Source: Nannocystales bacterium (GTDB taxonomy: Bacteria; Myxococcota_A; Polyangia; Nannocystales; Nannocystaceae). Taken from it: a DNA stretch of 64,000 nt. Shown piece by piece: positions 1 through 64,000 of this stretch. The notes beneath the pieces are model-generated. The model saw only the letters and a list, made by a program, of their open reading frames with translations. It was not told the DNA's origin and searched no databases. A program made the translations under genes and the position numbers. The stretch spans positions 160,001 through 224,000 of the forward strand of contig JBOEGF010000015.1 in NCBI GenBank assembly GCA_050633305.1, given 5' to 3'. The number at the start of each line of letters is the position of its first letter. Within the stretch, counting starts at the first letter, position 1.

Positions 1-360
1 GGGCTCGAGAACTGCTTGTACCCGAGCCCGCAAAGCCGCTTGCCAAGCGGGTTTCCGCGATCGCAAACCCGCAAACCCGCTTGGCGTGAGCGCGGGCTCG
101 CCGTCAACGATCTGTCGGCTTCCGATTCCCGTAGTCTTTTCATATACTTCTGTGCCCCCGGTCCACAGCCGGACACCAGGCTCGGTGGACCTTGCCCGCC
201 CGCGTCGTTCGCACGCGCCAATGATCTCAAGCGCTTGGCAAGATCGTCTGCCGCCTGCTTGCGACACGTCTGTCACACGCGTACACCGGCGAACCCGAGG
301 GGGCGCCAGCGTCTCCTAGGCCTACGACCAGGACCGCTTGCGGGGCACTTTCGCCCCCAT

Positions 361-410
361 GTCCAAGGCGGTCCAAGGCGGTCCAGGGCGGTCCACGACC
401 GTCCAGCACC
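361..410. repeat. 10-bp period tandem repeat (GTCCAAGGCG x2, GTCCAGGGCG, GTCCACGACC, GTCCAGCACC) upstream of dnaA
   Basis: Five GTCCA cores exactly 10 nt apart, read directly from the sequence. Confidence 0.85.
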
Positions 411-559
411 GCTCGAACCGCGCTCTTGCTCTGCAGCAACAGCGCGCAGCCACCCCGTCTTCTTTCCGCCCCGGCCTCTGGCCATCTTCTAAGGGGCACA
501 CCGGGCGACTTCAGCCCAGCCGTTGACGAGATGAGGTGGCACCCCGACCACTGCGCGAA

Positions 560-649
560 TTTCCCACAAGCTGGGGATCCGCTGTGGAAAGGACCGTCTT
601 GTCCGCAGAAAAAGCCCCGTGTTCCTGCGCACTTCTCCACTTGTCCACA
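560..649. promoter_or_regulatory. Cluster of DnaA-box-like 9-mers upstream of dnaA
   Basis: TTTCCCACA (560), TGTGGAAAG (583), TTGTCCGCA (599), TTCTCCACT (633) and TTGTCCACA (641) resemble the TTWTNCACA consensus. Confidence 0.65.
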
Positions 650-678
650 CCTCTCTGCCCACTGTGGACGCCCCCGCT

Positions 679-2106
679 ATGACCGATCTTTGGAACGAGG
701 CACTTCAGGGTTTGCAGCCGCGTCTGGGTCAAGAGACCTACGACCTGTGGCTGCGTCCACTTACCGTCGCCGCCGTCGAGGGACAGACCATCCGTCTGCG
801 CGCGCCGAGCCTGTTTATGAAGGAGTGGTTCGAGAACCACTACATGGAAGCAGTGCTCGACGAGATCGAAGCCCGCACCGAAGCCCGGTACGTCCTCGAT
901 CTTGAAGTCGACCCCAACGCCTCAGAGCTGACCCCAGATCGATCTACGGATCGATCCGCAGCCCCCGCCTCCCAAACTGGAACACAAGCCGGGACCCAAC
1001 CGGCCGCCCCGACGAGCTCCACGTTCGCCGCGCCGGAGCCGGTGACCCCTCATGTGGAGGTTCGCCAGGTCGCGCCTCCACCCGTCGGTCTCTCGGAGCG
1101 CTACCGCTTCGACTCCTTTATCAGCGGAGCGTCCAACGAGCTTGCCGCATCAGCTGCGCGCGCGGCCGCCGACCAACCCGGGACTCGCTTCAACCCGCTG
1201 CTCATCTACGGGGGAGTCGGCCTGGGCAAGACCCACCTCCTTCACGCGGTCGGCCACTCGCTCTACGAGTCGGACCCAACGCGACGCATCACCTATCTGA
1301 GCGCTGAGCGCTTCATGAACGAGTTCATCTCGGCGGTGCGCTACAACCAGTTCGATCAGTTCCGCCGGAAGTACCGCGAAGACTGCGACGTCCTCCTCAT
1401 CGACGACATCCAGTTCATCGCCGGCCGCGACCGCACGATGGATGAGTTCTTCCACGTGTTCAACGCGCTGTACGAAGCGGGCAAACAGATCATGGTCACC
1501 TCCGACCGCACGCCCAGCGACATGCAGAGCATGGAGGACCGCATCACCTCTCGGCTCAACTGGGGTCTCGTCGCCGACATCAAGTCGCCCGACCTCGAGA
1601 CGCGGGTCGCCATCCTTCGCCAGAAGGCCGAGAACGACCGCATCGCGATCGCCGACGATGTCTGCGTTTACCTGGCAGGCCAAGTTCAGAGCAACGTCCG
1701 CGAGCTCGAGGGCGCCCTCGTCCGTGTCTCCACGTTCGCCGACCTCAAGGGCGTTCCGATCACCACAGGCTTCATCCGCGAGGTCATCGGCGAGACCACC
1801 AAAGAACGTCGTCGGAGCCCCGTCACCGTCGAGGCCGTGCAGAAGGCTGTCGCGTCTCACTTCTCGGTGCGCATCGCCGACCTCAAAGGACCCCGGCGTC
1901 ACAAGGGCATCTCCCGCCCACGGATGATCGCGATGTTCCTCGCCCGCGAGCTCACCGGCTCGAGCTTTCCCGAGATCGGTCTCCGCTTCGGTGGCAAGGA
2001 CCACTCCACCGTCATCAACGCGTGCAAGCGCATCACCGCCCTCAGTGACGAAGATCCCGAGCTTCGCTCCGCGGTGAGCCAGCTTCGCGAGCACCTGTCG
2101 AATTAG
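679..2106 (+). CDS. dnaA: Chromosomal replication initiator DnaA
   Basis: FNPLLIYGGVGLGKTHLL Walker A, DVLLIDDIQF, SNVRELEGAL and domain IV GGKDHSTV; start taken at MTDLW (679) because the longer ORF start runs through DnaA boxes. Confidence 0.98.
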   Translation: MTDLWNEALQGLQPRLGQETYDLWLRPLTVAAVEGQTIRLRAPSLFMKEWFENHYMEAVLDEIEARTEARYVLDLEVDPNASELTPDRSTDRSAAPASQTGTQAGTQPAAPTSSTFAAPEPVTPHVEVRQVAPPPVGLSERYRFDSFISGASNELAASAARAAADQPGTRFNPLLIYGGVGLGKTHLLHAVGHSLYESDPTRRITYLSAERFMNEFISAVRYNQFDQFRRKYREDCDVLLIDDIQFIAGRDRTMDEFFHVFNALYEAGKQIMVTSDRTPSDMQSMEDRITSRLNWGLVADIKSPDLETRVAILRQKAENDRIAIADDVCVYLAGQVQSNVRELEGALVRVSTFADLKGVPITTGFIREVIGETTKERRRSPVTVEAVQKAVASHFSVRIADLKGPRRHKGISRPRMIAMFLARELTGSSFPEIGLRFGGKDHSTVINACKRITALSDEDPELRSAVSQLREHLSN

Positions 2107-2112
2107 TCTTTA

Positions 2113-2135
2113 GGGGGAACCTCTCGGTTCCCCCC
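2113..2135 (+). terminator. GC hairpin after the dnaA stop (GGGGGAACC-TCTC-GGTTCCCCC)
   Basis: Perfect 9-bp stem 6 nt after the stop; no U-tract. Confidence 0.5.
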
Positions 2136-2147
2136 GCTGCGGGAGCG

Positions 2148-2348
2148 GAGCTCCCTTCGCTCCCCCTTCCAAGGTCGGGCGGGGGCCCTCGCCTTCCTCG
2201 CTGGGGGGGAAGCTCCCTTCGCTCCCCCTTCCAAGGGGCCCTCGCCTCGCCTTCCTCGCCTGGGGGGGGAAGCTCCCTCGCTCCCCCTTCCAAGGGGCCC
2301 TCGCCTTCCTCGCTGGGGGGGGAAGCGCCCTTGCCTCCTCCTTCCAAG
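2148..2348. repeat. About four tandem 53-60 bp REP-like units (G6-8AAGCTCCCTTCGCTCCCCCTTCCAAGGGGCCCTCGCCTTCCTCGCT)
   Basis: Units start near 2148, 2203, 2262 and 2315; each has an imperfect GGGGGAAGC...GCTCCCCC stem. Confidence 0.85.
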
Positions 2349-2713
2349 CTCAGGCGGCTTGCCCTCGCCTCCGGCAGCTTCCCTCTCACGCTTGGGCGGG
2401 GGCCCTCGGTTTTCTTCGGTGCGGGGTCGTCCTCGCTTCACGGAGGCTTCGTTTTTCTTCCTGGCTCGGGTGCGGGTCTTGTTGCTCCGCACGCGCTTCT
2501 CCTTCCTGGTCGCCCTCGCTTTCGAAGGCTCTCTTCGCGTCTCCTTCCTGGCTCGGCCATAGCTCTCGGGGGCCGGAGCTTGTCGCCGCAGCTCTTGCCG
2601 GTCTGACCTCATCGAGCTGCGGCGACGCGGCTTCCCGACCGACCCGAACAACCCGCACGGAACAACCTCGCCTTGGCTTTGCCAGGCGGGGCGCTCGTGT
2701 TGGTTCACCCCGC

Positions 2714-2945
2714 TCACCCACAGGTTGTGCACAACCCTGTGGATGAGTCTGAGGACAGCTTGGGGTTGGTTCGGGGGACAACTCGGGCCCCTCTGGTTGT
2801 CCCCCGATGTGGGTCCATATCCCCGACGAACCCCCCAGCAAAACCCACCGAAAAAGTGCCCTGAGATCAGCGCTGTAGGGCGGTTTTCCACTTTTCCCCA
2901 GGACAGACTGAGAAGACGAGAATTAAATAGAAATTTTGCTTTACT
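2714..2945. other. oriC: Putative oriC: DnaA boxes, DnaA-trio-like run and AT-rich unwinding element
   Basis: TCACCCACA 2714, TTGTGCACA 2725, TGTGGATGA 2738, tandem TTTTCCACT/TTTTCCCCA 2884-2900, NAN triplets 2906-2926 and AT-rich 2921-2943, all in the dnaA-dnaN spacer. Confidence 0.75.
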
Positions 2946-3005
2946 GTCTCTCCCGCACGCACCTGGGACGACATGCCCGGGCGAGCAACACGAGGACCAT
3001 CCGTG

Positions 3006-4118
3006 ATGGAGTTCGAGATCGATCAGAGCCGCTTTCTCGCTGCGTTGTCCCTGGCCCAGACGGTGGCCGACAAGCGCGGCACCATGCCTGTCTTGGCCAA
3101 CGTCCTGCTTCGCGCAAACGCGGATGGCAGCGTGGTGTGCTCAGCGACCGACATGATGACGTCTCTCACCGAGACGGTGTCCGCTGAGGTCAAGACGCCC
3201 GGCAGCCTCACCGTGGGCGTGAAGCACCTTCACGGCGTTGTTCGAACGCTGCCCTCGGGAAACGTTCGGGTGAAGGGCTTGGACAACCACTGGATCCAGC
3301 TCAACGCAGGCCGCAGCGAGTTCAAGTTGATGGGGATGCCCGAGAGCGACTTCCCGGAGTTGCCCGATGCAAGCGGCGGCAAGTCTCAGCTCGACTACGT
3401 CGAGATTCCCGCCCATGCGCTCAGTGACCTGATCGCAAAAACGCACTTCTCGGTGTCTACCGATGAAGCACGGGTCAACCTCAACGGAGTCCTGTTCGAG
3501 TGTGACGGTGAGCATGGAATCATGGTGTCCACGGATGGCCACCGCCTCACCAAGTTCGAGCTCGAGCTCAAGGGCCCCAAGCTCGACAAGGGGATCATCA
3601 TCCCGCGCAAGGGCATGCTCGAAATCCGCCGGGTGCTCGACCGCGCCTCGGGTGATGTTGGCCTCGCGGTGAACGACCAACACCTGTTCGTCAAGGCGGC
3701 GGACATGGTGCTGTCGGTCAAGCTCAACAACGTCACCTTCCCCCCCTACAAGGCCGTGATCCCCGCAGCCTTCCAACGTTTCGCTGTTCTGGGCCGGGAC
3801 GACTTGCTCCACTCTCTCCGGCGCGCGGAAGTCATGGCTCCCGAAAAAACCGCGACCGTCCGGGTCTCCCTCACCCCTGGGAAGCTGGAGCTCACCTCCG
3901 ACAACCCCGATCTCGGCGTTGCCCATCAAGAGCTGCCCATCGACTACGACGGGGAAGAGCTGACAGCTGGCTTCAACGCCCGGTACCTCATCGAGGTTCT
4001 CGACGTGATCGACACCCAGGAGGTTCGACTCGAGTTCCAAGGCGAACTCGACCCGTGTGTCGTGAAGCCGATGGACGGTCCGGACTTCATCGGCGTCGTC
4101 ATGCCGATGCGGATTTAG
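3006..4118 (+). CDS. dnaN: DNA polymerase III beta sliding clamp
   Basis: VSTDGHRL, IIPRKG, GFNARYLIEVL and C-terminal VVMPMRI; follows dnaA. Confidence 0.97.
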   Translation: MEFEIDQSRFLAALSLAQTVADKRGTMPVLANVLLRANADGSVVCSATDMMTSLTETVSAEVKTPGSLTVGVKHLHGVVRTLPSGNVRVKGLDNHWIQLNAGRSEFKLMGMPESDFPELPDASGGKSQLDYVEIPAHALSDLIAKTHFSVSTDEARVNLNGVLFECDGEHGIMVSTDGHRLTKFELELKGPKLDKGIIIPRKGMLEIRRVLDRASGDVGLAVNDQHLFVKAADMVLSVKLNNVTFPPYKAVIPAAFQRFAVLGRDDLLHSLRRAEVMAPEKTATVRVSLTPGKLELTSDNPDLGVAHQELPIDYDGEELTAGFNARYLIEVLDVIDTQEVRLEFQGELDPCVVKPMDGPDFIGVVMPMRI

Positions 4119-4223
4119 AATCCGTCAAAGCTGAAGGAGAGCCGCTGCCGAGTCCACGTGACTGGCACCGGCTCTTTTTCGTGCTTTCGGACCCTGAGCT
4201 GTCTTGGTCCTCCTCCACCCAAG

Positions 4224-5309
4224 TCAGGCTGCACAGGTCGCACCGTCTTCGTCTTCTGTGCACTCGCACTCGAACCCGGGAAGGATGTGCCCCGCGAAAC
4301 AGACCGAGAGCAGGTCGCCCATGCAGAAGGAATCAACAGGTTCTTCGCAGGGTTCTGCATCGAGCGGCGCGCACAGAGCCACCTCCTGACAGTCAAAAAG
4401 AACGCAGGTCTCATCGACGAGGCATTGCGTGTCCGCGTCACACTGAGTTTCCAGCTCAACCCCGTCGAAGCCGCACCATCGGGCAAGTCCGTCCGCACAC
4501 GTGGCCGAATACGTCTGCGAATCACAGGCGACGGAGTCTTTGTCTCGACACCCAGCGCCGCCCAAACCCTCGAAGCACAGGTCCCCATCGGAACACTCGC
4601 GCTCTTTGGTCCACCCATCGACTCCGCAACTCACGACGCTCCGCGCTCCCTGACACATCGACCGAAAACCTTCGGGGTCACACGAGACGGCAGCGCTGGA
4701 AACGCAAGTGCCTCCGTATACCCCTGTTCGACATACGTCTCCGGGCTCGCACGGTGCCGCGACCTCAAAGCCATGGTCCCAGCAACTGACGACCGTGGCG
4801 CCTTCGCAATACGGATCGTCTTCGGGCCAATCGCATGGTGTGTCCTCCGGCCCGAAGCACTCGTCGTGGCTGCATGCGCCGCCCGGCGGGCATCCTTCGA
4901 ACCGCCAGAAGCCAGCCTTGCAGGCGAGGATCCCTCCGGGATCGATGCACCGTTCGTACTCATCCTCGCAAGGCTCCCCAACTCGCCAGACACAACCGGG
5001 TCCGTCCGCGCCGACCTCACAGCGGGACCGCGAGCCACATCCCCCGATCTCCACGAAGCCGTCCTCCGAGCATTCGACGACTCGTCCCTCGACGCAGGTG
5101 GCGACGAAGGTCTCCGGGTCGCAAGTGGGGGCACCGTTGCTGTCCGAGCTGGGGTCGGTCGAGGCCGCCCCGCTGGAGCCCGTCGACCCCACGTCTCCGC
5201 CTGCCCCGAGGCAGCCGGCCACCAAGAGCGCTCCGGCGACCGACAAGAGGAGGGGTCGCCCCGGAATCGGTGCCTGGCCGGAGCGAGTGATTTTCATCCG
5301 TCGAATCAT
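4224..5309 (-). CDS. Cys-rich repeat lipoprotein (myxobacterial type)
   Basis: Lipobox LVAGC, S/T/G linker, repeated C-x-G-x4-C modules. Confidence 0.75.
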   Translation of the reverse strand: MIRRMKITRSGQAPIPGRPLLLSVAGALLVAGCLGAGGDVGSTGSSGAASTDPSSDSNGAPTCDPETFVATCVEGRVVECSEDGFVEIGGCGSRSRCEVGADGPGCVWRVGEPCEDEYERCIDPGGILACKAGFWRFEGCPPGGACSHDECFGPEDTPCDWPEDDPYCEGATVVSCWDHGFEVAAPCEPGDVCRTGVYGGTCVSSAAVSCDPEGFRSMCQGARSVVSCGVDGWTKERECSDGDLCFEGLGGAGCRDKDSVACDSQTYSATCADGLARWCGFDGVELETQCDADTQCLVDETCVLFDCQEVALCAPLDAEPCEEPVDSFCMGDLLSVCFAGHILPGFECECTEDEDGATCAA

Positions 5310-5325
5310 GGCTGCTCCTCCGAGT

Positions 5326-6387
5326 TCAGGGATTCAAGAAAATGGCGACGTCCAAGGATGCGTCTTTGTTGTCCGACACGGTCGCGGCCGTATCGGGCAG
5401 CGCAACACCATCCCCCGCGTCAGGGAACAGACCGGCCCCGATGAGATTCCGGTTTCGGTCAAGCACCACGTTCGCGAAGTACGAGCCTGGATGAATTTGC
5501 TCGACCGAGAGCGCCGCGTGGATCGAACCTTCCAAGGCCGTCACATGAATGAATCGACTCGGCACGCAATTCTGGGCGGGATCGACACCGCACGGCGTGG
5601 TGCTGAGTACAACCCAAACATCTCCGGGCTCGGGTAGCGGTGTCGTCCACGAAACGTCGATGCTCAGCGTCGGTAGGGGTGGAAACTCGGCGTCCGGTGC
5701 GACGCTCACGCTCGGAAGATCCGCGACGATCGTAGGCCTGCCTTCGCGGCGCATGGCCATCCACTCGATGTGGCGCATCCCCATGACATCCGCTTCAAGC
5801 CTCAGCGTCTCCACCCCGAACTCGAACGTCGCATCGACGTAGCCGCATCCTCCAAATCGCGCGCAAAACCTCCACGTCATCCGATCCTCGGAAACGTCCT
5901 CGAGCACCGTTCTCGTGTCGCGCAGGATTCCAAGGAACTCGCCGCCGTTGCGAAACACCAGCTCGTCCACACCCTCCGGCGCCTCGCGTTCGAAGCCAAA
6001 GCGCAGCGAGTTGTCCCCGTCGAGATCGACTCTCGAGAAGAGCGTCTCTCCGGCCACTCGGATATCCATGTTCATCGTGGGGAAGTCGCCAGCCGACGTC
6101 GTGGAGCTGACCGGGGCGACCCACAGCCCGGGCAGCCGCGCGAAGAAGTCCTCGAAGGCGGCGGGGTCTTCGTCTTCCTCGGCCGATGTGGTTCCCGTCC
6201 CACTGCTCTCATCCCCGCTTTCCCCGCCCAGCGTCCCGGCCAGCGAGGTGACGCCGGAAGAGCTCGAGCTTTCCAGTGCGGTCTCCCCGGTGGAGGCCGT
6301 CTCCGTTCCTCCGACTCCGTCGGCGCTCGAGCACCCCAGGAGCCATCCGGCCAGGAAAACGAGGCTTCCGAGCTTTCGTGTCACCAT
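5326..6387 (-). CDS. Hypothetical lipoprotein
   Basis: MVTRKLGSLVFLAGWLLGC lipobox, S/T/E linker, globular C-terminal part. Confidence 0.75.
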   Translation of the reverse strand: MVTRKLGSLVFLAGWLLGCSSADGVGGTETASTGETALESSSSSGVTSLAGTLGGESGDESSGTGTTSAEEDEDPAAFEDFFARLPGLWVAPVSSTTSAGDFPTMNMDIRVAGETLFSRVDLDGDNSLRFGFEREAPEGVDELVFRNGGEFLGILRDTRTVLEDVSEDRMTWRFCARFGGCGYVDATFEFGVETLRLEADVMGMRHIEWMAMRREGRPTIVADLPSVSVAPDAEFPPLPTLSIDVSWTTPLPEPGDVWVVLSTTPCGVDPAQNCVPSRFIHVTALEGSIHAALSVEQIHPGSYFANVVLDRNRNLIGAGLFPDAGDGVALPDTAATVSDNKDASLDVAIFLNP

Positions 6388-6518
6388 GTGCCGCTTGAGT
6401 GGCCAAGAACCGCCCGGACTCGTGAATGGCGGAACGTGCTCCTTCTCACTACCTTGATGGCCCCTCGCACGGTGCCACGCATGGCTCCGACTGGCTCTTC
6501 GCCGCATTCTCGGCTCCC

Positions 6519-7673
6519 ATGCAGCTTGAGCGCATCGGTCTTCGGGACTACCGGAACTTTGAGAGCGCCAGCATCGATTTTGCCGAGCGGTTCACCATTC
6601 TGCACGGCCACAACGGTGCGGGAAAGACCGCGGTCCTCGAGGCCATCTATCTGCTCAACACCCTCCGCTCGTTTCGCAGCTCCGACATGGGCCCGCTCGT
6701 TCGAACGGGCACAGGAGCAGCGTTGGTCGAGGCCACCGTTCAGGATCCTGTAGCCGGGTTGCCCTCGAAGCTCGAGGTTCGGTTGGAGCGCCGAGAAAAG
6801 TCGACCCGCCGCACCGCGAGCGCCGACGGGAAGGTCGTTCGCTCGGGGGCTCAGTTCTACGGACGCGTTCGGTCCATTCTCTTTACGCCCGAAGACTTGG
6901 CCGTGTTGCGCGGGGGGCCTTCGGGGCGGCGGCAGTTTCTCGACCGGATGGTGTTCGCCCGCGACAAGGGGCACATCGCCGACATCCAGGCCTACGAAAA
7001 ACTCGTCCGCTCGCGAAATCAGGTCCTCAAGCGAGACGACCTCAGTGGAACTGCTCGCAACGATCTCCTCGACACTTACGAGACCGGTCTCTCCGAAGTT
7101 GGTGCGCGTGTTTGGACCCGACGCGCCAACATGGTCGAGTCGCTCTCGGCTCCCTTCGCCGCCGCCTTCGGTGGCATCCATGGCTCCATTGGCTCGACAC
7201 CTGGCGGCGGCCAAGCCATGCACGCCTCGGCGCACTACATCTCCAAGGTCGACGCCGAGCCGGACGCGCGCGAGGCTGGACTGCGGGCCGCGCTGCTGGA
7301 CCGGCGCGGCGAAGACCTCCGCCGCCGCGTCACCACCGTAGGGCCTCATCGCGATGACCTCGACGTTCGTCTCGACGACAACGCCGCTGCCGACTTCGCA
7401 TCGCAAGGCCAGGCTCGTGCGCTGGTCCTCGCTTTCAAACTCGCCGAGCTCCGAGCTGCCCGAGAGACCTCCGGCCAACCCCCCTTGCTTCTGCTCGACG
7501 ACGTTTCCAGCGAGCTCGACCCAACCCGAACCGCGATGCTCTTCGAGACTCTCGCCTCCGACGCCGGTCAATGCGTCATGACCACGACGGACGCAGCCTT
7601 CATCCGCCTCCCCGAGGGCTCGAAGCCCGCCACCTGGCGCATCGACCGAGGCACCGCCACCCTCGAACACTAG
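6519..7673 (+). CDS. recF: DNA replication/repair protein RecF
   Basis: DYRNF, GHNGAGKT, GGPSGRRQFLD, GPHRDDL, ASQGQ and LLLDDVSSELD. Confidence 0.97.
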   Translation: MQLERIGLRDYRNFESASIDFAERFTILHGHNGAGKTAVLEAIYLLNTLRSFRSSDMGPLVRTGTGAALVEATVQDPVAGLPSKLEVRLERREKSTRRTASADGKVVRSGAQFYGRVRSILFTPEDLAVLRGGPSGRRQFLDRMVFARDKGHIADIQAYEKLVRSRNQVLKRDDLSGTARNDLLDTYETGLSEVGARVWTRRANMVESLSAPFAAAFGGIHGSIGSTPGGGQAMHASAHYISKVDAEPDAREAGLRAALLDRRGEDLRRRVTTVGPHRDDLDVRLDDNAAADFASQGQARALVLAFKLAELRAARETSGQPPLLLLDDVSSELDPTRTAMLFETLASDAGQCVMTTTDAAFIRLPEGSKPATWRIDRGTATLEH

Positions 7674-7811
7674 GGGGCGTCCCCTCGGCTGTCCGTTCGT
7701 CGGTCAGCGGCCCCTGCCTCGTTGCAGATACCGCCCAAGCGATTGGGACAGCCGCCCCATCCGTTCCGATAGTGCGAAACGAATGGTGGCTGCCGCCGCG
7801 AAGCGGCGTGG

Positions 7812-8198
7812 TTACAGGACTGGGACGGTGACCGTCACGTCGACGCAGTCTTCGAGACGTCCATCGACCACGACGTCCATGCAGGCTTGGCCGGGGGCGA
7901 TGCCGACGATGACGAACTCTTCGTCATCGGGTCGGGGGTAGACTTCGAAGACGTTCTTGTCGGAGGAGAAGAGTTCGAGCTCTCCGTTGCCTGGGTAGCG
8001 TTCCCGAGTCTCGCTTCGAATGCTGGCCTGCACGACGACGGCCGTTCCTGCGGGGAGTTCGACACGGTTGCCACGGACGGTGACCGGCGCAGGTGGGTTG
8101 CTCTGGGTGGTGAGCGAGATCGAGTCGTAGGAGGGTTGGCATGCCAGGGTGCCCAACGCGAGCGCGGCTACGAGAAACTGTTGTGCTGCGGACTTCAT
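7812..8198 (-). CDS. Small Ig-like lipoprotein (paralog of 13881-14252)
   Basis: Lipobox TLAC; ATGA overlap with the upstream gene; C-x9-10-C beta-rich C-terminus. Confidence 0.75.
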   Translation of the reverse strand: MKSAAQQFLVAALALGTLACQPSYDSISLTTQSNPPAPVTVRGNRVELPAGTAVVVQASIRSETRERYPGNGELELFSSDKNVFEVYPRPDDEEFVIVGIAPGQACMDVVVDGRLEDCVDVTVTVPVL

Positions 8199-9031
8199 GC
8201 TCCCGTGCTCCCGTCGGTATCGGTGTCAGAGTCTGTATCGGTATCCGTGCCGGTCTCGGCACCCGAGTCGCTACCGCCATCGGTGTCGGTCCCTGAGTCG
8301 GTGTCGGTCTCTGGGTCGGGCTCTGTGGTCGGACCGTCGACGGTGACCTCGACCATGACTTCTTGGGTGAAGCCGCCGGCCTCGATGACGAGTGTGGTGA
8401 CGCCTTCGGAGAGGGCCTCGATGGTGACGTCGAAGTCCTCATCGATGGTCACGACTTCGGCAATCTCGGGGGCCGCGGTCGACCAGGCGTAGTCGAGCGA
8501 CCCTGCCAGGGTCGAGCGGAGCCGGTCTTGCGGAACCGCGAAGACGGTGATCGATTCGCCCAGGGCAAGCTCGATGGTGTCGAGGTCTTGGCTGTCCATC
8601 GTTCGCACGGAGATGCGCTCGATGTCAGCGGCGAGGATGTGTTGGAGGTCGATCACCTCGCTCTCATTCGAGACCGCAAGGAACACTTGATGGCCGGCTT
8701 GCTCGATACTGAACGCGCCGAGCTCCTCCCGGACCAGGGTCTGGTTGGGCGCTTCGATTCGGAGCCCAACGCCATCGTTGAAGATCGTATCGTTGGGGTT
8801 GAAATCGAGCGCGAAGCGCCCGCCGACGGCGATCCTCTCGGGGAACGTTTCAGCGACGCTCCCCTGGGCACACAGAGGGTCCGCGTCGCCGACGCAGACG
8901 TAGAGGAAGTCGCCGGCTCCAAGTTCACCAGGTCGCGAGGGTCGGTCGTCGGCGTCCTGGTCGATGACGCAGCCAGAGGCGGCCAGCGCGGTGATGGCAG
9001 TGATAAGTCCCAAAGTCAGTCGCATGGTCAA
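8195..9031 (-). CDS. Ig-like (Big_2-like) lipoprotein with TD-repeat tail (paralog of 13027-13884)
   Basis: Lipobox ASGC; FPERIAVGG and LAGSLDYAWST motifs; acidic TDTD tail. Confidence 0.75.
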   Translation of the reverse strand: MTMRLTLGLITAITALAASGCVIDQDADDRPSRPGELGAGDFLYVCVGDADPLCAQGSVAETFPERIAVGGRFALDFNPNDTIFNDGVGLRIEAPNQTLVREELGAFSIEQAGHQVFLAVSNESEVIDLQHILAADIERISVRTMDSQDLDTIELALGESITVFAVPQDRLRSTLAGSLDYAWSTAAPEIAEVVTIDEDFDVTIEALSEGVTTLVIEAGGFTQEVMVEVTVDGPTTEPDPETDTDSGTDTDGGSDSGAETGTDTDTDSDTDTDGSTGA

Positions 9032-9212
9032 GTCTCCAATCTGGGAAGGGCCGGGCCCTCCCTGTCGATGTGTGACCGGAAGCCAATTCGATCCGTGAAC
9101 GCCGTGGAAAAAAACGACAAACGACCCAATCCGGGAGCGTAGCGGTGGTCACGCGATCAACGCTTCCGCGGATCTGGGGACAGAACGGAGGGGGCAGCGT
9201 CACTACCCGTCG

Positions 9213-10361
9213 ATGCGCCGAAGTGGATTCCGCTGTCTGATGGTCCTTGTCCTTGCCCCGACCGCCTGCGACGACGGGTCTGCGGGGGCGGAGACCGAGA
9301 TGGTGGGTTCGACCAGTGGCGAATCGGGCGCGTCTTCGAGCTCGAGCGCTCCCTCAACCTCCGGAAGCTCGGCTGCGACATCGATGCCGGGCGGCTCGGA
9401 CTCCACGACCGGAATGGGTCCGAGTGGGACGAGCGAGGGTGCAACAACAGCGGAGGAGTCGTCGGGCTCAACGGACGGCGGGTCGACGGGCGAGGTGGAG
9501 CTGGGCGAGCCGGTCTGGATGGTGGTGGGAAACTGGGGCTACCGCTCTTGGACTCGCGACGGACTCAGCTGGGATGTGGAGGCCAACCCGACTCAGGACA
9601 CGGACCACACGCCGGATCTCTTGCGGGCAGTGGGATGGGGGAACGGGTACTTCATCGCGGTTGGGGGCGATGCGAACTCGATGGTCATGCGCTCGGTCGA
9701 CGGTGAGGTCTGGGAGGAGGACCTTCATCCATCGGGCGGACAATGGAAAGGCGGCGTCGCGTATGGCGACGGGCGCTGGATCGCGGTCGGGGGCGTTGGC
9801 ACGGTGATCCGCTCCGACGACGACGGGTCGACGTGGGTGGACCATGAAGAGCGTCTGCCTTCGGCGGGACGGTTTGTGACCCACGCCGATGGAACGTTCG
9901 TGGCGATCGGGGACAACGGCATGATCGCGATCTCGGAAGATGGTGAGTCGTGGACCGACCGGACCCAAGCAGGTGCACAGCTCGGGTCCGCGGCCTTCGG
10001 ATCCGGGACCTGGGTCGCGGCGGGTCGGCGTTGGAACGGAAGTGGATTTGACGCCTCCTGCTTCGTCTCGACAGATACAGAGACCTGGACGCCCTGTCCA
10101 TTCGGCGGCGAGTACGTCGGTGCCTTCTTCGCCGATGATCGGTTGTTCGTTGCGCTAGATTCTGGCTACGCGGTGACCGAAGACGGCGAGAGTTGGACGG
10201 TCATGGACCAGAGCATCCCGAGCGCGCTCGCCTTCGCTGATGGAGTCTGGGTTGGCGCCAATGGGGGCCGGCGCTATCGCGGAGCCTCCCTCGACGCGTT
10301 GGAAGAAGTGCTCTCGGACGAATCCGGAATCCGAAGTTTTGCGATGGGCTACGCGCCGTAG
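9213..10361 (+). CDS. Lipoprotein with BNR/Asp-box beta-propeller repeats
   Basis: Lipobox PTAC; repeated S-x-DG-x-x-W motifs (SVDGEVW, SDDDGSTW, SEDGESW). Confidence 0.75.
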   Translation: MRRSGFRCLMVLVLAPTACDDGSAGAETEMVGSTSGESGASSSSSAPSTSGSSAATSMPGGSDSTTGMGPSGTSEGATTAEESSGSTDGGSTGEVELGEPVWMVVGNWGYRSWTRDGLSWDVEANPTQDTDHTPDLLRAVGWGNGYFIAVGGDANSMVMRSVDGEVWEEDLHPSGGQWKGGVAYGDGRWIAVGGVGTVIRSDDDGSTWVDHEERLPSAGRFVTHADGTFVAIGDNGMIAISEDGESWTDRTQAGAQLGSAAFGSGTWVAAGRRWNGSGFDASCFVSTDTETWTPCPFGGEYVGAFFADDRLFVALDSGYAVTEDGESWTVMDQSIPSALAFADGVWVGANGGRRYRGASLDALEEVLSDESGIRSFAMGYAP

Positions 10362-10368
10362 ACCTCGT

Positions 10369-11151
10369 CTACGGCGCGAACTTGTGGGCCATGCGTCGAA
10401 GAAGGCCCGGCAGCAGTCGCGACAAATGAATGGCCGCCAGTTCTTTGCCGCCCACGTGGACCTCGGCTTTGTTGCGCACGATCGCCTGCACGATGACCTC
10501 GGCGCAGCGCTCCGGAGGAAGCCCGTTGTCGACGGGATCAGGCCGGCCGCCATCACGTTGCTCGGATCCGATCGCCGCGCGGCTGATCCCGGTTCGAATG
10601 TAGCCGGGCACCACGACGGACACGCCGACGCCTGTCCCGTGAAGCTCGGCCCGAAGGGCGTCGAACCACCCGCGAACCGCAAACTTCGACGCGTTGTATG
10701 TGGAGCGCTGCGGTGTCGAGACATAGCCAGCGACACTGCTGACGATCACGATGTGACCTCGACGGCGTTCGACCATGCTTGGGGCGACGAACTTGGTCAA
10801 CGCGACCGGGACCATGAAGTTCAGCTCCATCAGGCCCCGGACCTCGTCCATGTTGGTGTCGAGCGCGGCGGCCCGCTGTGATCGACCGGCGTTGTTCACC
10901 AAGACGTCGATAGGCCCGAACGCTTCGCACGCCCGTTCGTGCAGCGAGGCCAAGGCGTCGGGCTCCATCAAGTCGGCTGGCACGGCGGCGACGTTCTTGG
11001 CTCCGAACTCCGCAACGAGAGCTTGCAGGGGCGCGGGCCGACGCGCGGTCACGACGACGCGTGCACCGAGCTTGACGAGCGGGGCCACCAAGGCGTGACC
11101 GATGCCGTCCGAAGCTCCCGTCACCCAGACCACTGCATCGCGAAGTTCCAT
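10369..11151 (-). CDS. Short-chain dehydrogenase/reductase (DHRS7-like)
   Basis: TGASDGIG, NNAG and YNASK motifs; true start MELRD lies inside the long 834-aa ORF. Confidence 0.92.
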   Translation of the reverse strand: MELRDAVVWVTGASDGIGHALVAPLVKLGARVVVTARRPAPLQALVAEFGAKNVAAVPADLMEPDALASLHERACEAFGPIDVLVNNAGRSQRAAALDTNMDEVRGLMELNFMVPVALTKFVAPSMVERRRGHIVIVSSVAGYVSTPQRSTYNASKFAVRGWFDALRAELHGTGVGVSVVVPGYIRTGISRAAIGSEQRDGGRPDPVDNGLPPERCAEVIVQAIVRNKAEVHVGGKELAAIHLSRLLPGLLRRMAHKFAP

Positions 11152-11208
11152 GAGACTGAGATGCCGCAGAGGCTTCGGTTCGTCAATGCAACCGTGCAAG
11201 AGTAGGGG

Positions 11209-11700
11209 GTGCACATCGAGGTCCTCGAGGAAGACCAGTGGCAGCGTCTGCGCGCGGTTCGACTCGCCTCGCTGCTCGACGCCCCTCAAGCCTTTGGGTC
11301 GAAACACGAGGAGGTTGTGCGTTGGGTGGAGCCGATGTGGCGCGAGCAATTGCGCCGCATCCGGACGTTCGTCGCTGTGCAGGGGGAGCAGGATGTGGGT
11401 GTGGTCCGAGGCATCGAGCACGCCGACTTCGCGGATGCAGCGTATCTGGTGTCGATGTGGGTGCATCCGGCCGCGCGGCGGCAGGGCGTGGGTGCAGCCC
11501 TGATCGGCCGGGTCGTCGAATGGACCGCTGGCTCGGGTCGGACGCGCTTGTTCCTCGACGTGCGCACGGACAACACAGCGGCCGAGCGGCTGTACCGGGC
11601 GCAAGGATTCACCCCCACGGGCGAGCGCGCCCAGGTTGAGGAGTTCACGGAGCTGCAGTTTGTTCGGCAGTGGGTGTCCGGTTCGCCCTCGGATTCGTGA
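11209..11700 (+). CDS. GNAT acetyltransferase
   Basis: MWVHPAARRQGVG motif A and N-x-A-x-x-LY-x-x-x-GF. Confidence 0.9.
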   Translation: MHIEVLEEDQWQRLRAVRLASLLDAPQAFGSKHEEVVRWVEPMWREQLRRIRTFVAVQGEQDVGVVRGIEHADFADAAYLVSMWVHPAARRQGVGAALIGRVVEWTAGSGRTRLFLDVRTDNTAAERLYRAQGFTPTGERAQVEEFTELQFVRQWVSGSPSDS

Positions 11701-11815
11701 AACGAGTTTTCCGACACCTTGGGTTTTTTCTTGCGATGCTCTCGCTTGGCTCCGGAGCTCCGGGCGGCCCAACCGTCGTGCATCCGCCAGCCGAAACCCG
11801 CGACTACCCCTGCAT

Positions 11816-12988
11816 ATGAGCTTAGCTTTGAAGATGCTGCTGGCGATGTCGATGGGGACAGCGCCCGCTCCGGAAGAACCGGAGTCGCCCGACGCCGAGT
11901 CCGGGCTTGCTCCTGCTCCGCCCACGCCGCCTCCAATGACCACGCCCGTGGCCGGTCCCGCTCGAGACGACGAAGCGTCTGCGGTGAACCTGGTGTGGGA
12001 CGCGCCAGCGGACGAGTGCAGCGACGCTGCGGCGATGCAGGCGCGGCTCGACGAGGCCATGACGTTGGAGCTCTCCGACGACGTGGCGACCCGCAAGCGG
12101 TGGGTGATCGCTCGGGTCCGGAAGACCGGCGAGGAGTGGACGCTGCGGCTTTGGGTGGCGCCCGAGGGGGGGTTGTCCGAACGGGCCCTCTCGGAGAGTT
12201 CATGTGCGGAGCTCGAGCGCGCGACACTGACGATCGTCGCGATGTTGATGCCGCCGGTGACTCTGGATCCCAATCCAAAGTCGCCGCCGAAGCCGGAGGA
12301 CATGAAGCCCCCCGTAGCGACGGAACAGTTGGGCGACGAAGAGTTGGACGCGTTGATCGGAGACGCGCCTGCGGATGAGAAGCCGCCCCCAGATCCAGGG
12401 GGTCCGGACATGGAAGCCCCGAGCGCATCGAAGCTTCGCGCGGCCATTGGGTTCGCGGGAGGGGTTGGATCGGGAACAATGCCCGCGACCGCAGGCGGAC
12501 TCGAGGTGACCGGTGCTCTGTTGTTTCGCGGGGGTCGCATCGAGGCGGTGGGGAACTTCTGGGGCACCCGGAACATCGGACTGGACGCCGCTGAGAATGC
12601 TCGCGCTCGGTACAACCTGTTGTCCGCGGCATTCCGCGGTTGCGGGGCTCCAAGGGTCGGACCGGTTGAGCTCACGGTCTGTGGTGGCGTCGAGGGCGGG
12701 AGCATCTTGGCGAACGTCGACGGCGCCACGCTTCTGCATGGCCCCGGGCAGCCTTTCGTCCTGATGCAGCTGACCACCGGCGCGAACGTCGTGCTGGCGC
12801 CGTCGGTGGCACTCACGTTCGACATGCAGGGTTGGCTCTCGCCGATACGAGCCAGGCACCAGGCCTTGGACACAACGCTGTCGACCGGTTCTCTCTTCGG
12901 TTACCGGTTCTTGGCAGGCGCCGAGTTTCGGTTTGGCTTTCGGCGAAAAGCGCGCGCTTTCGAGCGAAAGAAAGGAGCTCAGCCGTGA
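11816..12988 (+). CDS. Exported protein with probable C-terminal outer-membrane beta-barrel (ECF-module associated)
   Basis: Pro-rich N-terminus, W-x-AP-x3-C and CAEL motifs, alternating beta strands; first gene of the run ending in ECF/anti-sigma. Confidence 0.6.
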   Translation: MSLALKMLLAMSMGTAPAPEEPESPDAESGLAPAPPTPPPMTTPVAGPARDDEASAVNLVWDAPADECSDAAAMQARLDEAMTLELSDDVATRKRWVIARVRKTGEEWTLRLWVAPEGGLSERALSESSCAELERATLTIVAMLMPPVTLDPNPKSPPKPEDMKPPVATEQLGDEELDALIGDAPADEKPPPDPGGPDMEAPSASKLRAAIGFAGGVGSGTMPATAGGLEVTGALLFRGGRIEAVGNFWGTRNIGLDAAENARARYNLLSAAFRGCGAPRVGPVELTVCGGVEGGSILANVDGATLLHGPGQPFVLMQLTTGANVVLAPSVALTFDMQGWLSPIRARHQALDTTLSTGSLFGYRFLAGAEFRFGFRRKARAFERKKGAQP

Positions 12989-13026
12989 ATCACGAAACGA
13001 GGGCCGTGCCGGACACCTATCGATGT

Positions 13027-13884
13027 ATGGGCGGGAAACTCCGATCTGCGGCGCTGTGGCTCCTGGTGGTGCCACTGACCGCGTGTGATCCGTCCACAGA
13101 GCCGCTGCCCGACCCGACGATGGACGGGGAGCTCATGCGTGGCGATTTTGAGTATCGCTGTGCTGGAAGCAACGACGCGTTCTGTGTCGACTTCGTTGCG
13201 CAGCGGTTCCCTCAACGGTTCGCCGTCGGGGGCAACTTCGAGGTTGGCTTCAACCCCACGATCAGCGTCGTCGCCACCCCGGGGGTTCAGACCTCTGCGC
13301 CGTCGCTGCTCGAGCCCACGTCGACCGGGGTGATCGCGAGCTTTCGTTTCGCCAGACCTGGCACCGCCGCCCTGCTCGCCATCGTCAACGAGGAAGAGAT
13401 CGTCGACTATCTGCACGTCACCGCAGAGCGAGTGCTTGCGTACGACTTCAGCGATGACACGGGGGCCACCGGGGTGACCGAGGTCGTCATGCTCCCCGGT
13501 GAGTCGCGTCGCATCACTGTTGAACCGCGCGGAGAGCTTGGCCAAGTGCTCGCGGGTACCTTGGAGTACGCGTGGTCAACCGATGAGCCTGGCGTCGCTC
13601 GGACCACGAGCGACACGCAAGCTCGAACCGTTCAGATCCAGGCGGTGGAGGTCGGTCGTACCCGGTTGTTGGTCGAGGGCGGCGAGGTGACTGGGAGTGT
13701 CGAGGTGATCGTCCAGCTCGAGGACGCAACGACCACGGATACGGATACGGATACGGATACGGATACCGATACCGATACCGACGCAGGTACGACGACGACC
13801 TCGGACACGGACACCACGACCTCGGACACGGACACGACCTCGGACACCGAGGACGGCACGACCAGCAGCGGAGGCGCACGGTGA
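13027..13884 (+). CDS. Ig-like lipoprotein with TD-repeat tail
   Basis: Lipobox LTAC; FPQRFAVGG and LAGTLEYAWST; (TD)n tail. Confidence 0.75.
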   Translation: MGGKLRSAALWLLVVPLTACDPSTEPLPDPTMDGELMRGDFEYRCAGSNDAFCVDFVAQRFPQRFAVGGNFEVGFNPTISVVATPGVQTSAPSLLEPTSTGVIASFRFARPGTAALLAIVNEEEIVDYLHVTAERVLAYDFSDDTGATGVTEVVMLPGESRRITVEPRGELGQVLAGTLEYAWSTDEPGVARTTSDTQARTVQIQAVEVGRTRLLVEGGEVTGSVEVIVQLEDATTTDTDTDTDTDTDTDTDAGTTTTSDTDTTTSDTDTTSDTEDGTTSSGGAR

Positions 13885-14252
13885 AACGCGTGGGCGCTGT
13901 ACTTGCTCTCCTGCTCGCCGCGTGTGCGCCTGACTACGGCGGCCTCGCGATCGAGATCGAAGGTGTCGCGCTCGCTGGCGACTACGTGCAGTCACGGCGT
14001 ATCAACCTCGTGCTCGGACATGTGATTCGCGTGCACGCGCGACCGCGCAGTCTGACCTCGCAGGTCTACGAAGATCCGGGCCGCTTCGAGCTGGTCTCAG
14101 CATCCCCGGACATTGCACGCGTCTATCGAGATCCGGAGGACTGGCGTTGGGTCCTCGTGGGCCGTGGGGGCGGGAGCACCTGCATCGAGGTTCGCATCGA
14201 CGGCAAGCGTGAAGAGTGCCTCGAGATCCAGGTTCAAGCGGAGGCGGGATGA
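13881..14252 (+). CDS. Small Ig-like lipoprotein
   Basis: Lipobox LAAC; GTGA overlap with the upstream gene; similar to 7812-8198. Confidence 0.75.
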   Translation: MKRVGAVLALLLAACAPDYGGLAIEIEGVALAGDYVQSRRINLVLGHVIRVHARPRSLTSQVYEDPGRFELVSASPDIARVYRDPEDWRWVLVGRGGGSTCIEVRIDGKREECLEIQVQAEAG

Positions 14253-14782
14253 GTGCGGCCCAAGCGGTTGGGGCCGAACTGAGCTTCGAGACGCTGTATC
14301 GCGAGAACTTCGAGTTCGTCGTGCGCAGTGCTCGACGACTGGGCGTGCAGCCCGCTTGGATCGATGATGTCGCTCAAGAGGTGTTCGTGGTGGCGTCGCG
14401 CAAGCTCGCCGACTTCGAGGGCCGCTCGAAGGTTCGCACGTGGCTATTCTCCATCACCATTCGGGTGGTCCAGGGCCACCGCCGCTGGTCTCGCCGACAC
14501 GATCGTCGCAAGGATGCTCTCGCCCGCGAGCCGAGCCGCGTTGACGACCCGTATCCCCGCGCCCGTGCAGCCAACACGTTGGTGACGCTGCTTCAAAATC
14601 TCCCGGAGAAGTACCAGACCGTGTTCATCCTTGGAGAACTCGAGGGCATGACCTCAGCCGAGATAGCGGCGGGCCTCGGGCTCAACCCCAACACCACCTA
14701 CTCACGCCTGCGCGAGGCAAGAAAACAGATGGCCGAAGCCGTCGCAAGACATCGCGCAACCGAAGGGAGCCTCAGCGCATGA
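14249..14782 (+). CDS. ECF sigma-70 factor
   Basis: DDVAQEVF, FEGRSKVRTWLFSI (region 2); ELEGMTSAEIA...NTTYSRLREAR (region 4). Confidence 0.93.
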   Translation: MSAAQAVGAELSFETLYRENFEFVVRSARRLGVQPAWIDDVAQEVFVVASRKLADFEGRSKVRTWLFSITIRVVQGHRRWSRRHDRRKDALAREPSRVDDPYPRARAANTLVTLLQNLPEKYQTVFILGELEGMTSAEIAAGLGLNPNTTYSRLREARKQMAEAVARHRATEGSLSA

Positions 14783-15450
14783 CCGCAACGATCGAAGACG
14801 AGCTCGCGTCGCTCCTGGATGCCGAACGTGGTCGGCCACAGGCGGGACTCGAGGCTGCGGACCGGGTGTGGTCCGGCGTGCAAGGGCGCCTCGACGGAGC
14901 CCCTGCGCCGGCCAGCGTTCCTGCCGGATCCGGCTCGGGCCCGTTGTTCGTCGTGGCGGGAGCGGTGGTCGTGGCGGGTTTGCTGGCGGCAGGTTGGGGC
15001 CTGACGCGATCGGAAGCAGCCCCGCATTTCGCTGAGATTCCTCCGGCTCCGTCGCTGAAGGTTGCGGTCCCGGGCCCCGCGGCACCGAAGCTTCACGCCG
15101 AGCTGCCGCGCGAGGCAGGCGTCACGGCCGTACCCGTTTCGATTGAGGAGCCCGCGCCTCAAACCGCGGCGCCGCGCAAGAACCAGGGAAGCGTCGCCGA
15201 CGAGCTCGCGCTGATCGAGCGCGCCCGCGCTTCCGTCGACCGGGGCCAAGCGAAGGCGGCTCTTGGTGTCCTCAAGACCCACCGCCGCAAGTTCCCCAAG
15301 GGCGCGTTCTTGGAGGAGGCGGCGGCACTCCGCGCTTCGGCGTTGTGCAAGAGCGGCCGGGTTGACGCTGCAGCGAAGGCCTCGGCCGCGTTCCTTCGGC
15401 GATACCCCAAGTCGGTTCACGCAAGCCGGGTCCGTAGCTGCGCCGAGTAA
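14779..15450 (+). CDS. Putative membrane anti-sigma factor with C-terminal TPR-like domain
   Basis: ATGA-coupled to the ECF; one TM helix, Pro-rich linker, ELALIERAR...HRRKFPKG..LEE TPR-like end. Confidence 0.7.
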   Translation: MTATIEDELASLLDAERGRPQAGLEAADRVWSGVQGRLDGAPAPASVPAGSGSGPLFVVAGAVVVAGLLAAGWGLTRSEAAPHFAEIPPAPSLKVAVPGPAAPKLHAELPREAGVTAVPVSIEEPAPQTAAPRKNQGSVADELALIERARASVDRGQAKAALGVLKTHRRKFPKGAFLEEAAALRASALCKSGRVDAAAKASAAFLRRYPKSVHASRVRSCAE

Positions 15451-15717
15451 GGGTTCTTTCGACCTCTGGAGCCCCTCGGGGGGCTGGGCTTCCCGGGGAC
15501 CGTGCACCGGATGGTCTCCCTCAATCCCACCGTTGTGCACATGAAGTCGCACGTCTCGATACTTCCACCGCCGCCGTTTCTGGTCCTGACGCTGCTGTGT
15601 GGGGGTGTCGGCTGGCGGAGGTCCTCCAGGTTCCGCGAGGCCGCAGATCGCTTTTTGGAGGCCTCGCAGGGCATTTTAGGACCCGCGGAGCGCAACGCAG
15701 ACCCGAGCGGTTCATGT

Positions 15718-15783
15718 CCCTGCGGGTCCGCCTGCCCGCAGGGGTCCGGCCCAAGCCCTGCGGGTCGTCTGCTTGCCGCAGGG
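15718..15783. repeat. Two tandem near-identical hairpins CCCTGCGG...CCGCAGGG upstream of gyrB
   Basis: Inverted repeats at 15718-15743 and 15756-15783. Confidence 0.7.
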
Positions 15784-16010
15784 GGTGGTGGACACCGACA
15801 CGGACGGTTGGGGTACGGGGACGTCTGGAGCGACCGTACTGGCCTGTTCGGGCGCGGCTTCAGACGTATCTGGCATCGCCTGATCGCGACCCGCCGAGAA
15901 TCCTGCAGAACGTTGTTCTGGGCGCGTTTTCGGCGCCTTTCGGGCTAGGTGAAGACCCGCGCCGCGTGCTATCTTTTCGCGCATCGCCGGCAAGGCCTCA
16001 CGCCTCGTGA

Positions 16011-18514
<2,504 letters not shown>

Positions 18515-18515
<1 letters not shown>

Positions 18516-19390
18516 TGCGACACCTCGCTCTCGCGTTTCTCGTCCTCCTCGTCCCCGCCTGTGAAAGCGGCTCCGATGCGGTCACCGTGCGTGACCAGGC
18601 CGCGATCCTCGCTGAGGCCGCCTGCGGGGGCGCGTTTGCGTGCGGTTGCAAGAACCCCTTCACCGACGACTATGCCGATGAGGCCGCGTGTGTGGAGGGA
18701 GTCGAGGCTCGCCTGGTCGACCGTGCTCTCGACGACGAAGGGTTGAGCTTCAACGGTGACTGTACCGACCGGGTCGCCGCTGCGCTGTCGACGTTCGCGT
18801 GCGAGACCGACGATGAGGCTGCACTCAGCGGCCCGTTGTTCGCCGCGGCCGAGCAGCTGCGCGAGTGCCGACTGTTCTACGGCGGTGCGGGGGTGGGTGA
18901 AGCCTGCGAGCGCCTCGATGGCGGTCTTGGGGACAGCTGCAACATCGACAGCTTCTGCGACGGCGGTATGTGCGTCGCAGCGGGCTCCGGCGCGTTTGAG
19001 GACGCGTGCGAGTCCGACGGTGATTGCCAGCAGGCCTTCCGCTGTCTCGCATCCATCGAAGACCCCGACGACACCCAGCTTCGGTGCCGCGACCAGCCGT
19101 CTGCTGGGGACGCCTGCAGCATGAGCGGCGACTGTGGAGCGGGGGCCTACTGCAACATCGCCAGCGCCTGCATCGCGCTGCCTGGTAGCGGACAAGCGTG
19201 CACCACCATTGCCTCGCAAGACGGCCTCACCTGTGCCCCCGGAAACGCCTGCGCGAACGGGGTCTGCCAGGCGGGTGCGATCGCGGGTGACCCGTGTGGC
19301 GTTACCTGTGCTGCTGGGCTCACGTGCGAAGGCGGCTTTTGCGTGACGGGCACGGCCGCGGTGTGCGAGTACGAAGACGACGCGGTCTAG
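18515..19390 (+). CDS. Cys-rich lipoprotein (Dickkopf-like Cys repeats)
   Basis: Lipobox VPAC; about 30 Cys in G-x-x-C-x4-C repeats; TGATG overlap with gyrB. Confidence 0.8.
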
Positions 19391-22143
19391 GGGCCGGAGA
19401 CCAAACGCCTTCGGAGGTCGTCCAGTACACCCTGCAGTTTGGTGGCCCGCACCGCGAGTTCGGGCCGCTCTTGGTGCGGGCCGGGCCGGGCAAGATCCGC
19501 GAGCAAATCGTCGACGAGTGCAATGGCCTCGGCGGTCTTTCCCTCGATCGAGAGGAGCTCGGCGTCCAGCGTTTGTAGGAATAGCTCGAACAGGGCCGCG
19601 GTCTCGTCATCCAGGTCGAAGTCCGCGATGAGCTTTCGCGTTTGCGCGAGAGCCTTGGCCGCCTCCTTGGGGTGGTTCAGTTTGATTTGGATGGATGCTC
19701 GGTTCTGATGGAGCATCGGATCCTCCGGATTGATGGCGAGGAGCGCGGTGTTGTGTTCCAACGCGGCATCGTAGTCTTCGGCCGCCGTCGTGATGTTGGC
19801 GAGGAGCCTCCGGGCCGCGATGTGGTCACTGTTGGTCGCCGGGAGCGTGCGCGCGTACTCCCATCCCGCGTTGGCGTGTGGGACGGCCTCGTCGACCTTG
19901 CCCAGGTTGAACAGCACGTCGGCGAGCTTGATTCGGGTCCTCGCCGTGGATGGGCTCCGCGCCGGGAGGCCCTCGGTTTGAATCTCCGCCGCCTCTTGAA
20001 GGAACGGTTCGCCTGCGGCGAGGTCGAGCCGGCTGTCGGCGTGGAGGACTCCCAGGTCGTACAGGACCGCGGCACGTCTGGGGTGTGTTCGACCGAGGTG
20101 CTCCTCGTACGTTTCGGCGACTGCGTTGAGCAGGTTCCGCGCTCGCTCCTGCTCCGGCTTCTTCGCGCTGGTCATCAGAACCCCGGCGAGCCCGAGCCGC
20201 GCGGACGCGACCCCGACGGGCTCATGCAACCCCAAGCGCAGCTCAATGGCGCGTTCGTACAACACCACAGCCTCGTCGAATTCCTGTGGCCGCTGTCTCG
20301 CAAACGCCTCGGCCCTCGCCACCGTGGCGTCGGCCCGAAGCTGGAGGGGCATCGCTTCGCTGACGTGGCCCTCGACCAACCGTCGAGCGTCACGGGCCGA
20401 CTCCCAGCGCTCTTGGTGGGTGAGCTCGACGAGCCACGCGATAACCCCACGGGCCCGCGTCAGAGAGTCGTTGCCTTCCCGAATGCTGCTGACGAGGTCG
20501 TCCAGGGCCGCCGAGGGCTCCGCCATGAGTCGTCTTGCCCGCGCCCTCAGCCGGTAGGCCTCGGCCAGGGCATCGGTGCCTTGGAGGCGAGGGTCCTCGA
20601 TCAGCTCGGTCAGGGTTTGCGTCGCAGCCTCCGCCCGATGCGCCAAGACCTGCGCACCGCCGGCCTCGAGCTTGGCGAGGATGTCGTGGTCGAGCCCGCT
20701 GGCGATGTCGTCGTCGCCGGGCTCGATGCAAAACTCCGGGGAGCGCAGCAACGTGACCAGCGGTTGAACCTGCGCGATGTTCGAAGCATCGATGGCGGCG
20801 TACTCGGTCACGACCGAGTCGAACACGACCACAGAGCGCTCGAGGCAACTGAGAACCGCCGGGTCAACCCGGCCCTTGCACACCTTGGCGCGGGTGCTCT
20901 CCCAGCGAGCGAGGAAGTCTTCGATTCCGGATGAAGCCGAGGACCAGGCATTCTCAGCGTAGGGAACCTCGGTGGCCGTGAACGATCCGTGGACCCGCGA
21001 CTGCGTCTGTGGGGTCCAAAGCTCCGCCGGCTTCGAGAGGGAGCTGCAGGGGCTGTCCGAGGTCGCGATGAACGGTAGGGAGACCGCGAGTCCGACGAGG
21101 CCGACCGTCAGCCAGGGGCCGCGTCGTGCCCAGCCACGACCTCGTCGCAGGGCCACGAGCAGCGCGTCCATCGATGCCCAGCGCCCGGACGGCGCGATGC
21201 TGAGTCCTTTGCGTAGCGCCGGCCTCAACGTGCGGGGGATCGAGGACCAGGCCGAAATTGCAGCAGACTCTGGCCGGTCCCTGAGTGTGGCGTGGGTGTA
21301 GGGCCTTTCCCCGGCGAGCGCGGCGAACAGCGCTACGCAAAACGAGAATTGGTCGGCGCGAGCATCGGCGTTCTCCCCCCGGAACTGCTCGGGAGCCATG
21401 TACGCCGGGGTCCCGAGGACGGCGCCCGTGCGGGTGAGTTTTTCCCCGGAAATCCCACTGCGTGAATCCGGTCCTTGTAACGACTCCGTGGAGTGCCCGG
21501 AGCTGACCGCGAGGCCGAAGTCGACAACACGAACCCGGCCGTCGGCGCCCAAGATCGCATTGCTCGGCTTGAAGTCCCGATGCACGAGTCCAGCGCCATG
21601 TGCCGCTGCCAGGCCACGACCAGCCTGGTCGAAGACGTCGAACACCCGATCGACGGAGTGCGGTCCTTCAGTGAGCCAGTCCTTCAGCGACTTGCCATCA
21701 ATGAGCTCCATCGCGACGAAGACATCGCCCTCGTGGTCGCCAACCTCGTACACGTGCACCACATTGGGATGAGACAACTGGGCCATCGCCTTGGCCTCTC
21801 GAACCATGCGCGCGCGATGTAGCGCCTCCTTCTCGGAAGCACTGCCGAGCAGTTTCAGTGCGACGAGTCGCCCGAGCGAAGGATCCCAAGCCGAGAGCAC
21901 AACGCCCATGCCGCCCTCGCCAATCGCCTCGCGAACCTCGTAGCGCCCGATACGCAGAGCACCCGCGGTCGAGCCGAACAGCTGAGATGCGATATCAGCC
22001 TTCATCGCCTCCGCGTGCACGCCGGGCTCGGGCGCATCCACGGGCAAGCCGTCTTCCTCTCGAGTGTGGCGGGCCACCGTGTCGTGTTGGTGGCGCTCGA
22101 TGTCTGACCCGTCACGCTGAAGTGGGCTTTCCTCGGGTTCCAT
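19387..22143 (-). CDS. Hanks-type Ser/Thr protein kinase with TM helix and TPR domain
   Basis: IGEGGMGVV, VALKLL, HRDFKPSN, DFGLA and GTPAYMAPE; TM helix then TPR-like helices; start MEPEE. Confidence 0.95.
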   Translation of the reverse strand: MEPEESPLQRDGSDIERHQHDTVARHTREEDGLPVDAPEPGVHAEAMKADIASQLFGSTAGALRIGRYEVREAIGEGGMGVVLSAWDPSLGRLVALKLLGSASEKEALHRARMVREAKAMAQLSHPNVVHVYEVGDHEGDVFVAMELIDGKSLKDWLTEGPHSVDRVFDVFDQAGRGLAAAHGAGLVHRDFKPSNAILGADGRVRVVDFGLAVSSGHSTESLQGPDSRSGISGEKLTRTGAVLGTPAYMAPEQFRGENADARADQFSFCVALFAALAGERPYTHATLRDRPESAAISAWSSIPRTLRPALRKGLSIAPSGRWASMDALLVALRRGRGWARRGPWLTVGLVGLAVSLPFIATSDSPCSSLSKPAELWTPQTQSRVHGSFTATEVPYAENAWSSASSGIEDFLARWESTRAKVCKGRVDPAVLSCLERSVVVFDSVVTEYAAIDASNIAQVQPLVTLLRSPEFCIEPGDDDIASGLDHDILAKLEAGGAQVLAHRAEAATQTLTELIEDPRLQGTDALAEAYRLRARARRLMAEPSAALDDLVSSIREGNDSLTRARGVIAWLVELTHQERWESARDARRLVEGHVSEAMPLQLRADATVARAEAFARQRPQEFDEAVVLYERAIELRLGLHEPVGVASARLGLAGVLMTSAKKPEQERARNLLNAVAETYEEHLGRTHPRRAAVLYDLGVLHADSRLDLAAGEPFLQEAAEIQTEGLPARSPSTARTRIKLADVLFNLGKVDEAVPHANAGWEYARTLPATNSDHIAARRLLANITTAAEDYDAALEHNTALLAINPEDPMLHQNRASIQIKLNHPKEAAKALAQTRKLIADFDLDDETAALFELFLQTLDAELLSIEGKTAEAIALVDDLLADLARPGPHQERPELAVRATKLQGVLDDLRRRLVSGP

Positions 22144-22161
22144 GACTCGACCCGTGGCATA

Positions 22162-22788
22162 GTGCCATGCGAAGTGTCTGTGCAGAGTGATGAGGAGTTG
22201 CTGGGCGCGTGGAAGGGTGGGGATCGAAAGGCGGGGAACGAGCTGTTTCAGCGCCACTTCGAGCCCGTGAGGCGGTTCTTCGTCAACAAGACCGATGGTG
22301 ACGTGGCGGAGTTGGTGCAGAGCACGTTCGTTCGCTGCCTCGCCGCGGTCGACCGTTTTGAGGGCCGGTCCAGCTTTCGCACCTTCCTGTTCGCGATCGC
22401 GCATAACATCCTCCGCGAGCACTACCGGGCTCGGGTGAAGGATCGTCGCAACGAAGACCTTGGCGAACTTTCGGTCGCCGACATGGGCGCAGGGCCCTCG
22501 ACTGTGCTCAACGCGAAGCGAGAGCAACAAGTCCTCCTCCGCGCACTTCGGAGAATCCCGATGGCAGATCAGGTGATTCTCGAGCTGTACTACTGGGAGA
22601 AGCTCACCGCGATTCAGATCGGAGAAATCCTCGAGGTTCCAGAGAACACGGCACGCAGTCGCATCCGCAACGGGAAGAAGCGGCTCAAGAATGCGATCGC
22701 CCAGGTCGCGGAAGAACCGGCGGTCGCGGAGAGCACAGCCAACGACCTCGATGGTTGGGCCGAGCAGATTCGTGCCCGAATGGGGTGA
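22162..22788 (+). CDS. ECF sigma-70 factor, divergent from the kinase
   Basis: SDEELLGAW..GD..AG, FEGRSSFRTFLFAIA, LELYYWE and ENTARSRI; start may be GTG 22180. Confidence 0.93.
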   Translation: MPCEVSVQSDEELLGAWKGGDRKAGNELFQRHFEPVRRFFVNKTDGDVAELVQSTFVRCLAAVDRFEGRSSFRTFLFAIAHNILREHYRARVKDRRNEDLGELSVADMGAGPSTVLNAKREQQVLLRALRRIPMADQVILELYYWEKLTAIQIGEILEVPENTARSRIRNGKKRLKNAIAQVAEEPAVAESTANDLDGWAEQIRARMG

Positions 22789-22820
22789 CGGTTTTCCCTG
22801 CCGGTCCCACTGACCGGTTG

Positions 22821-23156
22821 ATGACAACGTACGCAACCACAACGCTCCTCAACAACAACACAACCGTTACAACGATTCAGCACACGAGCGCGACTTCGAT
22901 CGTGCCACTGCGACTCGAGACCGACAACGCAACGGTCGAATACGACAACTCCGTGATCGACGAAATCGTCTTCACACCTTACACGGGGTTGGCGGCCAAC
23001 TCGTACTCCGTGAAGGTGCGAAACGCCAACGGGGACATCTCGCACGCCTTCATCCACGACATCCCGACAGGCTCGAACGACGTCCGCACCCACGAATTCG
23101 AGAGTACCGGTGCCGCCAACTGGACCCTCAAGGTGACGACGAAACCGGAGACCTGA
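22821..23156 (+). CDS. Small Thr/Asn-rich hypothetical protein
   Basis: 111-aa ORF with GC3-biased codons directly after the ECF; beta-rich, no signal peptide. Confidence 0.6.
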   Translation: MTTYATTTLLNNNTTVTTIQHTSATSIVPLRLETDNATVEYDNSVIDEIVFTPYTGLAANSYSVKVRNANGDISHAFIHDIPTGSNDVRTHEFESTGAANWTLKVTTKPET

Positions 23157-23429
23157 AGTCTCAGGTTGGAGTCTCGGGTCTGTGTGCCCCGGGGCAACTC
23201 AGCGAAGGCCGTCCTGGGATGCGGATGGCCTTCACGTTTTTGCCGCGGACCTGGGGGTAGTGTCCGCCGGCATCATGTCTCGAGGGGGCACTCTCATCGC
23301 CGCGGAGGAGGCTCGACCCTACGCATGCTCCACGGAGTCTTCGTGGCGCGACGTCTGGACTACCGAGATGGATCTTGATCGCGTTCCACCTCGAACCTGG
23401 ACGGTGTTTTGAGACGTGCGATCATGAAC

Positions 23430-24641
23430 TCAGCCGCCGCAGCCACCGCAGCCACCGCCGCCACAACCTCCGCCACCACACCCACCGCCGCCACAGCTGA
23501 AGAAGGCGCTGTCCGAGCCGCTGCTCCTGCTACTGCTACTCCCGCCGCGGGACTTGGCTCCGAAGATCGGGATGAACAGCAGAAGAGGCGAGAACAGCAG
23601 AAGGTCGCCGTCGGGCTCGAGCCCCAAAGCCACCAAGCTTGGGTGGAGCAGAGCCGCTGCGGCGACGAGAATGGGGACCCACCTCCAGCCTTCGAGGCGG
23701 TTTGCCGTGACCGCGGCAAAGATGGACGCGACAAGGCCGTAGGCGACGAACCAGAGGGCGGGCGAGCTTTCGACGTGCCCTGGGACCACCACGCCAAGCC
23801 CGATGAGGCCAGCGGCTGCGACGCCAAACGATTGGCGTAGACGGGTGGTCATGAGCTTGCCGTCTTCCTCGGAGAGGACGGGCTCGAGCTCGGTCTCCAC
23901 GGGCAGGGGGGCGGGAGCGCGGTAGCTCTGAGAAAGCACGGGCTCGGGGGGCTCGTGGAGGACGGGCAGCACCCCCAGCGCCGCGATCCATCGCTTTCGC
24001 GCCTGCCGACCGCCGAGCACGAACCCTGCCAGCAGGAGAAGGGCGGAGACGAGGGCGCCGAAGATGTTCCACGCGAAGTCGCTGGGACGACTAGCGCTGA
24101 AGGCGACGACGATCGGCGTGCCGGTGATTCGTTCGCATCGCTGATGGTCGCCCAGCGGCGTGCACGAGAAACCGTCGACGGACCAGTCGGGCGGAGCGAG
24201 GAGGACGATACTCGTGGAGCCGACGTTGACGCCAAATCGGCTCAGCCAGAGGACTTCGTAGTCGACGGACGTCCACCGACGCCTTCCAACGAGAGGGTCT
24301 CGCTCGAAGGAGAACTCGATCGGTTGGGGTTCACCTTCAGAGTCTGCGGGGAGGGTGAACTCGATCCGTTGCTCGACGAAGCCATGCGCCTGTCCAATGG
24401 TGGCCTTGGCGGAGTCGATGAGGCGGAGGTTGCGAATCGGTTCCTCCCCCACGAACTTGAAGCCGTGCTCTTTGACCTCGTAAGGACTGTCCTTGGTGTA
24501 GTCTAGCCGTAGGCTGTAGCGGGTGACGTCGGGGTCGCGAAGATCGATCTCGGCTCGGTATTCCTCGATGCTCGCGGCAGCGGCAGGGCGTCCAAGCAAC
24601 ATCCCGAAGACGAACAGACAGGTACAAAGCGCCCGGTTCAT
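23430..24641 (-). CDS. Membrane protein with signal peptide, DUF2207-like extracytoplasmic domain, about 5 TM helices and C-terminal Cys/Gly tail (TIGR04222-like tail)
   Basis: Signal ...RPAAAA; ends SSSSRSSGSDSAFFSCGGGGCGGGGCGGGGCGGCGG. Confidence 0.8.
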   Translation of the reverse strand: MNRALCTCLFVFGMLLGRPAAAASIEEYRAEIDLRDPDVTRYSLRLDYTKDSPYEVKEHGFKFVGEEPIRNLRLIDSAKATIGQAHGFVEQRIEFTLPADSEGEPQPIEFSFERDPLVGRRRWTSVDYEVLWLSRFGVNVGSTSIVLLAPPDWSVDGFSCTPLGDHQRCERITGTPIVVAFSASRPSDFAWNIFGALVSALLLLAGFVLGGRQARKRWIAALGVLPVLHEPPEPVLSQSYRAPAPLPVETELEPVLSEEDGKLMTTRLRQSFGVAAAGLIGLGVVVPGHVESSPALWFVAYGLVASIFAAVTANRLEGWRWVPILVAAAALLHPSLVALGLEPDGDLLLFSPLLLFIPIFGAKSRGGSSSSRSSGSDSAFFSCGGGGCGGGGCGGGGCGGCGG

Positions 24642-25387
24642 GAGGACGACTCCTCAATGCCATCGACGATCCGTGTCAGGTTCTCGATGAAGGGAAGCAG
24701 GGTGTCGAGCGCACTCGCGACATCCGGAACGGACCCGGCGCCACGGGTACGCTCGTAGATCGCGAGAACGGCGGCGACATCGAGGTCCGCGGCTTCACCC
24801 AATGCTCGGACCGCATGGGTGTCGGTCAGCGGCGCCTTCTGTTGGAGACAGACCAGGGTGTGGTGGGCGGAGATCGAGATGGTGTCCAGTGCATCGAACA
24901 CGGCCCGTCCGGCTTCGCCTGGGTTTCCGGCCAGTCCAAGGAACACGCGGTTGCGCAGGCGTCGACCGAGGCCACGCAGCTGGAACTCGAGGGCATGACG
25001 AAGGTGCGCGGGCTCGATGTGGATGTCGCCGAAGGGGTCCTCGCCGGCGATGAGCCAATGCCGGGTCTTCCACTCGGCAAGCTCGAGCGCGAAGACGTCG
25101 GCGCTTCGTCGCAGCTCGTCGACGGTGACGAGCCGAGGACGGATCCCTGCGGCGGTGGAGCTTCGCAATGCAGTGGCGAGGCTTCCAACAACATCAGGCG
25201 GAAGCTGGCGAGCGACCAAGAGCATCTCGGGACGCCTCGCCCGGTCGGCGCGTTCGGCATGCATGGCGTTGCCGACCAGCACGGCTGCGACGAAATCGTC
25301 ACCGAGACACTCAGCACCCGCCCGGGCTGCGGACTGGAGCAGTTTTCCAGTTCGCGAAGGTAACCAGTTGGCTGTTTCCGGCGGCAC
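24638..25387 (-). CDS. Nucleotidyltransferase-fold protein, probably catalytically degenerate
   Basis: AAVLVGNA in place of LYGS; DELRRSADVFALE and LIAGEDPF motifs of the LemA-associated NTase-like family; no SDxD. Confidence 0.6.
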   Translation of the reverse strand: MPPETANWLPSRTGKLLQSAARAGAECLGDDFVAAVLVGNAMHAERADRARRPEMLLVARQLPPDVVGSLATALRSSTAAGIRPRLVTVDELRRSADVFALELAEWKTRHWLIAGEDPFGDIHIEPAHLRHALEFQLRGLGRRLRNRVFLGLAGNPGEAGRAVFDALDTISISAHHTLVCLQQKAPLTDTHAVRALGEAADLDVAAVLAIYERTRGAGSVPDVASALDTLLPFIENLTRIVDGIEESSS

Positions 25388-25416
25388 GCGAGAACCCTAC
25401 ACGCTAGCCTCTCGCC

Positions 25417-26250
25417 GTGTTCCCCGTCGCTGTTGGGCTCTCGTTTCGCCCCGCCTGGCTCGACTCGCTGCTTGCGCTGCCGGGCCGGGGGCCTATCGAC
25501 GTCCTGGAGGTGATGGTCGACGACGCTCTGCACTGTGCTGACACGCTCAAGCTCTTTCGACGCTTGGGCGCGCGGTGGCCTCTGCTCGGGCACGGCGTCG
25601 CACTGGGAATCGGAAACGCGGACGGACTCGACTGTGGCTACCTCGCGGCGATCTCCGAGATCCTCGCGCACCTGCACGTCCGCTGGTACGGGGACCACCT
25701 GTGCTTTCTGACGGCTGGGGACTACGAACTCGGGCACTTCGCGCCGGTCGGAGCCGATCATGATTCGCTGGCCGCCCTCGAGGTCAACGGGGCGGAGGTT
25801 CGGCGCACAGTGACGGTGCCCTTCTTGCTCGAAAACCCGGCGGATGTGCTGGGGTGGGGCGCGGAGTCCCCGAACGCGGGCGCGCGGCTGGGGCGGGAGT
25901 TTGGCGCGTGCATCGAGGCGGCAGACGCTGGCGCAATCCTCGATGTCACAAACCTGCTCTATGGGTCCCGCAACGACGGCTTCAACGCAGAGGCGTTCAT
26001 CGCCGCGATGCCGCTCGAGCGCCTGGTTCAGGTTCACCTCGCGGGCGGCCGACAGATCAGGGGGTTGTGGATCGACAGCCACGATCGCCCCATCGAACCG
26101 GACTCCATGGCGTTGCTCGAGGTCGTCCTCCGCGACAGTCCGAATCTGCGGGCCGTCACGCTGGAGTGGGACGAGGACTTGCCCGAGTTCGAGGTCGCGT
26201 TGGCAGCGGTCGACCGCGTTCGGAGCGTCGTTCGGGAGGCTGGACGATGA
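25417..26250 (+). CDS. DUF692 family multinuclear non-heme iron oxidative enzyme (MNIO, MbnB/TglH/ChrH family)
   Basis: VGLSFRP, HGVALGIG, GDHLCF, LLENP, LDVTNL, QVHLAGG, IDSHD and LEWD: the ordered DUF692 metal-ligand motifs. Confidence 0.93.
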   Translation: MFPVAVGLSFRPAWLDSLLALPGRGPIDVLEVMVDDALHCADTLKLFRRLGARWPLLGHGVALGIGNADGLDCGYLAAISEILAHLHVRWYGDHLCFLTAGDYELGHFAPVGADHDSLAALEVNGAEVRRTVTVPFLLENPADVLGWGAESPNAGARLGREFGACIEAADAGAILDVTNLLYGSRNDGFNAEAFIAAMPLERLVQVHLAGGRQIRGLWIDSHDRPIEPDSMALLEVVLRDSPNLRAVTLEWDEDLPEFEVALAAVDRVRSVVREAGR

Positions 26251-26459
26251 ACCTGAAGAAACGTCAGCGCTTCATGGCCAGGTTCCTGACCGACCCCGCT
26301 TTCGAGGCCAGGGTTCGAGAATCCCCTGAGCTGATCGCCGCGACGATGGACGTTCCGCTGGAGGAGGTCTTGCGGCTGGTCAGTGTGGAGGCTCGCCGGA
26401 TCCAGGCATTTCGGGCGAGCCGGCAGGTCAAGGCCCGACGGCGTCGGGGCGGAGACTAG
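26247..26459 (+). CDS. Short helical MNIO partner protein
   Basis: ATGA overlap with the MNIO stop; MNLKKRQRFMARFLTDPAFEARV...RRIQAFRASRQVKARRR, 70 aa. Confidence 0.7.
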   Translation: MNLKKRQRFMARFLTDPAFEARVRESPELIAATMDVPLEEVLRLVSVEARRIQAFRASRQVKARRRRGGD

Positions 26460-26486
26460 CGAGGGTCCGAAGACACGCGGCCCGAG

Positions 26487-27215
26487 CTACGAACTCCCCT
26501 TGGGTCGCTCGAAGAGGAGGGTGAAGCGGTCGGTGCGTGGCTGGGGATTGGACCAAGCCAGGCCGGTTCGTGGGTCCTCGGGCACCCGCAGGGCATCAGA
26601 TTCGGCGGCGAGGACAAAGCCAGCCGCGGTGAGCTCTTCGATCACGCTCTGTCGGCCGATGCGGTGCAACGTGCCGCCGACGCTGGTGTCGTGCGAGTGC
26701 GCTGCGGCGTGGTCGATGATGAGGAAACGACCGCCGGGCTTGAGTGCGGCAAAGAGTCGGCGGTTCATCTCGGCCCGATCGACGTCGAGGTAGAGGAGGT
26801 CGTGGTAGATGAGCACGCAGACGACGAGGTCTAGCGGCGTCTCATCTGCGCGTACGGGGTTGTCGAAGGGCCGCTCCACAAACGTGACGCCCGGGACCGG
26901 CCCGTGCTCGACCCGCGCGGCGAGATAGGGCGCCATGAAGTCGTGCCACTGCGGTGGGTTGACGGCGAGGACCGATCCTTGGGGCCCAACGCGCTGGGCG
27001 AGGGTCATGGCCGTGTAGCCGTCGCCGCCGCCGATCTCCAAGACGTTGTCCCCGCGCTGAACACCTGCGAAATCCATGAACAGGTCGGGGTGCCGCAGGG
27101 CATCGCGTGGGGCATCGAGCGGAACGCGGTGAGAATCGGGGGAGGGCATGTCGGAAGTGGAGGCGGGGTCGGGTTTGATGGAGGCTTCGTTCGCGCGGCT
27201 ACTCGCAGCCATCAC
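26487..27215 (-). CDS. Class I SAM-dependent methyltransferase
   Basis: VLEIGGGDGY, YHD, ALKPGG..LIIDH, LHRI and TDRF.L.F; start may be 27149. Confidence 0.9.
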   Translation of the reverse strand: MMAASSRANEASIKPDPASTSDMPSPDSHRVPLDAPRDALRHPDLFMDFAGVQRGDNVLEIGGGDGYTAMTLAQRVGPQGSVLAVNPPQWHDFMAPYLAARVEHGPVPGVTFVERPFDNPVRADETPLDLVVCVLIYHDLLYLDVDRAEMNRRLFAALKPGGRFLIIDHAAAHSHDTSVGGTLHRIGRQSVIEELTAAGFVLAAESDALRVPEDPRTGLAWSNPQPRTDRFTLLFERPKGSS

Positions 27216-27966
27216 CCATCGGTACGCAGAACTTCGCGAAACCGGCGAGGCTGGGGACCTCGCTGGCGTCGAGCCGCTGGGACTTCAAGCCGGTGTACTC
27301 GTCCGACCCGTACCAGCTCGAGATGGCGTCCGTGGTTGGGAACCCGATCAAGCGAGTCGAGGCGTCCGGCCACTCGCCTTCGAGCAAGGTGACGGGCTCG
27401 CCTTCGAGCAACACGCTGCCACCGAACCCGGCCAAGAGTGCGGCGGAGTCTTCGAGGTAGGCCTCGAAGCCGTCGGCGTCGTGAACCAGTTCCGATTGCT
27501 CGACGAGGTAGCCGCCGTAGCTGGAAAGGTCCTCGTCGGCGCCTGAGAGCCCGCGAAACAACACCATGTCGGTTTGACCGACCGAGTCGATGCGAAATGG
27601 GCGGGCGTCGACGTACTCGGGGTCGTCGTACCAACCCTGTGCCGCGTCGACGCTGGGAAACTGGAGCACCACGGTCCAGCCGTCCGGCGCTGCGCCTTCG
27701 AGCCGGTTGGGCTCTGCGCTGGCGACCATGCCGACAAAGCCATGCTTGGCGAGCGTGGGCGCGGCTCGATTGGCGTACTCGGTGAAGAAGGTGTCGGGAT
27801 CGTCGATGGAGTCGATCTGGACGACGATGTAACCGGGGACGTCCTCGTCGATGGTCGGCTCGGACGCTTCGAGATCGGTGCCATCATCGGCCTCGGTGCA
27901 CGCGGACAGGGCGATCGAGAGCGTTGCGGCCAGCGCCGCAGTTTTGGAGTTCAACAAGTGCTTCAT
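27199..27966 (-). CDS. Lipoprotein with two tandem DUF1330 domains
   Basis: Lipobox LSAC; two copies of LEG..P....FP..A..WY.S.EY...R. Confidence 0.85.
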   Translation of the reverse strand: MKHLLNSKTAALAATLSIALSACTEADDGTDLEASEPTIDEDVPGYIVVQIDSIDDPDTFFTEYANRAAPTLAKHGFVGMVASAEPNRLEGAAPDGWTVVLQFPSVDAAQGWYDDPEYVDARPFRIDSVGQTDMVLFRGLSGADEDLSSYGGYLVEQSELVHDADGFEAYLEDSAALLAGFGGSVLLEGEPVTLLEGEWPDASTRLIGFPTTDAISSWYGSDEYTGLKSQRLDASEVPSLAGFAKFCVPMGDGCE

Positions 27967-28027
27967 GAGCTGATCCAAGCTTGAATCCGACTCCTTGTGA
28001 GGACAATATGGCGCTTAGAGAACCCAC

Positions 28028-28045
28028 TGTTCTCCCGTTGTGAAC
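28028..28045. promoter_or_regulatory. Candidate LysR binding palindrome GTTC-N9-GAAC
   Basis: Dyad between the divergent DUF1330 gene and LysR. Confidence 0.35.
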
Positions 28046-28975
28046 TACCAAGGCCGTCTGGTGCAGCAATTCCGACCCATCCACTTCGCGCGGCTCAAAC
28101 ACCTGGCGGTCTTCGCAATCGTTGTGGACGCAGGCAGCTTCACCAAGGCTGGGAAGCGGCTGGGCTTGGCCAAGTCCGCGGTGAGCCGCTACGTCAGCGA
28201 GCTCGAGGAAGAGGTCGGCGTCGCACTGTTGACCCGCACGACGCGGAAGCTTGTTCTGACCGAGCCCGGAGAGCGGTTCTATGTCGACTGTGCGCGGTTC
28301 GTGGAGGCGGCCACGGATTCCTTCGATGCGGTCGAACCCGACGCCCACCTACTCGGCTCGCTCCACGTTGGGGCGACACATGCGTTTGGTCGACACGTCG
28401 TGTTACCCGCGATCAACACGTTCCTTGGCCTGCATCCGGACCTATCGGTGCAGATGAGTCTCAACGATCGGCACGTCGACCTCGTCACGCAGGGCATCGA
28501 CCTGACGTTTCGGATCGGCACGCCCGGGACGGCGCCATCGTACGTCTCTCGAAGAATCGCGACCACGCGGTTCGAGCTGTTCGCGTCACGGAAGTTCGTC
28601 GAGACTCATGATCTTTCGAGCCTGCGGTCACTCGAGTCGCTGCCTTGGGTTCTCAGTCCGCTTGGTCCGAACCCCGAGACCTGGGTGTTCCGCAAGCGCG
28701 GCAAGACGGAGACCATTCACACCAAGAGTCGGCTGCTCACCGACAGCGCGGAGGTTGCGGTCCATGCCGGGGAGCTTGGGATGGGCGTGGTGGGGATCCC
28801 CGACTTCATGCGGTCGGCGTGCGACGGACTCGTGCCGGTCTTCACGGACTACGTCGTGGAACCCGAGCTCGCTGTCTACGCGGTCTACCCTCGGCGACGA
28901 TTCGTGTCCCCTAGGGTCAGGGGGTTTCTCGCTCATCTCGAGCCGCTCCTAGTTTGGACGAAGCAGGAGGCGTAG
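28040..28975 (+). CDS. LysR family transcriptional regulator (CrgA-like)
   Basis: GSFTKAGKRLGLAKSAVSR..LE and LLTRTTRKL.LT; start may be 28061. Confidence 0.95.
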   Translation: MNYQGRLVQQFRPIHFARLKHLAVFAIVVDAGSFTKAGKRLGLAKSAVSRYVSELEEEVGVALLTRTTRKLVLTEPGERFYVDCARFVEAATDSFDAVEPDAHLLGSLHVGATHAFGRHVVLPAINTFLGLHPDLSVQMSLNDRHVDLVTQGIDLTFRIGTPGTAPSYVSRRIATTRFELFASRKFVETHDLSSLRSLESLPWVLSPLGPNPETWVFRKRGKTETIHTKSRLLTDSAEVAVHAGELGMGVVGIPDFMRSACDGLVPVFTDYVVEPELAVYAVYPRRRFVSPRVRGFLAHLEPLLVWTKQEA

Positions 28976-28982
28976 AACGAGA

Positions 28983-29014
28983 AACGCCCGCGTCGCGTGA
29001 AGCGAGCGGGCGTT
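28983..29014. terminator. Hairpin between convergent genes
   Basis: AACGCCCGC...GCGGGCGTT stem. Confidence 0.6.
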
Positions 29015-29032
29015 CAAACGCTGAGGTGCGCG

Positions 29033-30184
29033 CTACTCTTGGCGAGGAACGCAGACCGGAGCCGTCTTGGGTGCAGCGGTGCTGTCGCCGATGTGGCGGT
29101 CCCGCGTCTCCATGAACAGGTCCGGGAAGTCGTCGCAGTTGGCGTTGCTGGCCTTGGCCTGCAGCACACAGCTTCCGGACTCTCCGTCATCGAGGGATAC
29201 GCAGAAGGTGGTGGCGTTGCCGCGGTTCGGGCAGAAGCCTTCGCACTCGAGGCTGCATCGCGAGAGTTCAGCGCCCACGGGTAGATCGCAGACACCGTCG
29301 AGTGCCGCGCCGAGGATGCAGTCTTCGTCGCCTTCGCAGGTGTCACCAACCCATGGTGGGGTCACTCCGTTGAGTTGCGGGAAGGTGCCGACGTCGTCGA
29401 GGTTGGTGAACGTGTAGTCCTCGGCCTTCATCTGGCGGATGATCTCCGGCAGTGCGTTGGCGGTGTACTTGTGGATGTCGTGGAACAAGACGATGCCGCC
29501 GCTCTTGGAGCGGACCTGTTGCATCGTCCAGCCCGGCATGTCGCTGCGAAAGCCGTCGGGGACGTGGCGGAAGCGGGACTCGGGACAGTGGCCGTTGTCG
29601 GGCGCAAAGCACCAGTCGCCGCTGTCGACGTTCCACCCCGTGATGATCTGGTCGTACTCGTCGCGCACGACGCTGGCGGTGTTGCAGGTGCTGGCGCCGT
29701 ACGGGAACCGGAAATACTTGGGGGTCGCGTACTCGGCGATGATGTCGTCGGTTCGCTTCACCTGGTCACGCACGGTATCGAGGCTCTGCTGCGTGAGGTT
29801 CTTGTGCTGGTGCGAGTGGTTCGCGAGGATGTGCCCCTCGTCGATGATCCGCTGGATGATCGGACGGGTGCTGTCGTTGACGCGGTTGCCGTTGATGAAG
29901 AACGTGGCTTGGATACCCTCGTCGCGGAGGGTGTCGAGGACCTGCGGGGTGCTGGTGGTGTTGGGGCCGTCGTCGAACGTGAGCGCGACGCGGTTCCCGA
30001 AGCCGATGCGGTCGGGCGTGAGGACGCCTGAGCATCCGTTGGTGTCGGCCTTGCCCTCTTCGAGTTCATCAAACGCCTCGCTGAACGCCTCGGACTCCTC
30101 CGCCTGGTGGCTGTCACCACACCCTCCCAACAAGAGCGAGATCGAGACCGCTCCCGCTGTCATCCGAATAAGCTTCCCCAGCAT
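29033..30184 (-). CDS. Polysaccharide/peptidoglycan deacetylase (CE4/NodB) lipoprotein with Cys-rich C-terminus
   Basis: LTFDDGP, NHSHQH, FRFPYG, DSGDW and IVLFHD; lipobox LGGC. Confidence 0.93.
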   Translation of the reverse strand: MLGKLIRMTAGAVSISLLLGGCGDSHQAEESEAFSEAFDELEEGKADTNGCSGVLTPDRIGFGNRVALTFDDGPNTTSTPQVLDTLRDEGIQATFFINGNRVNDSTRPIIQRIIDEGHILANHSHQHKNLTQQSLDTVRDQVKRTDDIIAEYATPKYFRFPYGASTCNTASVVRDEYDQIITGWNVDSGDWCFAPDNGHCPESRFRHVPDGFRSDMPGWTMQQVRSKSGGIVLFHDIHKYTANALPEIIRQMKAEDYTFTNLDDVGTFPQLNGVTPPWVGDTCEGDEDCILGAALDGVCDLPVGAELSRCSLECEGFCPNRGNATTFCVSLDDGESGSCVLQAKASNANCDDFPDLFMETRDRHIGDSTAAPKTAPVCVPRQE

Positions 30185-30334
30185 GGGTGAGACTATGTAG
30201 GTACAGCGGAGCGTCGTCCACCCGAATCCGGCCGTCGAAAGCGGGAGGGTTGCGGAGTAGCGCGGTCTTGCGCCTCTGACACGGGGAAACCCTGGGTCTG
30301 TGGGGTCGCCCGGCGGTGACGGTCGGAAACGCGC

Positions 30335-31438
30335 CTAGACGATGCTCATCGGCGAGACGTCCTGCTCGCTGAGCGTCCACTCGACCGCCCCACATCGCGT
30401 CGCGATCGCATCTCGGTAGTTTCGCAGGAAAGGGCGTTCGGTATTCGTGTGTCCCGCCAGCAGCACGACCTTGCCGCGCTGCACCATGTCGAGGACCTGA
30501 TGATGCTGCATCTCTCCGGTGATGTACGCATCGGCCGTCTTGTATTTCTCGAACAGTGAGCCGCCCGCTCCCACACACACGGCGATGGACTCGACGTGGC
30601 CCGGGTGCTCGTTTCCATACTCCGGCGGGATGGCGGCCTTGAGCTTCTTGACCCCCAGGTGGCGCTTGACTCGTCGGATCAGGGCCTCGGCTGAGACCGG
30701 TGTCCGCAGATGCATGCATCGGCCCGGCGTTTGCTCTTCCTCTTCCGGCCGGGGTTGGGCGCTGAGTTCCACAACCTCGACGGTAGGCTCGGGGCGGGGG
30801 TGGGCCTCCCGTGCCCGCTTGATGACTGCGCCAAGCGCGTCGCGCCAACACGAAGCTTCGATGCGAACCTCTTCCGCTTGCCCGACCTCGCCCGCGAGAC
30901 CGAAGCTGCCGACGCCCTCCACACTAAACGCCGACCGGTCGTCACCACCAATGCCACCTGCGCCAGCGTCCGACATCGCCGCCCGCACATCAGCGGCCGC
31001 GTCGCGTGGGGCGTAGACGATGACTTTGTAGCGATGCAGTCGGTGGTCCCGGGGAACGCCGATGGACCAGCGGACCGACTGCTTTCCCAGCCCGTCGCAG
31101 AGCCAGTCGTTCATGCCGCCACGAACGGCATCGAGCGAGGTGTGTGGGCTGTAGACGGCGATGCCGGTCCGGACGGCCTTGGCGAGCATGCGCTCTTTCC
31201 AGTCCCGGTCCGCAAGGCGGGCGAGCGCTCGGAAAATCGGCGGGTGATAGGAGACGACCAGCTGACACTTGCTCTCGATCGCCTCATTCAAGACCGCGGG
31301 CGTGAGGTCGATGCAGAGCATGCCTTTACGGACCCGCTTGCCATCGCCCGCGAGGTGCAGACCCACTTGATCCCAACCCTCGGCGAGGTGCTCGGGTGCG
31401 ATTCCTCGGAGCGCTGCCAACACATCGTCAAGCTTCAC
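30335..31438 (-). CDS. Nif3/DUF34 dinuclear metal-centre protein with PII-like insert (YqfO type)
   Basis: AEGWDQVGL, SYHPPIF, HTSLD, TGEMQHH and GHTNTE. Confidence 0.92.
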   Translation of the reverse strand: MKLDDVLAALRGIAPEHLAEGWDQVGLHLAGDGKRVRKGMLCIDLTPAVLNEAIESKCQLVVSYHPPIFRALARLADRDWKERMLAKAVRTGIAVYSPHTSLDAVRGGMNDWLCDGLGKQSVRWSIGVPRDHRLHRYKVIVYAPRDAAADVRAAMSDAGAGGIGGDDRSAFSVEGVGSFGLAGEVGQAEEVRIEASCWRDALGAVIKRAREAHPRPEPTVEVVELSAQPRPEEEEQTPGRCMHLRTPVSAEALIRRVKRHLGVKKLKAAIPPEYGNEHPGHVESIAVCVGAGGSLFEKYKTADAYITGEMQHHQVLDMVQRGKVVLLAGHTNTERPFLRNYRDAIATRCGAVEWTLSEQDVSPMSIV

Positions 31439-31563
31439 GGTCGAAGGGTACTGCGACGAACCCCCGAAAAAATCTACGGCGAACGGCGTGGTTCCGTGAC
31501 GCGCCTGACACTTTAGGCGACGTACTTTATGCAATCTAAACTCGGAAAAGAGAGGCGGTAGAA

Positions 31564-32790
31564 GTGTCGAACGTCAGGATGCAGCGCACACTGGGAGTTT
31601 GGGCGGTCGGGGTCGGACTTGGCCTGTGTGGGTGTGGAGGGGCCAGTTCCGCCGACGTCGCCGCGGACAGCTCGGGTGGTATCGACTCGCTCACCGCAGA
31701 CCCCAGTTCTTCGGGAGATGTCGTGGAGACCAGTACCACGGCGGCCAGCAGCGGCGATGACGCCAGCAGCAGCGGCCCAGCGGAGGGCACGACAGGCGCG
31801 ACGTCGGCGTCCTCTTCGGGTGGCCCGGGGACGAGTACGGGCGACGCACAATCCGAGACGACGGGGGGAACGACCGTCGCCGTTCTCCCCGAAACGTCGG
31901 GAAGCACGATGGACTGCCCCAGCGCGGAAGTTCAGTTCGAGCCGATCATCCCGACCGTCATCCTCTTGATCGACCAGTCCGGCAGCATGACCGCTGGCTT
32001 TGACGGCTCCAACCGCTGGGATGTCGTCCGTGAGGCGCTCATCGATCCGGACACGGGGGTGATCGCGGCTCTGCAGGATGACGTTCGATTTGGGCTCGCC
32101 CTGTACACGAGCAACGGCGGCGACGCGGGAGGCGCGTGCCCCGTTCTTGTCGAGGAGGCCCCGGTCGTGGCCAGCCTCGATGCGATCACCGCGACGTACG
32201 AACCCGAGAGTCCAACGGGCGATACGCCGACGGGCGACTCGATCGATGCCGTCGTCGAGGCTCTCGCGGCTGACCTGACGGACGGACCCAAGATTATCGT
32301 GTTGGCCACCGATGGCGAACCCGACACGTGCGAGGTTCCGAACCCGCAGGAGGGCCAGGTCGAGGCGGTCACCGCGGCCGAGAACGCCTACACCGATGGC
32401 ATCGAGACGTTCGTCATCAGCGTGGGGAACGACGTCAGCGAGACGCACCTCCAGGACATGGCAAACGCGGGTGTCGGCTGGATGCCCGGCGACGCCGATG
32501 CCCCGTTCTACGTCCCGTCGGATGCGGACGCGATGGTTGCCGCCTTCGAGGAGATCATCAACGGGGTCCGCAGCTGCGTGCTCACCCTCGATACCGCCAT
32601 CCTGCCGGGCCAGGCGGATCAAGGGACCGTGACCGTCAACGGAATGGAAGTCACCTTCGACGACCCCAACGGGTGGCAGGTCAACAGCCCGACCGAGATC
32701 GAGCTCCTGGGAACCTCGTGCGAGGCGATTCAGGAGGGCAACGTCGAGGTTACCGTCGAGTTCACCTGCGCCGCGATCGTGCCGGGCTGA
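31564..32790 (+). CDS. vWA-domain lipoprotein (CglB-like myxobacterial family)
   Basis: MIDAS DQSGS, TPT and LATDGEP; S/T linker; lipobox-like CGC. Confidence 0.85.
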   Translation: MSNVRMQRTLGVWAVGVGLGLCGCGGASSADVAADSSGGIDSLTADPSSSGDVVETSTTAASSGDDASSSGPAEGTTGATSASSSGGPGTSTGDAQSETTGGTTVAVLPETSGSTMDCPSAEVQFEPIIPTVILLIDQSGSMTAGFDGSNRWDVVREALIDPDTGVIAALQDDVRFGLALYTSNGGDAGGACPVLVEEAPVVASLDAITATYEPESPTGDTPTGDSIDAVVEALAADLTDGPKIIVLATDGEPDTCEVPNPQEGQVEAVTAAENAYTDGIETFVISVGNDVSETHLQDMANAGVGWMPGDADAPFYVPSDADAMVAAFEEIINGVRSCVLTLDTAILPGQADQGTVTVNGMEVTFDDPNGWQVNSPTEIELLGTSCEAIQEGNVEVTVEFTCAAIVPG

Positions 32791-32808
32791 GCCTGTGTGT
32801 GGGTCCCC

Positions 32809-33288
32809 TCAGCTGGAGGGGACCTCGTCGCTCCACTGAAGCTTGTCGCCGCAGTGCAGCATCATCGCGCCTTCGTACGGGTTCATGACCTTGCCGGATT
32901 TCTGAACCCACGGCGCGCCCGCGCCCGCAAACGTCATCGTGCAGTGGACCAGCATGTGGCCCTCTTGCTTGCCGGCGTCGGCCTTGACGAACTCGATCAT
33001 GCCCTCGCTCATGGTCTTGAATGCCGAGCGGGCGGTGGCGATGTCTTGTGCGGCGATGCGGCCCGCACCCTGGACGATCTTGTCGACCCCGGGCTTGTCG
33101 GTCTTGCCCTCGGATGCGGCGACGAGGGCTGCTCCGAGCTCAGGAAGATTGTCGAGCTTGTCCTCAGCCAGGGTCGACTGAATCTGCAGGTACGGCGTAA
33201 GCAACGTGCCGTCGGTCGCAGGCTTGTCGCTGGAGTCGCAGCTGATCGCGGTGGCTGCGAGCACGAGGAGAGCCAGGCGGGTGCGCAT
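32809..33288 (-). CDS. DUF3347 lipoprotein (heavy-metal efflux associated)
   Basis: YLQIQ.TLA.D, RSAF..MS and HCTM...W....NPY.G..ML.CG. Confidence 0.85.
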   Translation of the reverse strand: MRTRLALLVLAATAISCDSSDKPATDGTLLTPYLQIQSTLAEDKLDNLPELGAALVAASEGKTDKPGVDKIVQGAGRIAAQDIATARSAFKTMSEGMIEFVKADAGKQEGHMLVHCTMTFAGAGAPWVQKSGKVMNPYEGAMMLHCGDKLQWSDEVPSS

Positions 33289-33350
33289 GCTTCGTCAGAT
33301 AGCATGCGCTTCGTCCTCTGACAGCCGCTGGGGTAGAGTGCGGCCGCCCG

Positions 33351-35162
33351 ATGGCGCTTTGGAGCATTCTCTGCCTTGCGTTGAGCGCGCCGTCGGTGAC
33401 GTCCGAGGTCGCGCCCGCGCCCGACCGTCCCGAGACAGAGCCGTCGTCGGAGCCCGACGCCGACGAGCCGGTTGTGCCGCCGCCGGTCGTCACCGATGCA
33501 GCGCCGGACGAGTCGCCACCCGATGAACCCGCGGCCGAGCCGTCCGTTGACGACACCCAGGCGCCGGCAGAGAGCACACCGAGCCCGTCCTTCTTCAACG
33601 ACGAAACGACGACGGCACCGGAGCCGGTTGCGCCGCCGATGCCCGAGATCGAGGAGCTGCCGCAGAAGCAGGGAGCACCGCCAGAGCCTCGCAAGCGGAA
33701 GGTGTTCGACACCGGGGCCGCCGACCGTCCGCCCGCGGGTGCCGATGGAGGCAGTTTCTTCGACCCGGGCAAGCTCGCCGATGTTGGCCCTTCAGGGGGT
33801 GCAATCCAGATTCGTGGCTTCGTGGCGGCCAACTTCTTCCTGGCGCAGCGCAGCAATACGTTCGACCGAACGAACGGGTCGTTCCGCCAGCTCAAGACGT
33901 TGCCCTATTTCGACGTCAGCTCCGCGACCCTCTATGTCGGCGCGCCGATCTTCGCCGACGTTGTCTACGCTCGTATCGGTTTCGAGTTCCTTTCGGCAGG
34001 GGTTGTCCCTCCCGCCGGAGTGGACCCATCGATCTCCGGCCAGACGCGGCGCTTTGTCGCCTTCGAAACCGGTGCGCTCGAGATCAACCCGTTCGCCCTG
34101 GCGGAGAAGACCCCGCGCTGGTTCCGGGAGGGGTTCAAGATTACCGCCGGAATCTTCATCCTGCCTTTTGGGCTCGAGGACGAAGACCACGCCGCGCCCG
34201 TCAACTGGTTCATCACCCGCCCGTTGGCGATGACCAACAACCGGGTCTATCCCGGGACATGGTCAGACGTCGGTGCGTCGCTGAAGTGGAAGCCGACCTT
34301 CCGCAGCGAGTCCCCGATCCGGCCGATCGAGATCGATGTCGGTATCGTCAACGGCGACGCGTGCAGCCAGACACGGTTCCTCGACACGCTTTTTGCCGAC
34401 CCGGCGCTGGTTCCAAGTTGCGAACGCACTCTTCGGGACGGCGAGACCGACGAATCGGAGATGCTGCAGGCCGGGACACCGCGCATCAACGCACCCGGCG
34501 GGTTCATCCTTCCGGACAACAATGCGGGCAAGTCCGTGGTGGCCCGCGTTCAGGCGTTCCCGATCGGCTCGATCAACCTCGGGGGCTCGGTTGTCTGGGG
34601 CACGCACCCTCCCGGTGACGTGTCGCCGGGTCCCGGCGAGTCCTCGGCCGACTTCAAACAGGCGGCCTCATGGCGCGTGGGGTCCCATCTCGAACTCAAC
34701 TTCGAGGAGATGTTCGAGAGCAAGGTGCCGCTACCGATGCTTCGCGGTGAGTTCGTCTTTGGGCGGGACGACGCCGTGGACCGGGCTGCGCCGACGCTCA
34801 CCGATCGCCGGATGCGTGGCGGGTATGCCCAAATCGCTCAGCCGCTGTTCCGGCGGAAGAAGACGCGTCTCCCGGGGCTCATCCTGCAGTATCGCTTCGA
34901 CCAAGCGGATCCCGATCTCGCAGTCCCGAGCGTGGTGGCAGGGTTCGACCCTGACGGAAACCCGGTCGACGTCGATCTCGTCTCGGACCTGAGCTCCACC
35001 CGGCGGGAGTCAGCGTTTCAGTCCCACACCGTGGGATTTCGTTTTCCTGTGCTGCCCCGGTTCACGCTCAAGGCCGAGTACACGTTTGCACGGGAAGACG
35101 GTGGCGCTGCCAACCAGCTCGCGAACGACGTCTTCGGCATCGAAGCGGTCGCGGATTTCTAG
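33351..35162 (+). CDS. Outer-membrane beta-barrel/porin-like protein
   Basis: Signal peptide, Pro-rich linker, G.F..PFG motif, amphipathic strands, terminal Phe. Confidence 0.7.
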   Translation: MALWSILCLALSAPSVTSEVAPAPDRPETEPSSEPDADEPVVPPPVVTDAAPDESPPDEPAAEPSVDDTQAPAESTPSPSFFNDETTTAPEPVAPPMPEIEELPQKQGAPPEPRKRKVFDTGAADRPPAGADGGSFFDPGKLADVGPSGGAIQIRGFVAANFFLAQRSNTFDRTNGSFRQLKTLPYFDVSSATLYVGAPIFADVVYARIGFEFLSAGVVPPAGVDPSISGQTRRFVAFETGALEINPFALAEKTPRWFREGFKITAGIFILPFGLEDEDHAAPVNWFITRPLAMTNNRVYPGTWSDVGASLKWKPTFRSESPIRPIEIDVGIVNGDACSQTRFLDTLFADPALVPSCERTLRDGETDESEMLQAGTPRINAPGGFILPDNNAGKSVVARVQAFPIGSINLGGSVVWGTHPPGDVSPGPGESSADFKQAASWRVGSHLELNFEEMFESKVPLPMLRGEFVFGRDDAVDRAAPTLTDRRMRGGYAQIAQPLFRRKKTRLPGLILQYRFDQADPDLAVPSVVAGFDPDGNPVDVDLVSDLSSTRRESAFQSHTVGFRFPVLPRFTLKAEYTFAREDGGAANQLANDVFGIEAVADF

Positions 35163-35177
35163 CGGCGAGCGGCCGTC

Positions 35178-35750
35178 CTAAGCAGCAATCAGGTCGGTCA
35201 TCGCGACCCACCGAATGGGTCGGTCGATGAAGACTGCGGAACAGACACGCCGCGCGTCGTCAGCACCCCCGTGCACAAACAGTGACTCAAACCCGGGCAC
35301 AGCGGTCCAGCCGCCGACCCCGATACCGTCTGCGTTCCACATCAGGCGGAGTCGCTCCCCGGCGAGCTTTGTATAGCCTTCCCACATCAGCTCGGGGTTG
35401 GGGACGCGCAGCAAGAAATCTCGGTCCGGTTCGAGTTCTCCCCATAACAGCTCGAACATATCCTTCTCGATGAGCTCCGCGGACGGGTGTGTGAGCATCG
35501 ATTCGGTGTTCACCGGGCTGCACATCAGCACGTCCTCCGGAGCGAAGCGACATCCGTCGGCGTGAACTTGGACGTGGCGACGGACCCAGCCGGTCGCGTC
35601 GATCTCGTAGAGGGTCATCCAAGGCTCGGAGGACTCGCCTGCAAAACAGACGCGTACGTAGCGAAGCTCGGTGGATGGGTTGGACAGCATCAGGTGCGTC
35701 ACGACCCCCTCTGTATCGGCCGCCTGTTGCTTTGTCTTGAGGGTGTTCAT
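35178..35750 (-). CDS. Hypothetical protein
   Basis: Protein-like composition and codon bias; start uncertain. Confidence 0.55.
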   Translation of the reverse strand: MNTLKTKQQAADTEGVVTHLMLSNPSTELRYVRVCFAGESSEPWMTLYEIDATGWVRRHVQVHADGCRFAPEDVLMCSPVNTESMLTHPSAELIEKDMFELLWGELEPDRDFLLRVPNPELMWEGYTKLAGERLRLMWNADGIGVGGWTAVPGFESLFVHGGADDARRVCSAVFIDRPIRWVAMTDLIAA

Positions 35751-35836
35751 CCGGCGCGGCAGCGTGCATCGCTCACGTACGCTCATCGCGGGCGTTTCCC
35801 GCGCCGCCCCGAACTGGGACCGTTCCGGGTTGAACC

Positions 35837-35863
35837 TAAACTGTCCTGCTCGGAGGACGAAAC
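35837..35863 (+). promoter_or_regulatory. Possible sigma28 promoter of the diguanylate cyclase
   Basis: TAAA-N15-GACGAAAC versus consensus TAAA-N15-GCCGATAA. Confidence 0.4.
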
Positions 35864-35871
35864 TCCCAGTC

Positions 35872-37398
35872 ATGAGGCCCGTGAAGCGGAAGCCGACAAG
35901 AAAGCGAAAGAAGTCAGCTGGAAAGTCCAGCGCGTCTCCTTCCGCTGGCTCCGTCGCAAAGATCGTTCAGCTAACCGCTGACCCGGACTGCTGCATGGAT
36001 GCGGTCGCCGAGGTGGTCTCGGTCGACCCTGTCCTGGGCCTTCGAATCCTCTCCCTTGCGAACAGCTCTGCCTTCGCGCTCTCGAGGCGGATGTCGGATG
36101 TCCGCCAGGCCGTATCCATCCTCGGCCTTCGGAGCCTTCGTAACCTCGCGTTGGGTCTGCTCGTCAGCGACTTGGCACCGCAGAGCCTTCATGGTGAGCG
36201 CCTTCTCGAGCGCTCTCTCCGTCGAGGAACCGCATGTCGACTCGTCGCCGAGCACCTGGGCGTGAAGGAAGTCCACGAGTTCTTCACTGCCGGGATTCTC
36301 CTGGACGTGGGCTTGATGACACTGGCCCGGACCGACGCGAAGTTGGCCGCAGACCTGTCGTGCATGGCGAGCGCGAGCCGATCGGTTCGCGAGCAGGTCT
36401 TGGGGCTCACACCGCATGCCGTGCTCTCGGGGAAGATGGCCAAGGAGTGTTCGCTCCCGGACGCGACCGTGGAGGCAATTGCCAATCACCACAATGACGA
36501 GCCCGGGGAGAGCGACCTGGAGCGCGCAACGTGGTTCGCGGAGCGAGTCGCCGCCCTGTTTGATTCCGCATTGGTGGAACGTGACCGCGAAGCGCTGATC
36601 CAAGACGGCGAGAAGCTCGGCATCTCGGCCGAAGGCATCGAGGACATCCTCGTGCGAACGCCCGCCGACGTGATGGAGACCGCGCAGGCTTTCCAGCGTC
36701 AGTTGCCACCGCAACAGACGATCGACGAGATCAAAGAAAATGCCTATCAGCAGTTGATGGAGCTCAACACGGAGTATGAGGTCATCGTGAAGGACCTCGA
36801 GCGTGCGCTCGCCGAGAAGTCCGAACTCGAGGCGCAGCTCCGGGTGGCGAACAGTCAGCTCTCTGGACTCGCGAACACCGACGAGCTCACCGGGCTGCCC
36901 AACCGTCGCGCACTGCAAGCAAGCGTCGACTGCCAGCTGACGATCACAGAGCGCTCCGAACGGCCGCTGAGTCTCGTGATGGTGGACGTCGACCACTTCA
37001 AGAACTTCAACGACACCATGGGCCATGCCGCGGGAGATGCGGTCCTCCGAGTCCTGGGCGACCTCCTCCAAGACCTCGTCCGAGGGGCCGACGTCCCGGC
37101 TCGGTACGGTGGCGAGGAGTTTACGCTCCTGCTACCCAACACCGACGAGGACGGCGCACTTGTCGTGTCCGAGAGAATTCGAGCCCGACTGGAGGCCACC
37201 GTGGTGAACGAGGACGTCCCGCAGCCCTGCAAGGTCACCGCGAGCTTTGGCGTGGCCACGACGCGCGGCGGGGAAAGCTCGGAAAGCCTGTTTGGCCGCG
37301 CTGACCAGGCGCTGTACGTCGCCAAAGAAGAAGGTCGCAACAGGGTCTGTGTCGCTCCACCGCTCGAGGCTTCGACCCCGAAAAGTGCGGCCGCGTAA
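35872..37398 (+). CDS. HDOD-GGDEF diguanylate cyclase
   Basis: DP...RIL..ANS HDOD; DELTGL.NRR, DVDHFK.FND..GH..GD, RGAD I-site and GGEEF. Confidence 0.93.
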   Translation: MRPVKRKPTRKRKKSAGKSSASPSAGSVAKIVQLTADPDCCMDAVAEVVSVDPVLGLRILSLANSSAFALSRRMSDVRQAVSILGLRSLRNLALGLLVSDLAPQSLHGERLLERSLRRGTACRLVAEHLGVKEVHEFFTAGILLDVGLMTLARTDAKLAADLSCMASASRSVREQVLGLTPHAVLSGKMAKECSLPDATVEAIANHHNDEPGESDLERATWFAERVAALFDSALVERDREALIQDGEKLGISAEGIEDILVRTPADVMETAQAFQRQLPPQQTIDEIKENAYQQLMELNTEYEVIVKDLERALAEKSELEAQLRVANSQLSGLANTDELTGLPNRRALQASVDCQLTITERSERPLSLVMVDVDHFKNFNDTMGHAAGDAVLRVLGDLLQDLVRGADVPARYGGEEFTLLLPNTDEDGALVVSERIRARLEATVVNEDVPQPCKVTASFGVATTRGGESSESLFGRADQALYVAKEEGRNRVCVAPPLEASTPKSAAA

Positions 37399-37509
37399 CG
37401 AACGACCCACAACGCCTCCACACGTCGGATCGAACTGAGGGCGCCCCCGCCTCGGCTCGACCCGGCGTTCTTGTGTGGTCGCCCCTCGTCGATGATCGGG
37501 GCCACCCTG

Positions 37510-38421
37510 TTACACGTTCGCGGCGGATTCGATCGCAACTGAGATGGCCGTCGCGTCCCGCGTTCCTAGCCCCGCCGCAAAGAAGGGAGCGTGCTGGCAC
37601 AGCTGCCCCGCGCGATCGTCCACTCCGGTCGCGTCGAGTTTCGCCGCGTAGTCGGCGACAGAGACGGCCAGAGCGACCTGTGTGAGGGCTCCGGCGTCCG
37701 CGGGGTGGTGATGATACTTGGCGCCCGCCCGGACGGTCTCGTTGAGGCCCCAGGATCGAATGACCGCGTCGCCCAAGGCCGCATGAAGAGCATGACGGGC
37801 GCGGGCGATGAACTTCTTGTCGAGGAACTCAGGCGATTTGCGGCCGTACTGGCTGAGCGCCGAGTAGAGCAGCAGCGCGCCGATGTCATGCAGCATGCCG
37901 ACCAAGAAGCCTTGCTTGCTACCGATCCCCATGCGTCGGAAGACCTCGGCCGTTGCGAGGCCGACCTGAAAGGAATGCAGGTGCTCCTCTTTGACCTCCT
38001 TGTTGAGGCCCGGCGCACGAAAGACCCGGCCCGACGCCACGGCGAACGCGATGTCGCGGAGCTCATGCAAGCCGACAGTCATCACCGCTTGTGCGAGATC
38101 GGTGGGAGGTCTGCGGGCCATCGCGGGGGACGCCGCCAGCCTCAGAACCCGTGACGCAAGTGAGGGGTCGCGCTCGAGGACGCCGACGGCTGCCTCGATG
38201 CTTGGGTCGGGATCGCGCGCGAGCTCGGCGAGGCGGAGCGCGGCTTCGGGAAGGGGACGCAGTTCCAAGGACCCTCGGCGAAGGTCCCGCAGAATGCGAA
38301 TCCCCAGCTCGCTTTTGAACTCCTCCGGACCCCAGGAAGCGGGGCCTTCGTCCTCAATGACAAAGGTCTTCACCTCGATGTCCTTGAATCGCCGATTCGC
38401 CGCATCCATATCAGTTCTCAT
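37510..38421 (-). CDS. Stand-alone HDOD domain protein
   Basis: DPSLASRVLRLAAS, GMLHDIG, W.L and YHHHP. Confidence 0.9.
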   Translation of the reverse strand: MRTDMDAANRRFKDIEVKTFVIEDEGPASWGPEEFKSELGIRILRDLRRGSLELRPLPEAALRLAELARDPDPSIEAAVGVLERDPSLASRVLRLAASPAMARRPPTDLAQAVMTVGLHELRDIAFAVASGRVFRAPGLNKEVKEEHLHSFQVGLATAEVFRRMGIGSKQGFLVGMLHDIGALLLYSALSQYGRKSPEFLDKKFIARARHALHAALGDAVIRSWGLNETVRAGAKYHHHPADAGALTQVALAVSVADYAAKLDATGVDDRAGQLCQHAPFFAAGLGTRDATAISVAIESAANV

Positions 38422-38536
38422 GGGGTGTCCAGGCGCGCGAATCCACCGAGGTGGCTAGACTCGTTCACCGCTGGATCGGCCCAACTTGGGGCTGCCATCC
38501 GGGTCCCACAGTCGCACGAAGGCGTTGGAAACCATC

Positions 38537-39295
38537 GTGGACATCGCGACCATCATCGGATTCGTAGCATCGGCAGTTCTCGTCGTCGGTACGATCGTAC
38601 TCGGAGGTGAACTCGGTCCCTTCATCGACGTTCCAAGTCTTCTGATCGTCGTGGGGGGTACCGTTGCAGCGGCCCTCACGGCAGAGTCGCTGCCCTCCTG
38701 CATCGGCTCCATCAAGGTCGCGATCAACGTCTTCAAAGTGAAGGGAAACGACGCGACGGAGACGATTGCGAAGATCGCCGAGTTGTCCACCGTGGCGCGT
38801 CGCGAAGGTATCGTCGCGCTCGAGAATGCGAAGGTCGAAGACGAGTTCTTCGGCCGCGCGTTGCGAATGGCCGCCGACGGTGCCAACGCTGACGAGATCA
38901 AGGCCACGCTCTCCGGCGAGATAGGGGCCATGAAGGCTCGTCACGAGCGTGGACAGAAGCTGTTCAAGTTCGTCGCGGCCAGTGCACCTGCGATGGGCAT
39001 GATCGGAACGCTGATCGGTCTGGTGCAGATGCTCCGGGCCCTCGACGACCCGGCCTCGATTGGCCCGGCCATGGCTGTTGCACTGTTGACGACGATGTAT
39101 GGAGCCATCATCGCGTTCCAGATCGCAGGTCCGATCGCGACGAAGCTCGAGCACCGGAGCACCGAAGAGGCCACGCACATGGGCGTGGTGCTCGACGGTA
39201 TCGGCGGCATCGTTCAAGGCTCCAACGCGCAGTCGATTCGCGACCGTCTCGAAGCCCGCTTGCCCCCAAGCCAGCGTCAGCAAGACGCTGCCTAG
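38537..39295 (+). CDS. motA: Flagellar stator A subunit (PomA/MotA-like)
   Basis: MDIATIIG, ARREGIVALE, APAMGMIGTLIGLVQML and MAVALLTTMYG. Confidence 0.93.
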   Translation: MDIATIIGFVASAVLVVGTIVLGGELGPFIDVPSLLIVVGGTVAAALTAESLPSCIGSIKVAINVFKVKGNDATETIAKIAELSTVARREGIVALENAKVEDEFFGRALRMAADGANADEIKATLSGEIGAMKARHERGQKLFKFVAASAPAMGMIGTLIGLVQMLRALDDPASIGPAMAVALLTTMYGAIIAFQIAGPIATKLEHRSTEEATHMGVVLDGIGGIVQGSNAQSIRDRLEARLPPSQRQQDAA

Positions 39296-39318
39296 CCCCA
39301 GCCTGAAGGGAGAGTGAC

Positions 39319-40161
39319 GTGGAAGAAGAAGAATGCGTATGCGAAGACAACAGCGGTGGCGAGTGGATGGCGACGTTTGCCGACCTCTCCATGCTGTTGC
39401 TGACCTTCTTCGTGCTTCTGCTCTCCTTCTCGAACATGGACGTGAAGCAGTTCCGAGAGATGCTCGGATCGGTTCAGGACGCGTTCGGTGTGCAGAAACA
39501 GATCGCCGGGTCGGTCGAGGCCATCGCTTCGTCGCCCGTCGAGCTGTCGATGGACCAAAACGACGGGGCAGGCTTCGCCTCGAAGCCGGGTGAACAAGCC
39601 ACCGATCCGAACGCGGAGATGATGGCGAAAATCTCGCAGTACGTGGAGAACCAAGACCTCGAGGACGACGTCGAGATTTTCTCGAGCCCGAAGGGCGTGG
39701 TCGTCCGCGTCAAAGACGGAGCGCTCTACGGGTCAGGCAGCGCCGAGCTGGACGAGAACGCCAAGAAGGTTCTGGACAAGATTTCGGGGATCCACGGCAA
39801 GTTTGCCGACAGCATCCAGATCGAGGGCCATACAGACAACAGCCCGATGCGCTCGAAGAAGTACCCGTCGAACTGGGAGCTCTCCACAGCCCGGGCCATT
39901 GCAGCGATGCACTACATGAGCGAGGAGGGCGGAATCGATGCCGGGAAGATCGGCGTCGCCGGGTACGCTGACTCGAAGCCGCTCGTGCCGAACGATACGG
40001 CCGAAGGCAGAAACAAGAACCGTCGCGTGGAGTTTGTGTTCTCCGCGAACGGCAAGAAGACCACGGTCACCGCGAACGACCAAGGCGTCACGGAGACCGA
40101 GTCATCCGACGATGACCCCGAGGGGCGGGCGTTCGCTCTCCCGATGAGTGCGTCCAAATGA
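39319..40161 (+). CDS. motB: Flagellar stator B subunit (PomB/MotB-like)
   Basis: WMATFADLSMLLLTFFVLL; OmpA-like GHTD, NWELSTARA and NRRVE. Confidence 0.93.
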   Translation: MEEEECVCEDNSGGEWMATFADLSMLLLTFFVLLLSFSNMDVKQFREMLGSVQDAFGVQKQIAGSVEAIASSPVELSMDQNDGAGFASKPGEQATDPNAEMMAKISQYVENQDLEDDVEIFSSPKGVVVRVKDGALYGSGSAELDENAKKVLDKISGIHGKFADSIQIEGHTDNSPMRSKKYPSNWELSTARAIAAMHYMSEEGGIDAGKIGVAGYADSKPLVPNDTAEGRNKNRRVEFVFSANGKKTTVTANDQGVTETESSDDDPEGRAFALPMSASK

Positions 40162-40218
40162 GAACCATCCCTACATCAACGACGTTCGGTGCCGCTGATG
40201 GAGGGCGGTCCTAGGCGC

Positions 40219-41040
40219 TTACAGGAGTGACAGCGCCATCGACGGGAGCTGGTTGGCTTGAGCCAACATCGCCGTACCCGCCTGCGACATGATCTGGTTT
40301 CGGGTCAGCGCTGCGGTTTCACGCGCCACGTCGACGTCACGGATTCGCGAGTTCGCAGAGGTGAGGTTTTCTTCCTCGGTGCGAAGGTTCTGCACCGTGA
40401 TCTCGAGGCGGTTCTGAGACGCACCCAGACCTGCGCGAGACGTCGACAGGGCGTCGATGGCTGTGTCGATGGTGCCCAGGGCCGTGGAGGCGCCTGCAGC
40501 CGTCGAGAGGTCCATGGCGTTGACACCCAGGGTGGTGGTGTCGGTCGCCGTGAACGCGACGTCGATCGTGTCGTTTGCGGTCGCATCCTTACCCACCTGC
40601 ATTGAGAACGTGCCGGCATCGCCGCCGAGCATGTTGAAGCCGTTGAACTCGCTGGCCTGCGAGATTCGCTGAACCTCGGCGACGAGCTGGTCATGCTCGG
40701 TGTCGATGAAGGCTCGCTCGTTGTCCGAGATAGCACCGTTGGCACTCTGCACCGCAAGCTCGCGGAGGCGGCCCATGATGTTTTGCTGCTCGTTCATCGC
40801 GCCTTCTGCGATCTGAATCATGGAGACGCCGTCGTTCGCGTTTCTCTCGGCCTGCCCGATACTGCGGATATCTGCTGTCATTCGTGAGGAGATTGCGAGG
40901 CCTGCGGCGTCGTCCGCGGCGCTGTTGATACGCATGCCGGAGCTCAGTCGAGTGATCGACTTTCCTAGCGCTCCTTGCGTCGCGGTGAGGTTGCGTTGCG
41001 CGCCCAAGGACGTCGCGTTGCTGATCATCGAAAAGGACAT
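40219..41040 (-). CDS. fliC: Flagellin (273 aa, D0/D1 only)
   Basis: RLSSGMRINSAADDAAGLAIS, RNANDG.S and SRIRDVD.A.E. Confidence 0.97.
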   Translation of the reverse strand: MSFSMISNATSLGAQRNLTATQGALGKSITRLSSGMRINSAADDAAGLAISSRMTADIRSIGQAERNANDGVSMIQIAEGAMNEQQNIMGRLRELAVQSANGAISDNERAFIDTEHDQLVAEVQRISQASEFNGFNMLGGDAGTFSMQVGKDATANDTIDVAFTATDTTTLGVNAMDLSTAAGASTALGTIDTAIDALSTSRAGLGASQNRLEITVQNLRTEEENLTSANSRIRDVDVARETAALTRNQIMSQAGTAMLAQANQLPSMALSLL

Positions 41041-41104
41041 GGTTTCTTCTTTCTGGGATGGGAGTGGGGTTGGGAATGGGCACCGAGGCGCCCTGTCGTT
41101 GATC

Positions 41105-41131
41105 CAATCGGCGAGAGGCTGGCCGCCTTTA
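41105..41131 (-). promoter_or_regulatory. Sigma28 (FliA) promoter of fliC
   Basis: Minus strand TAAA-GGCGGCCAGCCTCTC(15)-GCCGATTG, 65 nt upstream of the fliC ATG. Confidence 0.85.
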
Positions 41132-41278
41132 GGGCCCGTCATGCCCGGCAATGGCCAACGCGGGACCTTGAGTCCCGAAGCGAGACGGCAGGGCGCGCGC
41201 GGCTGTACCAAACCCCAGAAACAGAAAAACCCGGTGCCTCGAGAGGACACCGGGTTCGGTTGAAGTGCGATTGTGGGC

Positions 41279-42277
41279 TCAGCGGGCGCGGACTGAACGG
41301 CAGTCCGTTTCGTCGATCCCACAACGAATTCGTATGTGGAGGTGGGCGTTGTGGCCCTTGGAGTGCGAGATCACCCGACCTATGCGGCCAAGCTCAGCGG
41401 GCGTCGCACCCATGTCCTTGGCCGCGGCGCGCAACATGCCGTGCAAGCGGCGGCTGAGGAAGATGACCTCGACGTCTCCGGTGTCGATGAACGCACTGAT
41501 GAGCGCCCACGTCGCGTGCCAGTCGGTCTGTGCGTGGTTGGGGTGGGCCCCGCTGCGGTCCAGCCGCGGCAAGCGAACGTCCAGGTCGCGACCCGATTGG
41601 TGCGACTTGTGGGGTGGAAAATGTCCGCCCTCAGCCTTGCTCATCGAGCCGATGGTCAACGTGCCATCCCAGCCGGTGTTGCGGCGGAAGTCCCCGATCG
41701 CCGTCACGACGACCGACACCGCATGGGTGCTGCCGTACGCCAGCTCGGGCTTCCAGATGTCGAACAGCTCGGTCTGCGGCAACGGGATGCCGTTGACGAG
41801 CGTGCCGTCGTTCGGGCTGCCCGTGCTGAGGCCACCAAGCTGGAGATCCACGGCGGGAGCCACCTCGCCCTCGCGGCCTTCGTAGGGGTTCCAGCCAGAT
41901 GACCCCAGGGGGCGAGGCACCACGACCCGCGTTCCGGGCGCGGCGCTCTTGGTGAGCTGCGTGCGCAGCTTGGCCGCGGGAACATCGAGCGAGCGCGCGA
42001 TGCCTTCGACCGTGTCGCCTTCCTGCACGAAGTACACCGCGTTCATGCGCATGACGGGCCGAGCCTTGGCGCGGACCTGCATGACCCGCCCGGGCTTGAT
42101 GCGACCGCTGCCGCTCCCCACCCAGGGGTTCCACTGCCGCACCTGAGCCTCCGATACACCCCAGCGCTTTGCGACCTTGGCGACGGTGTCTCCGCGTTCG
42201 ACCTTGTGGGTCATCCAGCGGCCCTCGGCCTTGGGTGCCGCGAGCAGCGCGGCGGTGATCAGAAGTTGGTGCAGCAT
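41279..42277 (-). CDS. LysM x2 plus MepA-like (penicillin-insensitive) murein endopeptidase
   Basis: HKVERGDT and YFVQEGDT LysM repeats; HKSHQSGRDLD and HNAHLHIR zinc motifs. Confidence 0.88.
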   Translation of the reverse strand: MLHQLLITAALLAAPKAEGRWMTHKVERGDTVAKVAKRWGVSEAQVRQWNPWVGSGSGRIKPGRVMQVRAKARPVMRMNAVYFVQEGDTVEGIARSLDVPAAKLRTQLTKSAAPGTRVVVPRPLGSSGWNPYEGREGEVAPAVDLQLGGLSTGSPNDGTLVNGIPLPQTELFDIWKPELAYGSTHAVSVVVTAIGDFRRNTGWDGTLTIGSMSKAEGGHFPPHKSHQSGRDLDVRLPRLDRSGAHPNHAQTDWHATWALISAFIDTGDVEVIFLSRRLHGMLRAAAKDMGATPAELGRIGRVISHSKGHNAHLHIRIRCGIDETDCRSVRAR

Positions 42278-42284
42278 CAGGGTT

Positions 42285-43568
42285 CTATCGCTTCAGGTTG
42301 TTCACTTCGGTGAGCATCTCGTCCGCAGTACTGATCGTGCGGGAGTTGGCTTGGAAGGCCCGCTGGTAGGCGATGAGCGTGACGAGCTCCTCCCCGAGGT
42401 CGACGTTGGAGCCCTCGAGGGCGCCCGAAGCGATGGAGCCGCGTCCCGACGTGCCGGCTTCGCCCAAGAGTGCTTGTCCGGAGTCTCGGGATGCGCTCCA
42501 CAACTGGTCGCCTTCGCGGCGCAGGTTCTCCGGGGCGCGGAAGGTCGCGAGGGCGAGCTTGGCCAGCGGTTCGGTCTCGCCGTTGGAGTACAGCCCCGAT
42601 ACGGTGCCGTCCTCGGCGGTGATCACGTCGATCAAGTCTCCAGGTTCGCGCCCGTTTTGGTCGAAGGACTCCACGGCGGAGGCTCCAGCCACCATGCTCG
42701 AACCCGTGCCGGTGCCACCGTCGGTGGTGATCGCGTCGCCGAAGTCGAACTGAATCGCCTGCCCGGCGGTGGCGCCCAGGAAGTCTGCGGACGAGCCGTT
42801 CAACGTCTCGGTATCGAGGTTGCCGTCGGTGTCAAAACCGAGCGTTCCGTCGGCGATCTCCGTGAGGACCCCGGGGGTGCCGCCGTTGAGCTCGTCGCCC
42901 ATCACCATCGCGTGCCATTCGAAGGCGCCGCCGCCGTTGTTCGTGAAGAACATCTGCACGTCATGCGCGTTGCCGAGCGAGTCGTAGACCGTCGCGCTGG
43001 TCTGGTAGTCCGACGTGTTCACGGGGTCGAGGGGGTCGAACGCGACGCCCGGGGTGTCGTCGGTGGGGCTGAGGTTGAGGTCCATGTTGGCGGTGGTCGT
43101 CGCGACCGGAGGCGACTGACCGCTGATCTCGATGTCCCCCACGCCGCCGGTGGGGTCGCCGTTCGCGTCGACCTGGTAGCCCTGCACGCGAAGGCCGTCC
43201 TGGTTCACCATCATGCCCTCGTTGTTGAGGCTGAACCGACCGTTGCGGGTGTAGTAGCTGCCCTCGATGCCGTCGTTCTCGCCGACGACCTCGAAGAATC
43301 CACCGCCTTGAATCGCGTAGTCGAGGCTGCCGCCGCTTTGAAGGAAGCTACCCTGCCCAAATCCCTGCGACACACTCCCCATCGTCACGCCAGCACCGAG
43401 GTTCTGGCCCCCGTTGGTGCGCCGACCCAAGACGTCGTTGAAGTTGGCCGAACCGGACTTGAAGCCCACGGTCGAGACGTTTGCGATGTTGTCACCGACG
43501 ACGTTGATCGCGTCGCCGTGCGCGGTGAGGCCGCTGCGGCCCGTGTATAGAGAACTCCAGATGGACAT
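42285..43568 (-). CDS. flgE: Flagellar hook protein
   Basis: GDNIANVSTVGFK, YTRNG.F and LEGSNVDL..ELV.LI..QRAFQAN. Confidence 0.95.
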   Translation of the reverse strand: MSIWSSLYTGRSGLTAHGDAINVVGDNIANVSTVGFKSGSANFNDVLGRRTNGGQNLGAGVTMGSVSQGFGQGSFLQSGGSLDYAIQGGGFFEVVGENDGIEGSYYTRNGRFSLNNEGMMVNQDGLRVQGYQVDANGDPTGGVGDIEISGQSPPVATTTANMDLNLSPTDDTPGVAFDPLDPVNTSDYQTSATVYDSLGNAHDVQMFFTNNGGGAFEWHAMVMGDELNGGTPGVLTEIADGTLGFDTDGNLDTETLNGSSADFLGATAGQAIQFDFGDAITTDGGTGTGSSMVAGASAVESFDQNGREPGDLIDVITAEDGTVSGLYSNGETEPLAKLALATFRAPENLRREGDQLWSASRDSGQALLGEAGTSGRGSIASGALEGSNVDLGEELVTLIAYQRAFQANSRTISTADEMLTEVNNLKR

Positions 43569-43601
43569 GGTCTTGTGACTCCTTGCTGTTTGGGGGGAGG
43601 G

Positions 43602-44282
43602 TTAGGCGTCCGGTTCGGAGACCGCGGTCAGAGAGAGAATCGAGCCGGGATCGAGCAGCAAAGAGCCGAATCCGAACATCGTGGCGCCGTCGTCAGTGAA
43701 TTCGACCGAGCTCGCAACGCCAGAGATCGTCGCGCTGGCTCCAACCTCACCCTCGGTCTCGTGGGTTGCGATGATTTCTACGGTGTAGCTTCCGGGGGGA
43801 AGGGGCTCGCCGTTGCGGCCGGTCCCATCCCAACTGAAGGCACTCTCACCTTCTGAGCGTGACTCGAGGTCGATGCGCTTGACCTCCTCTCCGGTCTCGT
43901 CGTGGATCACGACTTCGACCGAGTCGGCAGCCCCGTCGAGGTTGAGCGTCAGGTCCATGGGTCCGCCGTCTTCTTTGAGACGGAAACGAGAGAAGTCCGC
44001 GTCGATCGATTTTCCAACGAGGTCCATCATCGCTGCGCGCGATGACGACTGCCCGGACGCCTGCAGCCCTTCGAGGCGTTCGTTGGTCTCGAGGCCGAGT
44101 TCGATGTTGGTGAACTGGGCCAGCTGCGCGACGAACTCCGCCCCGTCTTGCGGGTTGAGCGGATCTTGATTCTGCATCTGTGCAACGAGGAGCTTGAGAA
44201 ACTCGTCTTGTTGCGTCTTGTTTTCTTCGGGCAGCTCGGGTGGCGAGTACAGGGGCCCGGTGTTGGTCTGTTCGATCTGCAT
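43602..44282 (-). CDS. flgD: Hook capping protein
   Basis: FLKLLVAQMQNQDPLNP, QLAQF and F.WDG....G. Confidence 0.95.
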   Translation of the reverse strand: MQIEQTNTGPLYSPPELPEENKTQQDEFLKLLVAQMQNQDPLNPQDGAEFVAQLAQFTNIELGLETNERLEGLQASGQSSSRAAMMDLVGKSIDADFSRFRLKEDGGPMDLTLNLDGAADSVEVVIHDETGEEVKRIDLESRSEGESAFSWDGTGRNGEPLPPGSYTVEIIATHETEGEVGASATISGVASSVEFTDDGATMFGFGSLLLDPGSILSLTAVSEPDA

Positions 44283-44301
44283 GACGTACCTCGTGCGGGG
44301 T

Positions 44302-45555
44302 TCAGGCCACGACCCGGAAGCCGGTGGGGATCACCCAGGTCTGGCGTCCGTCGTCCACAAAGCCCAAGTCGCGCTCACCCTGCTCGGGTGTTGGGACGAT
44401 GCTCGGTGGCTGGCGCTGTTCGGGGTGCTCGGAGTCGTTGGGTGTGTCCGCGTCGGCGCCGTTGCCACCAAACGAGAGCTCGGTCAGCTCGAGGTCGTGT
44501 CGATCCAGTGCCTCGCGCAGGGCGTCGATGTCTCGCTGAATGGCATCGGTGAACCCGCCGACGGCGGTGGCTTCCACCATCACGTGTTTGCCGGCCGTGG
44601 TGATCGCGAGTTCGATCTGACCGTCTGCGGTGTCCACCGTAATCGCCGCGCGGTTGAGCGCGGTGCGAAGCACCTCCACGTTGCGGGCGACGGCGCCTTC
44701 GGGGTCGGCCGACGTGAACACGTTTCCGTCGGACCCGTACGAGGTCCCGGCGTCGTGTGAGACGGTCGGAACCGCGGAGAGGAAGGATGAGGAGTGGTCG
44801 GGGCTCGCGGCCGGGCCGTCGAAGTCGGCGATGGGAGCAAAGTTGGCCGAGGCGTCCTCGACGGGGGCTGCGTCATCCTGAACGGTGAGAGCCATCTCGA
44901 ACGCGCCGAGGGCATCGTCGAGGTCGACGAGAGGATCGGCATCGGGTTCGAGGGCTTCCCATCCCAGCTCCTGGACCAGAGGGAGTTCGCCCTCTTCGTC
45001 CTGGAACTCCATCTCCAGAGCGGTGGCGAGCATGACCTCCTCGGGAGGGGTCTGAACCAGCTCGGGATCGGGGCCTCGACTTTGTCCCCACGTGGGTGCG
45101 GGGGGCAGCCACGGGTCGTCGGAGTACGCCTGCGAGGACGGCACCGCCGGGGCTTCTTCTGGGGGAGCGTCGCCACCGAGGTCGGCGAACGTCGGGAAAC
45201 GAACGAATGTGCCGCGAGTCTGCGCGTAGGGGAGAGTCTGGCGCTTGGCCGTCTCCGCTGGATCCTCGGCCTGTCCTTTCGGGGCGCGGAGCTTCATCTC
45301 AGCGATGACGGTTCCGGTGGGTCCCTTGAGGTCGTCGAGATTTCCGAACTCCGCGGGTGCAGCGTCGTATCGGGACCGCTTGCGCGGCGCTCGGCGAGCC
45401 TCGATGGTCGCCGCGGGCTTGGGTTTCGGTTTGGGCTCGGGCTGCGTCTCTCGGTCGAGGATCTCGGCGAAGCCGCCGCGGGCTTTCTTGCGGTTGACGT
45501 TTCGAGCGCGCGGAAGCACCGCGTCGGTTTTGGCCGCGAAGTTGGTCTTGGTCAT
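44302..45555 (-). CDS. fliK: Putative hook-length control protein
   Basis: Low-complexity Pro/Ala/acidic body, C-terminal L.E.L...DL.L..L domain, position between fliJ and flgD. Confidence 0.65.
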   Translation of the reverse strand: MTKTNFAAKTDAVLPRARNVNRKKARGGFAEILDRETQPEPKPKPKPAATIEARRAPRKRSRYDAAPAEFGNLDDLKGPTGTVIAEMKLRAPKGQAEDPAETAKRQTLPYAQTRGTFVRFPTFADLGGDAPPEEAPAVPSSQAYSDDPWLPPAPTWGQSRGPDPELVQTPPEEVMLATALEMEFQDEEGELPLVQELGWEALEPDADPLVDLDDALGAFEMALTVQDDAAPVEDASANFAPIADFDGPAASPDHSSSFLSAVPTVSHDAGTSYGSDGNVFTSADPEGAVARNVEVLRTALNRAAITVDTADGQIELAITTAGKHVMVEATAVGGFTDAIQRDIDALREALDRHDLELTELSFGGNGADADTPNDSEHPEQRQPPSIVPTPEQGERDLGFVDDGRQTWVIPTGFRVVA

Positions 45556-46004
45556 GAGTCCTCACTCTTCTTGAGCACGCTGAGGTCATCGGTGAGCGAC
45601 TGCTCGAGTCGCTCCAGTGCGTGGCGTAGGCGTTTGCGATGGGTCAAGACCATCTGTTCGGCGGCGGAGAGGCGTGCATCACTTCCCCGCAGCGCCTCCA
45701 CGGCTTGGTCTCGGTCAGCACGCTCGCGGTGGAGCGCCTTGCGTTGTTCTTCTGCGTACGCGGTCCGGTTGTTTCGTTTTTCGAGGGCGGCTTCGAAACT
45801 GGAGATCGAACTCCAGCGGGGCGAGCCTTCGCGAAATTCGGCGTCCTGGTCCTCGATGGCGCTCGTTGCAGCGGCAACCGCCTCGGTCTGGGCATGCACG
45901 CGTTGGTTGGCCTCGGCGACCTCCATCGTGGCCTTGCTCTGCTGGACGAGCCGGAGCCGAACGAGCTTCTTTGCGTTGCGTAGTTGGCGTCTGTTCTCGC
46001 TCAT
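45552..46004 (-). CDS. fliJ: Putative flagellar export chaperone FliJ
   Basis: 150-aa coiled coil directly after fliI. Confidence 0.7.
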   Translation of the reverse strand: MSENRRQLRNAKKLVRLRLVQQSKATMEVAEANQRVHAQTEAVAAATSAIEDQDAEFREGSPRWSSISSFEAALEKRNNRTAYAEEQRKALHRERADRDQAVEALRGSDARLSAAEQMVLTHRKRLRHALERLEQSLTDDLSVLKKSEDS

Positions 46005-47320
46005 CCTTGAGTCCCTTTGCGGCCCAGTGCGTTCGCGAGCCCTTGCAGTGCGGAGGCACGATCAGAGGCTTCCTCGGGCGATTGCGTGGACCAGCCGTCG
46101 AGGCGTTTGCCAAGTGCGAGCACTTCGTCGAACTCGGTGTTTTGTCCCGGCTGGTACGCGCCCAACCGTCGCAAGTCCTCGACTTCCGAACGTTGGGCAA
46201 GAAGCGCTCGTGCGCCACCGGCAAGAGACAGGGCGTCGGGGTGACACACCTGCCGCATGACGCGGGAAGCACTGGGCAGGACGTCGACGGCCGGGAAGTG
46301 CCCCCGGGCGGCGAGGTCTCGCGAGAGCACGATGTGTCCATCGAGCAACGAGCGGGCCGAGTCGGCCACTGGGTCGGACAGATCGTCTCCCTCCACCAGA
46401 ACTGTGTAGAACCCGGTGATCGATCCACCAGACCGAAGAGGGGCCACTCGCTCGAGCAATTGCGGTAGCAGCGCAAAAACCGAGGGTGGGTACCCCTTCG
46501 TGGCGGGCAGTTCTCCGGCCGCGAGTCCGACCTCGCGACGCGCCATGGCGTATCGAGTCAACGAATCGACCACCAGCAGGACGTCTTTACCCTCGGCGGC
46601 AAAAGACTCGGCGATCGTTGTTGCGGCAAGCGCCCCACGTGCACGCTCGAGGGGGGAGCGGTCGGATGTTGCGACCACGAGGACCGAGCTGTCGAGGTCG
46701 AACTCGTGCATGACGTCCGCGACCTCGCACCCACGCTCGCCAATCAGCGCGATCACCTTCACGTCGGCCTTGGCCTGGGTGGCGATCTGTCGGATGAGAA
46801 CCGTCTTGCCCACGCCCGCGCCTGCGAAGAGACCCACTCGCTGTCCGCGTCCGGCCGTGAGCAGGCCGTCGACAACCCGGACGCCAGTCTCGAATGGCTC
46901 TTGAATGGGCCGGCGCTCGTGTGGGGCGGGAGCGGTTCGTTCGAGCGGTAGGAGGTCGGCGGTGTGCGGCCGTGGCCGTCCGTCGAGCGGCTCGCCGAAC
47001 GGATCGATCACCCGCCCGATCAGCTCCGGCCCCACGCCCACCATCGCGCCACCGCCACGCACCCGCACTCGGGCTCCGGGCCGAACACCCTCGATGCTCC
47101 CGTAGGGCATGAGCAGGCCCGCACCACCGCGAAACCCGACGACCTCGGCGAGTACGGTCCCGTTTTCGACCAGGACGTGGACGAGGTCACCGACCTGCAC
47201 CGACGGGAGCTCGGCTTCAAGAATCGTGCCCGAGGCTCGGATGACCCGGCCGTATCGAAGCCCAAGATTCGGGCGCGCTAGCGTATCGCGCACCGCCGAG
47301 AGTGCGCGTCCGGGGATCAC
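46001..47320 (-). CDS. fliI: Flagellar export ATPase
   Basis: GRGQRVGLFAGAGVGKT, DSLTRYAMA.RE, GYPPSVF and LDGHIVLSR. Confidence 0.95.
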   Translation of the reverse strand: MIPGRALSAVRDTLARPNLGLRYGRVIRASGTILEAELPSVQVGDLVHVLVENGTVLAEVVGFRGGAGLLMPYGSIEGVRPGARVRVRGGGAMVGVGPELIGRVIDPFGEPLDGRPRPHTADLLPLERTAPAPHERRPIQEPFETGVRVVDGLLTAGRGQRVGLFAGAGVGKTVLIRQIATQAKADVKVIALIGERGCEVADVMHEFDLDSSVLVVATSDRSPLERARGALAATTIAESFAAEGKDVLLVVDSLTRYAMARREVGLAAGELPATKGYPPSVFALLPQLLERVAPLRSGGSITGFYTVLVEGDDLSDPVADSARSLLDGHIVLSRDLAARGHFPAVDVLPSASRVMRQVCHPDALSLAGGARALLAQRSEVEDLRRLGAYQPGQNTEFDEVLALGKRLDGWSTQSPEEASDRASALQGLANALGRKGTQG

Positions 47321-48042
47321 GGTGTGGCCTCGGACGGTTGGGGTTCATCGGTCGCCTCGTCGTTGGGATCGTCTTGGAGCGCCTCGTCGGATCGAACCGC
47401 CGCAGCGAGCTCCTCTCGGAGTGTGGCGATGCGTTCGGTCAGTCGCGCATCGACCACGAGCTGCTCTGCCTCGACGATGAGGTCGCCGGGCGACATCGCA
47501 GGGTCGGGGTCCACGTGCACAAAGGACGCTTCTTGCGTTTCGAGGTGTGTCTTGACGTGTGCCACCTCGCTGGGCGCAACCCGGACACGAATGGGGTGCT
47601 CGGATGAAAACTCGACCAAGGCTGTTTCGAGGAGCGAAGTGACCTTGCTTTGGTCCACCTCAAACGCGCGACCGGCCAACGCGTGGGCGATCTCGACCGC
47701 CAACGCGACCGCATCCTTGGCGAGGACCCGACACGCGCGCGCCCGGCTCTGCTCGAGCGTCTGCACAGCGCCGTGGAACTTGGAGCGCTCCTGTTCGAAC
47801 GTGGCGCTCTGAGCCGCGTTCTTCGACTGCAGTGCGTCGACCTGACGTTGGGCGGCGTCGAGCAGAACTTGCAGGTCGACCTCGGGCGACGTGTTGTCGA
47901 GCGGGCGAGCCTTGTACGGACGGCCGGCGGTCGGCGTGGACTGTGGCGCTTCCGTTGCGGCTCCTGGAAACCGTGGGGCGGGGGCCGGCCCAGAGCCAGC
48001 CCGAGCCGACTGAGGCGGGGTGAACGGGCGCAGCTTGCTCAC
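47317..48042 (-). CDS. fliH: Flagellar assembly protein FliH
   Basis: Between fliG and fliI; coiled coil plus C-terminal DP.M.PGD.I.E....VDAR. Confidence 0.8.
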   Translation of the reverse strand: MSKLRPFTPPQSARAGSGPAPAPRFPGAATEAPQSTPTAGRPYKARPLDNTSPEVDLQVLLDAAQRQVDALQSKNAAQSATFEQERSKFHGAVQTLEQSRARACRVLAKDAVALAVEIAHALAGRAFEVDQSKVTSLLETALVEFSSEHPIRVRVAPSEVAHVKTHLETQEASFVHVDPDPAMSPGDLIVEAEQLVVDARLTERIATLREELAAAVRSDEALQDDPNDEATDEPQPSEATP

Positions 48043-49130
48043 ACCATCTCCTCGCCACCCGCACCGGGCATATTGATCTGCCCGGCTTCAGAGAGGCGAA
48101 TGACAACCTCGACGGCGTCGCGCTGCGCCTTCTCGACCTCTGAGAGTTTGGTCGGCGGAAGCAGCGGTAGCTCTTCGACGATCTGTTTGGCAGCTCGAGA
48201 GGAGACCCCGGAGAGGAGGTGGTCGCGCAGCTCGTCGTTGGCGGTCTTGAGGGCGACGAGGATGGTGTCCTTGTCGACCTCTCGCATGAGCAGCTGGACT
48301 TCCCGGACGCTCAGGCGGGCCAGGTCCTCGAACGTGAACATGGCGTCGCGGATCTGCTGGGCGATGCTCACGCCCTCGTCACCATCATCGTCGTCGTCAT
48401 CGAGGTCGTCATCGTCGTCGTCGTCGAGGTCGAAGTCGTCATCGTCGTCATCCCCGCTCTCGCGTTCCTCGATGCCTTCGAGGATCGGTTCGCGCAGCTC
48501 CGAGGTGATCTCGTTGAGGACCCCGGCGGTGAAGCGAATCGAGTCAAACTCGTTGCGTGTCTCCAAAGACGCGATGCCTCCGGCGGCTTCCAGTGCGCGG
48601 GCGAGCTCTTCGGAGACGATCTCGACTTGCTGCATCGGGACCTCCTCCAGCTCGACGATGCGGCCGATCAGGTCCATGCGTTTCTCGTTGGGAAGGACCT
48701 CCAGCACCTGGGCGGCCTTCTCGGGCGGGAGCTGGGTGAGGAGCACGGCTGCGATCTGTGGGTGCTCGTTGGTGAGCAGCTCGGCGAGCGTGGGCGCATG
48801 GGCACCCCGGAGAGCCTCGAGCGCGGGTGGAACCTCGCGAGGCGGAAGGAACAGCGACTGCGCCCGCTCCTCGCCGACCGCATCGGTCACCAGTTGGCGC
48901 GCATACTCGCCACCTGCGCCCGCACTCAGGGGCAACTTCATCGCACTGCAAAACATACGTGCGACCTCCTCGACCGACTCAGACTTGACCTTGGGAAGCA
49001 TCGCCGAGAGTTCGGTCAGCTGACGAAGCTCGTTGTCGTCGAGGTGACGCAAGATCGTCCGAGCGACGACCTGGTCGAGGCTGAGAATCAAAGCGGCGGC
49101 CCGCTGTTGCTCGGTGAGGGCGTTGTTCAT
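48039..49130 (-). CDS. fliG: Motor switch protein FliG
   Basis: RAAALILSL, EHPQ.AAVL, MFTFEDL and SSRAA...EEL. Confidence 0.95.
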   Translation of the reverse strand: MNNALTEQQRAAALILSLDQVVARTILRHLDDNELRQLTELSAMLPKVKSESVEEVARMFCSAMKLPLSAGAGGEYARQLVTDAVGEERAQSLFLPPREVPPALEALRGAHAPTLAELLTNEHPQIAAVLLTQLPPEKAAQVLEVLPNEKRMDLIGRIVELEEVPMQQVEIVSEELARALEAAGGIASLETRNEFDSIRFTAGVLNEITSELREPILEGIEERESGDDDDDDFDLDDDDDDDLDDDDDDGDEGVSIAQQIRDAMFTFEDLARLSVREVQLLMREVDKDTILVALKTANDELRDHLLSGVSSRAAKQIVEELPLLPPTKLSEVEKAQRDAVEVVIRLSEAGQINMPGAGGEEMV

Positions 49131-50821
49131 GCTGCGTCGCGGTACTGGTCAGTGTTGGCGGCACCCGGAGTAGGGGCGCTTCTCTTGTTGCTGGTCAGCC
49201 AGCCGCGAAGGACGCGGGCGGCGATTTCGGGGTCTTCGGTCGCCATGGCGCAGGCGCGCTCGAGGTAGGTCGCGTCCTCTTCGAGGTCCTCGAGGCGAGG
49301 TTTGCGGACGAGGGCTCGCTGGTCGGCGCTGGCGTCTTCGGGAAGCTCGGACTCGAGTTCTTCGACGGTCTTGGGCAGTGTTGCCGCGTCCAGCTCTTCC
49401 TCTGCAGCGGCGGCAGCGGCGGCTGCCTTCTTCTTGCGGCGGCGCATGATCATGAAGACGATGAAGCCGACGAAGAGCAGGGCTCCACCCGCGGCGGCGG
49501 CGAGCATCCACATGGGTGGCATCGCAGCGACCGGGGTCTCGGGTGCGACCTCGGCAGCCTCTTCGACCGGGGGCACGACGAAGGGCACGGAGACGATTTC
49601 GATGCCGTCGCCTCGCTGATCGTCGAGCCCGGCCGCCTTGCGTGCGAGGGCCTCCAGACTCTTGAGCTGCTCGGGTGTGCGCGGGACCGCATTGCCCTCG
49701 GCGTCGACGGGCTCGTTGAGAAGGATGGCCAGGTGCAACCGGCGAACACGTTGACGCGGCCCGACGGTGCGCTGGATGACCTGGTTGACCTCGAAGTTCT
49801 TGATCTCGTGAATGTTGTTGCCACCAGCGCCAGCCCCGGCCGCCCCACCACCGCCAGCGGTGCCGGGAAGGTTCGCGCGAGCGCCCGCTTCGCCGCCGAC
49901 ATTTCCGGCACCGTTGCCCCCGCCGACGTGCCGCTCGTGACTCTTGAGGGCGATCTTGTCCGGGGCCTGGTCGTAGGTTCGTTCGGTGCGCTCAATCTGC
50001 GCTCGGTCGACGTCGGCGGTGACGGTGACCTTGAGGTTCTCCGGACCGACGACAGGCTCGAGCATCTCCTCGACCCGCCGGGCGAGCGTGCGCTCCAGTT
50101 CCATGGCGGCTTCGGTGCCTTCCATGTCGCCGCCGGGGTTGCTCAACGCGTTGCCGTTGCCGTCGACGAGCGCGACGTTCTCGGGCGCGAGCCCGTCCAC
50201 GCTGCTTGCGACCATGTTCGCGATGCCGCGCTTCTGGTGCGACGTCAGCTGAGCTCCCGCGCGAAGTGTGACGACTACGGACGCTGTGGGGGGGTCATCT
50301 TGTCGGGCGTAGAGCGAGCGCTTGCCCATCGCGATGTGCACGCGTGCTCGCTCTACGGTCGCCAGAGACGAGATGGTGCGGCCCAACTCGCCCTCGACAG
50401 CCCGGCGGAAGTTGGTTTGCTCGACAAAGTTGGTCGCGCCGAACGACTGGCGGTCAAAGAGCTCGAAGCCCACGCCCGCGCCTCCGGTAGGTGCAGCGCC
50501 ATCAGCAGCGAGCGTGATGCGAAGCTCGTCGACGCGATCCTTCGGGACTTCGATCGCCGTGCCCCCGGCCGTCAGCTCGTAGGGCACGTTTTGGGCTTGC
50601 AGCTCCTCGACGAGCCGCCCTGCGTCCTCGGGAGACAGACGAGAGAAGAGGATCGCCCCGTCCATGGGCGTTTCCTTGGTGGTGATCCACGACAGCCCGA
50701 TCACCAGGGCGAGCAGCGAAGCGACAGCGATCGCCTTTTGGAGTGCGCCCAGCTTGTTCCATACCGCCAAGAATTGGGTGACGGGGGAGCTGCTGGGAGT
50801 GCTGTCTTCTTGCTCGGCCAT
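49127..50821 (-). CDS. fliF: MS-ring protein
   Basis: GFELFD..FG.T.F, RA.EGEL.RTI, ARVHI and ASV; two TM helices. Confidence 0.95.
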   Translation of the reverse strand: MAEQEDSTPSSSPVTQFLAVWNKLGALQKAIAVASLLALVIGLSWITTKETPMDGAILFSRLSPEDAGRLVEELQAQNVPYELTAGGTAIEVPKDRVDELRITLAADGAAPTGGAGVGFELFDRQSFGATNFVEQTNFRRAVEGELGRTISSLATVERARVHIAMGKRSLYARQDDPPTASVVVTLRAGAQLTSHQKRGIANMVASSVDGLAPENVALVDGNGNALSNPGGDMEGTEAAMELERTLARRVEEMLEPVVGPENLKVTVTADVDRAQIERTERTYDQAPDKIALKSHERHVGGGNGAGNVGGEAGARANLPGTAGGGGAAGAGAGGNNIHEIKNFEVNQVIQRTVGPRQRVRRLHLAILLNEPVDAEGNAVPRTPEQLKSLEALARKAAGLDDQRGDGIEIVSVPFVVPPVEEAAEVAPETPVAAMPPMWMLAAAAGGALLFVGFIVFMIMRRRKKKAAAAAAAAEEELDAATLPKTVEELESELPEDASADQRALVRKPRLEDLEEDATYLERACAMATEDPEIAARVLRGWLTSNKRSAPTPGAANTDQYRDAA

Positions 50822-50847
50822 GAGTGATCAGGGGCGTGGTCTCGGCT

Positions 50848-51144
50848 CTACAGCGGGGTGTTCATCAGGTCGCGGTAGGCTTCGACGGCCTTGTTCTTGA
50901 GCGTGACCGCGTAGCGCAGGGACACGTTGGCGCGCTCGGCTGCGATCATCATTTCGTGGATGCCCACCGTGGGGTCGCCCGCGGCGAAGCGCTCACCAAG
51001 GTCGTCCGCAGTCGCTTCTGCTTGGCGCGCGGAGTCGAGACTCTCGGTGAGGATGTTCGAGAAGTCCTCGTCGTCGGGGACAGCCTCGGTGTCGAACTTT
51101 GCTGCGGGGGGAAGCCCGCCGGGTCCTGAAACTGGATTGACCAT
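50848..51144 (-). CDS. fliE: Hook-basal body protein FliE
   Basis: IHEMMIA.E.A and KNKAVEAYRDLM. Confidence 0.92.
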   Translation of the reverse strand: MVNPVSGPGGLPPAAKFDTEAVPDDEDFSNILTESLDSARQAEATADDLGERFAAGDPTVGIHEMMIAAERANVSLRYAVTLKNKAVEAYRDLMNTPL

Positions 51145-51581
51145 CAGCCGCCAATCTCCGTCGCGCGCTCTGCCATCGACACGGCGGTACCCAGTGCGGT
51201 TACGCCGGCCTCGTAGGCCCGGGAAGCGGTGATCATGTCGACCATCTCCTCGACGACGTTGACGTTGGGGAACGCGACGTAGCCGTTGATGTCCGAGTCC
51301 GGGTGCCCCGGGTCGTACTCGAGTCGGGGTGGGGACTGGTCCTCCTCGATCGCCGCGACGCGTACGCCCTTGGCAGTCCCTTCAAACACGTTGTCGAACT
51401 GCAGCGCGGGCCCACGCATGACATCGACCGATTCCAGCGCGACCGACTTGCGCTTGTACGCGCCGCCATCGGCACCACGCGTCGTGTTGGCGTTGGCCAT
51501 GTTGGACGAGGCCATGTTCATCCGCGTGCGCTCGGCTGCGAGCCCAGAGGCGGAGACTTCCATTGAAGTGAAGAAATCCAT
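51144..51581 (-). CDS. flgC: Basal body rod protein FlgC
   Basis: SASGL.AER.RM...SNMANA.TT, YDP.HP and PNVN..EEM.DMI.ASRAYEA. Confidence 0.96.
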   Translation of the reverse strand: MDFFTSMEVSASGLAAERTRMNMASSNMANANTTRGADGGAYKRKSVALESVDVMRGPALQFDNVFEGTAKGVRVAAIEEDQSPPRLEYDPGHPDSDINGYVAFPNVNVVEEMVDMITASRAYEAGVTALGTAVSMAERATEIGG

Positions 51582-51598
51582 GGTGTGAACCCTTTCGG

Positions 51599-51994
51599 TC
51601 AGCCGACGCCGTCGGTTGCTGCGTAACGCAGTGCAGCCATGCGTTTGGAGATGATTCGGGAAGTGGCGGTGTAGCGGACTCGGTTCGCGTCGACCTTGGC
51701 GAGCTCACGGTCAACGCTCACTGTGTTGCCGTCGAGCCCAGCTTCCGCGCCGTTGTCGTCGTAGAAGGTTTCAGCGTCTCCAGCATCGACCGTTCCGAGC
51801 TCGTCTTGGTGTAGCTCGCTGGTGCGGTCGAGCGAGAGTTCCAAGTTGGCGACGGGGTTTCGCTCGAGCTCCAGTGGGCGATACCCAGGGGTGTCGGCGT
51901 TGGCGACGTTGCCCGCCAGGACAGCGTGTCGGCGGCGGTGGAAGGTGAGGCCGCCGGCCATGGCATCAGTCGATTTGTTGAGCCCGTTGATCAT
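51599..51994 (-). CDS. flgB: Basal body rod protein FlgB
   Basis: NVANADTPGY and DGNTV..D.E. Confidence 0.95.
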   Translation of the reverse strand: MINGLNKSTDAMAGGLTFHRRRHAVLAGNVANADTPGYRPLELERNPVANLELSLDRTSELHQDELGTVDAGDAETFYDDNGAEAGLDGNTVSVDRELAKVDANRVRYTATSRIISKRMAALRYAATDGVG

Positions 51995-52031
51995 TGAGGA
52001 ACCTGCTTGGTGCGGATCAGAGTTCAGTCAG

Positions 52032-52048
52032 TGCACGATGCGTGCCGG
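52032..52048 (-). promoter_or_regulatory. Sigma54 (-24/-12) promoter of the flgB operon
   Basis: Minus strand CCGGCACGCATCGTGCA (GG-N10-GC), 37 nt upstream of flgB. Confidence 0.8.
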
Positions 52049-52129
52049 AGTCAAAGCTTGGATCCTGAGGCGCACTTGGGAGATCGAGTGTCAACGTGGT
52101 CTGTGGTGTCGTCGGTTTTGACGACAGCT

Positions 52130-53122
52130 TCACCCGAGCTTGCGGAGTTTCTCGACGAGCGTCGTTCGGTTGAGCCCGAGCAGTGAAGCGGCTTCGGTTC
52201 GGTTGCCGCCGGCTTTCTCCAGCGCGCGCGCGATGACCTGGCCCTCGACCTTCTTGATGGCCGTGCGCAGGTCGAGCTCTTCGACAGCATTGCTGCTCGC
52301 CACCTTCTGTTGTCCGCCTCGCGCGGACTCGAGCCCCAGTGCAGTCGCCTCGAGCATGGCCGAACTCGACAAGACGACAGCCCGCTCGATCGCGTTGCTC
52401 AGCTCGCGAACGTTGCCGGGCCAGCTGTGCGACGCCAGGATGGCTGCCGTCTGCGGAGTGAGGCCTTGGACGTTGCGCCCGGCTCGCTCGTTGAAAAGCT
52501 TGATGAAGTGCTCCGCCAGCGGCACGACATCCTCGGGCCGTTCCCGCAGTGGGGCGGCATGAACCCGGATGACGTTGAGGCGGTAGTAGAGGTCGAGGCG
52601 AAACTCGCCCGCGTCGACCATCGCTCGTAGATCGCGATGTGTCGCCGCGACCACTCGGACATCACACGGCACGGGTGTGTCGGAGCCCACCGGAGTGACC
52701 TCGCGTTCTTGGAGGGTACGCAGGAGCTTGGATTGCGCCGTCAGGGGTAGGTCGCCGACCTCATCGAGGAACAGCGTCCCTCCCTGGGCCGCAAGCACGC
52801 GGCCAGCGCGGGTGTTGTTGGCGCCCGTGTATGCACCCTTCGCGTGGCCGAAGAGCTCGGACTCGACCAGCGTCTCGGGGAGCGCAGCGCAGTTGACCGC
52901 GACGAAGGGCCGGGCCGCACGAGGCGAGCCTTGATGGACGGCCCGGGCAAGCAGCTCCTTGCCGGACCCCGACTCACCCGTGATCAGGACCGTCGAGTTC
53001 GTGTCCGCACACCGCTCGATGAGCTGGAGCGAGAACTCCAGCGCAGGACTGCAGCCCACGACCTCCGGAGCAAAGCGGTTGCGCCAGGGCGTGTCGGTCG
53101 AGGGGACGGGATGCGGCTTCAT
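52130..53122 (-). CDS. Sigma54 enhancer-binding protein (AAA+ and Fis HTH, no receiver domain); probable flagellar regulator
   Basis: [37 protein letters not shown] and [14 protein letters not shown]. Confidence 0.92.
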
Positions 53123-53244
53123 CGCATCCCGATCAGTAGGGCGATGCTCACGGCCGGGCAATGGCCGCAAACAGATAGGGACACGAGCGCGCTCGCCCCG
53201 GCCGCGGTTCGGCACGGGGGGCGTCGGGACTCTGACGAAAGCGT

Positions 53245-53733
53245 CTACTGAATGACGAATTCCGTCAAATACAGCCCTGCGAGCGTGTTTGCGCCGGTCT
53301 GCTTCTCAACCCGGGCGATGATCTCGTCGCGGATCTTCAGCTTCTTCTCTTCGCCGGTGGTGTCCTCGACGGTGAGTCCGGAGAGGTAGCGCAGAAGGTC
53401 CGCTCGAATCGCGCGCTTCTTCTGCTCGACCAGAGCGACGCGTTCTTCTCCGTGGACCTCGACTTCGATCGTCGCCTTGAGGTAGCGGCTGGATTTCGGC
53501 TCGTTCAAGTTGACGACGAACGGGGCCAGAGGAACTGGTGTCGGCGGAATGGACGGGTCGATCGCCTCTTTTTCCACGGGAGCAGGGCCAGCGTTGGAGA
53601 ACACCAGGAACCCGACCGCGCCAGTGGCGAGGATGTTGACGAGCGCGAGCAGCATCGGGAGCTTGGAAGGACTCGGGGGGCCCTCCTCTTCGCCGTCGGC
53701 GTCCTTCTTGTCCTTGTCTTTGTCCTTGCTCAT
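53245..53733 (-). CDS. fliL: Flagellar basal body-associated FliL
   Basis: One TM helix, FVVNL...RYL and Y.TEFVIQ C-terminus. Confidence 0.92.
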
Positions 53734-54482
53734 GGGGTGTTCCGCTTCGAGGAGACGACCACGTCAATGCGCCGGTTGAGGGCACGGCCTTGGGTGGTTC
53801 GGTTGGTGGCGACGGGGCGGTATTGGCCGTAGCCCGCCGCGGACAGTCGTACTGGGTCGACACCATGGAGTTCGACCAGTTGCTCGAGAACTTCAGTGGC
53901 GCGGGCCGTAGAAAGCTCCCAGTTCGAATGAAAGGCCCGACTTCGGACGGGGGTGTTGTCGGTGTGTCCCTCGATGGTCACGCGACCTTCGAGTCGTCCA
54001 AGCGCCGCGCCGAGCTTGGCGACGGCCTCCTTCGCGGACTCGAGGACCTGGTCCTTGCCGGGTTCAAACAGCACCGACGAACCCAGGCTGAGGCGAACGC
54101 CCTGAGAGTCCGGATTCACGCGAATTCGGCCTTCAAGGGCCGGATCGCGCACGAGTCCACGGACAACCTCATCGAGCAGGAGCTCCGCGGGTGTGGCCAC
54201 GATACGAGGCGCAGGCTGGGGCATCGGGGGGCCGGAGAACGCGATGGGGACATCGCAGACGGGCGGCTCCACAACAGGGGCGGGAGGGGGCGGCTCGACC
54301 GGTGGCGGGGGCTCCTCGTGGACCTCGGGCACGCTGGGGGCGGCGTTCGCCTCGCGCTGTAGCTCCAAGGAGTACAGCCCGGCAAAGAACGCCAGCAGCA
54401 GCGTGACGAAGTCCGAGTAGGACACGGTCCAGCGCTGTGCCCCGCCGTCGAGCGGCGAGCGGCGGGAGGTTCGGCGAATCAT
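53730..54482 (-). CDS. motB: Second stator B subunit (MotB/MotD-like)
   Basis: WTVSYSDFVTLLLAFF; GHTD, NWELSTARA and NRRID. Confidence 0.88.
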   Translation of the reverse strand: MIRRTSRRSPLDGGAQRWTVSYSDFVTLLLAFFAGLYSLELQREANAAPSVPEVHEEPPPPVEPPPPAPVVEPPVCDVPIAFSGPPMPQPAPRIVATPAELLLDEVVRGLVRDPALEGRIRVNPDSQGVRLSLGSSVLFEPGKDQVLESAKEAVAKLGAALGRLEGRVTIEGHTDNTPVRSRAFHSNWELSTARATEVLEQLVELHGVDPVRLSAAGYGQYRPVATNRTTQGRALNRRIDVVVSSKRNTP

Positions 54483-55252
54483 GAGACCGCTCGATTTCGC
54501 TGGCCTTGGGTTCGCGCGAACGAGGCGAGTTTTCGCTCGACCAGCTTGGGCTCATCTCGGCTGGCGAGCGCGCACGCTCCCTCGATCACGAGCTCCATGT
54601 CGTCCAGCTGTCCTTGGACACGAGTCTCCATTCGGCCTGCCAGAGGCAGCAGCACAAAGTTCGCCAGGCCCAGGCCGTAGATCGTCGCGACGAACGCGAG
54701 CGCGATACCGCTGCCGAGCTGGTCGGGGTTGCTGACCATACTCATGATGCGTACCAGGCCGAACACGGCACCGAGCACGCCCATCGTCGGGGCGAAGCCC
54801 CCGCCTGCTTGGAGCACCTCCACCGCCATCGCCGCACGTCGGTCGATCCGGGCGGCGCTCAGCTCGAGTGTGGTTCTGATGTCCTCGGCGCTCGAACCCC
54901 GTCCGACCATCTCCACCGCCGTATGCAACAGGCTCGATTCCGTGGCGACGTCGGCTGCCACGCCCAGAACCGCTTGGGTTCCTCGGCGGTGGACGGCGCC
55001 CGCCATGGCGACGAACAACCGAATCGTCTCTTCACGAGACAGGCGGTGAGATGCGACGTCTCCGCTGCGAAGGTCGAAGAAGACGTTACGGAGGGCCTCC
55101 CAACGGTACTGAACCGCGAGGGCGGCCATGGTGCCTCCCACGACGATGAGCGCCGCGGAGGGCTGCACCAACAAACCCAGCTCGCCACCATCGAGGAGGT
55201 GCGTGCCGACCAGTGCCAGCAGGGCGAGAAGGAATCCAACGACGACCGTCAC
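54479..55252 (-). CDS. motA: Second stator A subunit (MotA/MotC-like)
   Basis: GGFAPTMGVLGAV.GL and GIA.AFVAT.YG; GAAGGAG RBS before GTG 55252. Confidence 0.88.
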   Translation of the reverse strand: MTVVVGFLLALLALVGTHLLDGGELGLLVQPSAALIVVGGTMAALAVQYRWEALRNVFFDLRSGDVASHRLSREETIRLFVAMAGAVHRRGTQAVLGVAADVATESSLLHTAVEMVGRGSSAEDIRTTLELSAARIDRRAAMAVEVLQAGGGFAPTMGVLGAVFGLVRIMSMVSNPDQLGSGIALAFVATIYGLGLANFVLLPLAGRMETRVQGQLDDMELVIEGACALASRDEPKLVERKLASFARTQGQRNRAVS

Positions 55253-55402
55253 CGCTCCTTCATGGAGCCGCCATCCCCCCGAAACCAGGGCAGAGCGCGG
55301 GGTTGAGGAGGCCGAATCTCGGCCGCCGCCTGTTTTGACGAGCGGTCGTTGGATCGCCTGACGGTGCCTGTGGGAAAGCCCGCGAATGCGCGTCGATAGA
55401 CC

Positions 55403-55419
55403 TTGGCCCGGTGGTTGCA
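55403..55419 (+). promoter_or_regulatory. Sigma54 promoter of the fliM-flhB operon
   Basis: TTGGCCCGGTGGTTGCA (TGG-N10-GC). Confidence 0.75.
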
Positions 55420-55432
55420 CAGAACACCACCC

Positions 55433-56353
55433 GTGGACGAGACCCTCACTGGAGACGAGCGCGAAGCCCTACGGGAGTCGATCGTCAGCAGCGTCAACGA
55501 GCCCGCCAAGAAGGGCAAGGCTCCAAAAGCTCGCCCCGTCGCCCTCATCGCAGAGGACCAGGCCGCCGAACGCGTGATGCCCACCGCGCGGCGCGTGACC
55601 GATCGCTGGGCCACCCATGTCGGACGCATCATGCCGCCGCTGACCGGCGTGAAGGTCCGCGTCAAACCGCTCGAGCACATCGAGACCAACAACGGCGAGA
55701 TTCTCGAGGAGCTCCGACAAGCGTGGGTGTGCGAGATGAAGCCAAAGGTCGGAGAGGCACCCATCGCCGTCGCAGTGTCGGGTCGCATGATCCCCGACTT
55801 GGCCTCCACGATGCTGGGAGGAACCTTCAAGCTCTCCGAGGAGAGCGTGCCGACCCCGGCAACGATCCGGGTGTTCGAGTCGCTTGGTGAGCGGCTCGCC
55901 GAGTCCGCGGCGTTTGCCTTTGAGCACGAGTGCGGCGGTGTTCTCAAGCGTGGCTCGCACCAGCTGGGCGCCGACACCTGGTCACCTCTGGTCGACGGAG
56001 AGCCCATGCTGATGGTCTCGGTCGAGATCACCGGAGAGACCGAGGGCAAGCTCCACCTCGTCACGTCGCCGGACGCCTTGCATCGGGTGCGAACAGACGT
56101 TCGCGAGATGAAGACGGTGCGCTCGGGCGTCCGGGACCTGCTTGGCAAGCTCGAGACCGATCTGTCGGTCCAGCTCGGCACCACCAAGACCACGGCGCGC
56201 AAGTTTGCGGAGTTCGGCCCGGGCTCTGTTCTGACGTTGGACGCCCTCGTGGGCGACAGCGTTCGCATCTACGTCGGCGGACAGCTCCGCGCGACGGGCC
56301 GAGCGGTGTTGATGGGCGAGATGGTCGCAGTCGAAGTTGAGAGCGTCGTTTGA
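55433..56353 (+). CDS. fliM: Divergent motor switch protein FliM
   Basis: N-terminal LTGDEREAL, C-terminal SpoA/FliMN domain, position before fliN. Confidence 0.7.
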   Translation: MDETLTGDEREALRESIVSSVNEPAKKGKAPKARPVALIAEDQAAERVMPTARRVTDRWATHVGRIMPPLTGVKVRVKPLEHIETNNGEILEELRQAWVCEMKPKVGEAPIAVAVSGRMIPDLASTMLGGTFKLSEESVPTPATIRVFESLGERLAESAAFAFEHECGGVLKRGSHQLGADTWSPLVDGEPMLMVSVEITGETEGKLHLVTSPDALHRVRTDVREMKTVRSGVRDLLGKLETDLSVQLGTTKTTARKFAEFGPGSVLTLDALVGDSVRIYVGGQLRATGRAVLMGEMVAVEVESVV

Positions 56354-56369
56354 TGGAGAGGAAAGAACA

Positions 56370-56729
56370 ATGAGTGCAGCAGAAGCAGTGGTTCAAGAGG
56401 ACGAATCGGGGATGGTCGACGGCGCAGAAGGGACCCCCACCGCAGCCGCCAACGATGTCGTTGCCGCCAACGGCGAGCCGCACTCCTTCGAAAAACTCCT
56501 GGCGGATGTGCCCTTCCAGGTCACCGTCGAGCTGGGGCGTGTTCGACTCTCGCTCCGGGAGATCGGCCAACACTTGACGCCAGGCGCCGTCATTCCGCTC
56601 TCGAAGGTGACCGGCGAGAGCCTCGACATTCGAATCAACGACCGACTCGTCGCCCGCGGCGAAGCAGTGGCCATCGGAGAGCGCTACGGCGTCCGCATGG
56701 TCGAAATCCTCGATGGAGTAGACCAATGA
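56370..56729 (+). CDS. fliN: Motor switch protein FliN
   Basis: LADVP..VTVELGR, GE.LDI.IN.RLVARGE and YGVR. Confidence 0.93.
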   Translation: MSAAEAVVQEDESGMVDGAEGTPTAAANDVVAANGEPHSFEKLLADVPFQVTVELGRVRLSLREIGQHLTPGAVIPLSKVTGESLDIRINDRLVARGEAVAIGERYGVRMVEILDGVDQ

Positions 56730-57916
56730 TCGACTGGAAACGCGTTTGTTTGTGGGGAGCTCTTCTGGGTGCGGCCGCACCTGCCACCACCCAGGCCGCC
56801 GAGGCACCGACGGATGCCCGTTCCTCCGCGCCTCTGGCCACCGTCACGACCGACGACAGCGTCGAGATCCGAGTCCAGGGGCTCATGCCGGATGGGGATG
56901 AGGTGGAGTGGAAGTGGGGCAAGCTGGTCGTACCGGTCGAGTCCAAGCCTGCTGCTGCGTTCGCCGAGTCGTACACCGATGCGACGGTGAAACGCGTGGC
57001 GTTGGTCGGTGGAGAGAAGCCGCGGCTGATCGTCATGTTCCGGCACGGCTCCCGCACCGCGAAGAAGCTGACCGAAGCGAGCACGATCACCCACACTGGG
57101 GACGGGTTCCGAGTCGTCATTCCGCGTCGACACGTTCTCGCTCCCCCCGCGCCCGAGCCTGCTGCAGTTCCCACCCCCGTCGCGGAGCCCACTGTAGCCA
57201 AGGCACCCGCCGTGGCGGCACCCACCGCCGAGCCGGTGCCCGCCGCACCCGAGGCGGCCGAGAAGGCCCCCATCGCGGCCGCAGCTGTCGAGGTCGTCGA
57301 GGCAGCACCCGAAGCTGAACCGCTCAACTTGCCCGAGCCTGGCTCCGACGTTGGGTCGTCTTCCATCGGCCCGAGCAACAAGAGCATGTACGGAACGCTT
57401 GGGTTCACGTTTGTGCTGTTGGCGATCGGCGGCGTGTTCGTCTACTGGAAGCGCCGCAACGGCACGACTCCGGGGGCTCCACGCGGATTCACGGTGATGG
57501 GCAACCAGGTCCTCGGTCCCAAGTCGCGCATTGTGCTGATGGGCCTTGGCAACCGCCGCATGTTGCTCGCCGTCAGCGAAGCCGGGACCACAGTCGTGGA
57601 CAAGTGGAGCGAAGACAGCGACTACGTGCCATCGACATCGGTCCACGCCGAGGGCGGGCTCGACGAATCCTCTCTTGCCGCGATCGAGTTCGGCATGCCA
57701 GTCGACCCTCCCACGCCTCGCAGGAAGGCCAAGCGCGACACGCTGCGGGCCTACGAACCCCCCGCACCAGACATCGCCGAAGACGAAAATGCTGAGAGCA
57801 CCGCGGTCAACGGTCTGCGCAAGCTGCGGGAACAGATCGAGAGCGGTCAAGAAGAGGCCGACGAAGACGACGCGTGGTCGCAGGCGTTGGCCAACGGAAT
57901 CCGACGGAGCGCCTGA
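56726..57916 (+). CDS. fliO: FliO with large N-terminal periplasmic extension
   Basis: Signal peptide, beta domain, Pro/Ala linker, TM helix, then LGPKSRIVL......LLAV FliO motif; between fliN and fliP. Confidence 0.75.
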   Translation: MIDWKRVCLWGALLGAAAPATTQAAEAPTDARSSAPLATVTTDDSVEIRVQGLMPDGDEVEWKWGKLVVPVESKPAAAFAESYTDATVKRVALVGGEKPRLIVMFRHGSRTAKKLTEASTITHTGDGFRVVIPRRHVLAPPAPEPAAVPTPVAEPTVAKAPAVAAPTAEPVPAAPEAAEKAPIAAAAVEVVEAAPEAEPLNLPEPGSDVGSSSIGPSNKSMYGTLGFTFVLLAIGGVFVYWKRRNGTTPGAPRGFTVMGNQVLGPKSRIVLMGLGNRRMLLAVSEAGTTVVDKWSEDSDYVPSTSVHAEGGLDESSLAAIEFGMPVDPPTPRRKAKRDTLRAYEPPAPDIAEDENAESTAVNGLRKLREQIESGQEEADEDDAWSQALANGIRRSA

Positions 57917-57920
57917 TCCG

Positions 57921-58655
57921 ATGTTGTCGCGCCTCACCACCACGCTGGGGGTCTCCCTCGCGAGTCTGAGCTACTCCGCGAGCGCGTGGGCGGCCGAACC
58001 CCAGAGCGTCACGCTCAGCACCGAGCCGTCGCCCAGCATGATCCCGCTGGTCGTCATCTTCGGGCTGATGTCGCTGCTCCCGGCGCTGGTCCTGACGACA
58101 ACATGCTTCACCCGGTTCGTGATCGTGTTCTCGTTCTTGAAGACCGGGCTGGGCACCCAGGGCGCACCGCCCAACCAGGTGTTGGTGGGCTTGGCCTTGT
58201 TCATGACCGCGTTCGTGATGGCCCCGGTGGCCACCGAGATGTACGAGCAGGCGGGCGACCCCTACATGCAGGGCGCGCTCGATGAGTCCGAAGCGTATGC
58301 CGCCGCAGAGCCGGTGGCGCGCAAGTGGCTGCTGCCTCGTACCCGCCCCGAAGATCTGGCCCTTTTCTACGACTACACCAACGACCCCCGGCCAGAGACC
58401 GCGGACGACGTACCGCTGCGCATCGCTGTCCCGGCATACATCCTCTCTGAACTTCGCACCGCGTTTCAGATGGGTCTGTTGGTCCTGCTTCCGTTTCTCG
58501 TGATCGACCTCGTCGCTGCGACGGTGCTGTCGAGTTTGGGCATGGTCATGTTGCCTCCCACCCTCGTCTCTTTGCCGATCAAGCTGCTGGTGTTCGTGAT
58601 GGCGGACGGATGGAACGTCTTGGTGATGTCGCTGTTGCGCGGGGTGGCGATATGA
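57921..58655 (+). CDS. fliP: Export gate protein FliP
   Basis: TCFTRF.IV, PPNQVL.GLALF.T, PA.ILSELRTAFQ.G and LPIKLL.FV..DGW. Confidence 0.96.
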   Translation: MLSRLTTTLGVSLASLSYSASAWAAEPQSVTLSTEPSPSMIPLVVIFGLMSLLPALVLTTTCFTRFVIVFSFLKTGLGTQGAPPNQVLVGLALFMTAFVMAPVATEMYEQAGDPYMQGALDESEAYAAAEPVARKWLLPRTRPEDLALFYDYTNDPRPETADDVPLRIAVPAYILSELRTAFQMGLLVLLPFLVIDLVAATVLSSLGMVMLPPTLVSLPIKLLVFVMADGWNVLVMSLLRGVAI

Positions 58656-58966
58656 GCGGCGACCCCATGGTCCTGGAGCTGCTCTACGCAGCGCTCATCA
58701 CCGCGGCCAAGATCTCGGTCCCGATCCTTTCTGCTTCGCTCGTCGTCGGACTCGTCACCGCGTTGCTGCAGGCGGCCACCCAGCTTCAAGAGAACGTGAT
58801 CTCGTTCGTCCCCAAGCTGGTGATTGTTGGGCTCACCTTGATGCTCTCGGGCGATTGGATGCTCATGACACTCACCGACTACGCTCGCCTGGTCATCCGA
58901 CAAAGTGGCGAGCTGGGCGTCGTCCCGGGCGCGATGGCACCCACACCGCGGGACGAGCTCGAGTGA
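58652..58966 (+). CDS. fliQ: Export gate protein FliQ
   Basis: GL...LQAATQLQE...SFVPKL. Confidence 0.94.
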   Translation: MSGDPMVLELLYAALITAAKISVPILSASLVVGLVTALLQAATQLQENVISFVPKLVIVGLTLMLSGDWMLMTLTDYARLVIRQSGELGVVPGAMAPTPRDELE

Positions 58967-59703
58967 CGCCGTGGCACGAGATTCCTGGGCTGGGACTCGT
59001 GCCGGGGTTCCTGCTGATCTTCGTCCGCTTGGCGGCATTTCTGTGGGCCGCGCCGCTGACCGGTGATGGCCGCCTTCCGCCCAAGGTTCGCGTGGGCACC
59101 GCGGCTTTGGTGGCTGCGGCGTTCTCCAATCTGCACGAAGTGCACGGCTCGCCGGAACTGGGCCTGCAAGTCCCCCTCGAGGTGGGGGTGGGGTTCATCG
59201 CAGGGTTCACCGCGCGGCTCATGTTGGCCGGGCTCGAGGTTGGCGGCGAGCTCATCGGCATGCAGATGGGCTTGGGATTCGCGGGCACGTTCGACCCGTC
59301 GTTGGGCGACATGGCCCTGCCCATGCGCCGTATCGTATTCGTGATCGCGAGCTTCGCGTTCATCTCCGTGGGCGGCATTCAGAACGTCGCCCGGCTCGCG
59401 ATGCTCCCGCCGACCGACGTCGCGATTCTGTTCACCTCGTTTGGTGCGCTGATGCGGGCTTCGGGGGAGATGTTCCTGGTGGGCATTCACCTCGCCCTCC
59501 CGATCCTGGTTGCGGTGACGGTCGCCAACATCGCCATGGGCCTGGCCAACCGCGCCGCCCCGGCGCTCAATGTCTACTCGGTGATGTTGTCGCTCACCGG
59601 CCTAATGGGTGCGGGGGTGCTGCTGCTGATCGCGCCCTTGATGGCGTCCGAGATTCTCACGCGGGCCTATCGCGCGATGACCTCCCTCCCGGGTTTCCAC
59701 TGA
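58963..59703 (+). CDS. fliR: Export gate protein FliR
   Basis: Hydrophobic; GGELIGMQMGLGFA..FDP and GL.NRAAP.LN. Confidence 0.93.
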   Translation: MTPWHEIPGLGLVPGFLLIFVRLAAFLWAAPLTGDGRLPPKVRVGTAALVAAAFSNLHEVHGSPELGLQVPLEVGVGFIAGFTARLMLAGLEVGGELIGMQMGLGFAGTFDPSLGDMALPMRRIVFVIASFAFISVGGIQNVARLAMLPPTDVAILFTSFGALMRASGEMFLVGIHLALPILVAVTVANIAMGLANRAAPALNVYSVMLSLTGLMGAGVLLLIAPLMASEILTRAYRAMTSLPGFH

Positions 59704-59736
59704 TCCGGACTGACCCGGACTGATCCGAGCTGATCG

Positions 59737-60795
59737 ATGGCTGAAGAAAACAAGGATCAGAAAACACAAGAGGCGACACCGCGGCGCAAGGAGAAGGCAC
59801 GGCGCGACGGTGACATTGCCCGGTCCAAGGACCTCACGTTGTGGGCGACGCTCGTGGGTGGATTCGTTGGGGCGGGCGTGTTCGGTAAGCAGACGCTCGA
59901 GCTGATGATGGCGTACATGCAGCAACGCTGGAACGCGTTGGAGGCTCCCGTCGACCCGCCTGCCGTGTTCGAGGCGTTTTGGATCGTCGTCGAGGCCGCC
60001 TTTCCGGCCGGCCTCGGAGCGGTTCTTGGTTGGACGATCTCCAGCGCCGTTCAGTTGGGTTGGCCGCCCGCACTGACCAAACCGAAGTTCAACATCACCA
60101 AGATCATCACCTTCTCCGGCGCCAAGCAGATCTTCGCGCCCAAAGAGGCCGCCGTCCGCGGTGGGATGGCAGCAGGCAAGGTCATTCTCGTGCTCGCTGC
60201 CGCGGGAGCCGCCATCTACAAGGAACTCGATCTCATCGTGTCGATGCCCTCACTCGCCCCGGGTGCACTGGGAGACCACTTGGTGCCCGTGGTGGAGCGA
60301 ACGGTGAAATACGGCGCCGGCGTCCTCGCCATCATGGCTGCCGTCGACTTCTGGCACCAGAAACGTACGCACGGCCAGAAGATGAAGATGACGATGGAAG
60401 AGGTGAAGCGGGAGATGAAGGAGAGCGAAGGCGACCCCGCGTTCAAACAGAAGCGTCGTCGTCGGGCGCAAGAACTCGCGCGGAAGCCTCGGCCCGAGAT
60501 TGTGGTGCCGACCGCGGACGTCGTAATCGTCAACCCGACCCACTACTCGGTCGCACTGCGCTATGACAAGAACAAGGAGAACGCGCCTCGGGTTGTGGCC
60601 AAGGGCGTGGACGGGATGGCGGCGCAGATCCGAGAGGTTGCTCGGAAGAGCGGCGTGCCCATTGTCGAGCGACCTCCGCTCGCGCGATTGATGCACAAGC
60701 TTGTGGGCGAGGGGGACATGATCCCCGAGGATCTGTACAACGCGGTGGCCGAGGTGCTGGCGTATGTGTACCGACTGAAGGGCCGGATTCAGTAG
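59737..60795 (+). CDS. flhB: Export switch protein FlhB
   Basis: KT.EATPRR..AR..G, EVKRE.KE.EGDP and NPTH autocleavage motif. Confidence 0.96.
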   Translation: MAEENKDQKTQEATPRRKEKARRDGDIARSKDLTLWATLVGGFVGAGVFGKQTLELMMAYMQQRWNALEAPVDPPAVFEAFWIVVEAAFPAGLGAVLGWTISSAVQLGWPPALTKPKFNITKIITFSGAKQIFAPKEAAVRGGMAAGKVILVLAAAGAAIYKELDLIVSMPSLAPGALGDHLVPVVERTVKYGAGVLAIMAAVDFWHQKRTHGQKMKMTMEEVKREMKESEGDPAFKQKRRRRAQELARKPRPEIVVPTADVVIVNPTHYSVALRYDKNKENAPRVVAKGVDGMAAQIREVARKSGVPIVERPPLARLMHKLVGEGDMIPEDLYNAVAEVLAYVYRLKGRIQ

Positions 60796-60818
60796 CAGGC
60801 CGGGCTGACGCGCCGCCC

Positions 60819-60842
60819 AAATCGGAAAACGTTTTCCGATTT
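60819..60842. promoter_or_regulatory. Perfect 24-bp palindrome AAATCGGAAAACGTTTTCCGATTT
   Basis: Loop-less AT-rich dyad 23 nt after the flhB stop. Confidence 0.6.
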
Positions 60843-61045
60843 CAAGGGCTCTGCGTCGGAGTCGGCCTGGAACTCTGCCGGAACGAGTTTGAGCCGACGG
60901 CTGTATTCCACCGTGCTCCCGTTGACTTCGGAAGGGTGCGGCGGGTCGGTGGCAGTCCCGGTCTACACGTTGGGGGCGTGAATGCCGCGGACTATGTTGC
61001 TCTGGTCATGATCAAAACCGAGCGAGCCCGCACTACCCCCGAGAC

Positions 61046-62374
61046 GTGTTTCTTGCATTGGAACTCAATCGAAAGACCACGAACCCTTCAGGCACCAGGT
61101 ATGTCTTGTGCGCTGGCGTACTGCTGCTGACTGCGGGGTGCACTGGACCCGAAGCGATTTCCCCGGTGGGTGAGGGCTCGTCCTCGAGCGAGGGTTCTCC
61201 GGGGCCGTCCGGCTCGACGGGCTCGACGGGATCGACGGGTTCGACTGACTCGGACTCGGTTGGTGCGTCGAGCGACGACTCGGGCCTGGACAGCTCGTCG
61301 AGCGAGGACACGGGAGGCGACACGCAACCCCCTGGGTCCGTTTGTGGAAATGGCGTCGTGGAGAAGGGCGAGGGTTGCGACGAGCTGGACCGGCTTGATG
61401 AAGACGGATGCAATGTCGATTGTACGGTCTCAGGGTCCTTGCTTTGGAGCTGGGACCCCGATCGCTCGTGGGTGCTTGACCTCGACTTCGACGCCGCGGA
61501 CGCCCTTCAGGTGTTGGTGGGGATTCCGGGACCCGGTCTTTCGGTTCAACGCTTCGACGCGACGGGGGAGATCGACGGCACGTTCGGGGTGACCGCTGTG
61601 GAGAGACCGCCGGGGACTCCGGAGGGGCTTCCAGGCACCATCGAGTTCGCAGCTTTGGAGGCGAGGGATGAAGGTACGTACGTGGGTATGTACGAGTATT
61701 GGCAATCCGGCACAGAGTTCTTCGTCGGCGGGCACGTGGAGCAACTCGGAGACGGCGGATGGGTCCGCCCGGTCGAAGGAGGCGTCCAGAGCCTCGGCCC
61801 CAGAGAGGGGGGCGGCGTCATCGCAGTCTCTAGTGACGACGTCGTGCATGCATTCGACGCCGACGGGGCCGAAGCTTGGGCTGTCGAACCCGGAGGCGGC
61901 CTGCGCTCCGACACCTTGCTTGCCGAAGGGGCGGTCGTCGTTGTCGCCGTTGATCGCGTCGTGGGGTTGGACGACGCGACAGGGGCTGAGTTGTGGTCCT
62001 TTGTCGAGCCTGCTGTCGACATCATCTTTTACCGAGCAAGTCGGAGTGCGGACGAGATCTGGGCTTTCGGGCAGGCCTATCCGTTCACGGACGAGGTCTC
62101 GATGTTCCGCCTGGGCCTCGACGGGTCGCGCATCGAGCACATCGAGGCGGCCAGCATGGGCTCCTGGCATCAGATGACGTGGAGCGGGAACGTTGCGTGG
62201 CTGAGGAGCCAAGAGGCTGGCAGACCCGAACTTCTTGAGAAGCTGGGAGCCGACTTCGAGCCGCTGTGGGCGCACGAGGTGGGATACGGCGATGATTGGC
62301 GAAACCTTGCGGTGGACACCCGGGGCACGGTTGCCGCGGCCAGCCGCTCTCAGGTTCAGGTCTTGGCGCCCTAA
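61046..62374 (+). CDS. Lipoprotein with myxobacterial Cys-rich repeat (DUF4215-like) and PQQ-like beta-propeller
   Basis: Lipobox TAGC, GST linker, CGNGVVEKGEGCD...DGC..DC and LD.ATG.ELW. Confidence 0.8.
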   Translation: MFLALELNRKTTNPSGTRYVLCAGVLLLTAGCTGPEAISPVGEGSSSSEGSPGPSGSTGSTGSTGSTDSDSVGASSDDSGLDSSSSEDTGGDTQPPGSVCGNGVVEKGEGCDELDRLDEDGCNVDCTVSGSLLWSWDPDRSWVLDLDFDAADALQVLVGIPGPGLSVQRFDATGEIDGTFGVTAVERPPGTPEGLPGTIEFAALEARDEGTYVGMYEYWQSGTEFFVGGHVEQLGDGGWVRPVEGGVQSLGPREGGGVIAVSSDDVVHAFDADGAEAWAVEPGGGLRSDTLLAEGAVVVVAVDRVVGLDDATGAELWSFVEPAVDIIFYRASRSADEIWAFGQAYPFTDEVSMFRLGLDGSRIEHIEAASMGSWHQMTWSGNVAWLRSQEAGRPELLEKLGADFEPLWAHEVGYGDDWRNLAVDTRGTVAAASRSQVQVLAP

Positions 62375-62592
62375 ACGACGGCGCAGGAAGTACGAGTGTG
62401 TTGGTGCGCGCCACTGGTACCGATCCCGGACTCGGGGACGCGCGGTTCGACGCTTCGTGGAAACACCGTCCGCCGATGCTGCGCCGCGCGCTCACCCACG
62501 TCCCGAACCTGGCCGCGCGCGCCCTAGATCTGGACGCTCGCCGCACCGATGGGACTGGCCCTTACGAATCGGCCGACCAATAGAACAGTTTA

Positions 62593-64000
62593 GTGGCGAC
62601 CAAAGAAGCCAGCGCGGGCGGGCGCAACGTGGGAGACGCCATCGGGGCCGTGCTCATGGTCGGCGTCCTTGCGCTCGCGGTGCTTCCGTTGCCTCCGGCG
62701 CTGCTCGACCTGCTGATGTCGGCGAGCCTGTGTGTGTCGCTGCTCATCTTCTTGGTGGCGATGTACGTGGAGAAGCCGCTCGACTTCTCGTCGTTCCCGT
62801 CGCTGCTCGTTCTGGTGACGCTATTTCGTCTGAGCCTCAACGTCGCTTCGACCCGAAACATCCTCCTTCATGGAGGTGAGGGGCTCGATGCGGCAGGTCA
62901 GGTCATCGCGGCGTTCGGTGAGTTCGTGGTCGGCGGCAACTTCGTGGTTGGCGCGGTCGTGTTCCTGATTCTGGTCTTGGTGAACTTCATCGTGATCACA
63001 AAAGGTGCCGACCGAATCTCCGAGGTCGGCGCTCGCTTCACGTTGGACTCGTTGCCGGGCAAGCAGATGGCGATCGACTCCGACCTTGTCGCGGGTCTCA
63101 TCGACGAGAAGACCGCCCGCAAGCGTCGCGAAGAAGTCCAGGCGCACGCGGAGTTTCACGGGGCGATGGATGGTGCCTCCAAGTTCGTCCGTGGCGACGC
63201 GATCGCCGGACTGATCATCGTGGCGATCAACCTCATTGCGGGCGTCATCGTTGGCGTGATGCAGCACGGGTTGTCGCCGCTGGAGTCGGCTGAGACCTAC
63301 AGCATCTTGTCCATCGGGGACGGACTCGTCTCGCAGCTTCCGGCGCTGCTGGTCTCGACGGGCGCCGCCCTCTTGGTGACGCGCGACAGCAACGCGACCG
63401 GCGGCATGATGTCGTCGCTCACCGGGCAGCTCATCATGCGCCCGAAGGCGGCCTGGGCCACGGGGGCGGTGCTTGCTCTGCTCGGGGTTGTGCCGGGCAT
63501 GCCTCACTTCCCCTTGTTGGCGGTTGCTGGGATTGCCTGCGGAATGGGTTACTTTGGAGACAAGCGCGCCAAGGACACCGCTACGCCGGCCCGGTCGAAA
63601 GCTGTCGATGCGAAGAAGAAGGCCGACCTGGACCGCAAGCGGTTGCTCGACCCCGAGGCGCAGAAGCAAGAAATCGCCGAGGTTCTTCCGGTCGACCTGG
63701 TGTCGATGGAGCTCGGGCTCCAGTTGCTTCCCCTTGCCGACCTCAGTCGAGACGGCGAGCTTCTCGGGCGCATCGCCGGGGTGCGGAAACAAATGGCGAA
63801 GGAGCTGGGCTTCATCGTCCCACCGGTCTCGATTCGCGACGATGTGGGTGCCAAGCCCTCGAGCTACAAGCTGCTCATCTCAGGCGTGAAGGTTGCCGAG
63901 GGAGAGATTCGAGTGGGTCGGATGCTCGCCATCGACCCATCGGGTCAGGCGACGGCCAACCTGCCCGGCGCGATGGTGCGAGAGCCAACGTTCGGCCTTC
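62593..64000 (+). CDS. flhA: Flagellar export protein FlhA (runs off the window end; absent from the ORF track)
   Basis: Hand translation from GTG 62593 gives PLDFSSFPSLL..TLFRLSLNVASTR, ITKGADRISEVGARFTLDSLPGKQMAID and GAMDGASKFVRGDAIAG. Confidence 0.96.
   Translation, partial: MATKEASAGGRNVGDAIGAVLMVGVLALAVLPLPPALLDLLMSASLCVSLLIFLVAMYVEKPLDFSSFPSLLVLVTLFRLSLNVASTRNILLHGGEGLDAAGQVIAAFGEFVVGGNFVVGAVVFLILVLVNFIVITKGADRISEVGARFTLDSLPGKQMAIDSDLVAGLIDEKTARKRREEVQAHAEFHGAMDGASKFVRGDAIAGLIIVAINLIAGVIVGVMQHGLSPLESAETYSILSIGDGLVSQLPALLVSTGAALLVTRDSNATGGMMSSLTGQLIMRPKAAWATGAVLALLGVVPGMPHFPLLAVAGIACGMGYFGDKRAKDTATPARSKAVDAKKKADLDRKRLLDPEAQKQEIAEVLPVDLVSMELGLQLLPLADLSRDGELLGRIAGVRKQMAKELGFIVPPVSIRDDVGAKPSSYKLLISGVKVAEGEIRVGRMLAIDPSGQATANLPGAMVREPTFGL

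What the first reader, a model, noticed from the sequence alone, without database searches (positions are those of the whole stretch)
23430..26459. MNIO (DUF692) locus whose only plausible substrate is the (CGGGG)n tail of a polytopic membrane protein
Seen: a complete DUF692 enzyme, a translationally coupled 70-aa partner, and a head-to-head operon only 29 nt away. That operon encodes an NTase-fold protein and a 403-aa membrane protein ending in ...FFS-CGGGG-CGGGG-CGGGG-CGG-CGG (5 Cys, 23433-23495). No short Cys-rich precursor ORF is visible nearby. Known: MNIOs (MbnB, TglH, ChrH, bufferin/oxazolin enzymes) modify Cys residues of ribosomal peptides, often giving copper ligands, and TIGR04222-type proteins with GCGG tails co-occur with DUF692. 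Inference: the enzyme modifies a Cys/Gly tail attached to a signal-peptide/DUF2207-like membrane protein, giving a membrane-tethered RiPP-like metal-binding or redox module. I do not know this four-gene architecture to have been characterised.
Basis: partly seen in the sequence, partly recalled or inferred. Interest (0 to 1): 0.85.

Follow-up and report, generated by a model that had tools for sequence, protein, structure and literature searches.

The report
Membrane protein Cys/Gly tail with MNIO oxidase
A conserved four-gene cassette of myxobacteria pairs an iron oxidase and its small helper with a membrane protein ending in a cysteine/glycine tail, which the oxidase most likely converts into metal-binding groups; this kind of pairing was predicted from genomes in 2025 but has never been tested, and here it sits on a different membrane scaffold.

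Summary
All four genes, both ATGA overlaps, the 29-nt divergent gap and the 5-Cys tail are as described.

The cassette is real. The same head-to-head arrangement occurs in four other Myxococcota genomes, with MNIO identity of 46-62%. All 16 apparently full-length family representatives keep a Ser/Gly/Cys tail ending CGG or CGS.

The MNIO keeps all nine columns I recall as metal ligands. The 70-aa protein folds as a helical bundle and is predicted to dock on the MNIO (ipSAE 0.91, best control 0.01).

The best reading is that the tail is the MNIO substrate (about 0.55). No call shows modification.

A 2025 survey (PMC12452194) proposed TIGR04222 membrane proteins with such tails as MNIO substrates. 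This scan has also reported NTase/TIGR04222/MNIO/small-protein operons in other genomes.

New here:
- a non-TIGR04222, DUF2207-like scaffold with a signal peptide;
- a split divergent layout;
- an NTase-like protein without the catalytic motif;
- an NHLP-like helper;
- a tail predicted to be cytoplasmic.

Two loci count against strict dependence: L036 has the tail protein without the MNIO, and G005 has an MNIO remnant alone.

The parts
23430..24641 (-). 403-aa membrane protein, the putative substrate. By AF2 it has a signal-peptide-like helix, a beta-sandwich domain (res 24-184), TM1, a 57-aa loop, four further helices and a disordered tail.
   Evidence: ORF. AF2 model pLDDT 80.8. Hydropathy and positive-inside analysis. 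No Pfam or NCBIfam hit. Family of 19 other representatives.
23433..23495 (-). C-terminal tail CGGGG-CGGGG-CGGGG-CGG-CGG (5 Cys). It follows a Ser-rich linker (res 364-382).
   Evidence: The tail is conserved in 16 of 16 apparently full-length representatives and in L029, L030, L036, L118 and L119. C388 and C398 are invariant in A7.
23901..23924 (-). YRAPAPLP motif (res 240-247) in the loop between TM1 and TM2. Apart from the tail, it is the most conserved non-periplasmic segment.
   Evidence: Invariant in A1. Y240 and R241 are nearly invariant and P243 invariant in the 23-row A7.
24638..25387 (-). 249-aa NTase-fold-like protein. Its stop overlaps the membrane-protein start by 4 nt. The canonical GS...DxD motif is replaced by G[NAS]A...PE[MILV].
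   Evidence: Alignment A2. Relatives carry PF01909. A2-type NTase lies next to 7 of 7 Myxococcota TIGR04222 genes.
25388..25416 (.). 29-nt gap between the two divergent GTG start codons.
   Evidence: The gap is the same length in L118.
25417..26250 (+). MNIO (DUF692) enzyme of 277 aa.
   Evidence: PF05114 at 164 bits. Best NCBIfam hit is BufB at 127.7 bits, below its cut-off of 310. H59, H94, E139, D176, N179, H207, D220, H222 and E250 are invariant. The cassette MNIOs form a clade with 100/100 support.
26247..26459 (+). 70-aa helical protein, the putative MNIO partner. Its start overlaps the MNIO stop as ATGA.
   Evidence: AF2 pLDDT 91.1, five helices. Predicted complex with the MNIO scores ipSAE 0.91 against a best control of 0.01. 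Weak NHLP-clan similarity.

Best explanation
The four genes form one functional cassette built from two modules.

Module B is a catalytically intact MNIO and a 70-aa five-helix protein. The helper docks beside the MNIO active-site face, as partner proteins do in other MNIO systems.

Module A is an NTase-fold protein that has lost the canonical catalytic motif, together with a membrane protein. That protein has a signal peptide, a periplasmic beta-sandwich domain, five TM helices, a conserved loop (YRAPAPLP) and a disordered Ser/Gly/Cys tail. Both the loop and the tail are predicted to be cytoplasmic.

Inferred mechanism: the MNIO-helper complex oxidises the tail cysteines, each followed by Gly, into heterocycles of the thiooxazole or oxazolone-thioamide kind. 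This would happen in the cytoplasm and leave a membrane-tethered metal-binding (probably copper) module. The NTase-like protein would act as a non-catalytic adaptor for the membrane protein.

Shown here: gene anatomy, conservation, co-occurrence, intact ligand columns and a predicted MNIO-helper interface. Inferred: the substrate, the chemistry, metal binding and the role of the NTase-like protein.
For: 1. The same divergent four-gene arrangement is present in 5 genomes: the window, L029, L030, L118 and L119. MNIO identity is 46-62% and membrane-protein identity 25-33%. Three further pairs share a contig length in the protein tables: P0025/P0002, P0026/P0009 and P0030/P0011. That these lie on one contig is an inference.
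2. All 16 apparently full-length family representatives keep a tail ending CGG or CGS, although the TM segments are barely conserved.
3. In a 35-row tree the 5 cassette MNIOs form a clade (100/100). They join the 4 TIGR04222-linked MNIOs in a wider clade (99/99), apart from the bufferin-type paralogues. One of the two other members of that wider clade, L135, sits behind a classical 76-aa precursor with a Cys-rich core.
4. The MNIO tracks the tail. Of 6 tail-protein loci of this family, 5 have it. Of Myxococcota TIGR04222 loci, 4 of 5 with a tail have it and 0 of 2 without. The NTase is present in 7 of 7 of those loci regardless.
5. All nine conserved His/Asp/Glu/Asn columns are intact.
6. The helper is predicted to bind the MNIO: ipSAE 0.91, 0.91 and 0.92 in three runs, best of 3 controls 0.01. 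That mark was reached by 116 of 157 solved complexes and 2 of 215 mismatched pairs. At least 84% of contacts agree between runs and partner pLDDT is at least 82. The interface uses the helper's invariant R6, Q7, R51, A54, S58 and K62, and MNIO loops next to H59, H94, E139, H207 and D220.
7. Four helices follow the conserved loop, and Lys/Arg residues follow the positive-inside pattern. This puts loop and tail on the cytoplasmic side, where an MNIO could reach them.
8. No alternative Cys-rich ORF lies nearby.
9. PMC12452194 independently proposes Ser/Gly/Cys tails of TIGR04222 proteins as MNIO substrates (passages and sections 13, 17 and 18 read).
Against: - There is no direct evidence of modification.
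- L036 keeps an intact 5-Cys tail protein and NTase-like gene. It lacks the MNIO and helper at the position they occupy in the syntenic L030 and L119. The tail can therefore persist without an adjacent MNIO.
- One Myxococcota TIGR04222 locus (L131) has a tail but no MNIO within about 5 kb.
- The 2025 survey reports that a third of genomes with TIGR04222 genes have no MNIO gene at all.
- The last TM helix is short and has pLDDT of about 50. If it is not a TM helix, the tail is periplasmic.
- Contexts were recovered for only 6 of at least 60 MNIO clade members. The loci are related, so the counts are not independent.
- The predicted complex used my own shallow 6-row alignment for the helper.
Confidence: 0.55

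Rival explanations
1. The tail is not an MNIO substrate. It is a Cys-bearing version of the Gly-rich tails common on DUF2207-, TPM- and TIGR04222-type membrane proteins. It would bind metal or an Fe-S cluster as free thiols, or simply act as a flexible tail. The MNIO and helper would then act on something else, such as an unlinked peptide or another Cys of the cassette proteins.
For: - L036 and L131 keep the tail without an adjacent MNIO.
- A third of genomes with TIGR04222 genes lack MNIO genes (paper passage).
- The NTase-like and membrane-protein pair is the more constant core: 7 of 7 TIGR04222 loci have the NTase.
- Distant NTase-like relatives sit next to LemA genes, with no MNIO in any of 79 loci.
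Against: - The MNIO is present in 9 of 11 tail-bearing loci and in 0 of 2 tail-less loci.
- MNIOs linked to two different tail scaffolds fall in one clade.
- No other Cys-rich candidate lies in the window's cassette.
- The G005 MNIO copy, which lacks module A, is truncated and carries a stop.
Confidence: 0.2
2. The 70-aa protein is the real precursor: an NHLP-type leader with a very short core that the MNIO modifies. The membrane protein and the NTase-like protein would serve export, immunity or an unrelated function.
For: - Weak but repeated NHLP-clan similarity: NF038399 at E 6.4e-5 and 23 bits; the PDB profile hit 6lk7 (Os1348) at E 1.2e-3; the VIA top hit 6lk7_A at Z 6.1, rmsd 4.7 over 70 residues.
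- Os1348 itself is proposed to be a small precursor protein (PMC7726476; abstract and passages).
- MNIOs can act on residues other than Cys (paper discussion).
Against: - No Cys is present.
- After K62 the six homologues share only R66 and G68, and they end in D, G, R, A, W and R.
- The whole chain is a confident folded bundle, pLDDT 91.
- The gene follows and overlaps the MNIO gene, which is the usual place of partners and not of precursors.
- The NF038399 score is below its cut-off of 40.
- Z 6.1 is within the range the tool calls common for helical bundles.
Confidence: 0.1
3. The membrane protein is a giant precursor. After the MNIO modifies it, the tail is cleaved off and released as a free Cys/Gly-derived metallophore.
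For: The evidence is the same as for the best explanation up to the modification step. A Ser-rich linker precedes the tail.
Against: No protease or exporter gene is conserved across the five cassettes. A cytoplasmic tail would need export. The conserved periplasmic domain and the loop motif point to a function for the whole protein.
Confidence: 0.08

Closest known systems
TIGR04222 membrane protein - MNIO - PME-type 2 gene clusters. These were described in silico in Microb Genom 2025 (PMC12452194) and have not been tested experimentally in any paper my searches found.
   Same: - A polytopic membrane protein ends in an unstructured Ser/Gly-rich tail interspersed with Cys.
- A bufferin-like MNIO is linked to it.
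- A short non-DUF2063 protein is encoded right after the MNIO.
- The MNIOs of both kinds group together in my tree, 99/99.
- A homologous NTase-like gene lies beside the membrane gene in 7 of 7 Myxococcota TIGR04222 loci.
   Different: - No TIGR04222 HMM match in any of 5 members, even at E<=10.
- A signal peptide and a 160-aa periplasmic beta-sandwich domain are present.
- The genes are split into two divergent pairs, not one operon. Compare L129, which is co-directional.
- The tail is predicted to be cytoplasmic here, whereas the paper predicts periplasmic tails.
- The NTase-like protein lacks GS...DxD, while L134 keeps it.
- The paper never mentions a nucleotidyltransferase: 0 occurrences.
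- The paper's filters were <200 aa with a signal peptide, or no signal peptide, and in either case the gene preceding the MNIO. They would miss this family (my inference).
Bufferins (BufA/BufB/BufC) and oxazolins (HvfA/HvfB/HvfC)
   Same: The closest curated MNIO models are BufB (127.7 bits) and HvfB (105.2 bits). The targets are Cys residues. From recall, oxazolin repeats carry Cys-Gly.
   Different: - Scores are far below the equivalog cut-offs of 310 and 360.
- There is no DUF2063 partner, no DoxX gene and no small exported precursor.
- The substrate candidate is a 403-aa membrane protein.
DUF2207 (PF09972/PF20990) membrane proteins
   Same: The architecture is a signal peptide, an N-terminal beta-rich extracytoplasmic domain, a TM region and a Gly-rich tail. 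DUF2207 clusters are the top structural neighbours in the Atlas, at TM 0.41-0.45.
   Different: There is no Pfam hit at E<=10. TM-scores are under 0.5. The tail contains Cys. DUF2207 proteins are not known to me to be linked to an MNIO.
Os1348 / NHLP-clan small proteins (NF038399; PDB 6lk7)
   Same: The helper is a small all-helical fold of similar length. Sequence similarity is weak and structural similarity is Z 6.1.
   Different: The score is below the family cut-off. Os1348 sits with acetyltransferase, HEXXH peptidase and SagB-type genes, not with an MNIO. Here the protein is predicted to dock on the enzyme and has no conserved core.

Membership tests
MNIO / DUF692 (PF05114) | Match to the family HMM above the gathering score | tested here: met
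   164.1 bits against a cut-off of 25, covering profile positions 2-262 of 263.
MNIO / DUF692 (PF05114) | Conserved His/Asp/Glu/Asn metal-ligand columns. That these columns are the ligands is recalled from MbnB/TglH structures and was not checked here. | tested here: met
   H59, H94, E139, D176, N179, H207, D220, H222 and E250 are invariant against three canonical paralogues and in the 40-row clade alignment.
BufB / HvfB equivalogs (NF050167, NF003818) | Score above NCBIfam's curated cut-off | tested here: not met
   127.7 bits against 310, and 105.2 bits against 360.
TIGR04222 membrane proteins | Match to the TIGR04222 HMM | tested here: not met
   No family at E<=10 for any of 5 members. No match in the whole genome.
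TIGR04222 membrane proteins | C-terminal Ser/Gly-rich low-complexity region with Cys, genetically linked to an MNIO. This holds for a subset of the family, as the paper describes. | tested here: met
   Tail. Linkage in 5 of 6 loci.
DUF2207 (PF09972) | Match to the Pfam HMM | tested here: not met
   No hit at E<=10.
DUF2207 (PF09972) | Shared fold or architecture | tested here: inconclusive
   Atlas structural neighbours are DUF2207 clusters at TM 0.41-0.45. Foldseek against the PDB gives only architecture-level hits at TM 0.2-0.3.
MNIO partner proteins (PME-type 2, DUF2063-like) | Encoded directly after the MNIO gene; helix-rich domain | tested here: met
   ATGA overlap. Five helices at pLDDT 91.
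MNIO partner proteins (PME-type 2, DUF2063-like) | Structural relation to NGO1945 (3dee) or TglI (8hi7) | tested here: inconclusive
   Neither chain appears in the Foldseek or VIA lists. hhalign against the C-terminal extension fused to the L134 MNIO gives only 23 aligned columns at probability 1.6%.
MNIO partner proteins (PME-type 2, DUF2063-like) | Binds the MNIO | tested here: met
   Prediction only. ipSAE 0.91 against a best control of 0.01; that mark was reached by 116 of 157 solved and 2 of 215 mismatched pairs.
NHLP-clan precursor (NF038399) | Score above the curated cut-off | tested here: not met
   23 bits against a cut-off of 40.
NHLP-clan precursor (NF038399) | Conserved core peptide after the leader domain | tested here: not met
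   C-termini differ in length and sequence across 6 homologues, and there is no Cys.
Pol-beta-type nucleotidyltransferase (PF01909) | HMM match | tested here: not met
   The window protein and 5 other cassette-type members have no hit. Homologues P0018, P0022 and the L134 NTase do match.
Pol-beta-type nucleotidyltransferase (PF01909) | Catalytic motif hG[GS] ... [DE]h[DE]h (motif recalled) | tested here: not met
   The cassette clade reads G[NAS]A ... PE[MILV], and P0016 lacks even the Glu. D97 and E102 are invariant. L134 keeps GS...DIDL.

The most novel reading that the evidence does not exclude
The Ser/Gly/Cys tail is a portable, cytoplasmic MNIO-substrate module that evolution has grafted onto at least two unrelated membrane scaffolds: TIGR04222 and this DUF2207-like one. 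Recognition would be split from the substrate. The 70-aa NHLP-like protein would be a leader domain working in trans, docked on the enzyme. The catalytically dead NTase-fold protein would be an adaptor that reads the conserved YRAPAPLP loop. This would make a RiPP-type pathway that matures a full-size membrane protein in place, yielding a membrane-tethered metal site on the cytoplasmic face.
Probability: 0.2. Interest if true: 0.8.

Novelty: new variant of a known kind. Interest (0 to 1): 0.5.

Why it matters
MNIO enzymes are known to act on small peptides. Whether they also mature full-size membrane proteins is an open, published hypothesis with no experimental test.

This family is a second, independent scaffold. 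It carries the same tail, the same MNIO lineage and the same NTase-like neighbour. That points to the tail itself as the unit under selection.

The cassette is compact: four genes, a 70-aa helper and a tail predicted to be cytoplasmic. That makes it a convenient system for a co-expression test.

If the tail is modified, it would define membrane-anchored Cys-derived metal ligands as a class. It would also give a role to a widespread NTase-like gene that the 2025 survey did not mention.

Tried and rejected
- **Close relatives with the 403-aa query.** No match in 59 related genomes. Only 4 homologues appeared in the word-indexed search. The Gly-rich tail probably crowded the 8000-candidate list. 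A full HMMER scan with the tail removed found 19.
- **Genome-contig scan with A1.** It found only 2 loci.
- **Metagenome scan with the NTase-like alignment.** It returned one cassette-type locus (L036) and 79 distant relatives. Of those, 68 have a LemA-like ORF and none has an MNIO. This was useful for the family's range but not for the cassette.
- **Sampling for the MNIO clade.** 401 phylum genomes gave only the window's own. 72 order genomes gave two more (G005, G469). 400 class genomes gave one further (G702).
- **DUF2063/TglI likeness of the helper.** It is absent from the PDB profile search at E<=10 and from the Foldseek and VIA lists. hhalign to the fused extension of the L134 MNIO was not significant.
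- **Structure search of the membrane protein.** It gave pentameric ligand-gated channels, M1 aminopeptidases and ribophorin I at TM 0.2-0.3. I read this as shared general architecture only.
- **Orthology of the G005 upstream kinase with the window's kinase.** Only generic kinase similarity was found.
- **Gene X.** This gene follows the membrane gene in L029, L030, L036, L119 and L134. It was not found in the window or the rest of the genome.
- **Earlier findings.** Look-ups by place and by sequence returned nothing.


Full report
**1. Observation**

The window carries four genes:
- a 403-aa protein at 23430-24641(-) ending AFFS-CGGGG-CGGGG-CGGGG-CGG-CGG;
- a 249-aa protein at 24638-25387(-);
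- a 277-aa MNIO at 25417-26250(+), PF05114 at 164 bits;
- a 70-aa ORF at 26247-26459(+).

Both same-strand junctions are ATGA overlaps. The divergent GTG starts are 29 nt apart. The tail is encoded with mixed Gly and Cys codons.

No convincing Cys-rich small ORF lies in the only free space, the 273-nt gap at 23157-23429.

**2. The cassette is conserved but rare**

The 403-aa protein has no match in 59 related genomes. A full HMMER scan without the tail found 19 other representatives. Sixteen of them end in a Ser/Gly/Cys tail that finishes CGG or CGS. The other three are fragments of 169, 200 and 348 aa.

In the 23-row alignment the conserved parts are:
- the periplasmic domain, including two Cys;
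- the loop motif Y240, R241 and P243;
- the tail.

The TM segments are not conserved.

The same head-to-head four-gene layout is present in four other loci:
- L029, a Polyangiaceae MAG;
- L030, a Myxococcales MAG;
- L118 (G469), with 62% MNIO identity and again a 29-nt gap;
- L119 (G702), with 46% MNIO identity.

The MNIO clade has 60 other clusters at 43-78% identity. Three of them share a contig length with a membrane-protein or NTase-like hit. That they lie on one contig is an inference.

Sampling found clade members (E <= 1e-45) in few other genomes:
- 0 of 400 other phylum genomes;
- 2 of 71 other order genomes;
- 3 of 399 other class genomes.

**3. Results against strict linkage**

L036 is a metagenome contig syntenic with L030 and L119. 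The shared order is thiC, cytochrome c, [helper, MNIO], NTase-like, membrane protein, gene X. L036 has the NTase-like gene and an intact 5-Cys tail protein but no MNIO or helper.

G005, of the same genus, has only an MNIO copy and the small gene. That copy lacks similarity to the first 37 residues and carries an in-frame TAG. Neither module-A gene lies upstream. The contig ends 430 nt further on.

**4. The enzyme and its helper**

Nine His/Asp/Glu/Asn columns are invariant: H59, H94, E139, D176, N179, H207, D220, H222 and E250. This holds against canonical paralogues and across 40 clade members. That these columns are the iron ligands is from memory.

The curated BufB and HvfB models score best but far below their cut-offs.

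The 70-aa protein is modelled as a five-helix bundle, pLDDT 91.1. It has no Cys. After K62 only R66 and G68 are shared among six homologues.

It resembles the NHLP-clan protein Os1348 weakly:
- NF038399 at E 6.4e-5, 23 bits against a cut-off of 40;
- PDB 6lk7 at E 1.2e-3;
- VIA Z 6.1, rmsd 4.7 over 70 residues, within the range the tool calls common for helical bundles.

The complex prediction supports binding to the MNIO but does not show it. The score was 0.91, and the best of 3 controls was 0.01. That mark was reached by 116 of 157 solved complexes and 2 of 215 mismatched pairs. At least 84% of contacts agree between runs, and partner pLDDT is at least 82. My own alignments were used, so these counts hold only roughly.

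The contacts use helices 1 and 5 of the helper, which hold its invariant residues. On the MNIO they use loops next to the conserved metal columns.

In a TIGR04222-type operon (L129), the 67-aa protein after the MNIO has similar first and last helices by eye. In L134 a longer extension is fused to the MNIO. hhalign did not confirm homology with that extension.

**5. The NTase-like protein**

It has no Pfam hit itself. Its relatives carry PF01909. In the cassette clade the canonical GS...DxD reads G[NAS]A...PE[MILV], while D97 and E102 stay invariant.

An A2-type NTase lies beside the membrane gene in 7 of 7 Myxococcota TIGR04222 loci. L134 keeps GS...DIDL.

Distant relatives at 25-37% identity in soil metagenomes have a LemA-like ORF in 68 of 79 loci. 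Three of 3 checked by Pfam are LemA. None of the 79 loci has an MNIO.

**6. MNIO follows the tail, NTase follows the membrane protein**

Of the 7 TIGR04222 loci, 5 have a Cys tail. Four of those 5 have an MNIO within about 6 kb. Neither of the 2 tail-less loci does.

With this family (5 of 6), 9 of 11 tail-bearing loci have an MNIO. The loci are related and few, so this is indicative only.

In a 35-row tree the five cassette MNIOs form a clade (100/100). The G005 remnant and matches under 200 residues were left out, and the root is at the midpoint. The cassette clade joins the four TIGR04222-linked MNIOs, L023 and the long-branched L006 in a wider clade (99/99). That wider clade stands apart from the bufferin-type paralogues.

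L023 (L135) has a classical 76-aa precursor with a Cys-rich core and a 308-aa partner. L006 (L136) has nothing recognisable.

**7. Topology**

AF2 (pLDDT 80.8) gives the following:
- an N-terminal helix;
- a beta-sandwich at residues 24-184;
- helices at 186-222, 258-285, 294-314, 318-338 and 347-361, the last at pLDDT of about 50;
- a disordered tail.

Lys/Arg counts follow positive-inside for a cytoplasmic loop and tail. I put this at about 70%.

**8. Comparison with what is known**

PMC12452194 reports several things (passages and sections 13, 17 and 18 read):
- TIGR04222 proteins with Ser/Gly/Cys tails are frequent neighbours of bufferin-like MNIOs.
- It proposes a subset of them as substrates.
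- It names the short partners PME-type 2.
- It predicts periplasmic tails.
- A third of TIGR04222 genomes lack MNIO genes.

The paper does not contain the word nucleotidyltransferase. Its filters would miss a 403-aa protein that has a signal peptide and lies two genes from the MNIO. That is my inference.

I found no experimental test in the held library (searches; listings only for the other papers).

Earlier notes of this scan describe NTase/TIGR04222/MNIO/roughly 80-aa operons in at least 17 other genomes. I checked that pattern myself only in Myxococcota.

**9. Verdict**

This is a real, conserved cassette. It is best read as a new scaffold variant of the predicted class of MNIO systems that modify membrane-protein tails. 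Substrate and chemistry remain inferred. Confidence is 0.55 and interest 0.5.

Noticed in passing
L029:11112-12281(+), L030:11160-12311(+), L036:7621-9075(+), L119:4496-5785(-), L134:8829-10136(+): A conserved gene 'X' of about 390-480 aa follows the tail-protein gene in four cassette-type loci and in one TIGR04222-type locus. It shows 32-40% identity between loci. Its only family signal is a weak DUF6065 hit (E 6e-5, below cut-off). It was not found in the window or elsewhere in the genome. It may be a fifth component that this lineage has lost.
   Followed up: partly
L037-L115 (metagenome loci): A widespread branch of the same NTase-like family, at 25-37% identity and mostly from soil metagenomes, has a LemA-family ORF in 68 of 79 loci. 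None of these loci has an MNIO. The NTase-LemA pairing is unexplained.
   Followed up: partly
L135:6562-8645 (G028): The nearest MNIO not linked to a tail has a classical layout: a 76-aa ORF ending in a Cys-rich core (CLSCYCGSGCLCGS...), then the MNIO, then a 308-aa partner-like protein.
   Followed up: no
L134:5328-7067 (G015, same family as the window's genome): An MNIO is fused to a C-terminal extension of about 190 aa (579 aa in all). It is followed by a canonical PF01909 NTase, a weak TIGR04222-like tail protein and gene X. This is a co-directional version of the system.
   Followed up: partly
window 22755-23156 (+): A 133-aa Thr/Asn-rich ORF lies just after an ECF sigma-factor gene (22162-22788). 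It has no Pfam or NCBIfam hit. Its GC content is locally lower (0.56-0.60 against about 0.65). It is not part of the conserved cassette.
   Followed up: no
window 19387-22842 (-): A Ser/Thr kinase with a long TPR-rich C-terminal region. The listed 1151-aa ORF overlaps the sigma-factor gene on the other strand, so its true start is probably further in. This neighbour is not conserved in the other cassettes.
   Followed up: no
G000 contigs C32, C7, C11, C38, C67: The 11-Mb genome has seven PF05114 matches at six places, including two adjacent ones on C38. Three are canonical high-scoring MNIOs at 322-329 bits.
   Followed up: no
L118:5190-6794 (+): A 534-aa secreted-looking protein packed with short Cys-containing repeats lies directly after the helper gene in G469. 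It is not conserved in the other cassettes.
   Followed up: no

Follow-up and report, generated by a model that had tools for sequence, protein, structure and literature searches.

A flagellar gene cluster beside the replication origin

The window, the whole stretch of 64,000 nucleotides that was analysed, opens with host core genes recognised by Pfam: dnaA (619-2106, +), dnaN (2973-4118, +), recF (6426-7673, +) and gyrB (16032-18515, +). On the same contig, beside the replication origin of the genome, a single flagellar regulon with about 40 genes spans 39 kb, from position 38486 to about 13.5 kb beyond the right edge of the window; every frame in it is open and of normal length. Pfam searches of positions 38486-64000 returned 25 flagellar genes together with a sigma54 activator, with no broken frame and with gaps of no more than about 250 bp. 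The 25 genes are motA and motB (two pairs), fliC, flgE, flgD, fliK, fliJ, fliI, fliH, fliG, fliF, fliE, flgC, flgB, fliL, fliM, fliN, fliO, fliP, fliQ, fliR, flhB and the 5' part of flhA. A first-pass annotation had counted more than 20 intact flagellar genes sharing the GC and codon style of the host, and both statements hold, as the GC content of the cluster (0.63-0.67) and its third-position GC (0.73-0.87) match the rest of the window.

Directly to the left of the cluster are genes for a GGDEF-HDOD protein (35671-37398, +) and an HDOD/HD protein (37510-38421, -), both identified by Pfam and NCBIfam and likely to be c-di-GMP-linked regulators; the same pair adjoins motA in assemblies G002 and G006. 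The cluster begins with stator pair 1, MotA1 (38486-39295, +) and MotB1 (39319-40161, +), for which the best NCBIfam models are PomA/MotP and MotB/MotS, respectively, each below its cut-off. Stator pair 2, motB2 (53730-54482, -) and motA2 (54479-55420, -, with the true start probably later), is closest to MotD and PRK09109-type models, again below their cut-offs. In both pairs Pfam finds a MotA_ExbB domain in MotA and MotB_plug and OmpA domains in MotB. Between the two pairs lies fliC1 (40219-41040, -, ATG at 41040), which encodes a flagellin of 273 amino acids with Flagellin_N and Flagellin_C domains (Pfam, with NCBIfam support). It is accompanied by a gene for a secreted LysM and M74 (MepA-like) murein endopeptidase (41279-42277, -; Pfam, NCBIfam and sequence features), whose position inside the cluster is kept in G006 and which is a candidate for opening peptidoglycan for passage of the rod.

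A run of genes identified by Pfam (42285-51994, -) comprises flgB (51599-51994), flgC, fliE, fliF (49127-50821), fliG, fliH, fliI, a fliJ-like gene, a fliK-like gene, flgD and flgE (42285-43568), all on the same strand. Two of these assignments have low scores: the fliJ-like gene (45552-46004) reaches 18.7 bits against a cut-off of 28.4 but has its canonical place between fliI and fliK, and the fliK-like gene (44302-45555) reaches 21.8 bits against 29.8. Next to this run is a sigma54 enhancer-binding protein (52130-53215, -) with an AAA+ domain and a Fis-type HTH (Pfam, NCBIfam); it lacks a receiver domain and has only about 50 residues N-terminal of the AAA+ domain. We identified no master regulator of the flagellar regulon. 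Beyond fliL (53245-53733, -; Pfam, NCBIfam) and stator pair 2, the genes turn to the other strand with a divergent fliM (55433-56353, +, GTG at 55433), found by fold search, followed by genes detected with Pfam: fliN (56337-56729, +), fliO (56726-57916, +), fliP (within 57546-58655, +), fliQ (58652-58966, +), fliR (58855-59703, +), flhB (59737-60795, +) and flhA (62593-64000, +), of which the first 469 of 705 codons lie in the window and which scores 810 bits over its full length. FliO has a long periplasmic N-terminal domain, evident from its sequence, in which Pfam detected no AMIN domain at E<=0.5. Between flhB and flhA is a lipoprotein gene (61046-62374, +; Pfam and sequence features) with the lipobox LLTAGC, a Ser/Gly-rich linker, a cysteine-rich stretch of myxobacterial type and PQQ/BamB-like repeats. 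Myxobacterial-type lipoproteins had been described as interleaved with the flagellar genes, which is the case for this one gene.

After flhA the regulon continues in L001 (C15:223001-243000), ending at L001:14482, where profile searches located flhF, flhG, fliA, flgF, flgG, flgA, flgH, flgI, a gene for a rod-binding FlgJ-like protein, flgM, flgK, flgL, fliC2, fliD and fliS. The distal genes that the first-pass annotation expected past the right edge (flgFGHIKL, fliD, fliA and flhF) are therefore all present. FlgH scored 170.7 bits with Pfam after its frame had been located, and FlhF, FliA and FlgM exceed their NCBIfam cut-offs, while the FlgJ-like protein falls below its Pfam cut-off. Taken by component, the export gate has all six members (FlhA, FlhB, FliP, FliQ, FliR and FliO) above Pfam cut-offs; the ATPase complex has clear FliI and FliH and a weak FliJ; the MS and C rings are complete, with FliF, FliG and FliN seen by Pfam and FliM by fold; and the rod, L and P rings, hook, junction, filament and cap are represented by FlgB, FlgC, FlgF, FlgG, FliE, FlgA, FlgH, FlgI, FlgD, FlgE, FliK, FlgK, FlgL, FliC, FliD and FliS. 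Neither FlgN nor FliT was found. The whole genome encodes three flagellins and one FliG, and therefore holds a single flagellar system. With its full axial and filament set, the cluster is not a non-flagellar type III secretion system; an export gate of that kind (SctV-type, 395 bits) is encoded elsewhere (C5:280772-282511) and is distinct from the flagellar FlhA.

Promoter-like sites were also observed at plausible positions. A sigma28-like site, TAAAG-N14-GCCGATTG (41105-41131, -), lies 65 bp upstream of the fliC1 ATG, and a terminator-like hairpin of the gene upstream of fliC1 lies at about 41215-41250. A sigma54-like -24/-12 site, cGGCAC-N5-gTGCA (52032-52047, -), is found some 38 bp before the ATG of flgB, and another, TGGCCC-N5-TTGCA (55404-55419, +), just before the fliM GTG. 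Motif counts did not exceed those expected from shuffled controls, either over the whole window (sigma54, 24 versus 21.65; sigma28, 6 versus 3.72) or appreciably in L001 (6 versus 7.33 and 2 versus 1.19, respectively). Thus, of the correctly placed sigma54 and sigma28 promoters proposed at first, the single well-placed sites at fliC, flgB and fliM stand, but the motifs as a class are not enriched.

A sequence-divergent FliM

The Pfam model for FliM (PF02154) has no match anywhere in the genome. The protein encoded at the fliM position nevertheless combines a CheY-peptide-like N-terminus, a middle domain of the CheC/FliM fold and a FliN-like C-terminus. Its predicted structure (mean pLDDT 70) matched FliM chains of solved C-rings with a Foldseek E value of 4e-12, and FliM middle domains with TM scores of 0.73-0.77 by target length and rmsd values of 3.0-3.5 A. 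In an alignment of 14 sequences (A1), residues L5, E9 and A12 of the FliM N-terminal motif are invariant. On the strength of the predicted structure, we identify this product as a sequence-divergent FliM that is recognised only by its fold.

Two flagellar lineages in the Nannocystaceae

In a GyrB tree of 50 rows, which is a single-marker rather than a multi-gene placement, the Nannocystaceae are monophyletic at 100 percent SH-aLRT and the source genome is nested inside them. The closest records of the same genus and of genus g9 are MAGs carrying the Nannocystaceae name, and FliM homologues at 76-89 percent identity are likewise named Nannocystaceae bacterium at NCBI. Judged from these sequences, the host belongs to the Nannocystaceae (Myxococcota, Polyangia, Nannocystales), in agreement with the Nannocystaceae-like myxobacterial host first proposed, and its marker falls inside Myxococcota. 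As a separate observation, the gliding adhesin CglB gave a weak partial match only (57.6 bits against an NCBIfam cut-off of 200).

The flagellar proteins follow a different pattern. In the FlhA tree the source genus (g1) and g9 group with families f8 and f19 at 100 percent SH-aLRT, apart from the 16 FlhA of the other genera of the family; Armatimonadota FlhA, which made up 4 of the 8 loci from the FlhA contig search (41-43 percent identity) as an effect of its pattern pre-filter, served only as outgroup. Family monophyly of FlhA was rejected by an AU test that was run under LG+G4 after inspection of the tree (p=6.6e-7). FlgI, FliF and FliG are also nearer f8 than g8 or g10. The trees indicate that the Nannocystaceae hold two deeply diverged flagellar lineages, X (g1 and g9) and Y. 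Consistent with this division, MotA1 was found at E<=1e-30 in 5 of 72 family genomes, which are exactly the lineage-X genomes.

How lineage X came to g1 and g9 can be read in two ways. The first, to which we assign slightly less than an even chance, is that the entire cluster was acquired horizontally from a related family in the same class, close to f8 or f19, and either replaced Y or arrived after its loss, with a flagellum still being built. The FlhA grouping, the AU result and the affinities of FlgI, FliF and FliG all favour transfer, as do the GyrB tree, in which g1, g9 and g10 fall together in one derived subclade, and the lack of two flagellar FlhA in any one of the 72 family genomes. 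The same chromosomal site, moreover, holds other genes in the non-flagellated congener G005, where tblastx comparison of the 12.5-kb replacement stretch with the cluster gave only short matches (<=34 bits) and no flagellar remnants. However, the ratios of FlhA to GyrB path lengths from the source genome to g9, f8 and f19 are alike (0.69, 0.71 and 0.70), as is expected if X descended vertically from an ancestor common to these families. The X tree also does not place g1 and g9 within f8 or f19, the GC content and codon style are those of the host, and the AU test was post hoc.

The second reading, which we offer tentatively and hold to be possible but rather unlikely, is that the stem of the Nannocystaceae carried two anciently diverged systems. 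In that event the sister families f8 and f19 would also have X, with its divergent FliM and additional PomA-like stator, and Y would be family-specific; each genus would later have retained one system or none, and both would have been lost in the cultured fruiting gliders. If the stem did carry both systems, the non-flagellated glider would be a derived state that was reached repeatedly, with loss ongoing within this genus.

Maintenance and probable function of the apparatus

FlhA is under strong purifying selection, with dN/dS values of 0.05-0.10 against three congeners as compared to 0.07-0.12 for GyrB; the two genes have similar dS (0.57 versus 0.54 with G001). From the gene content and substitution patterns we consider it quite likely that the locus is the complete, selectively maintained regulon of an uncultured Nannocystaceae genus, within which it is passed on with the chromosome, and that it most likely encodes a working rotary swimming flagellum with L and P rings. 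The roles of FlhF and FlhG, the sigma54 activator, FliA and FlgM, the stators and CheY-P are established in other bacteria. By analogy, FlhF and FlhG would position a few flagella at the pole, the sigma54 activator would switch on the operons for basal body and hook, and FliA and FlgM would next release expression of flagellin. The motor would be powered by two stator sets, one PomA/MotP-like and one MotC/D-like, and CheY-P may act on the conserved N-terminal peptide of the divergent FliM.

Repurposing of the apparatus as a secretion device or adhesin platform, with no swimming, would fit with the gliding of cultured relatives, the non-flagellar export gate in the same genome and the unusual divergence of FliM. 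It is nonetheless improbable in our estimation, because the filament (three flagellins), the cap (FliD), the junction (FlgK and FlgL), the L and P rings, two stator pairs and the CheY-peptide-like motif of FliM are kept intact, together with FliL, FliS, FlgM and FliA, and a secretion-only system would need none of these. Accordingly, of the two options first raised, an aquatic lineage with a swimming stage or a repurposed apparatus, swimming is the better reading; the term aquatic rests on a single DNA run labelled microbial mat metagenome (X1), the sole listed run with the stretch (0.56 of sampled words), which may be the source sample.

The flagellar apparatus is absent from three congeners (G003, G004 and G005), with G004 retaining an orphan flagellin only, and the flagellum is therefore dispensable in this genus. 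These losses would suit a relic in early decay, with genes out of use while their frames are still open, but the low dN/dS values were obtained on branches with dS of 0.57-0.93 and the roughly 40 frames are all intact, leaving such decay a very slim prospect.

The contig itself is corroborated by other assemblies. In G006, from another species, a single contig carries gyrB, the left flank, motAB and flgE in the same order, with gyrB and flhA 45 kb apart as compared to 46.5 kb here, and in G002, likewise of another species, the junction from the GGDEF/HDOD genes to motA is contiguous; this shared order indicates that the contig is not chimeric, a concern raised at the outset. X1 reads over 30-48 kb gave short contigs at a depth of 2-6, with one empty bin and none spanning the junction. 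The source genome is a draft, 92 percent complete, in which contig C50 carries another, partial gyrB with 94 percent identity, a sign of some strain mixing, but an assembly or binning artefact, with the flagellar half of the contig derived from another organism, is very improbable given the junction and gene order shared with independent assemblies, the uniform composition along the window and the equal dS of flhA and gyrB.

Comparison with known flagellar systems

In the textbook view, myxobacteria are non-flagellated gliders. Flagellar gene sets are, in fact, common in uncultured members of the Nannocystaceae and of the phylum: FlgI was found in 24 of the 72 genomes of the family and in 164 of 401 genomes sampled from the phylum. 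The first-pass annotation, which described such clusters as noted mainly in Anaeromyxobacter, overstated their rarity; flagellar genes of uncultured Myxococcota are already in print. What is new here is the existence of two lineages, the divergent FliM and the syntenic replacement in a congener; since MAG surveys and genome-wide trait maps already show the broad pattern, the value lies in this detail and not in the fact that the genes exist. An uncultured genus of a family that includes cultured fruiting bacteria has retained a full flagellum gene set under selection. The presence of the FlgI marker in a third of the species genomes of the family bears on the origin of gliding and of the social life style, and a flagellated and non-flagellated genome pair within one genus is now available for studying loss.

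The openly accessible literature on Nannocystaceae, Nannocystales and Polyangia (subscription journals lying outside its scope), so far as its available text extends, yielded no description of flagella in the Nannocystaceae. In the available portions of Thomas et al. (2008, PMC2330069), Anaeromyxobacter dehalogenans 2CP-C is described as having a 55.7-kb cluster in which more than 30 flagellar genes, motAB and fliC among them, are grouped, strain K is stated to swim, and a flagellated ancestor is argued for. According to the same portions, fliJ, flgN, fliT, flgA, flgJ and fliK are missing, and the cluster has chemotaxis genes embedded in it. Like the source genome, Anaeromyxobacter is a member of Myxococcota whose flagellar genes form a single large cluster (55.7 kb, as compared to 39 kb here). 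It is, however, from another class of the phylum, and the cluster analysed here contains flgA as well as fliK-like, fliJ-like and rod-binding flgJ-like genes and is free of che genes. Uncultured non-soil Myxococcota MAGs with flagellar assembly genes have been described by Murphy et al. (2021, 10.1101/2021.07.06.451402) and from seamounts (PMC11937823), and the excerpts available from these papers place flagellin transcripts among the most expressed in MAGs of predatory bacteria, Myxococcota and Bdellovibrionota taken together. The MAGs belong to other orders or classes, and the same excerpts do not treat Nannocystaceae, cluster anatomy or flagellar phylogeny.

The lineage-Y clusters (for example in G015, G013 and G041) come from the same family and likewise contain FlhA, FlgI, FliF and FliG, but their FlhA are only 49-52 percent identical to that of the source genome. 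In G015 a canonical FliM is seen by Pfam, unlike here, and the genes from fliF to flhA lie colinearly on a single strand where those here are divergent; unlike lineage X, lineage Y has no PomA-like MotA1 at E<=1e-30. The polar systems of Vibrio, Pseudomonas and Campylobacter use FlhF and FlhG together with sigma54 and sigma28 tiers. The activator encoded here differs from theirs in lacking a FleQ-type N-terminal domain as well as a receiver, but the system resembles them in its FlhF, its MinD-like FlhG, its sigma54 activator, its FliA and FlgM and its two stator sets, and a polar placement of the flagellum would be in keeping with this likeness.

An unbroken flagellar regulon of about 40 genes

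Open frames in the window were called by third-position GC and then scanned against Pfam, and between 38486 and the window's right end the scan and the ORF list together revealed 25 flagellar genes and one sigma54 activator. The cluster opens on the plus strand with motA1 and motB1 (from 38486) and continues on the minus strand with fliC1 (start at 41040) and, beyond a LysM/M74 endopeptidase gene, with flgE, flgD, fliK, fliJ, fliI, fliH, fliG, fliF, fliE, flgC and flgB, followed by the sigma54 activator, fliL, motB2 and motA2. The plus strand then carries fliM (55433-56353), fliN, fliO, fliP, fliQ, fliR and flhB, with fliP and fliQ taken from the ORF list, and, after a lipoprotein gene, flhA, which is truncated by the window edge. 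The matches for fliK (21.8 bits) and fliJ (18.7 bits) fall under the Pfam cut-offs, and both genes occupy canonical positions.

The first-pass annotation had reported more than 20 flagellar genes with no visible frameshift and had guessed that the absent ones might lie to the right. Indeed, all of the genes on its list were recovered on the same contig by Pfam and NCBIfam. The continuation (L001, contig C15:223001-243000) carries, in order, the end of flhA, flhF, flhG (MinD-like), fliA, flgF, flgG, flgA, flgI, flgM, flgK, flgL, fliC2, fliD and fliS, and flgH is also present beyond the window edge (170.7 bits, Pfam). FlhF, FliA and FlgM exceed curated NCBIfam cut-offs, and a rod-binding (FlgJ N-terminal) match in a 125-residue protein 3' of flgI scores 22.6 bits, short of the 25.1 cut-off. 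Neither FlgN nor FliT was found. The regulon thus spans 39 kb, from window 38486 to L001:14482 (window-equivalent 77482), and comprises about 40 flagellar genes with no broken frames and with gaps that are all at most about 250 bp.

Host and contig integrity

The window comes from contig C15 (160001-224000) of an 11.0-Mb draft genome (90 contigs, GC about 0.66), and its left third is the replication-origin region, where Pfam identified dnaA (619-2106), dnaN (2973-4118), recF (6426-7673) and gyrB (16032-18515). The regulon starts only about 20 kb from this region (window 1-18515), and the cumulative GC skew of the window turns near 6-8 kb. After gyrB come genes typical of large genomes, including those for a TPR-repeat Ser/Thr kinase, a LysR regulator and a protein of the MbnB/TglH family. 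The last of these, which encodes a RiPP-modifying enzyme (MbnB/TglH/ChrH family, 25417-26250), neighbours genes for a methyltransferase and a double-DUF1330 protein, and the stretch 25417-27978 may be a small peptide-modification locus. A VWA-domain protein at 31564-32790 has a C-terminus weakly like the adventurous-gliding adhesin CglB (57.6 bits, cut-off 200).

Placement of the host relied on one marker, GyrB, and on the names of matched records. A 50-row GyrB tree recovers the Nannocystaceae (Nannocystales, Polyangia, Myxococcota in NCBI taxonomy) as monophyletic with 100% SH-aLRT and places the genome in a derived subclade (99%) with the genera g7, g9, g13, g15 and g10. Close FlhA loci among named species genomes numbered four, at 95, 95, 88 and 73% identity; one of the two at 95% comes from an uncultured Nannocystaceae bacterium MAG and the one at 73% from a Nannocystaceae bacterium, the name also carried by FliM homologues at 89 and 76% identity. 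The GyrB tree and the FlhA and FliM relatives agree with the Nannocystaceae-like myxobacterial host first proposed. Directly after the cluster lies a cysteine-rich repeat of the myxobacterial type (TIGR02232, 63.8 bits).

A second, partial gyrB (C50:21989-23713) is 94% identical to window GyrB over residues 253-827, pointing to either a closely related second strain or a fragment duplicated in the draft. At C5:280772-282511 the genome also has a type III export gate of the non-flagellar kind (FHIPEP, about 395 bits, two-piece match), and such a gate was present in every family genome searched for it.

A chimeric contig, in which the flagellar genes would have been joined artificially to the origin region, is ruled out by colinearity in two congeners together with even composition. 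In G006, a different species with GyrB 87% identical, one contig carries in the same order gyrB, a deacetylase gene, the gene for a 603-residue protein, a GGDEF/HDOD gene, an HDOD gene, motAB, fliC, the peptidase gene, flgE and flgD, and the gyrB-flhA distance is 45 kb versus 46.5 kb here. In G002 one unbroken stretch on the gyrB-bearing contig covers the GGDEF/HDOD gene, motA and the genes up to flgD. GC and codon-position GC are even along the window, in keeping with the host-like GC and codon style noted at first reading. In G002, an insertion of about 86 kb separates the GGDEF/HDOD gene from the left-flank genes, and the regulon is divided between two contigs, with motAB to flgD on C18 and flhA, flgI and fliC2 on C13. 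The one public run containing the stretch yielded only short contigs, at depth 2-6.

A divergent FliM and candidate regulatory sites

The FliM family PF02154 had no match in the whole genome at E<=1, and was found in all four flagellated control genomes. In the 306-residue protein encoded at the fliM position (55433-56353), the sole Pfam match is a C-terminal one of the FliN type. An alignment was built from this protein, 9 of its 20 database homologues and the counterparts from G014, G030, G332 and G233, and the profile of this alignment matched the solved FliM middle domain 7dm9_A weakly (E 0.0076). The AlphaFold model (mean pLDDT 70.4; core 85-92) matched FliM chains of the Salmonella C-ring in Foldseek with E 4e-12, and isolated FliM middle domains with TM 0.73-0.77 (by target length) and rmsd 3.0-3.5 A. 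L5, E9 and A12 do not vary across the alignment and have the spacing of the CheY-binding LSQxEIDAL peptide of E. coli. The C ring is thus complete, with a FliM strongly diverged in sequence.

The promoters described at first reading as correctly placed are indeed well placed individually, but motif counts show no excess over shuffled sequence, so the sites are candidates only. A sigma28-like site, TAAAG-N14-GCCGATTG, lies 65 bp upstream of the fliC1 ATG at 41040, which is preceded by a purine-rich stretch; a terminator-like hairpin stands at the end of the gene upstream of fliC1. Candidate sigma54-like sites are cGGCAC-N5-gTGCA, about 38 bp upstream of the flgB ATG, and TGGCCC-N5-TTGCA, just upstream of the fliM GTG at 55433. 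With only about 50 residues N-terminal of its AAA+ domain, the sigma54 activator lacks a receiver domain. By analogy with other bacteria, expression would follow a sigma54-then-sigma28 cascade, and FlhF and FlhG would direct polar placement of the flagella. About 2 kb past fliS, a perfect sigma54 consensus, TGGCACGGTCGTTGCT (L001:16470-16485, minus strand), precedes by 15 bp an ORF of 172 residues that matches no family (L001:15937-16455, minus strand) and may be an unrecognised member of the flagellar regulon.

Two flagellar lineages and probable loss within the genus

FlhA identity to the window protein is 95, 95 and 88% within the genus, 74% in g9, and 62 and 58% in two other families, f8 and f19. 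It is only 49-52% in the other five flagellated Nannocystaceae genera, no higher than in unrelated families of the class. GyrB identities follow taxonomy, at 83-93% in the genus, 61-78% in the family (the two highest come from partial matches) and 52-57% outside it (58% for one partial match). In an FlhA tree of 56 rows the class is a single clade (98%), within which g1 (the genus of this genome), g9, f8 and f19 form one lineage, X (100%), and the other 16 family sequences a second, Y (100%). Forcing family FlhA to be monophyletic cost 88 log-likelihood units (AU p=6.6e-7; 41 rows, LG+G4, run after the tree was seen, with the group defined by taxonomy). For FlgI, FliF and FliG, f8 ranks as for FlhA, and f19 is about level with g8 and g10. 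Of the 72 family genomes, 5 have a PomA-like MotA1, and these are exactly the lineage-X ones; PF02154 was missed in all five lineage-X genomes tested (this one, G006, G014, G030 and G332) and found in the lineage-Y genome G015.

FlhA/GyrB path ratios are 0.69-0.71 between this genome and each of g9, f8 and f19, and 0.74-1.06 within Y versus 1.95-3.3 between X and Y inside the family; because of these ratios, each lineage looks vertically inherited within its own range. Such inheritance is compatible with two histories, both of which fit. An ancestral double flagellar system could have been sorted by loss; no genome of the family has both X and Y, but double systems exist in the class, since G030 (L042 and L051) and G024 (L004 and L052) each encode two flagellar-type FlhA. 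Alternatively, one lineage could descend from an old transfer within the class. In each of these two genomes, which belong to other families of the class, the second FlhA represents a third, very divergent lineage, 34-38% identical to window FlhA.

Within the genus, the cluster has diverged along with the chromosome and is at least as conserved as a housekeeping gene. By Nei-Gojobori, dN/dS against G001, G002 and G006 is 0.049, 0.050 and 0.099 for FlhA and 0.072, 0.075 and 0.124 for GyrB; dS is alike for the two genes in G001 (0.57 versus 0.54) and higher for FlhA in G002 (0.71 versus 0.55) and G006 (0.93 versus 0.64). In three congeners, G003, G004 and G005 (completeness 84, 90 and 72%), no FlgI, flagellar FlhA or FliG was found, and the GyrB tree places G003 and G005 as sister to the flagellated species. 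One contig of G005 carries gyrB and two left-flank genes, then 12.5 kb of unrelated genes with no detectable flagellar remnants, then the right-flank genes; the matching stretch here is 46.8 kb and includes the cluster. Since lineage X is also found in g9, with a distance in proportion to that of GyrB, we infer that loss in these three genomes is more parsimonious than gain in their flagellated congeners. G004 retains one intact flagellin gene (L121:10005-10835 on its contig C27; 276 aa, both N and C domains) beside an IS91-type transposase.

Frequency and relation to known systems

With FlgI (PF02119) as the marker for flagellar sets, 24 of 72 Nannocystaceae species genomes and 7 of 17 genera scored positive, as did 17 of the 42 family genomes of at least 90% completeness and at most 5% contamination and, this one included, 4 of 7 in the genus. 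FlgI was missing from all 11 g17, all 11 g14 and all 6 g15 genomes, and the cultured genera are probably among the non-flagellated ones. Across an even sample of the phylum at >=80% completeness, FlgI occurred in 164 of 401 genomes and 126 of 256 genera. This frequency and the uncultured Myxococcota cases already published show that the first reading, in which flagellar clusters were said to be noted mainly in Anaeromyxobacter, overstated the rarity; the intact cluster itself is real and was correctly read in essentials.

Anaeromyxobacter has a 55.7-kb flagellar cluster and its strain K swims (Thomas et al. 2008, PMC2330069), Zodletone Myxococcota MAGs are listed with flagellar assembly (Murphy et al. 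2021, 10.1101/2021.07.06.451402), flagellin is among the most expressed genes of seamount Myxococcota and Bdellovibrionota MAGs (PMC11937823), and a 2026 preprint mapping flagellar motility on GTDB counts Myxococcota among the motile phyla. In the accessible text of the literature located on Nannocystaceae, Nannocystales or Polyangia with flagella, none was found to treat this family's flagella. FliO here (56726-57916) has 396 residues: after the signal peptide come a beta-rich periplasmic domain (about 110 residues), a Pro/Ala-rich linker and the FliO core. Although a Pfam AMIN match is absent, this long form resembles the AMIN-FliO proteins of Myxococcota, in which a FliO survey (PMC12248157) notes FliO forms with AMIN or LysM domains. 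The cluster is one more example of something common among uncultured Myxococcota and already reported in print; its moderate added interest lies in the lineage structure, in the divergent FliM and in the replacement within the genus.
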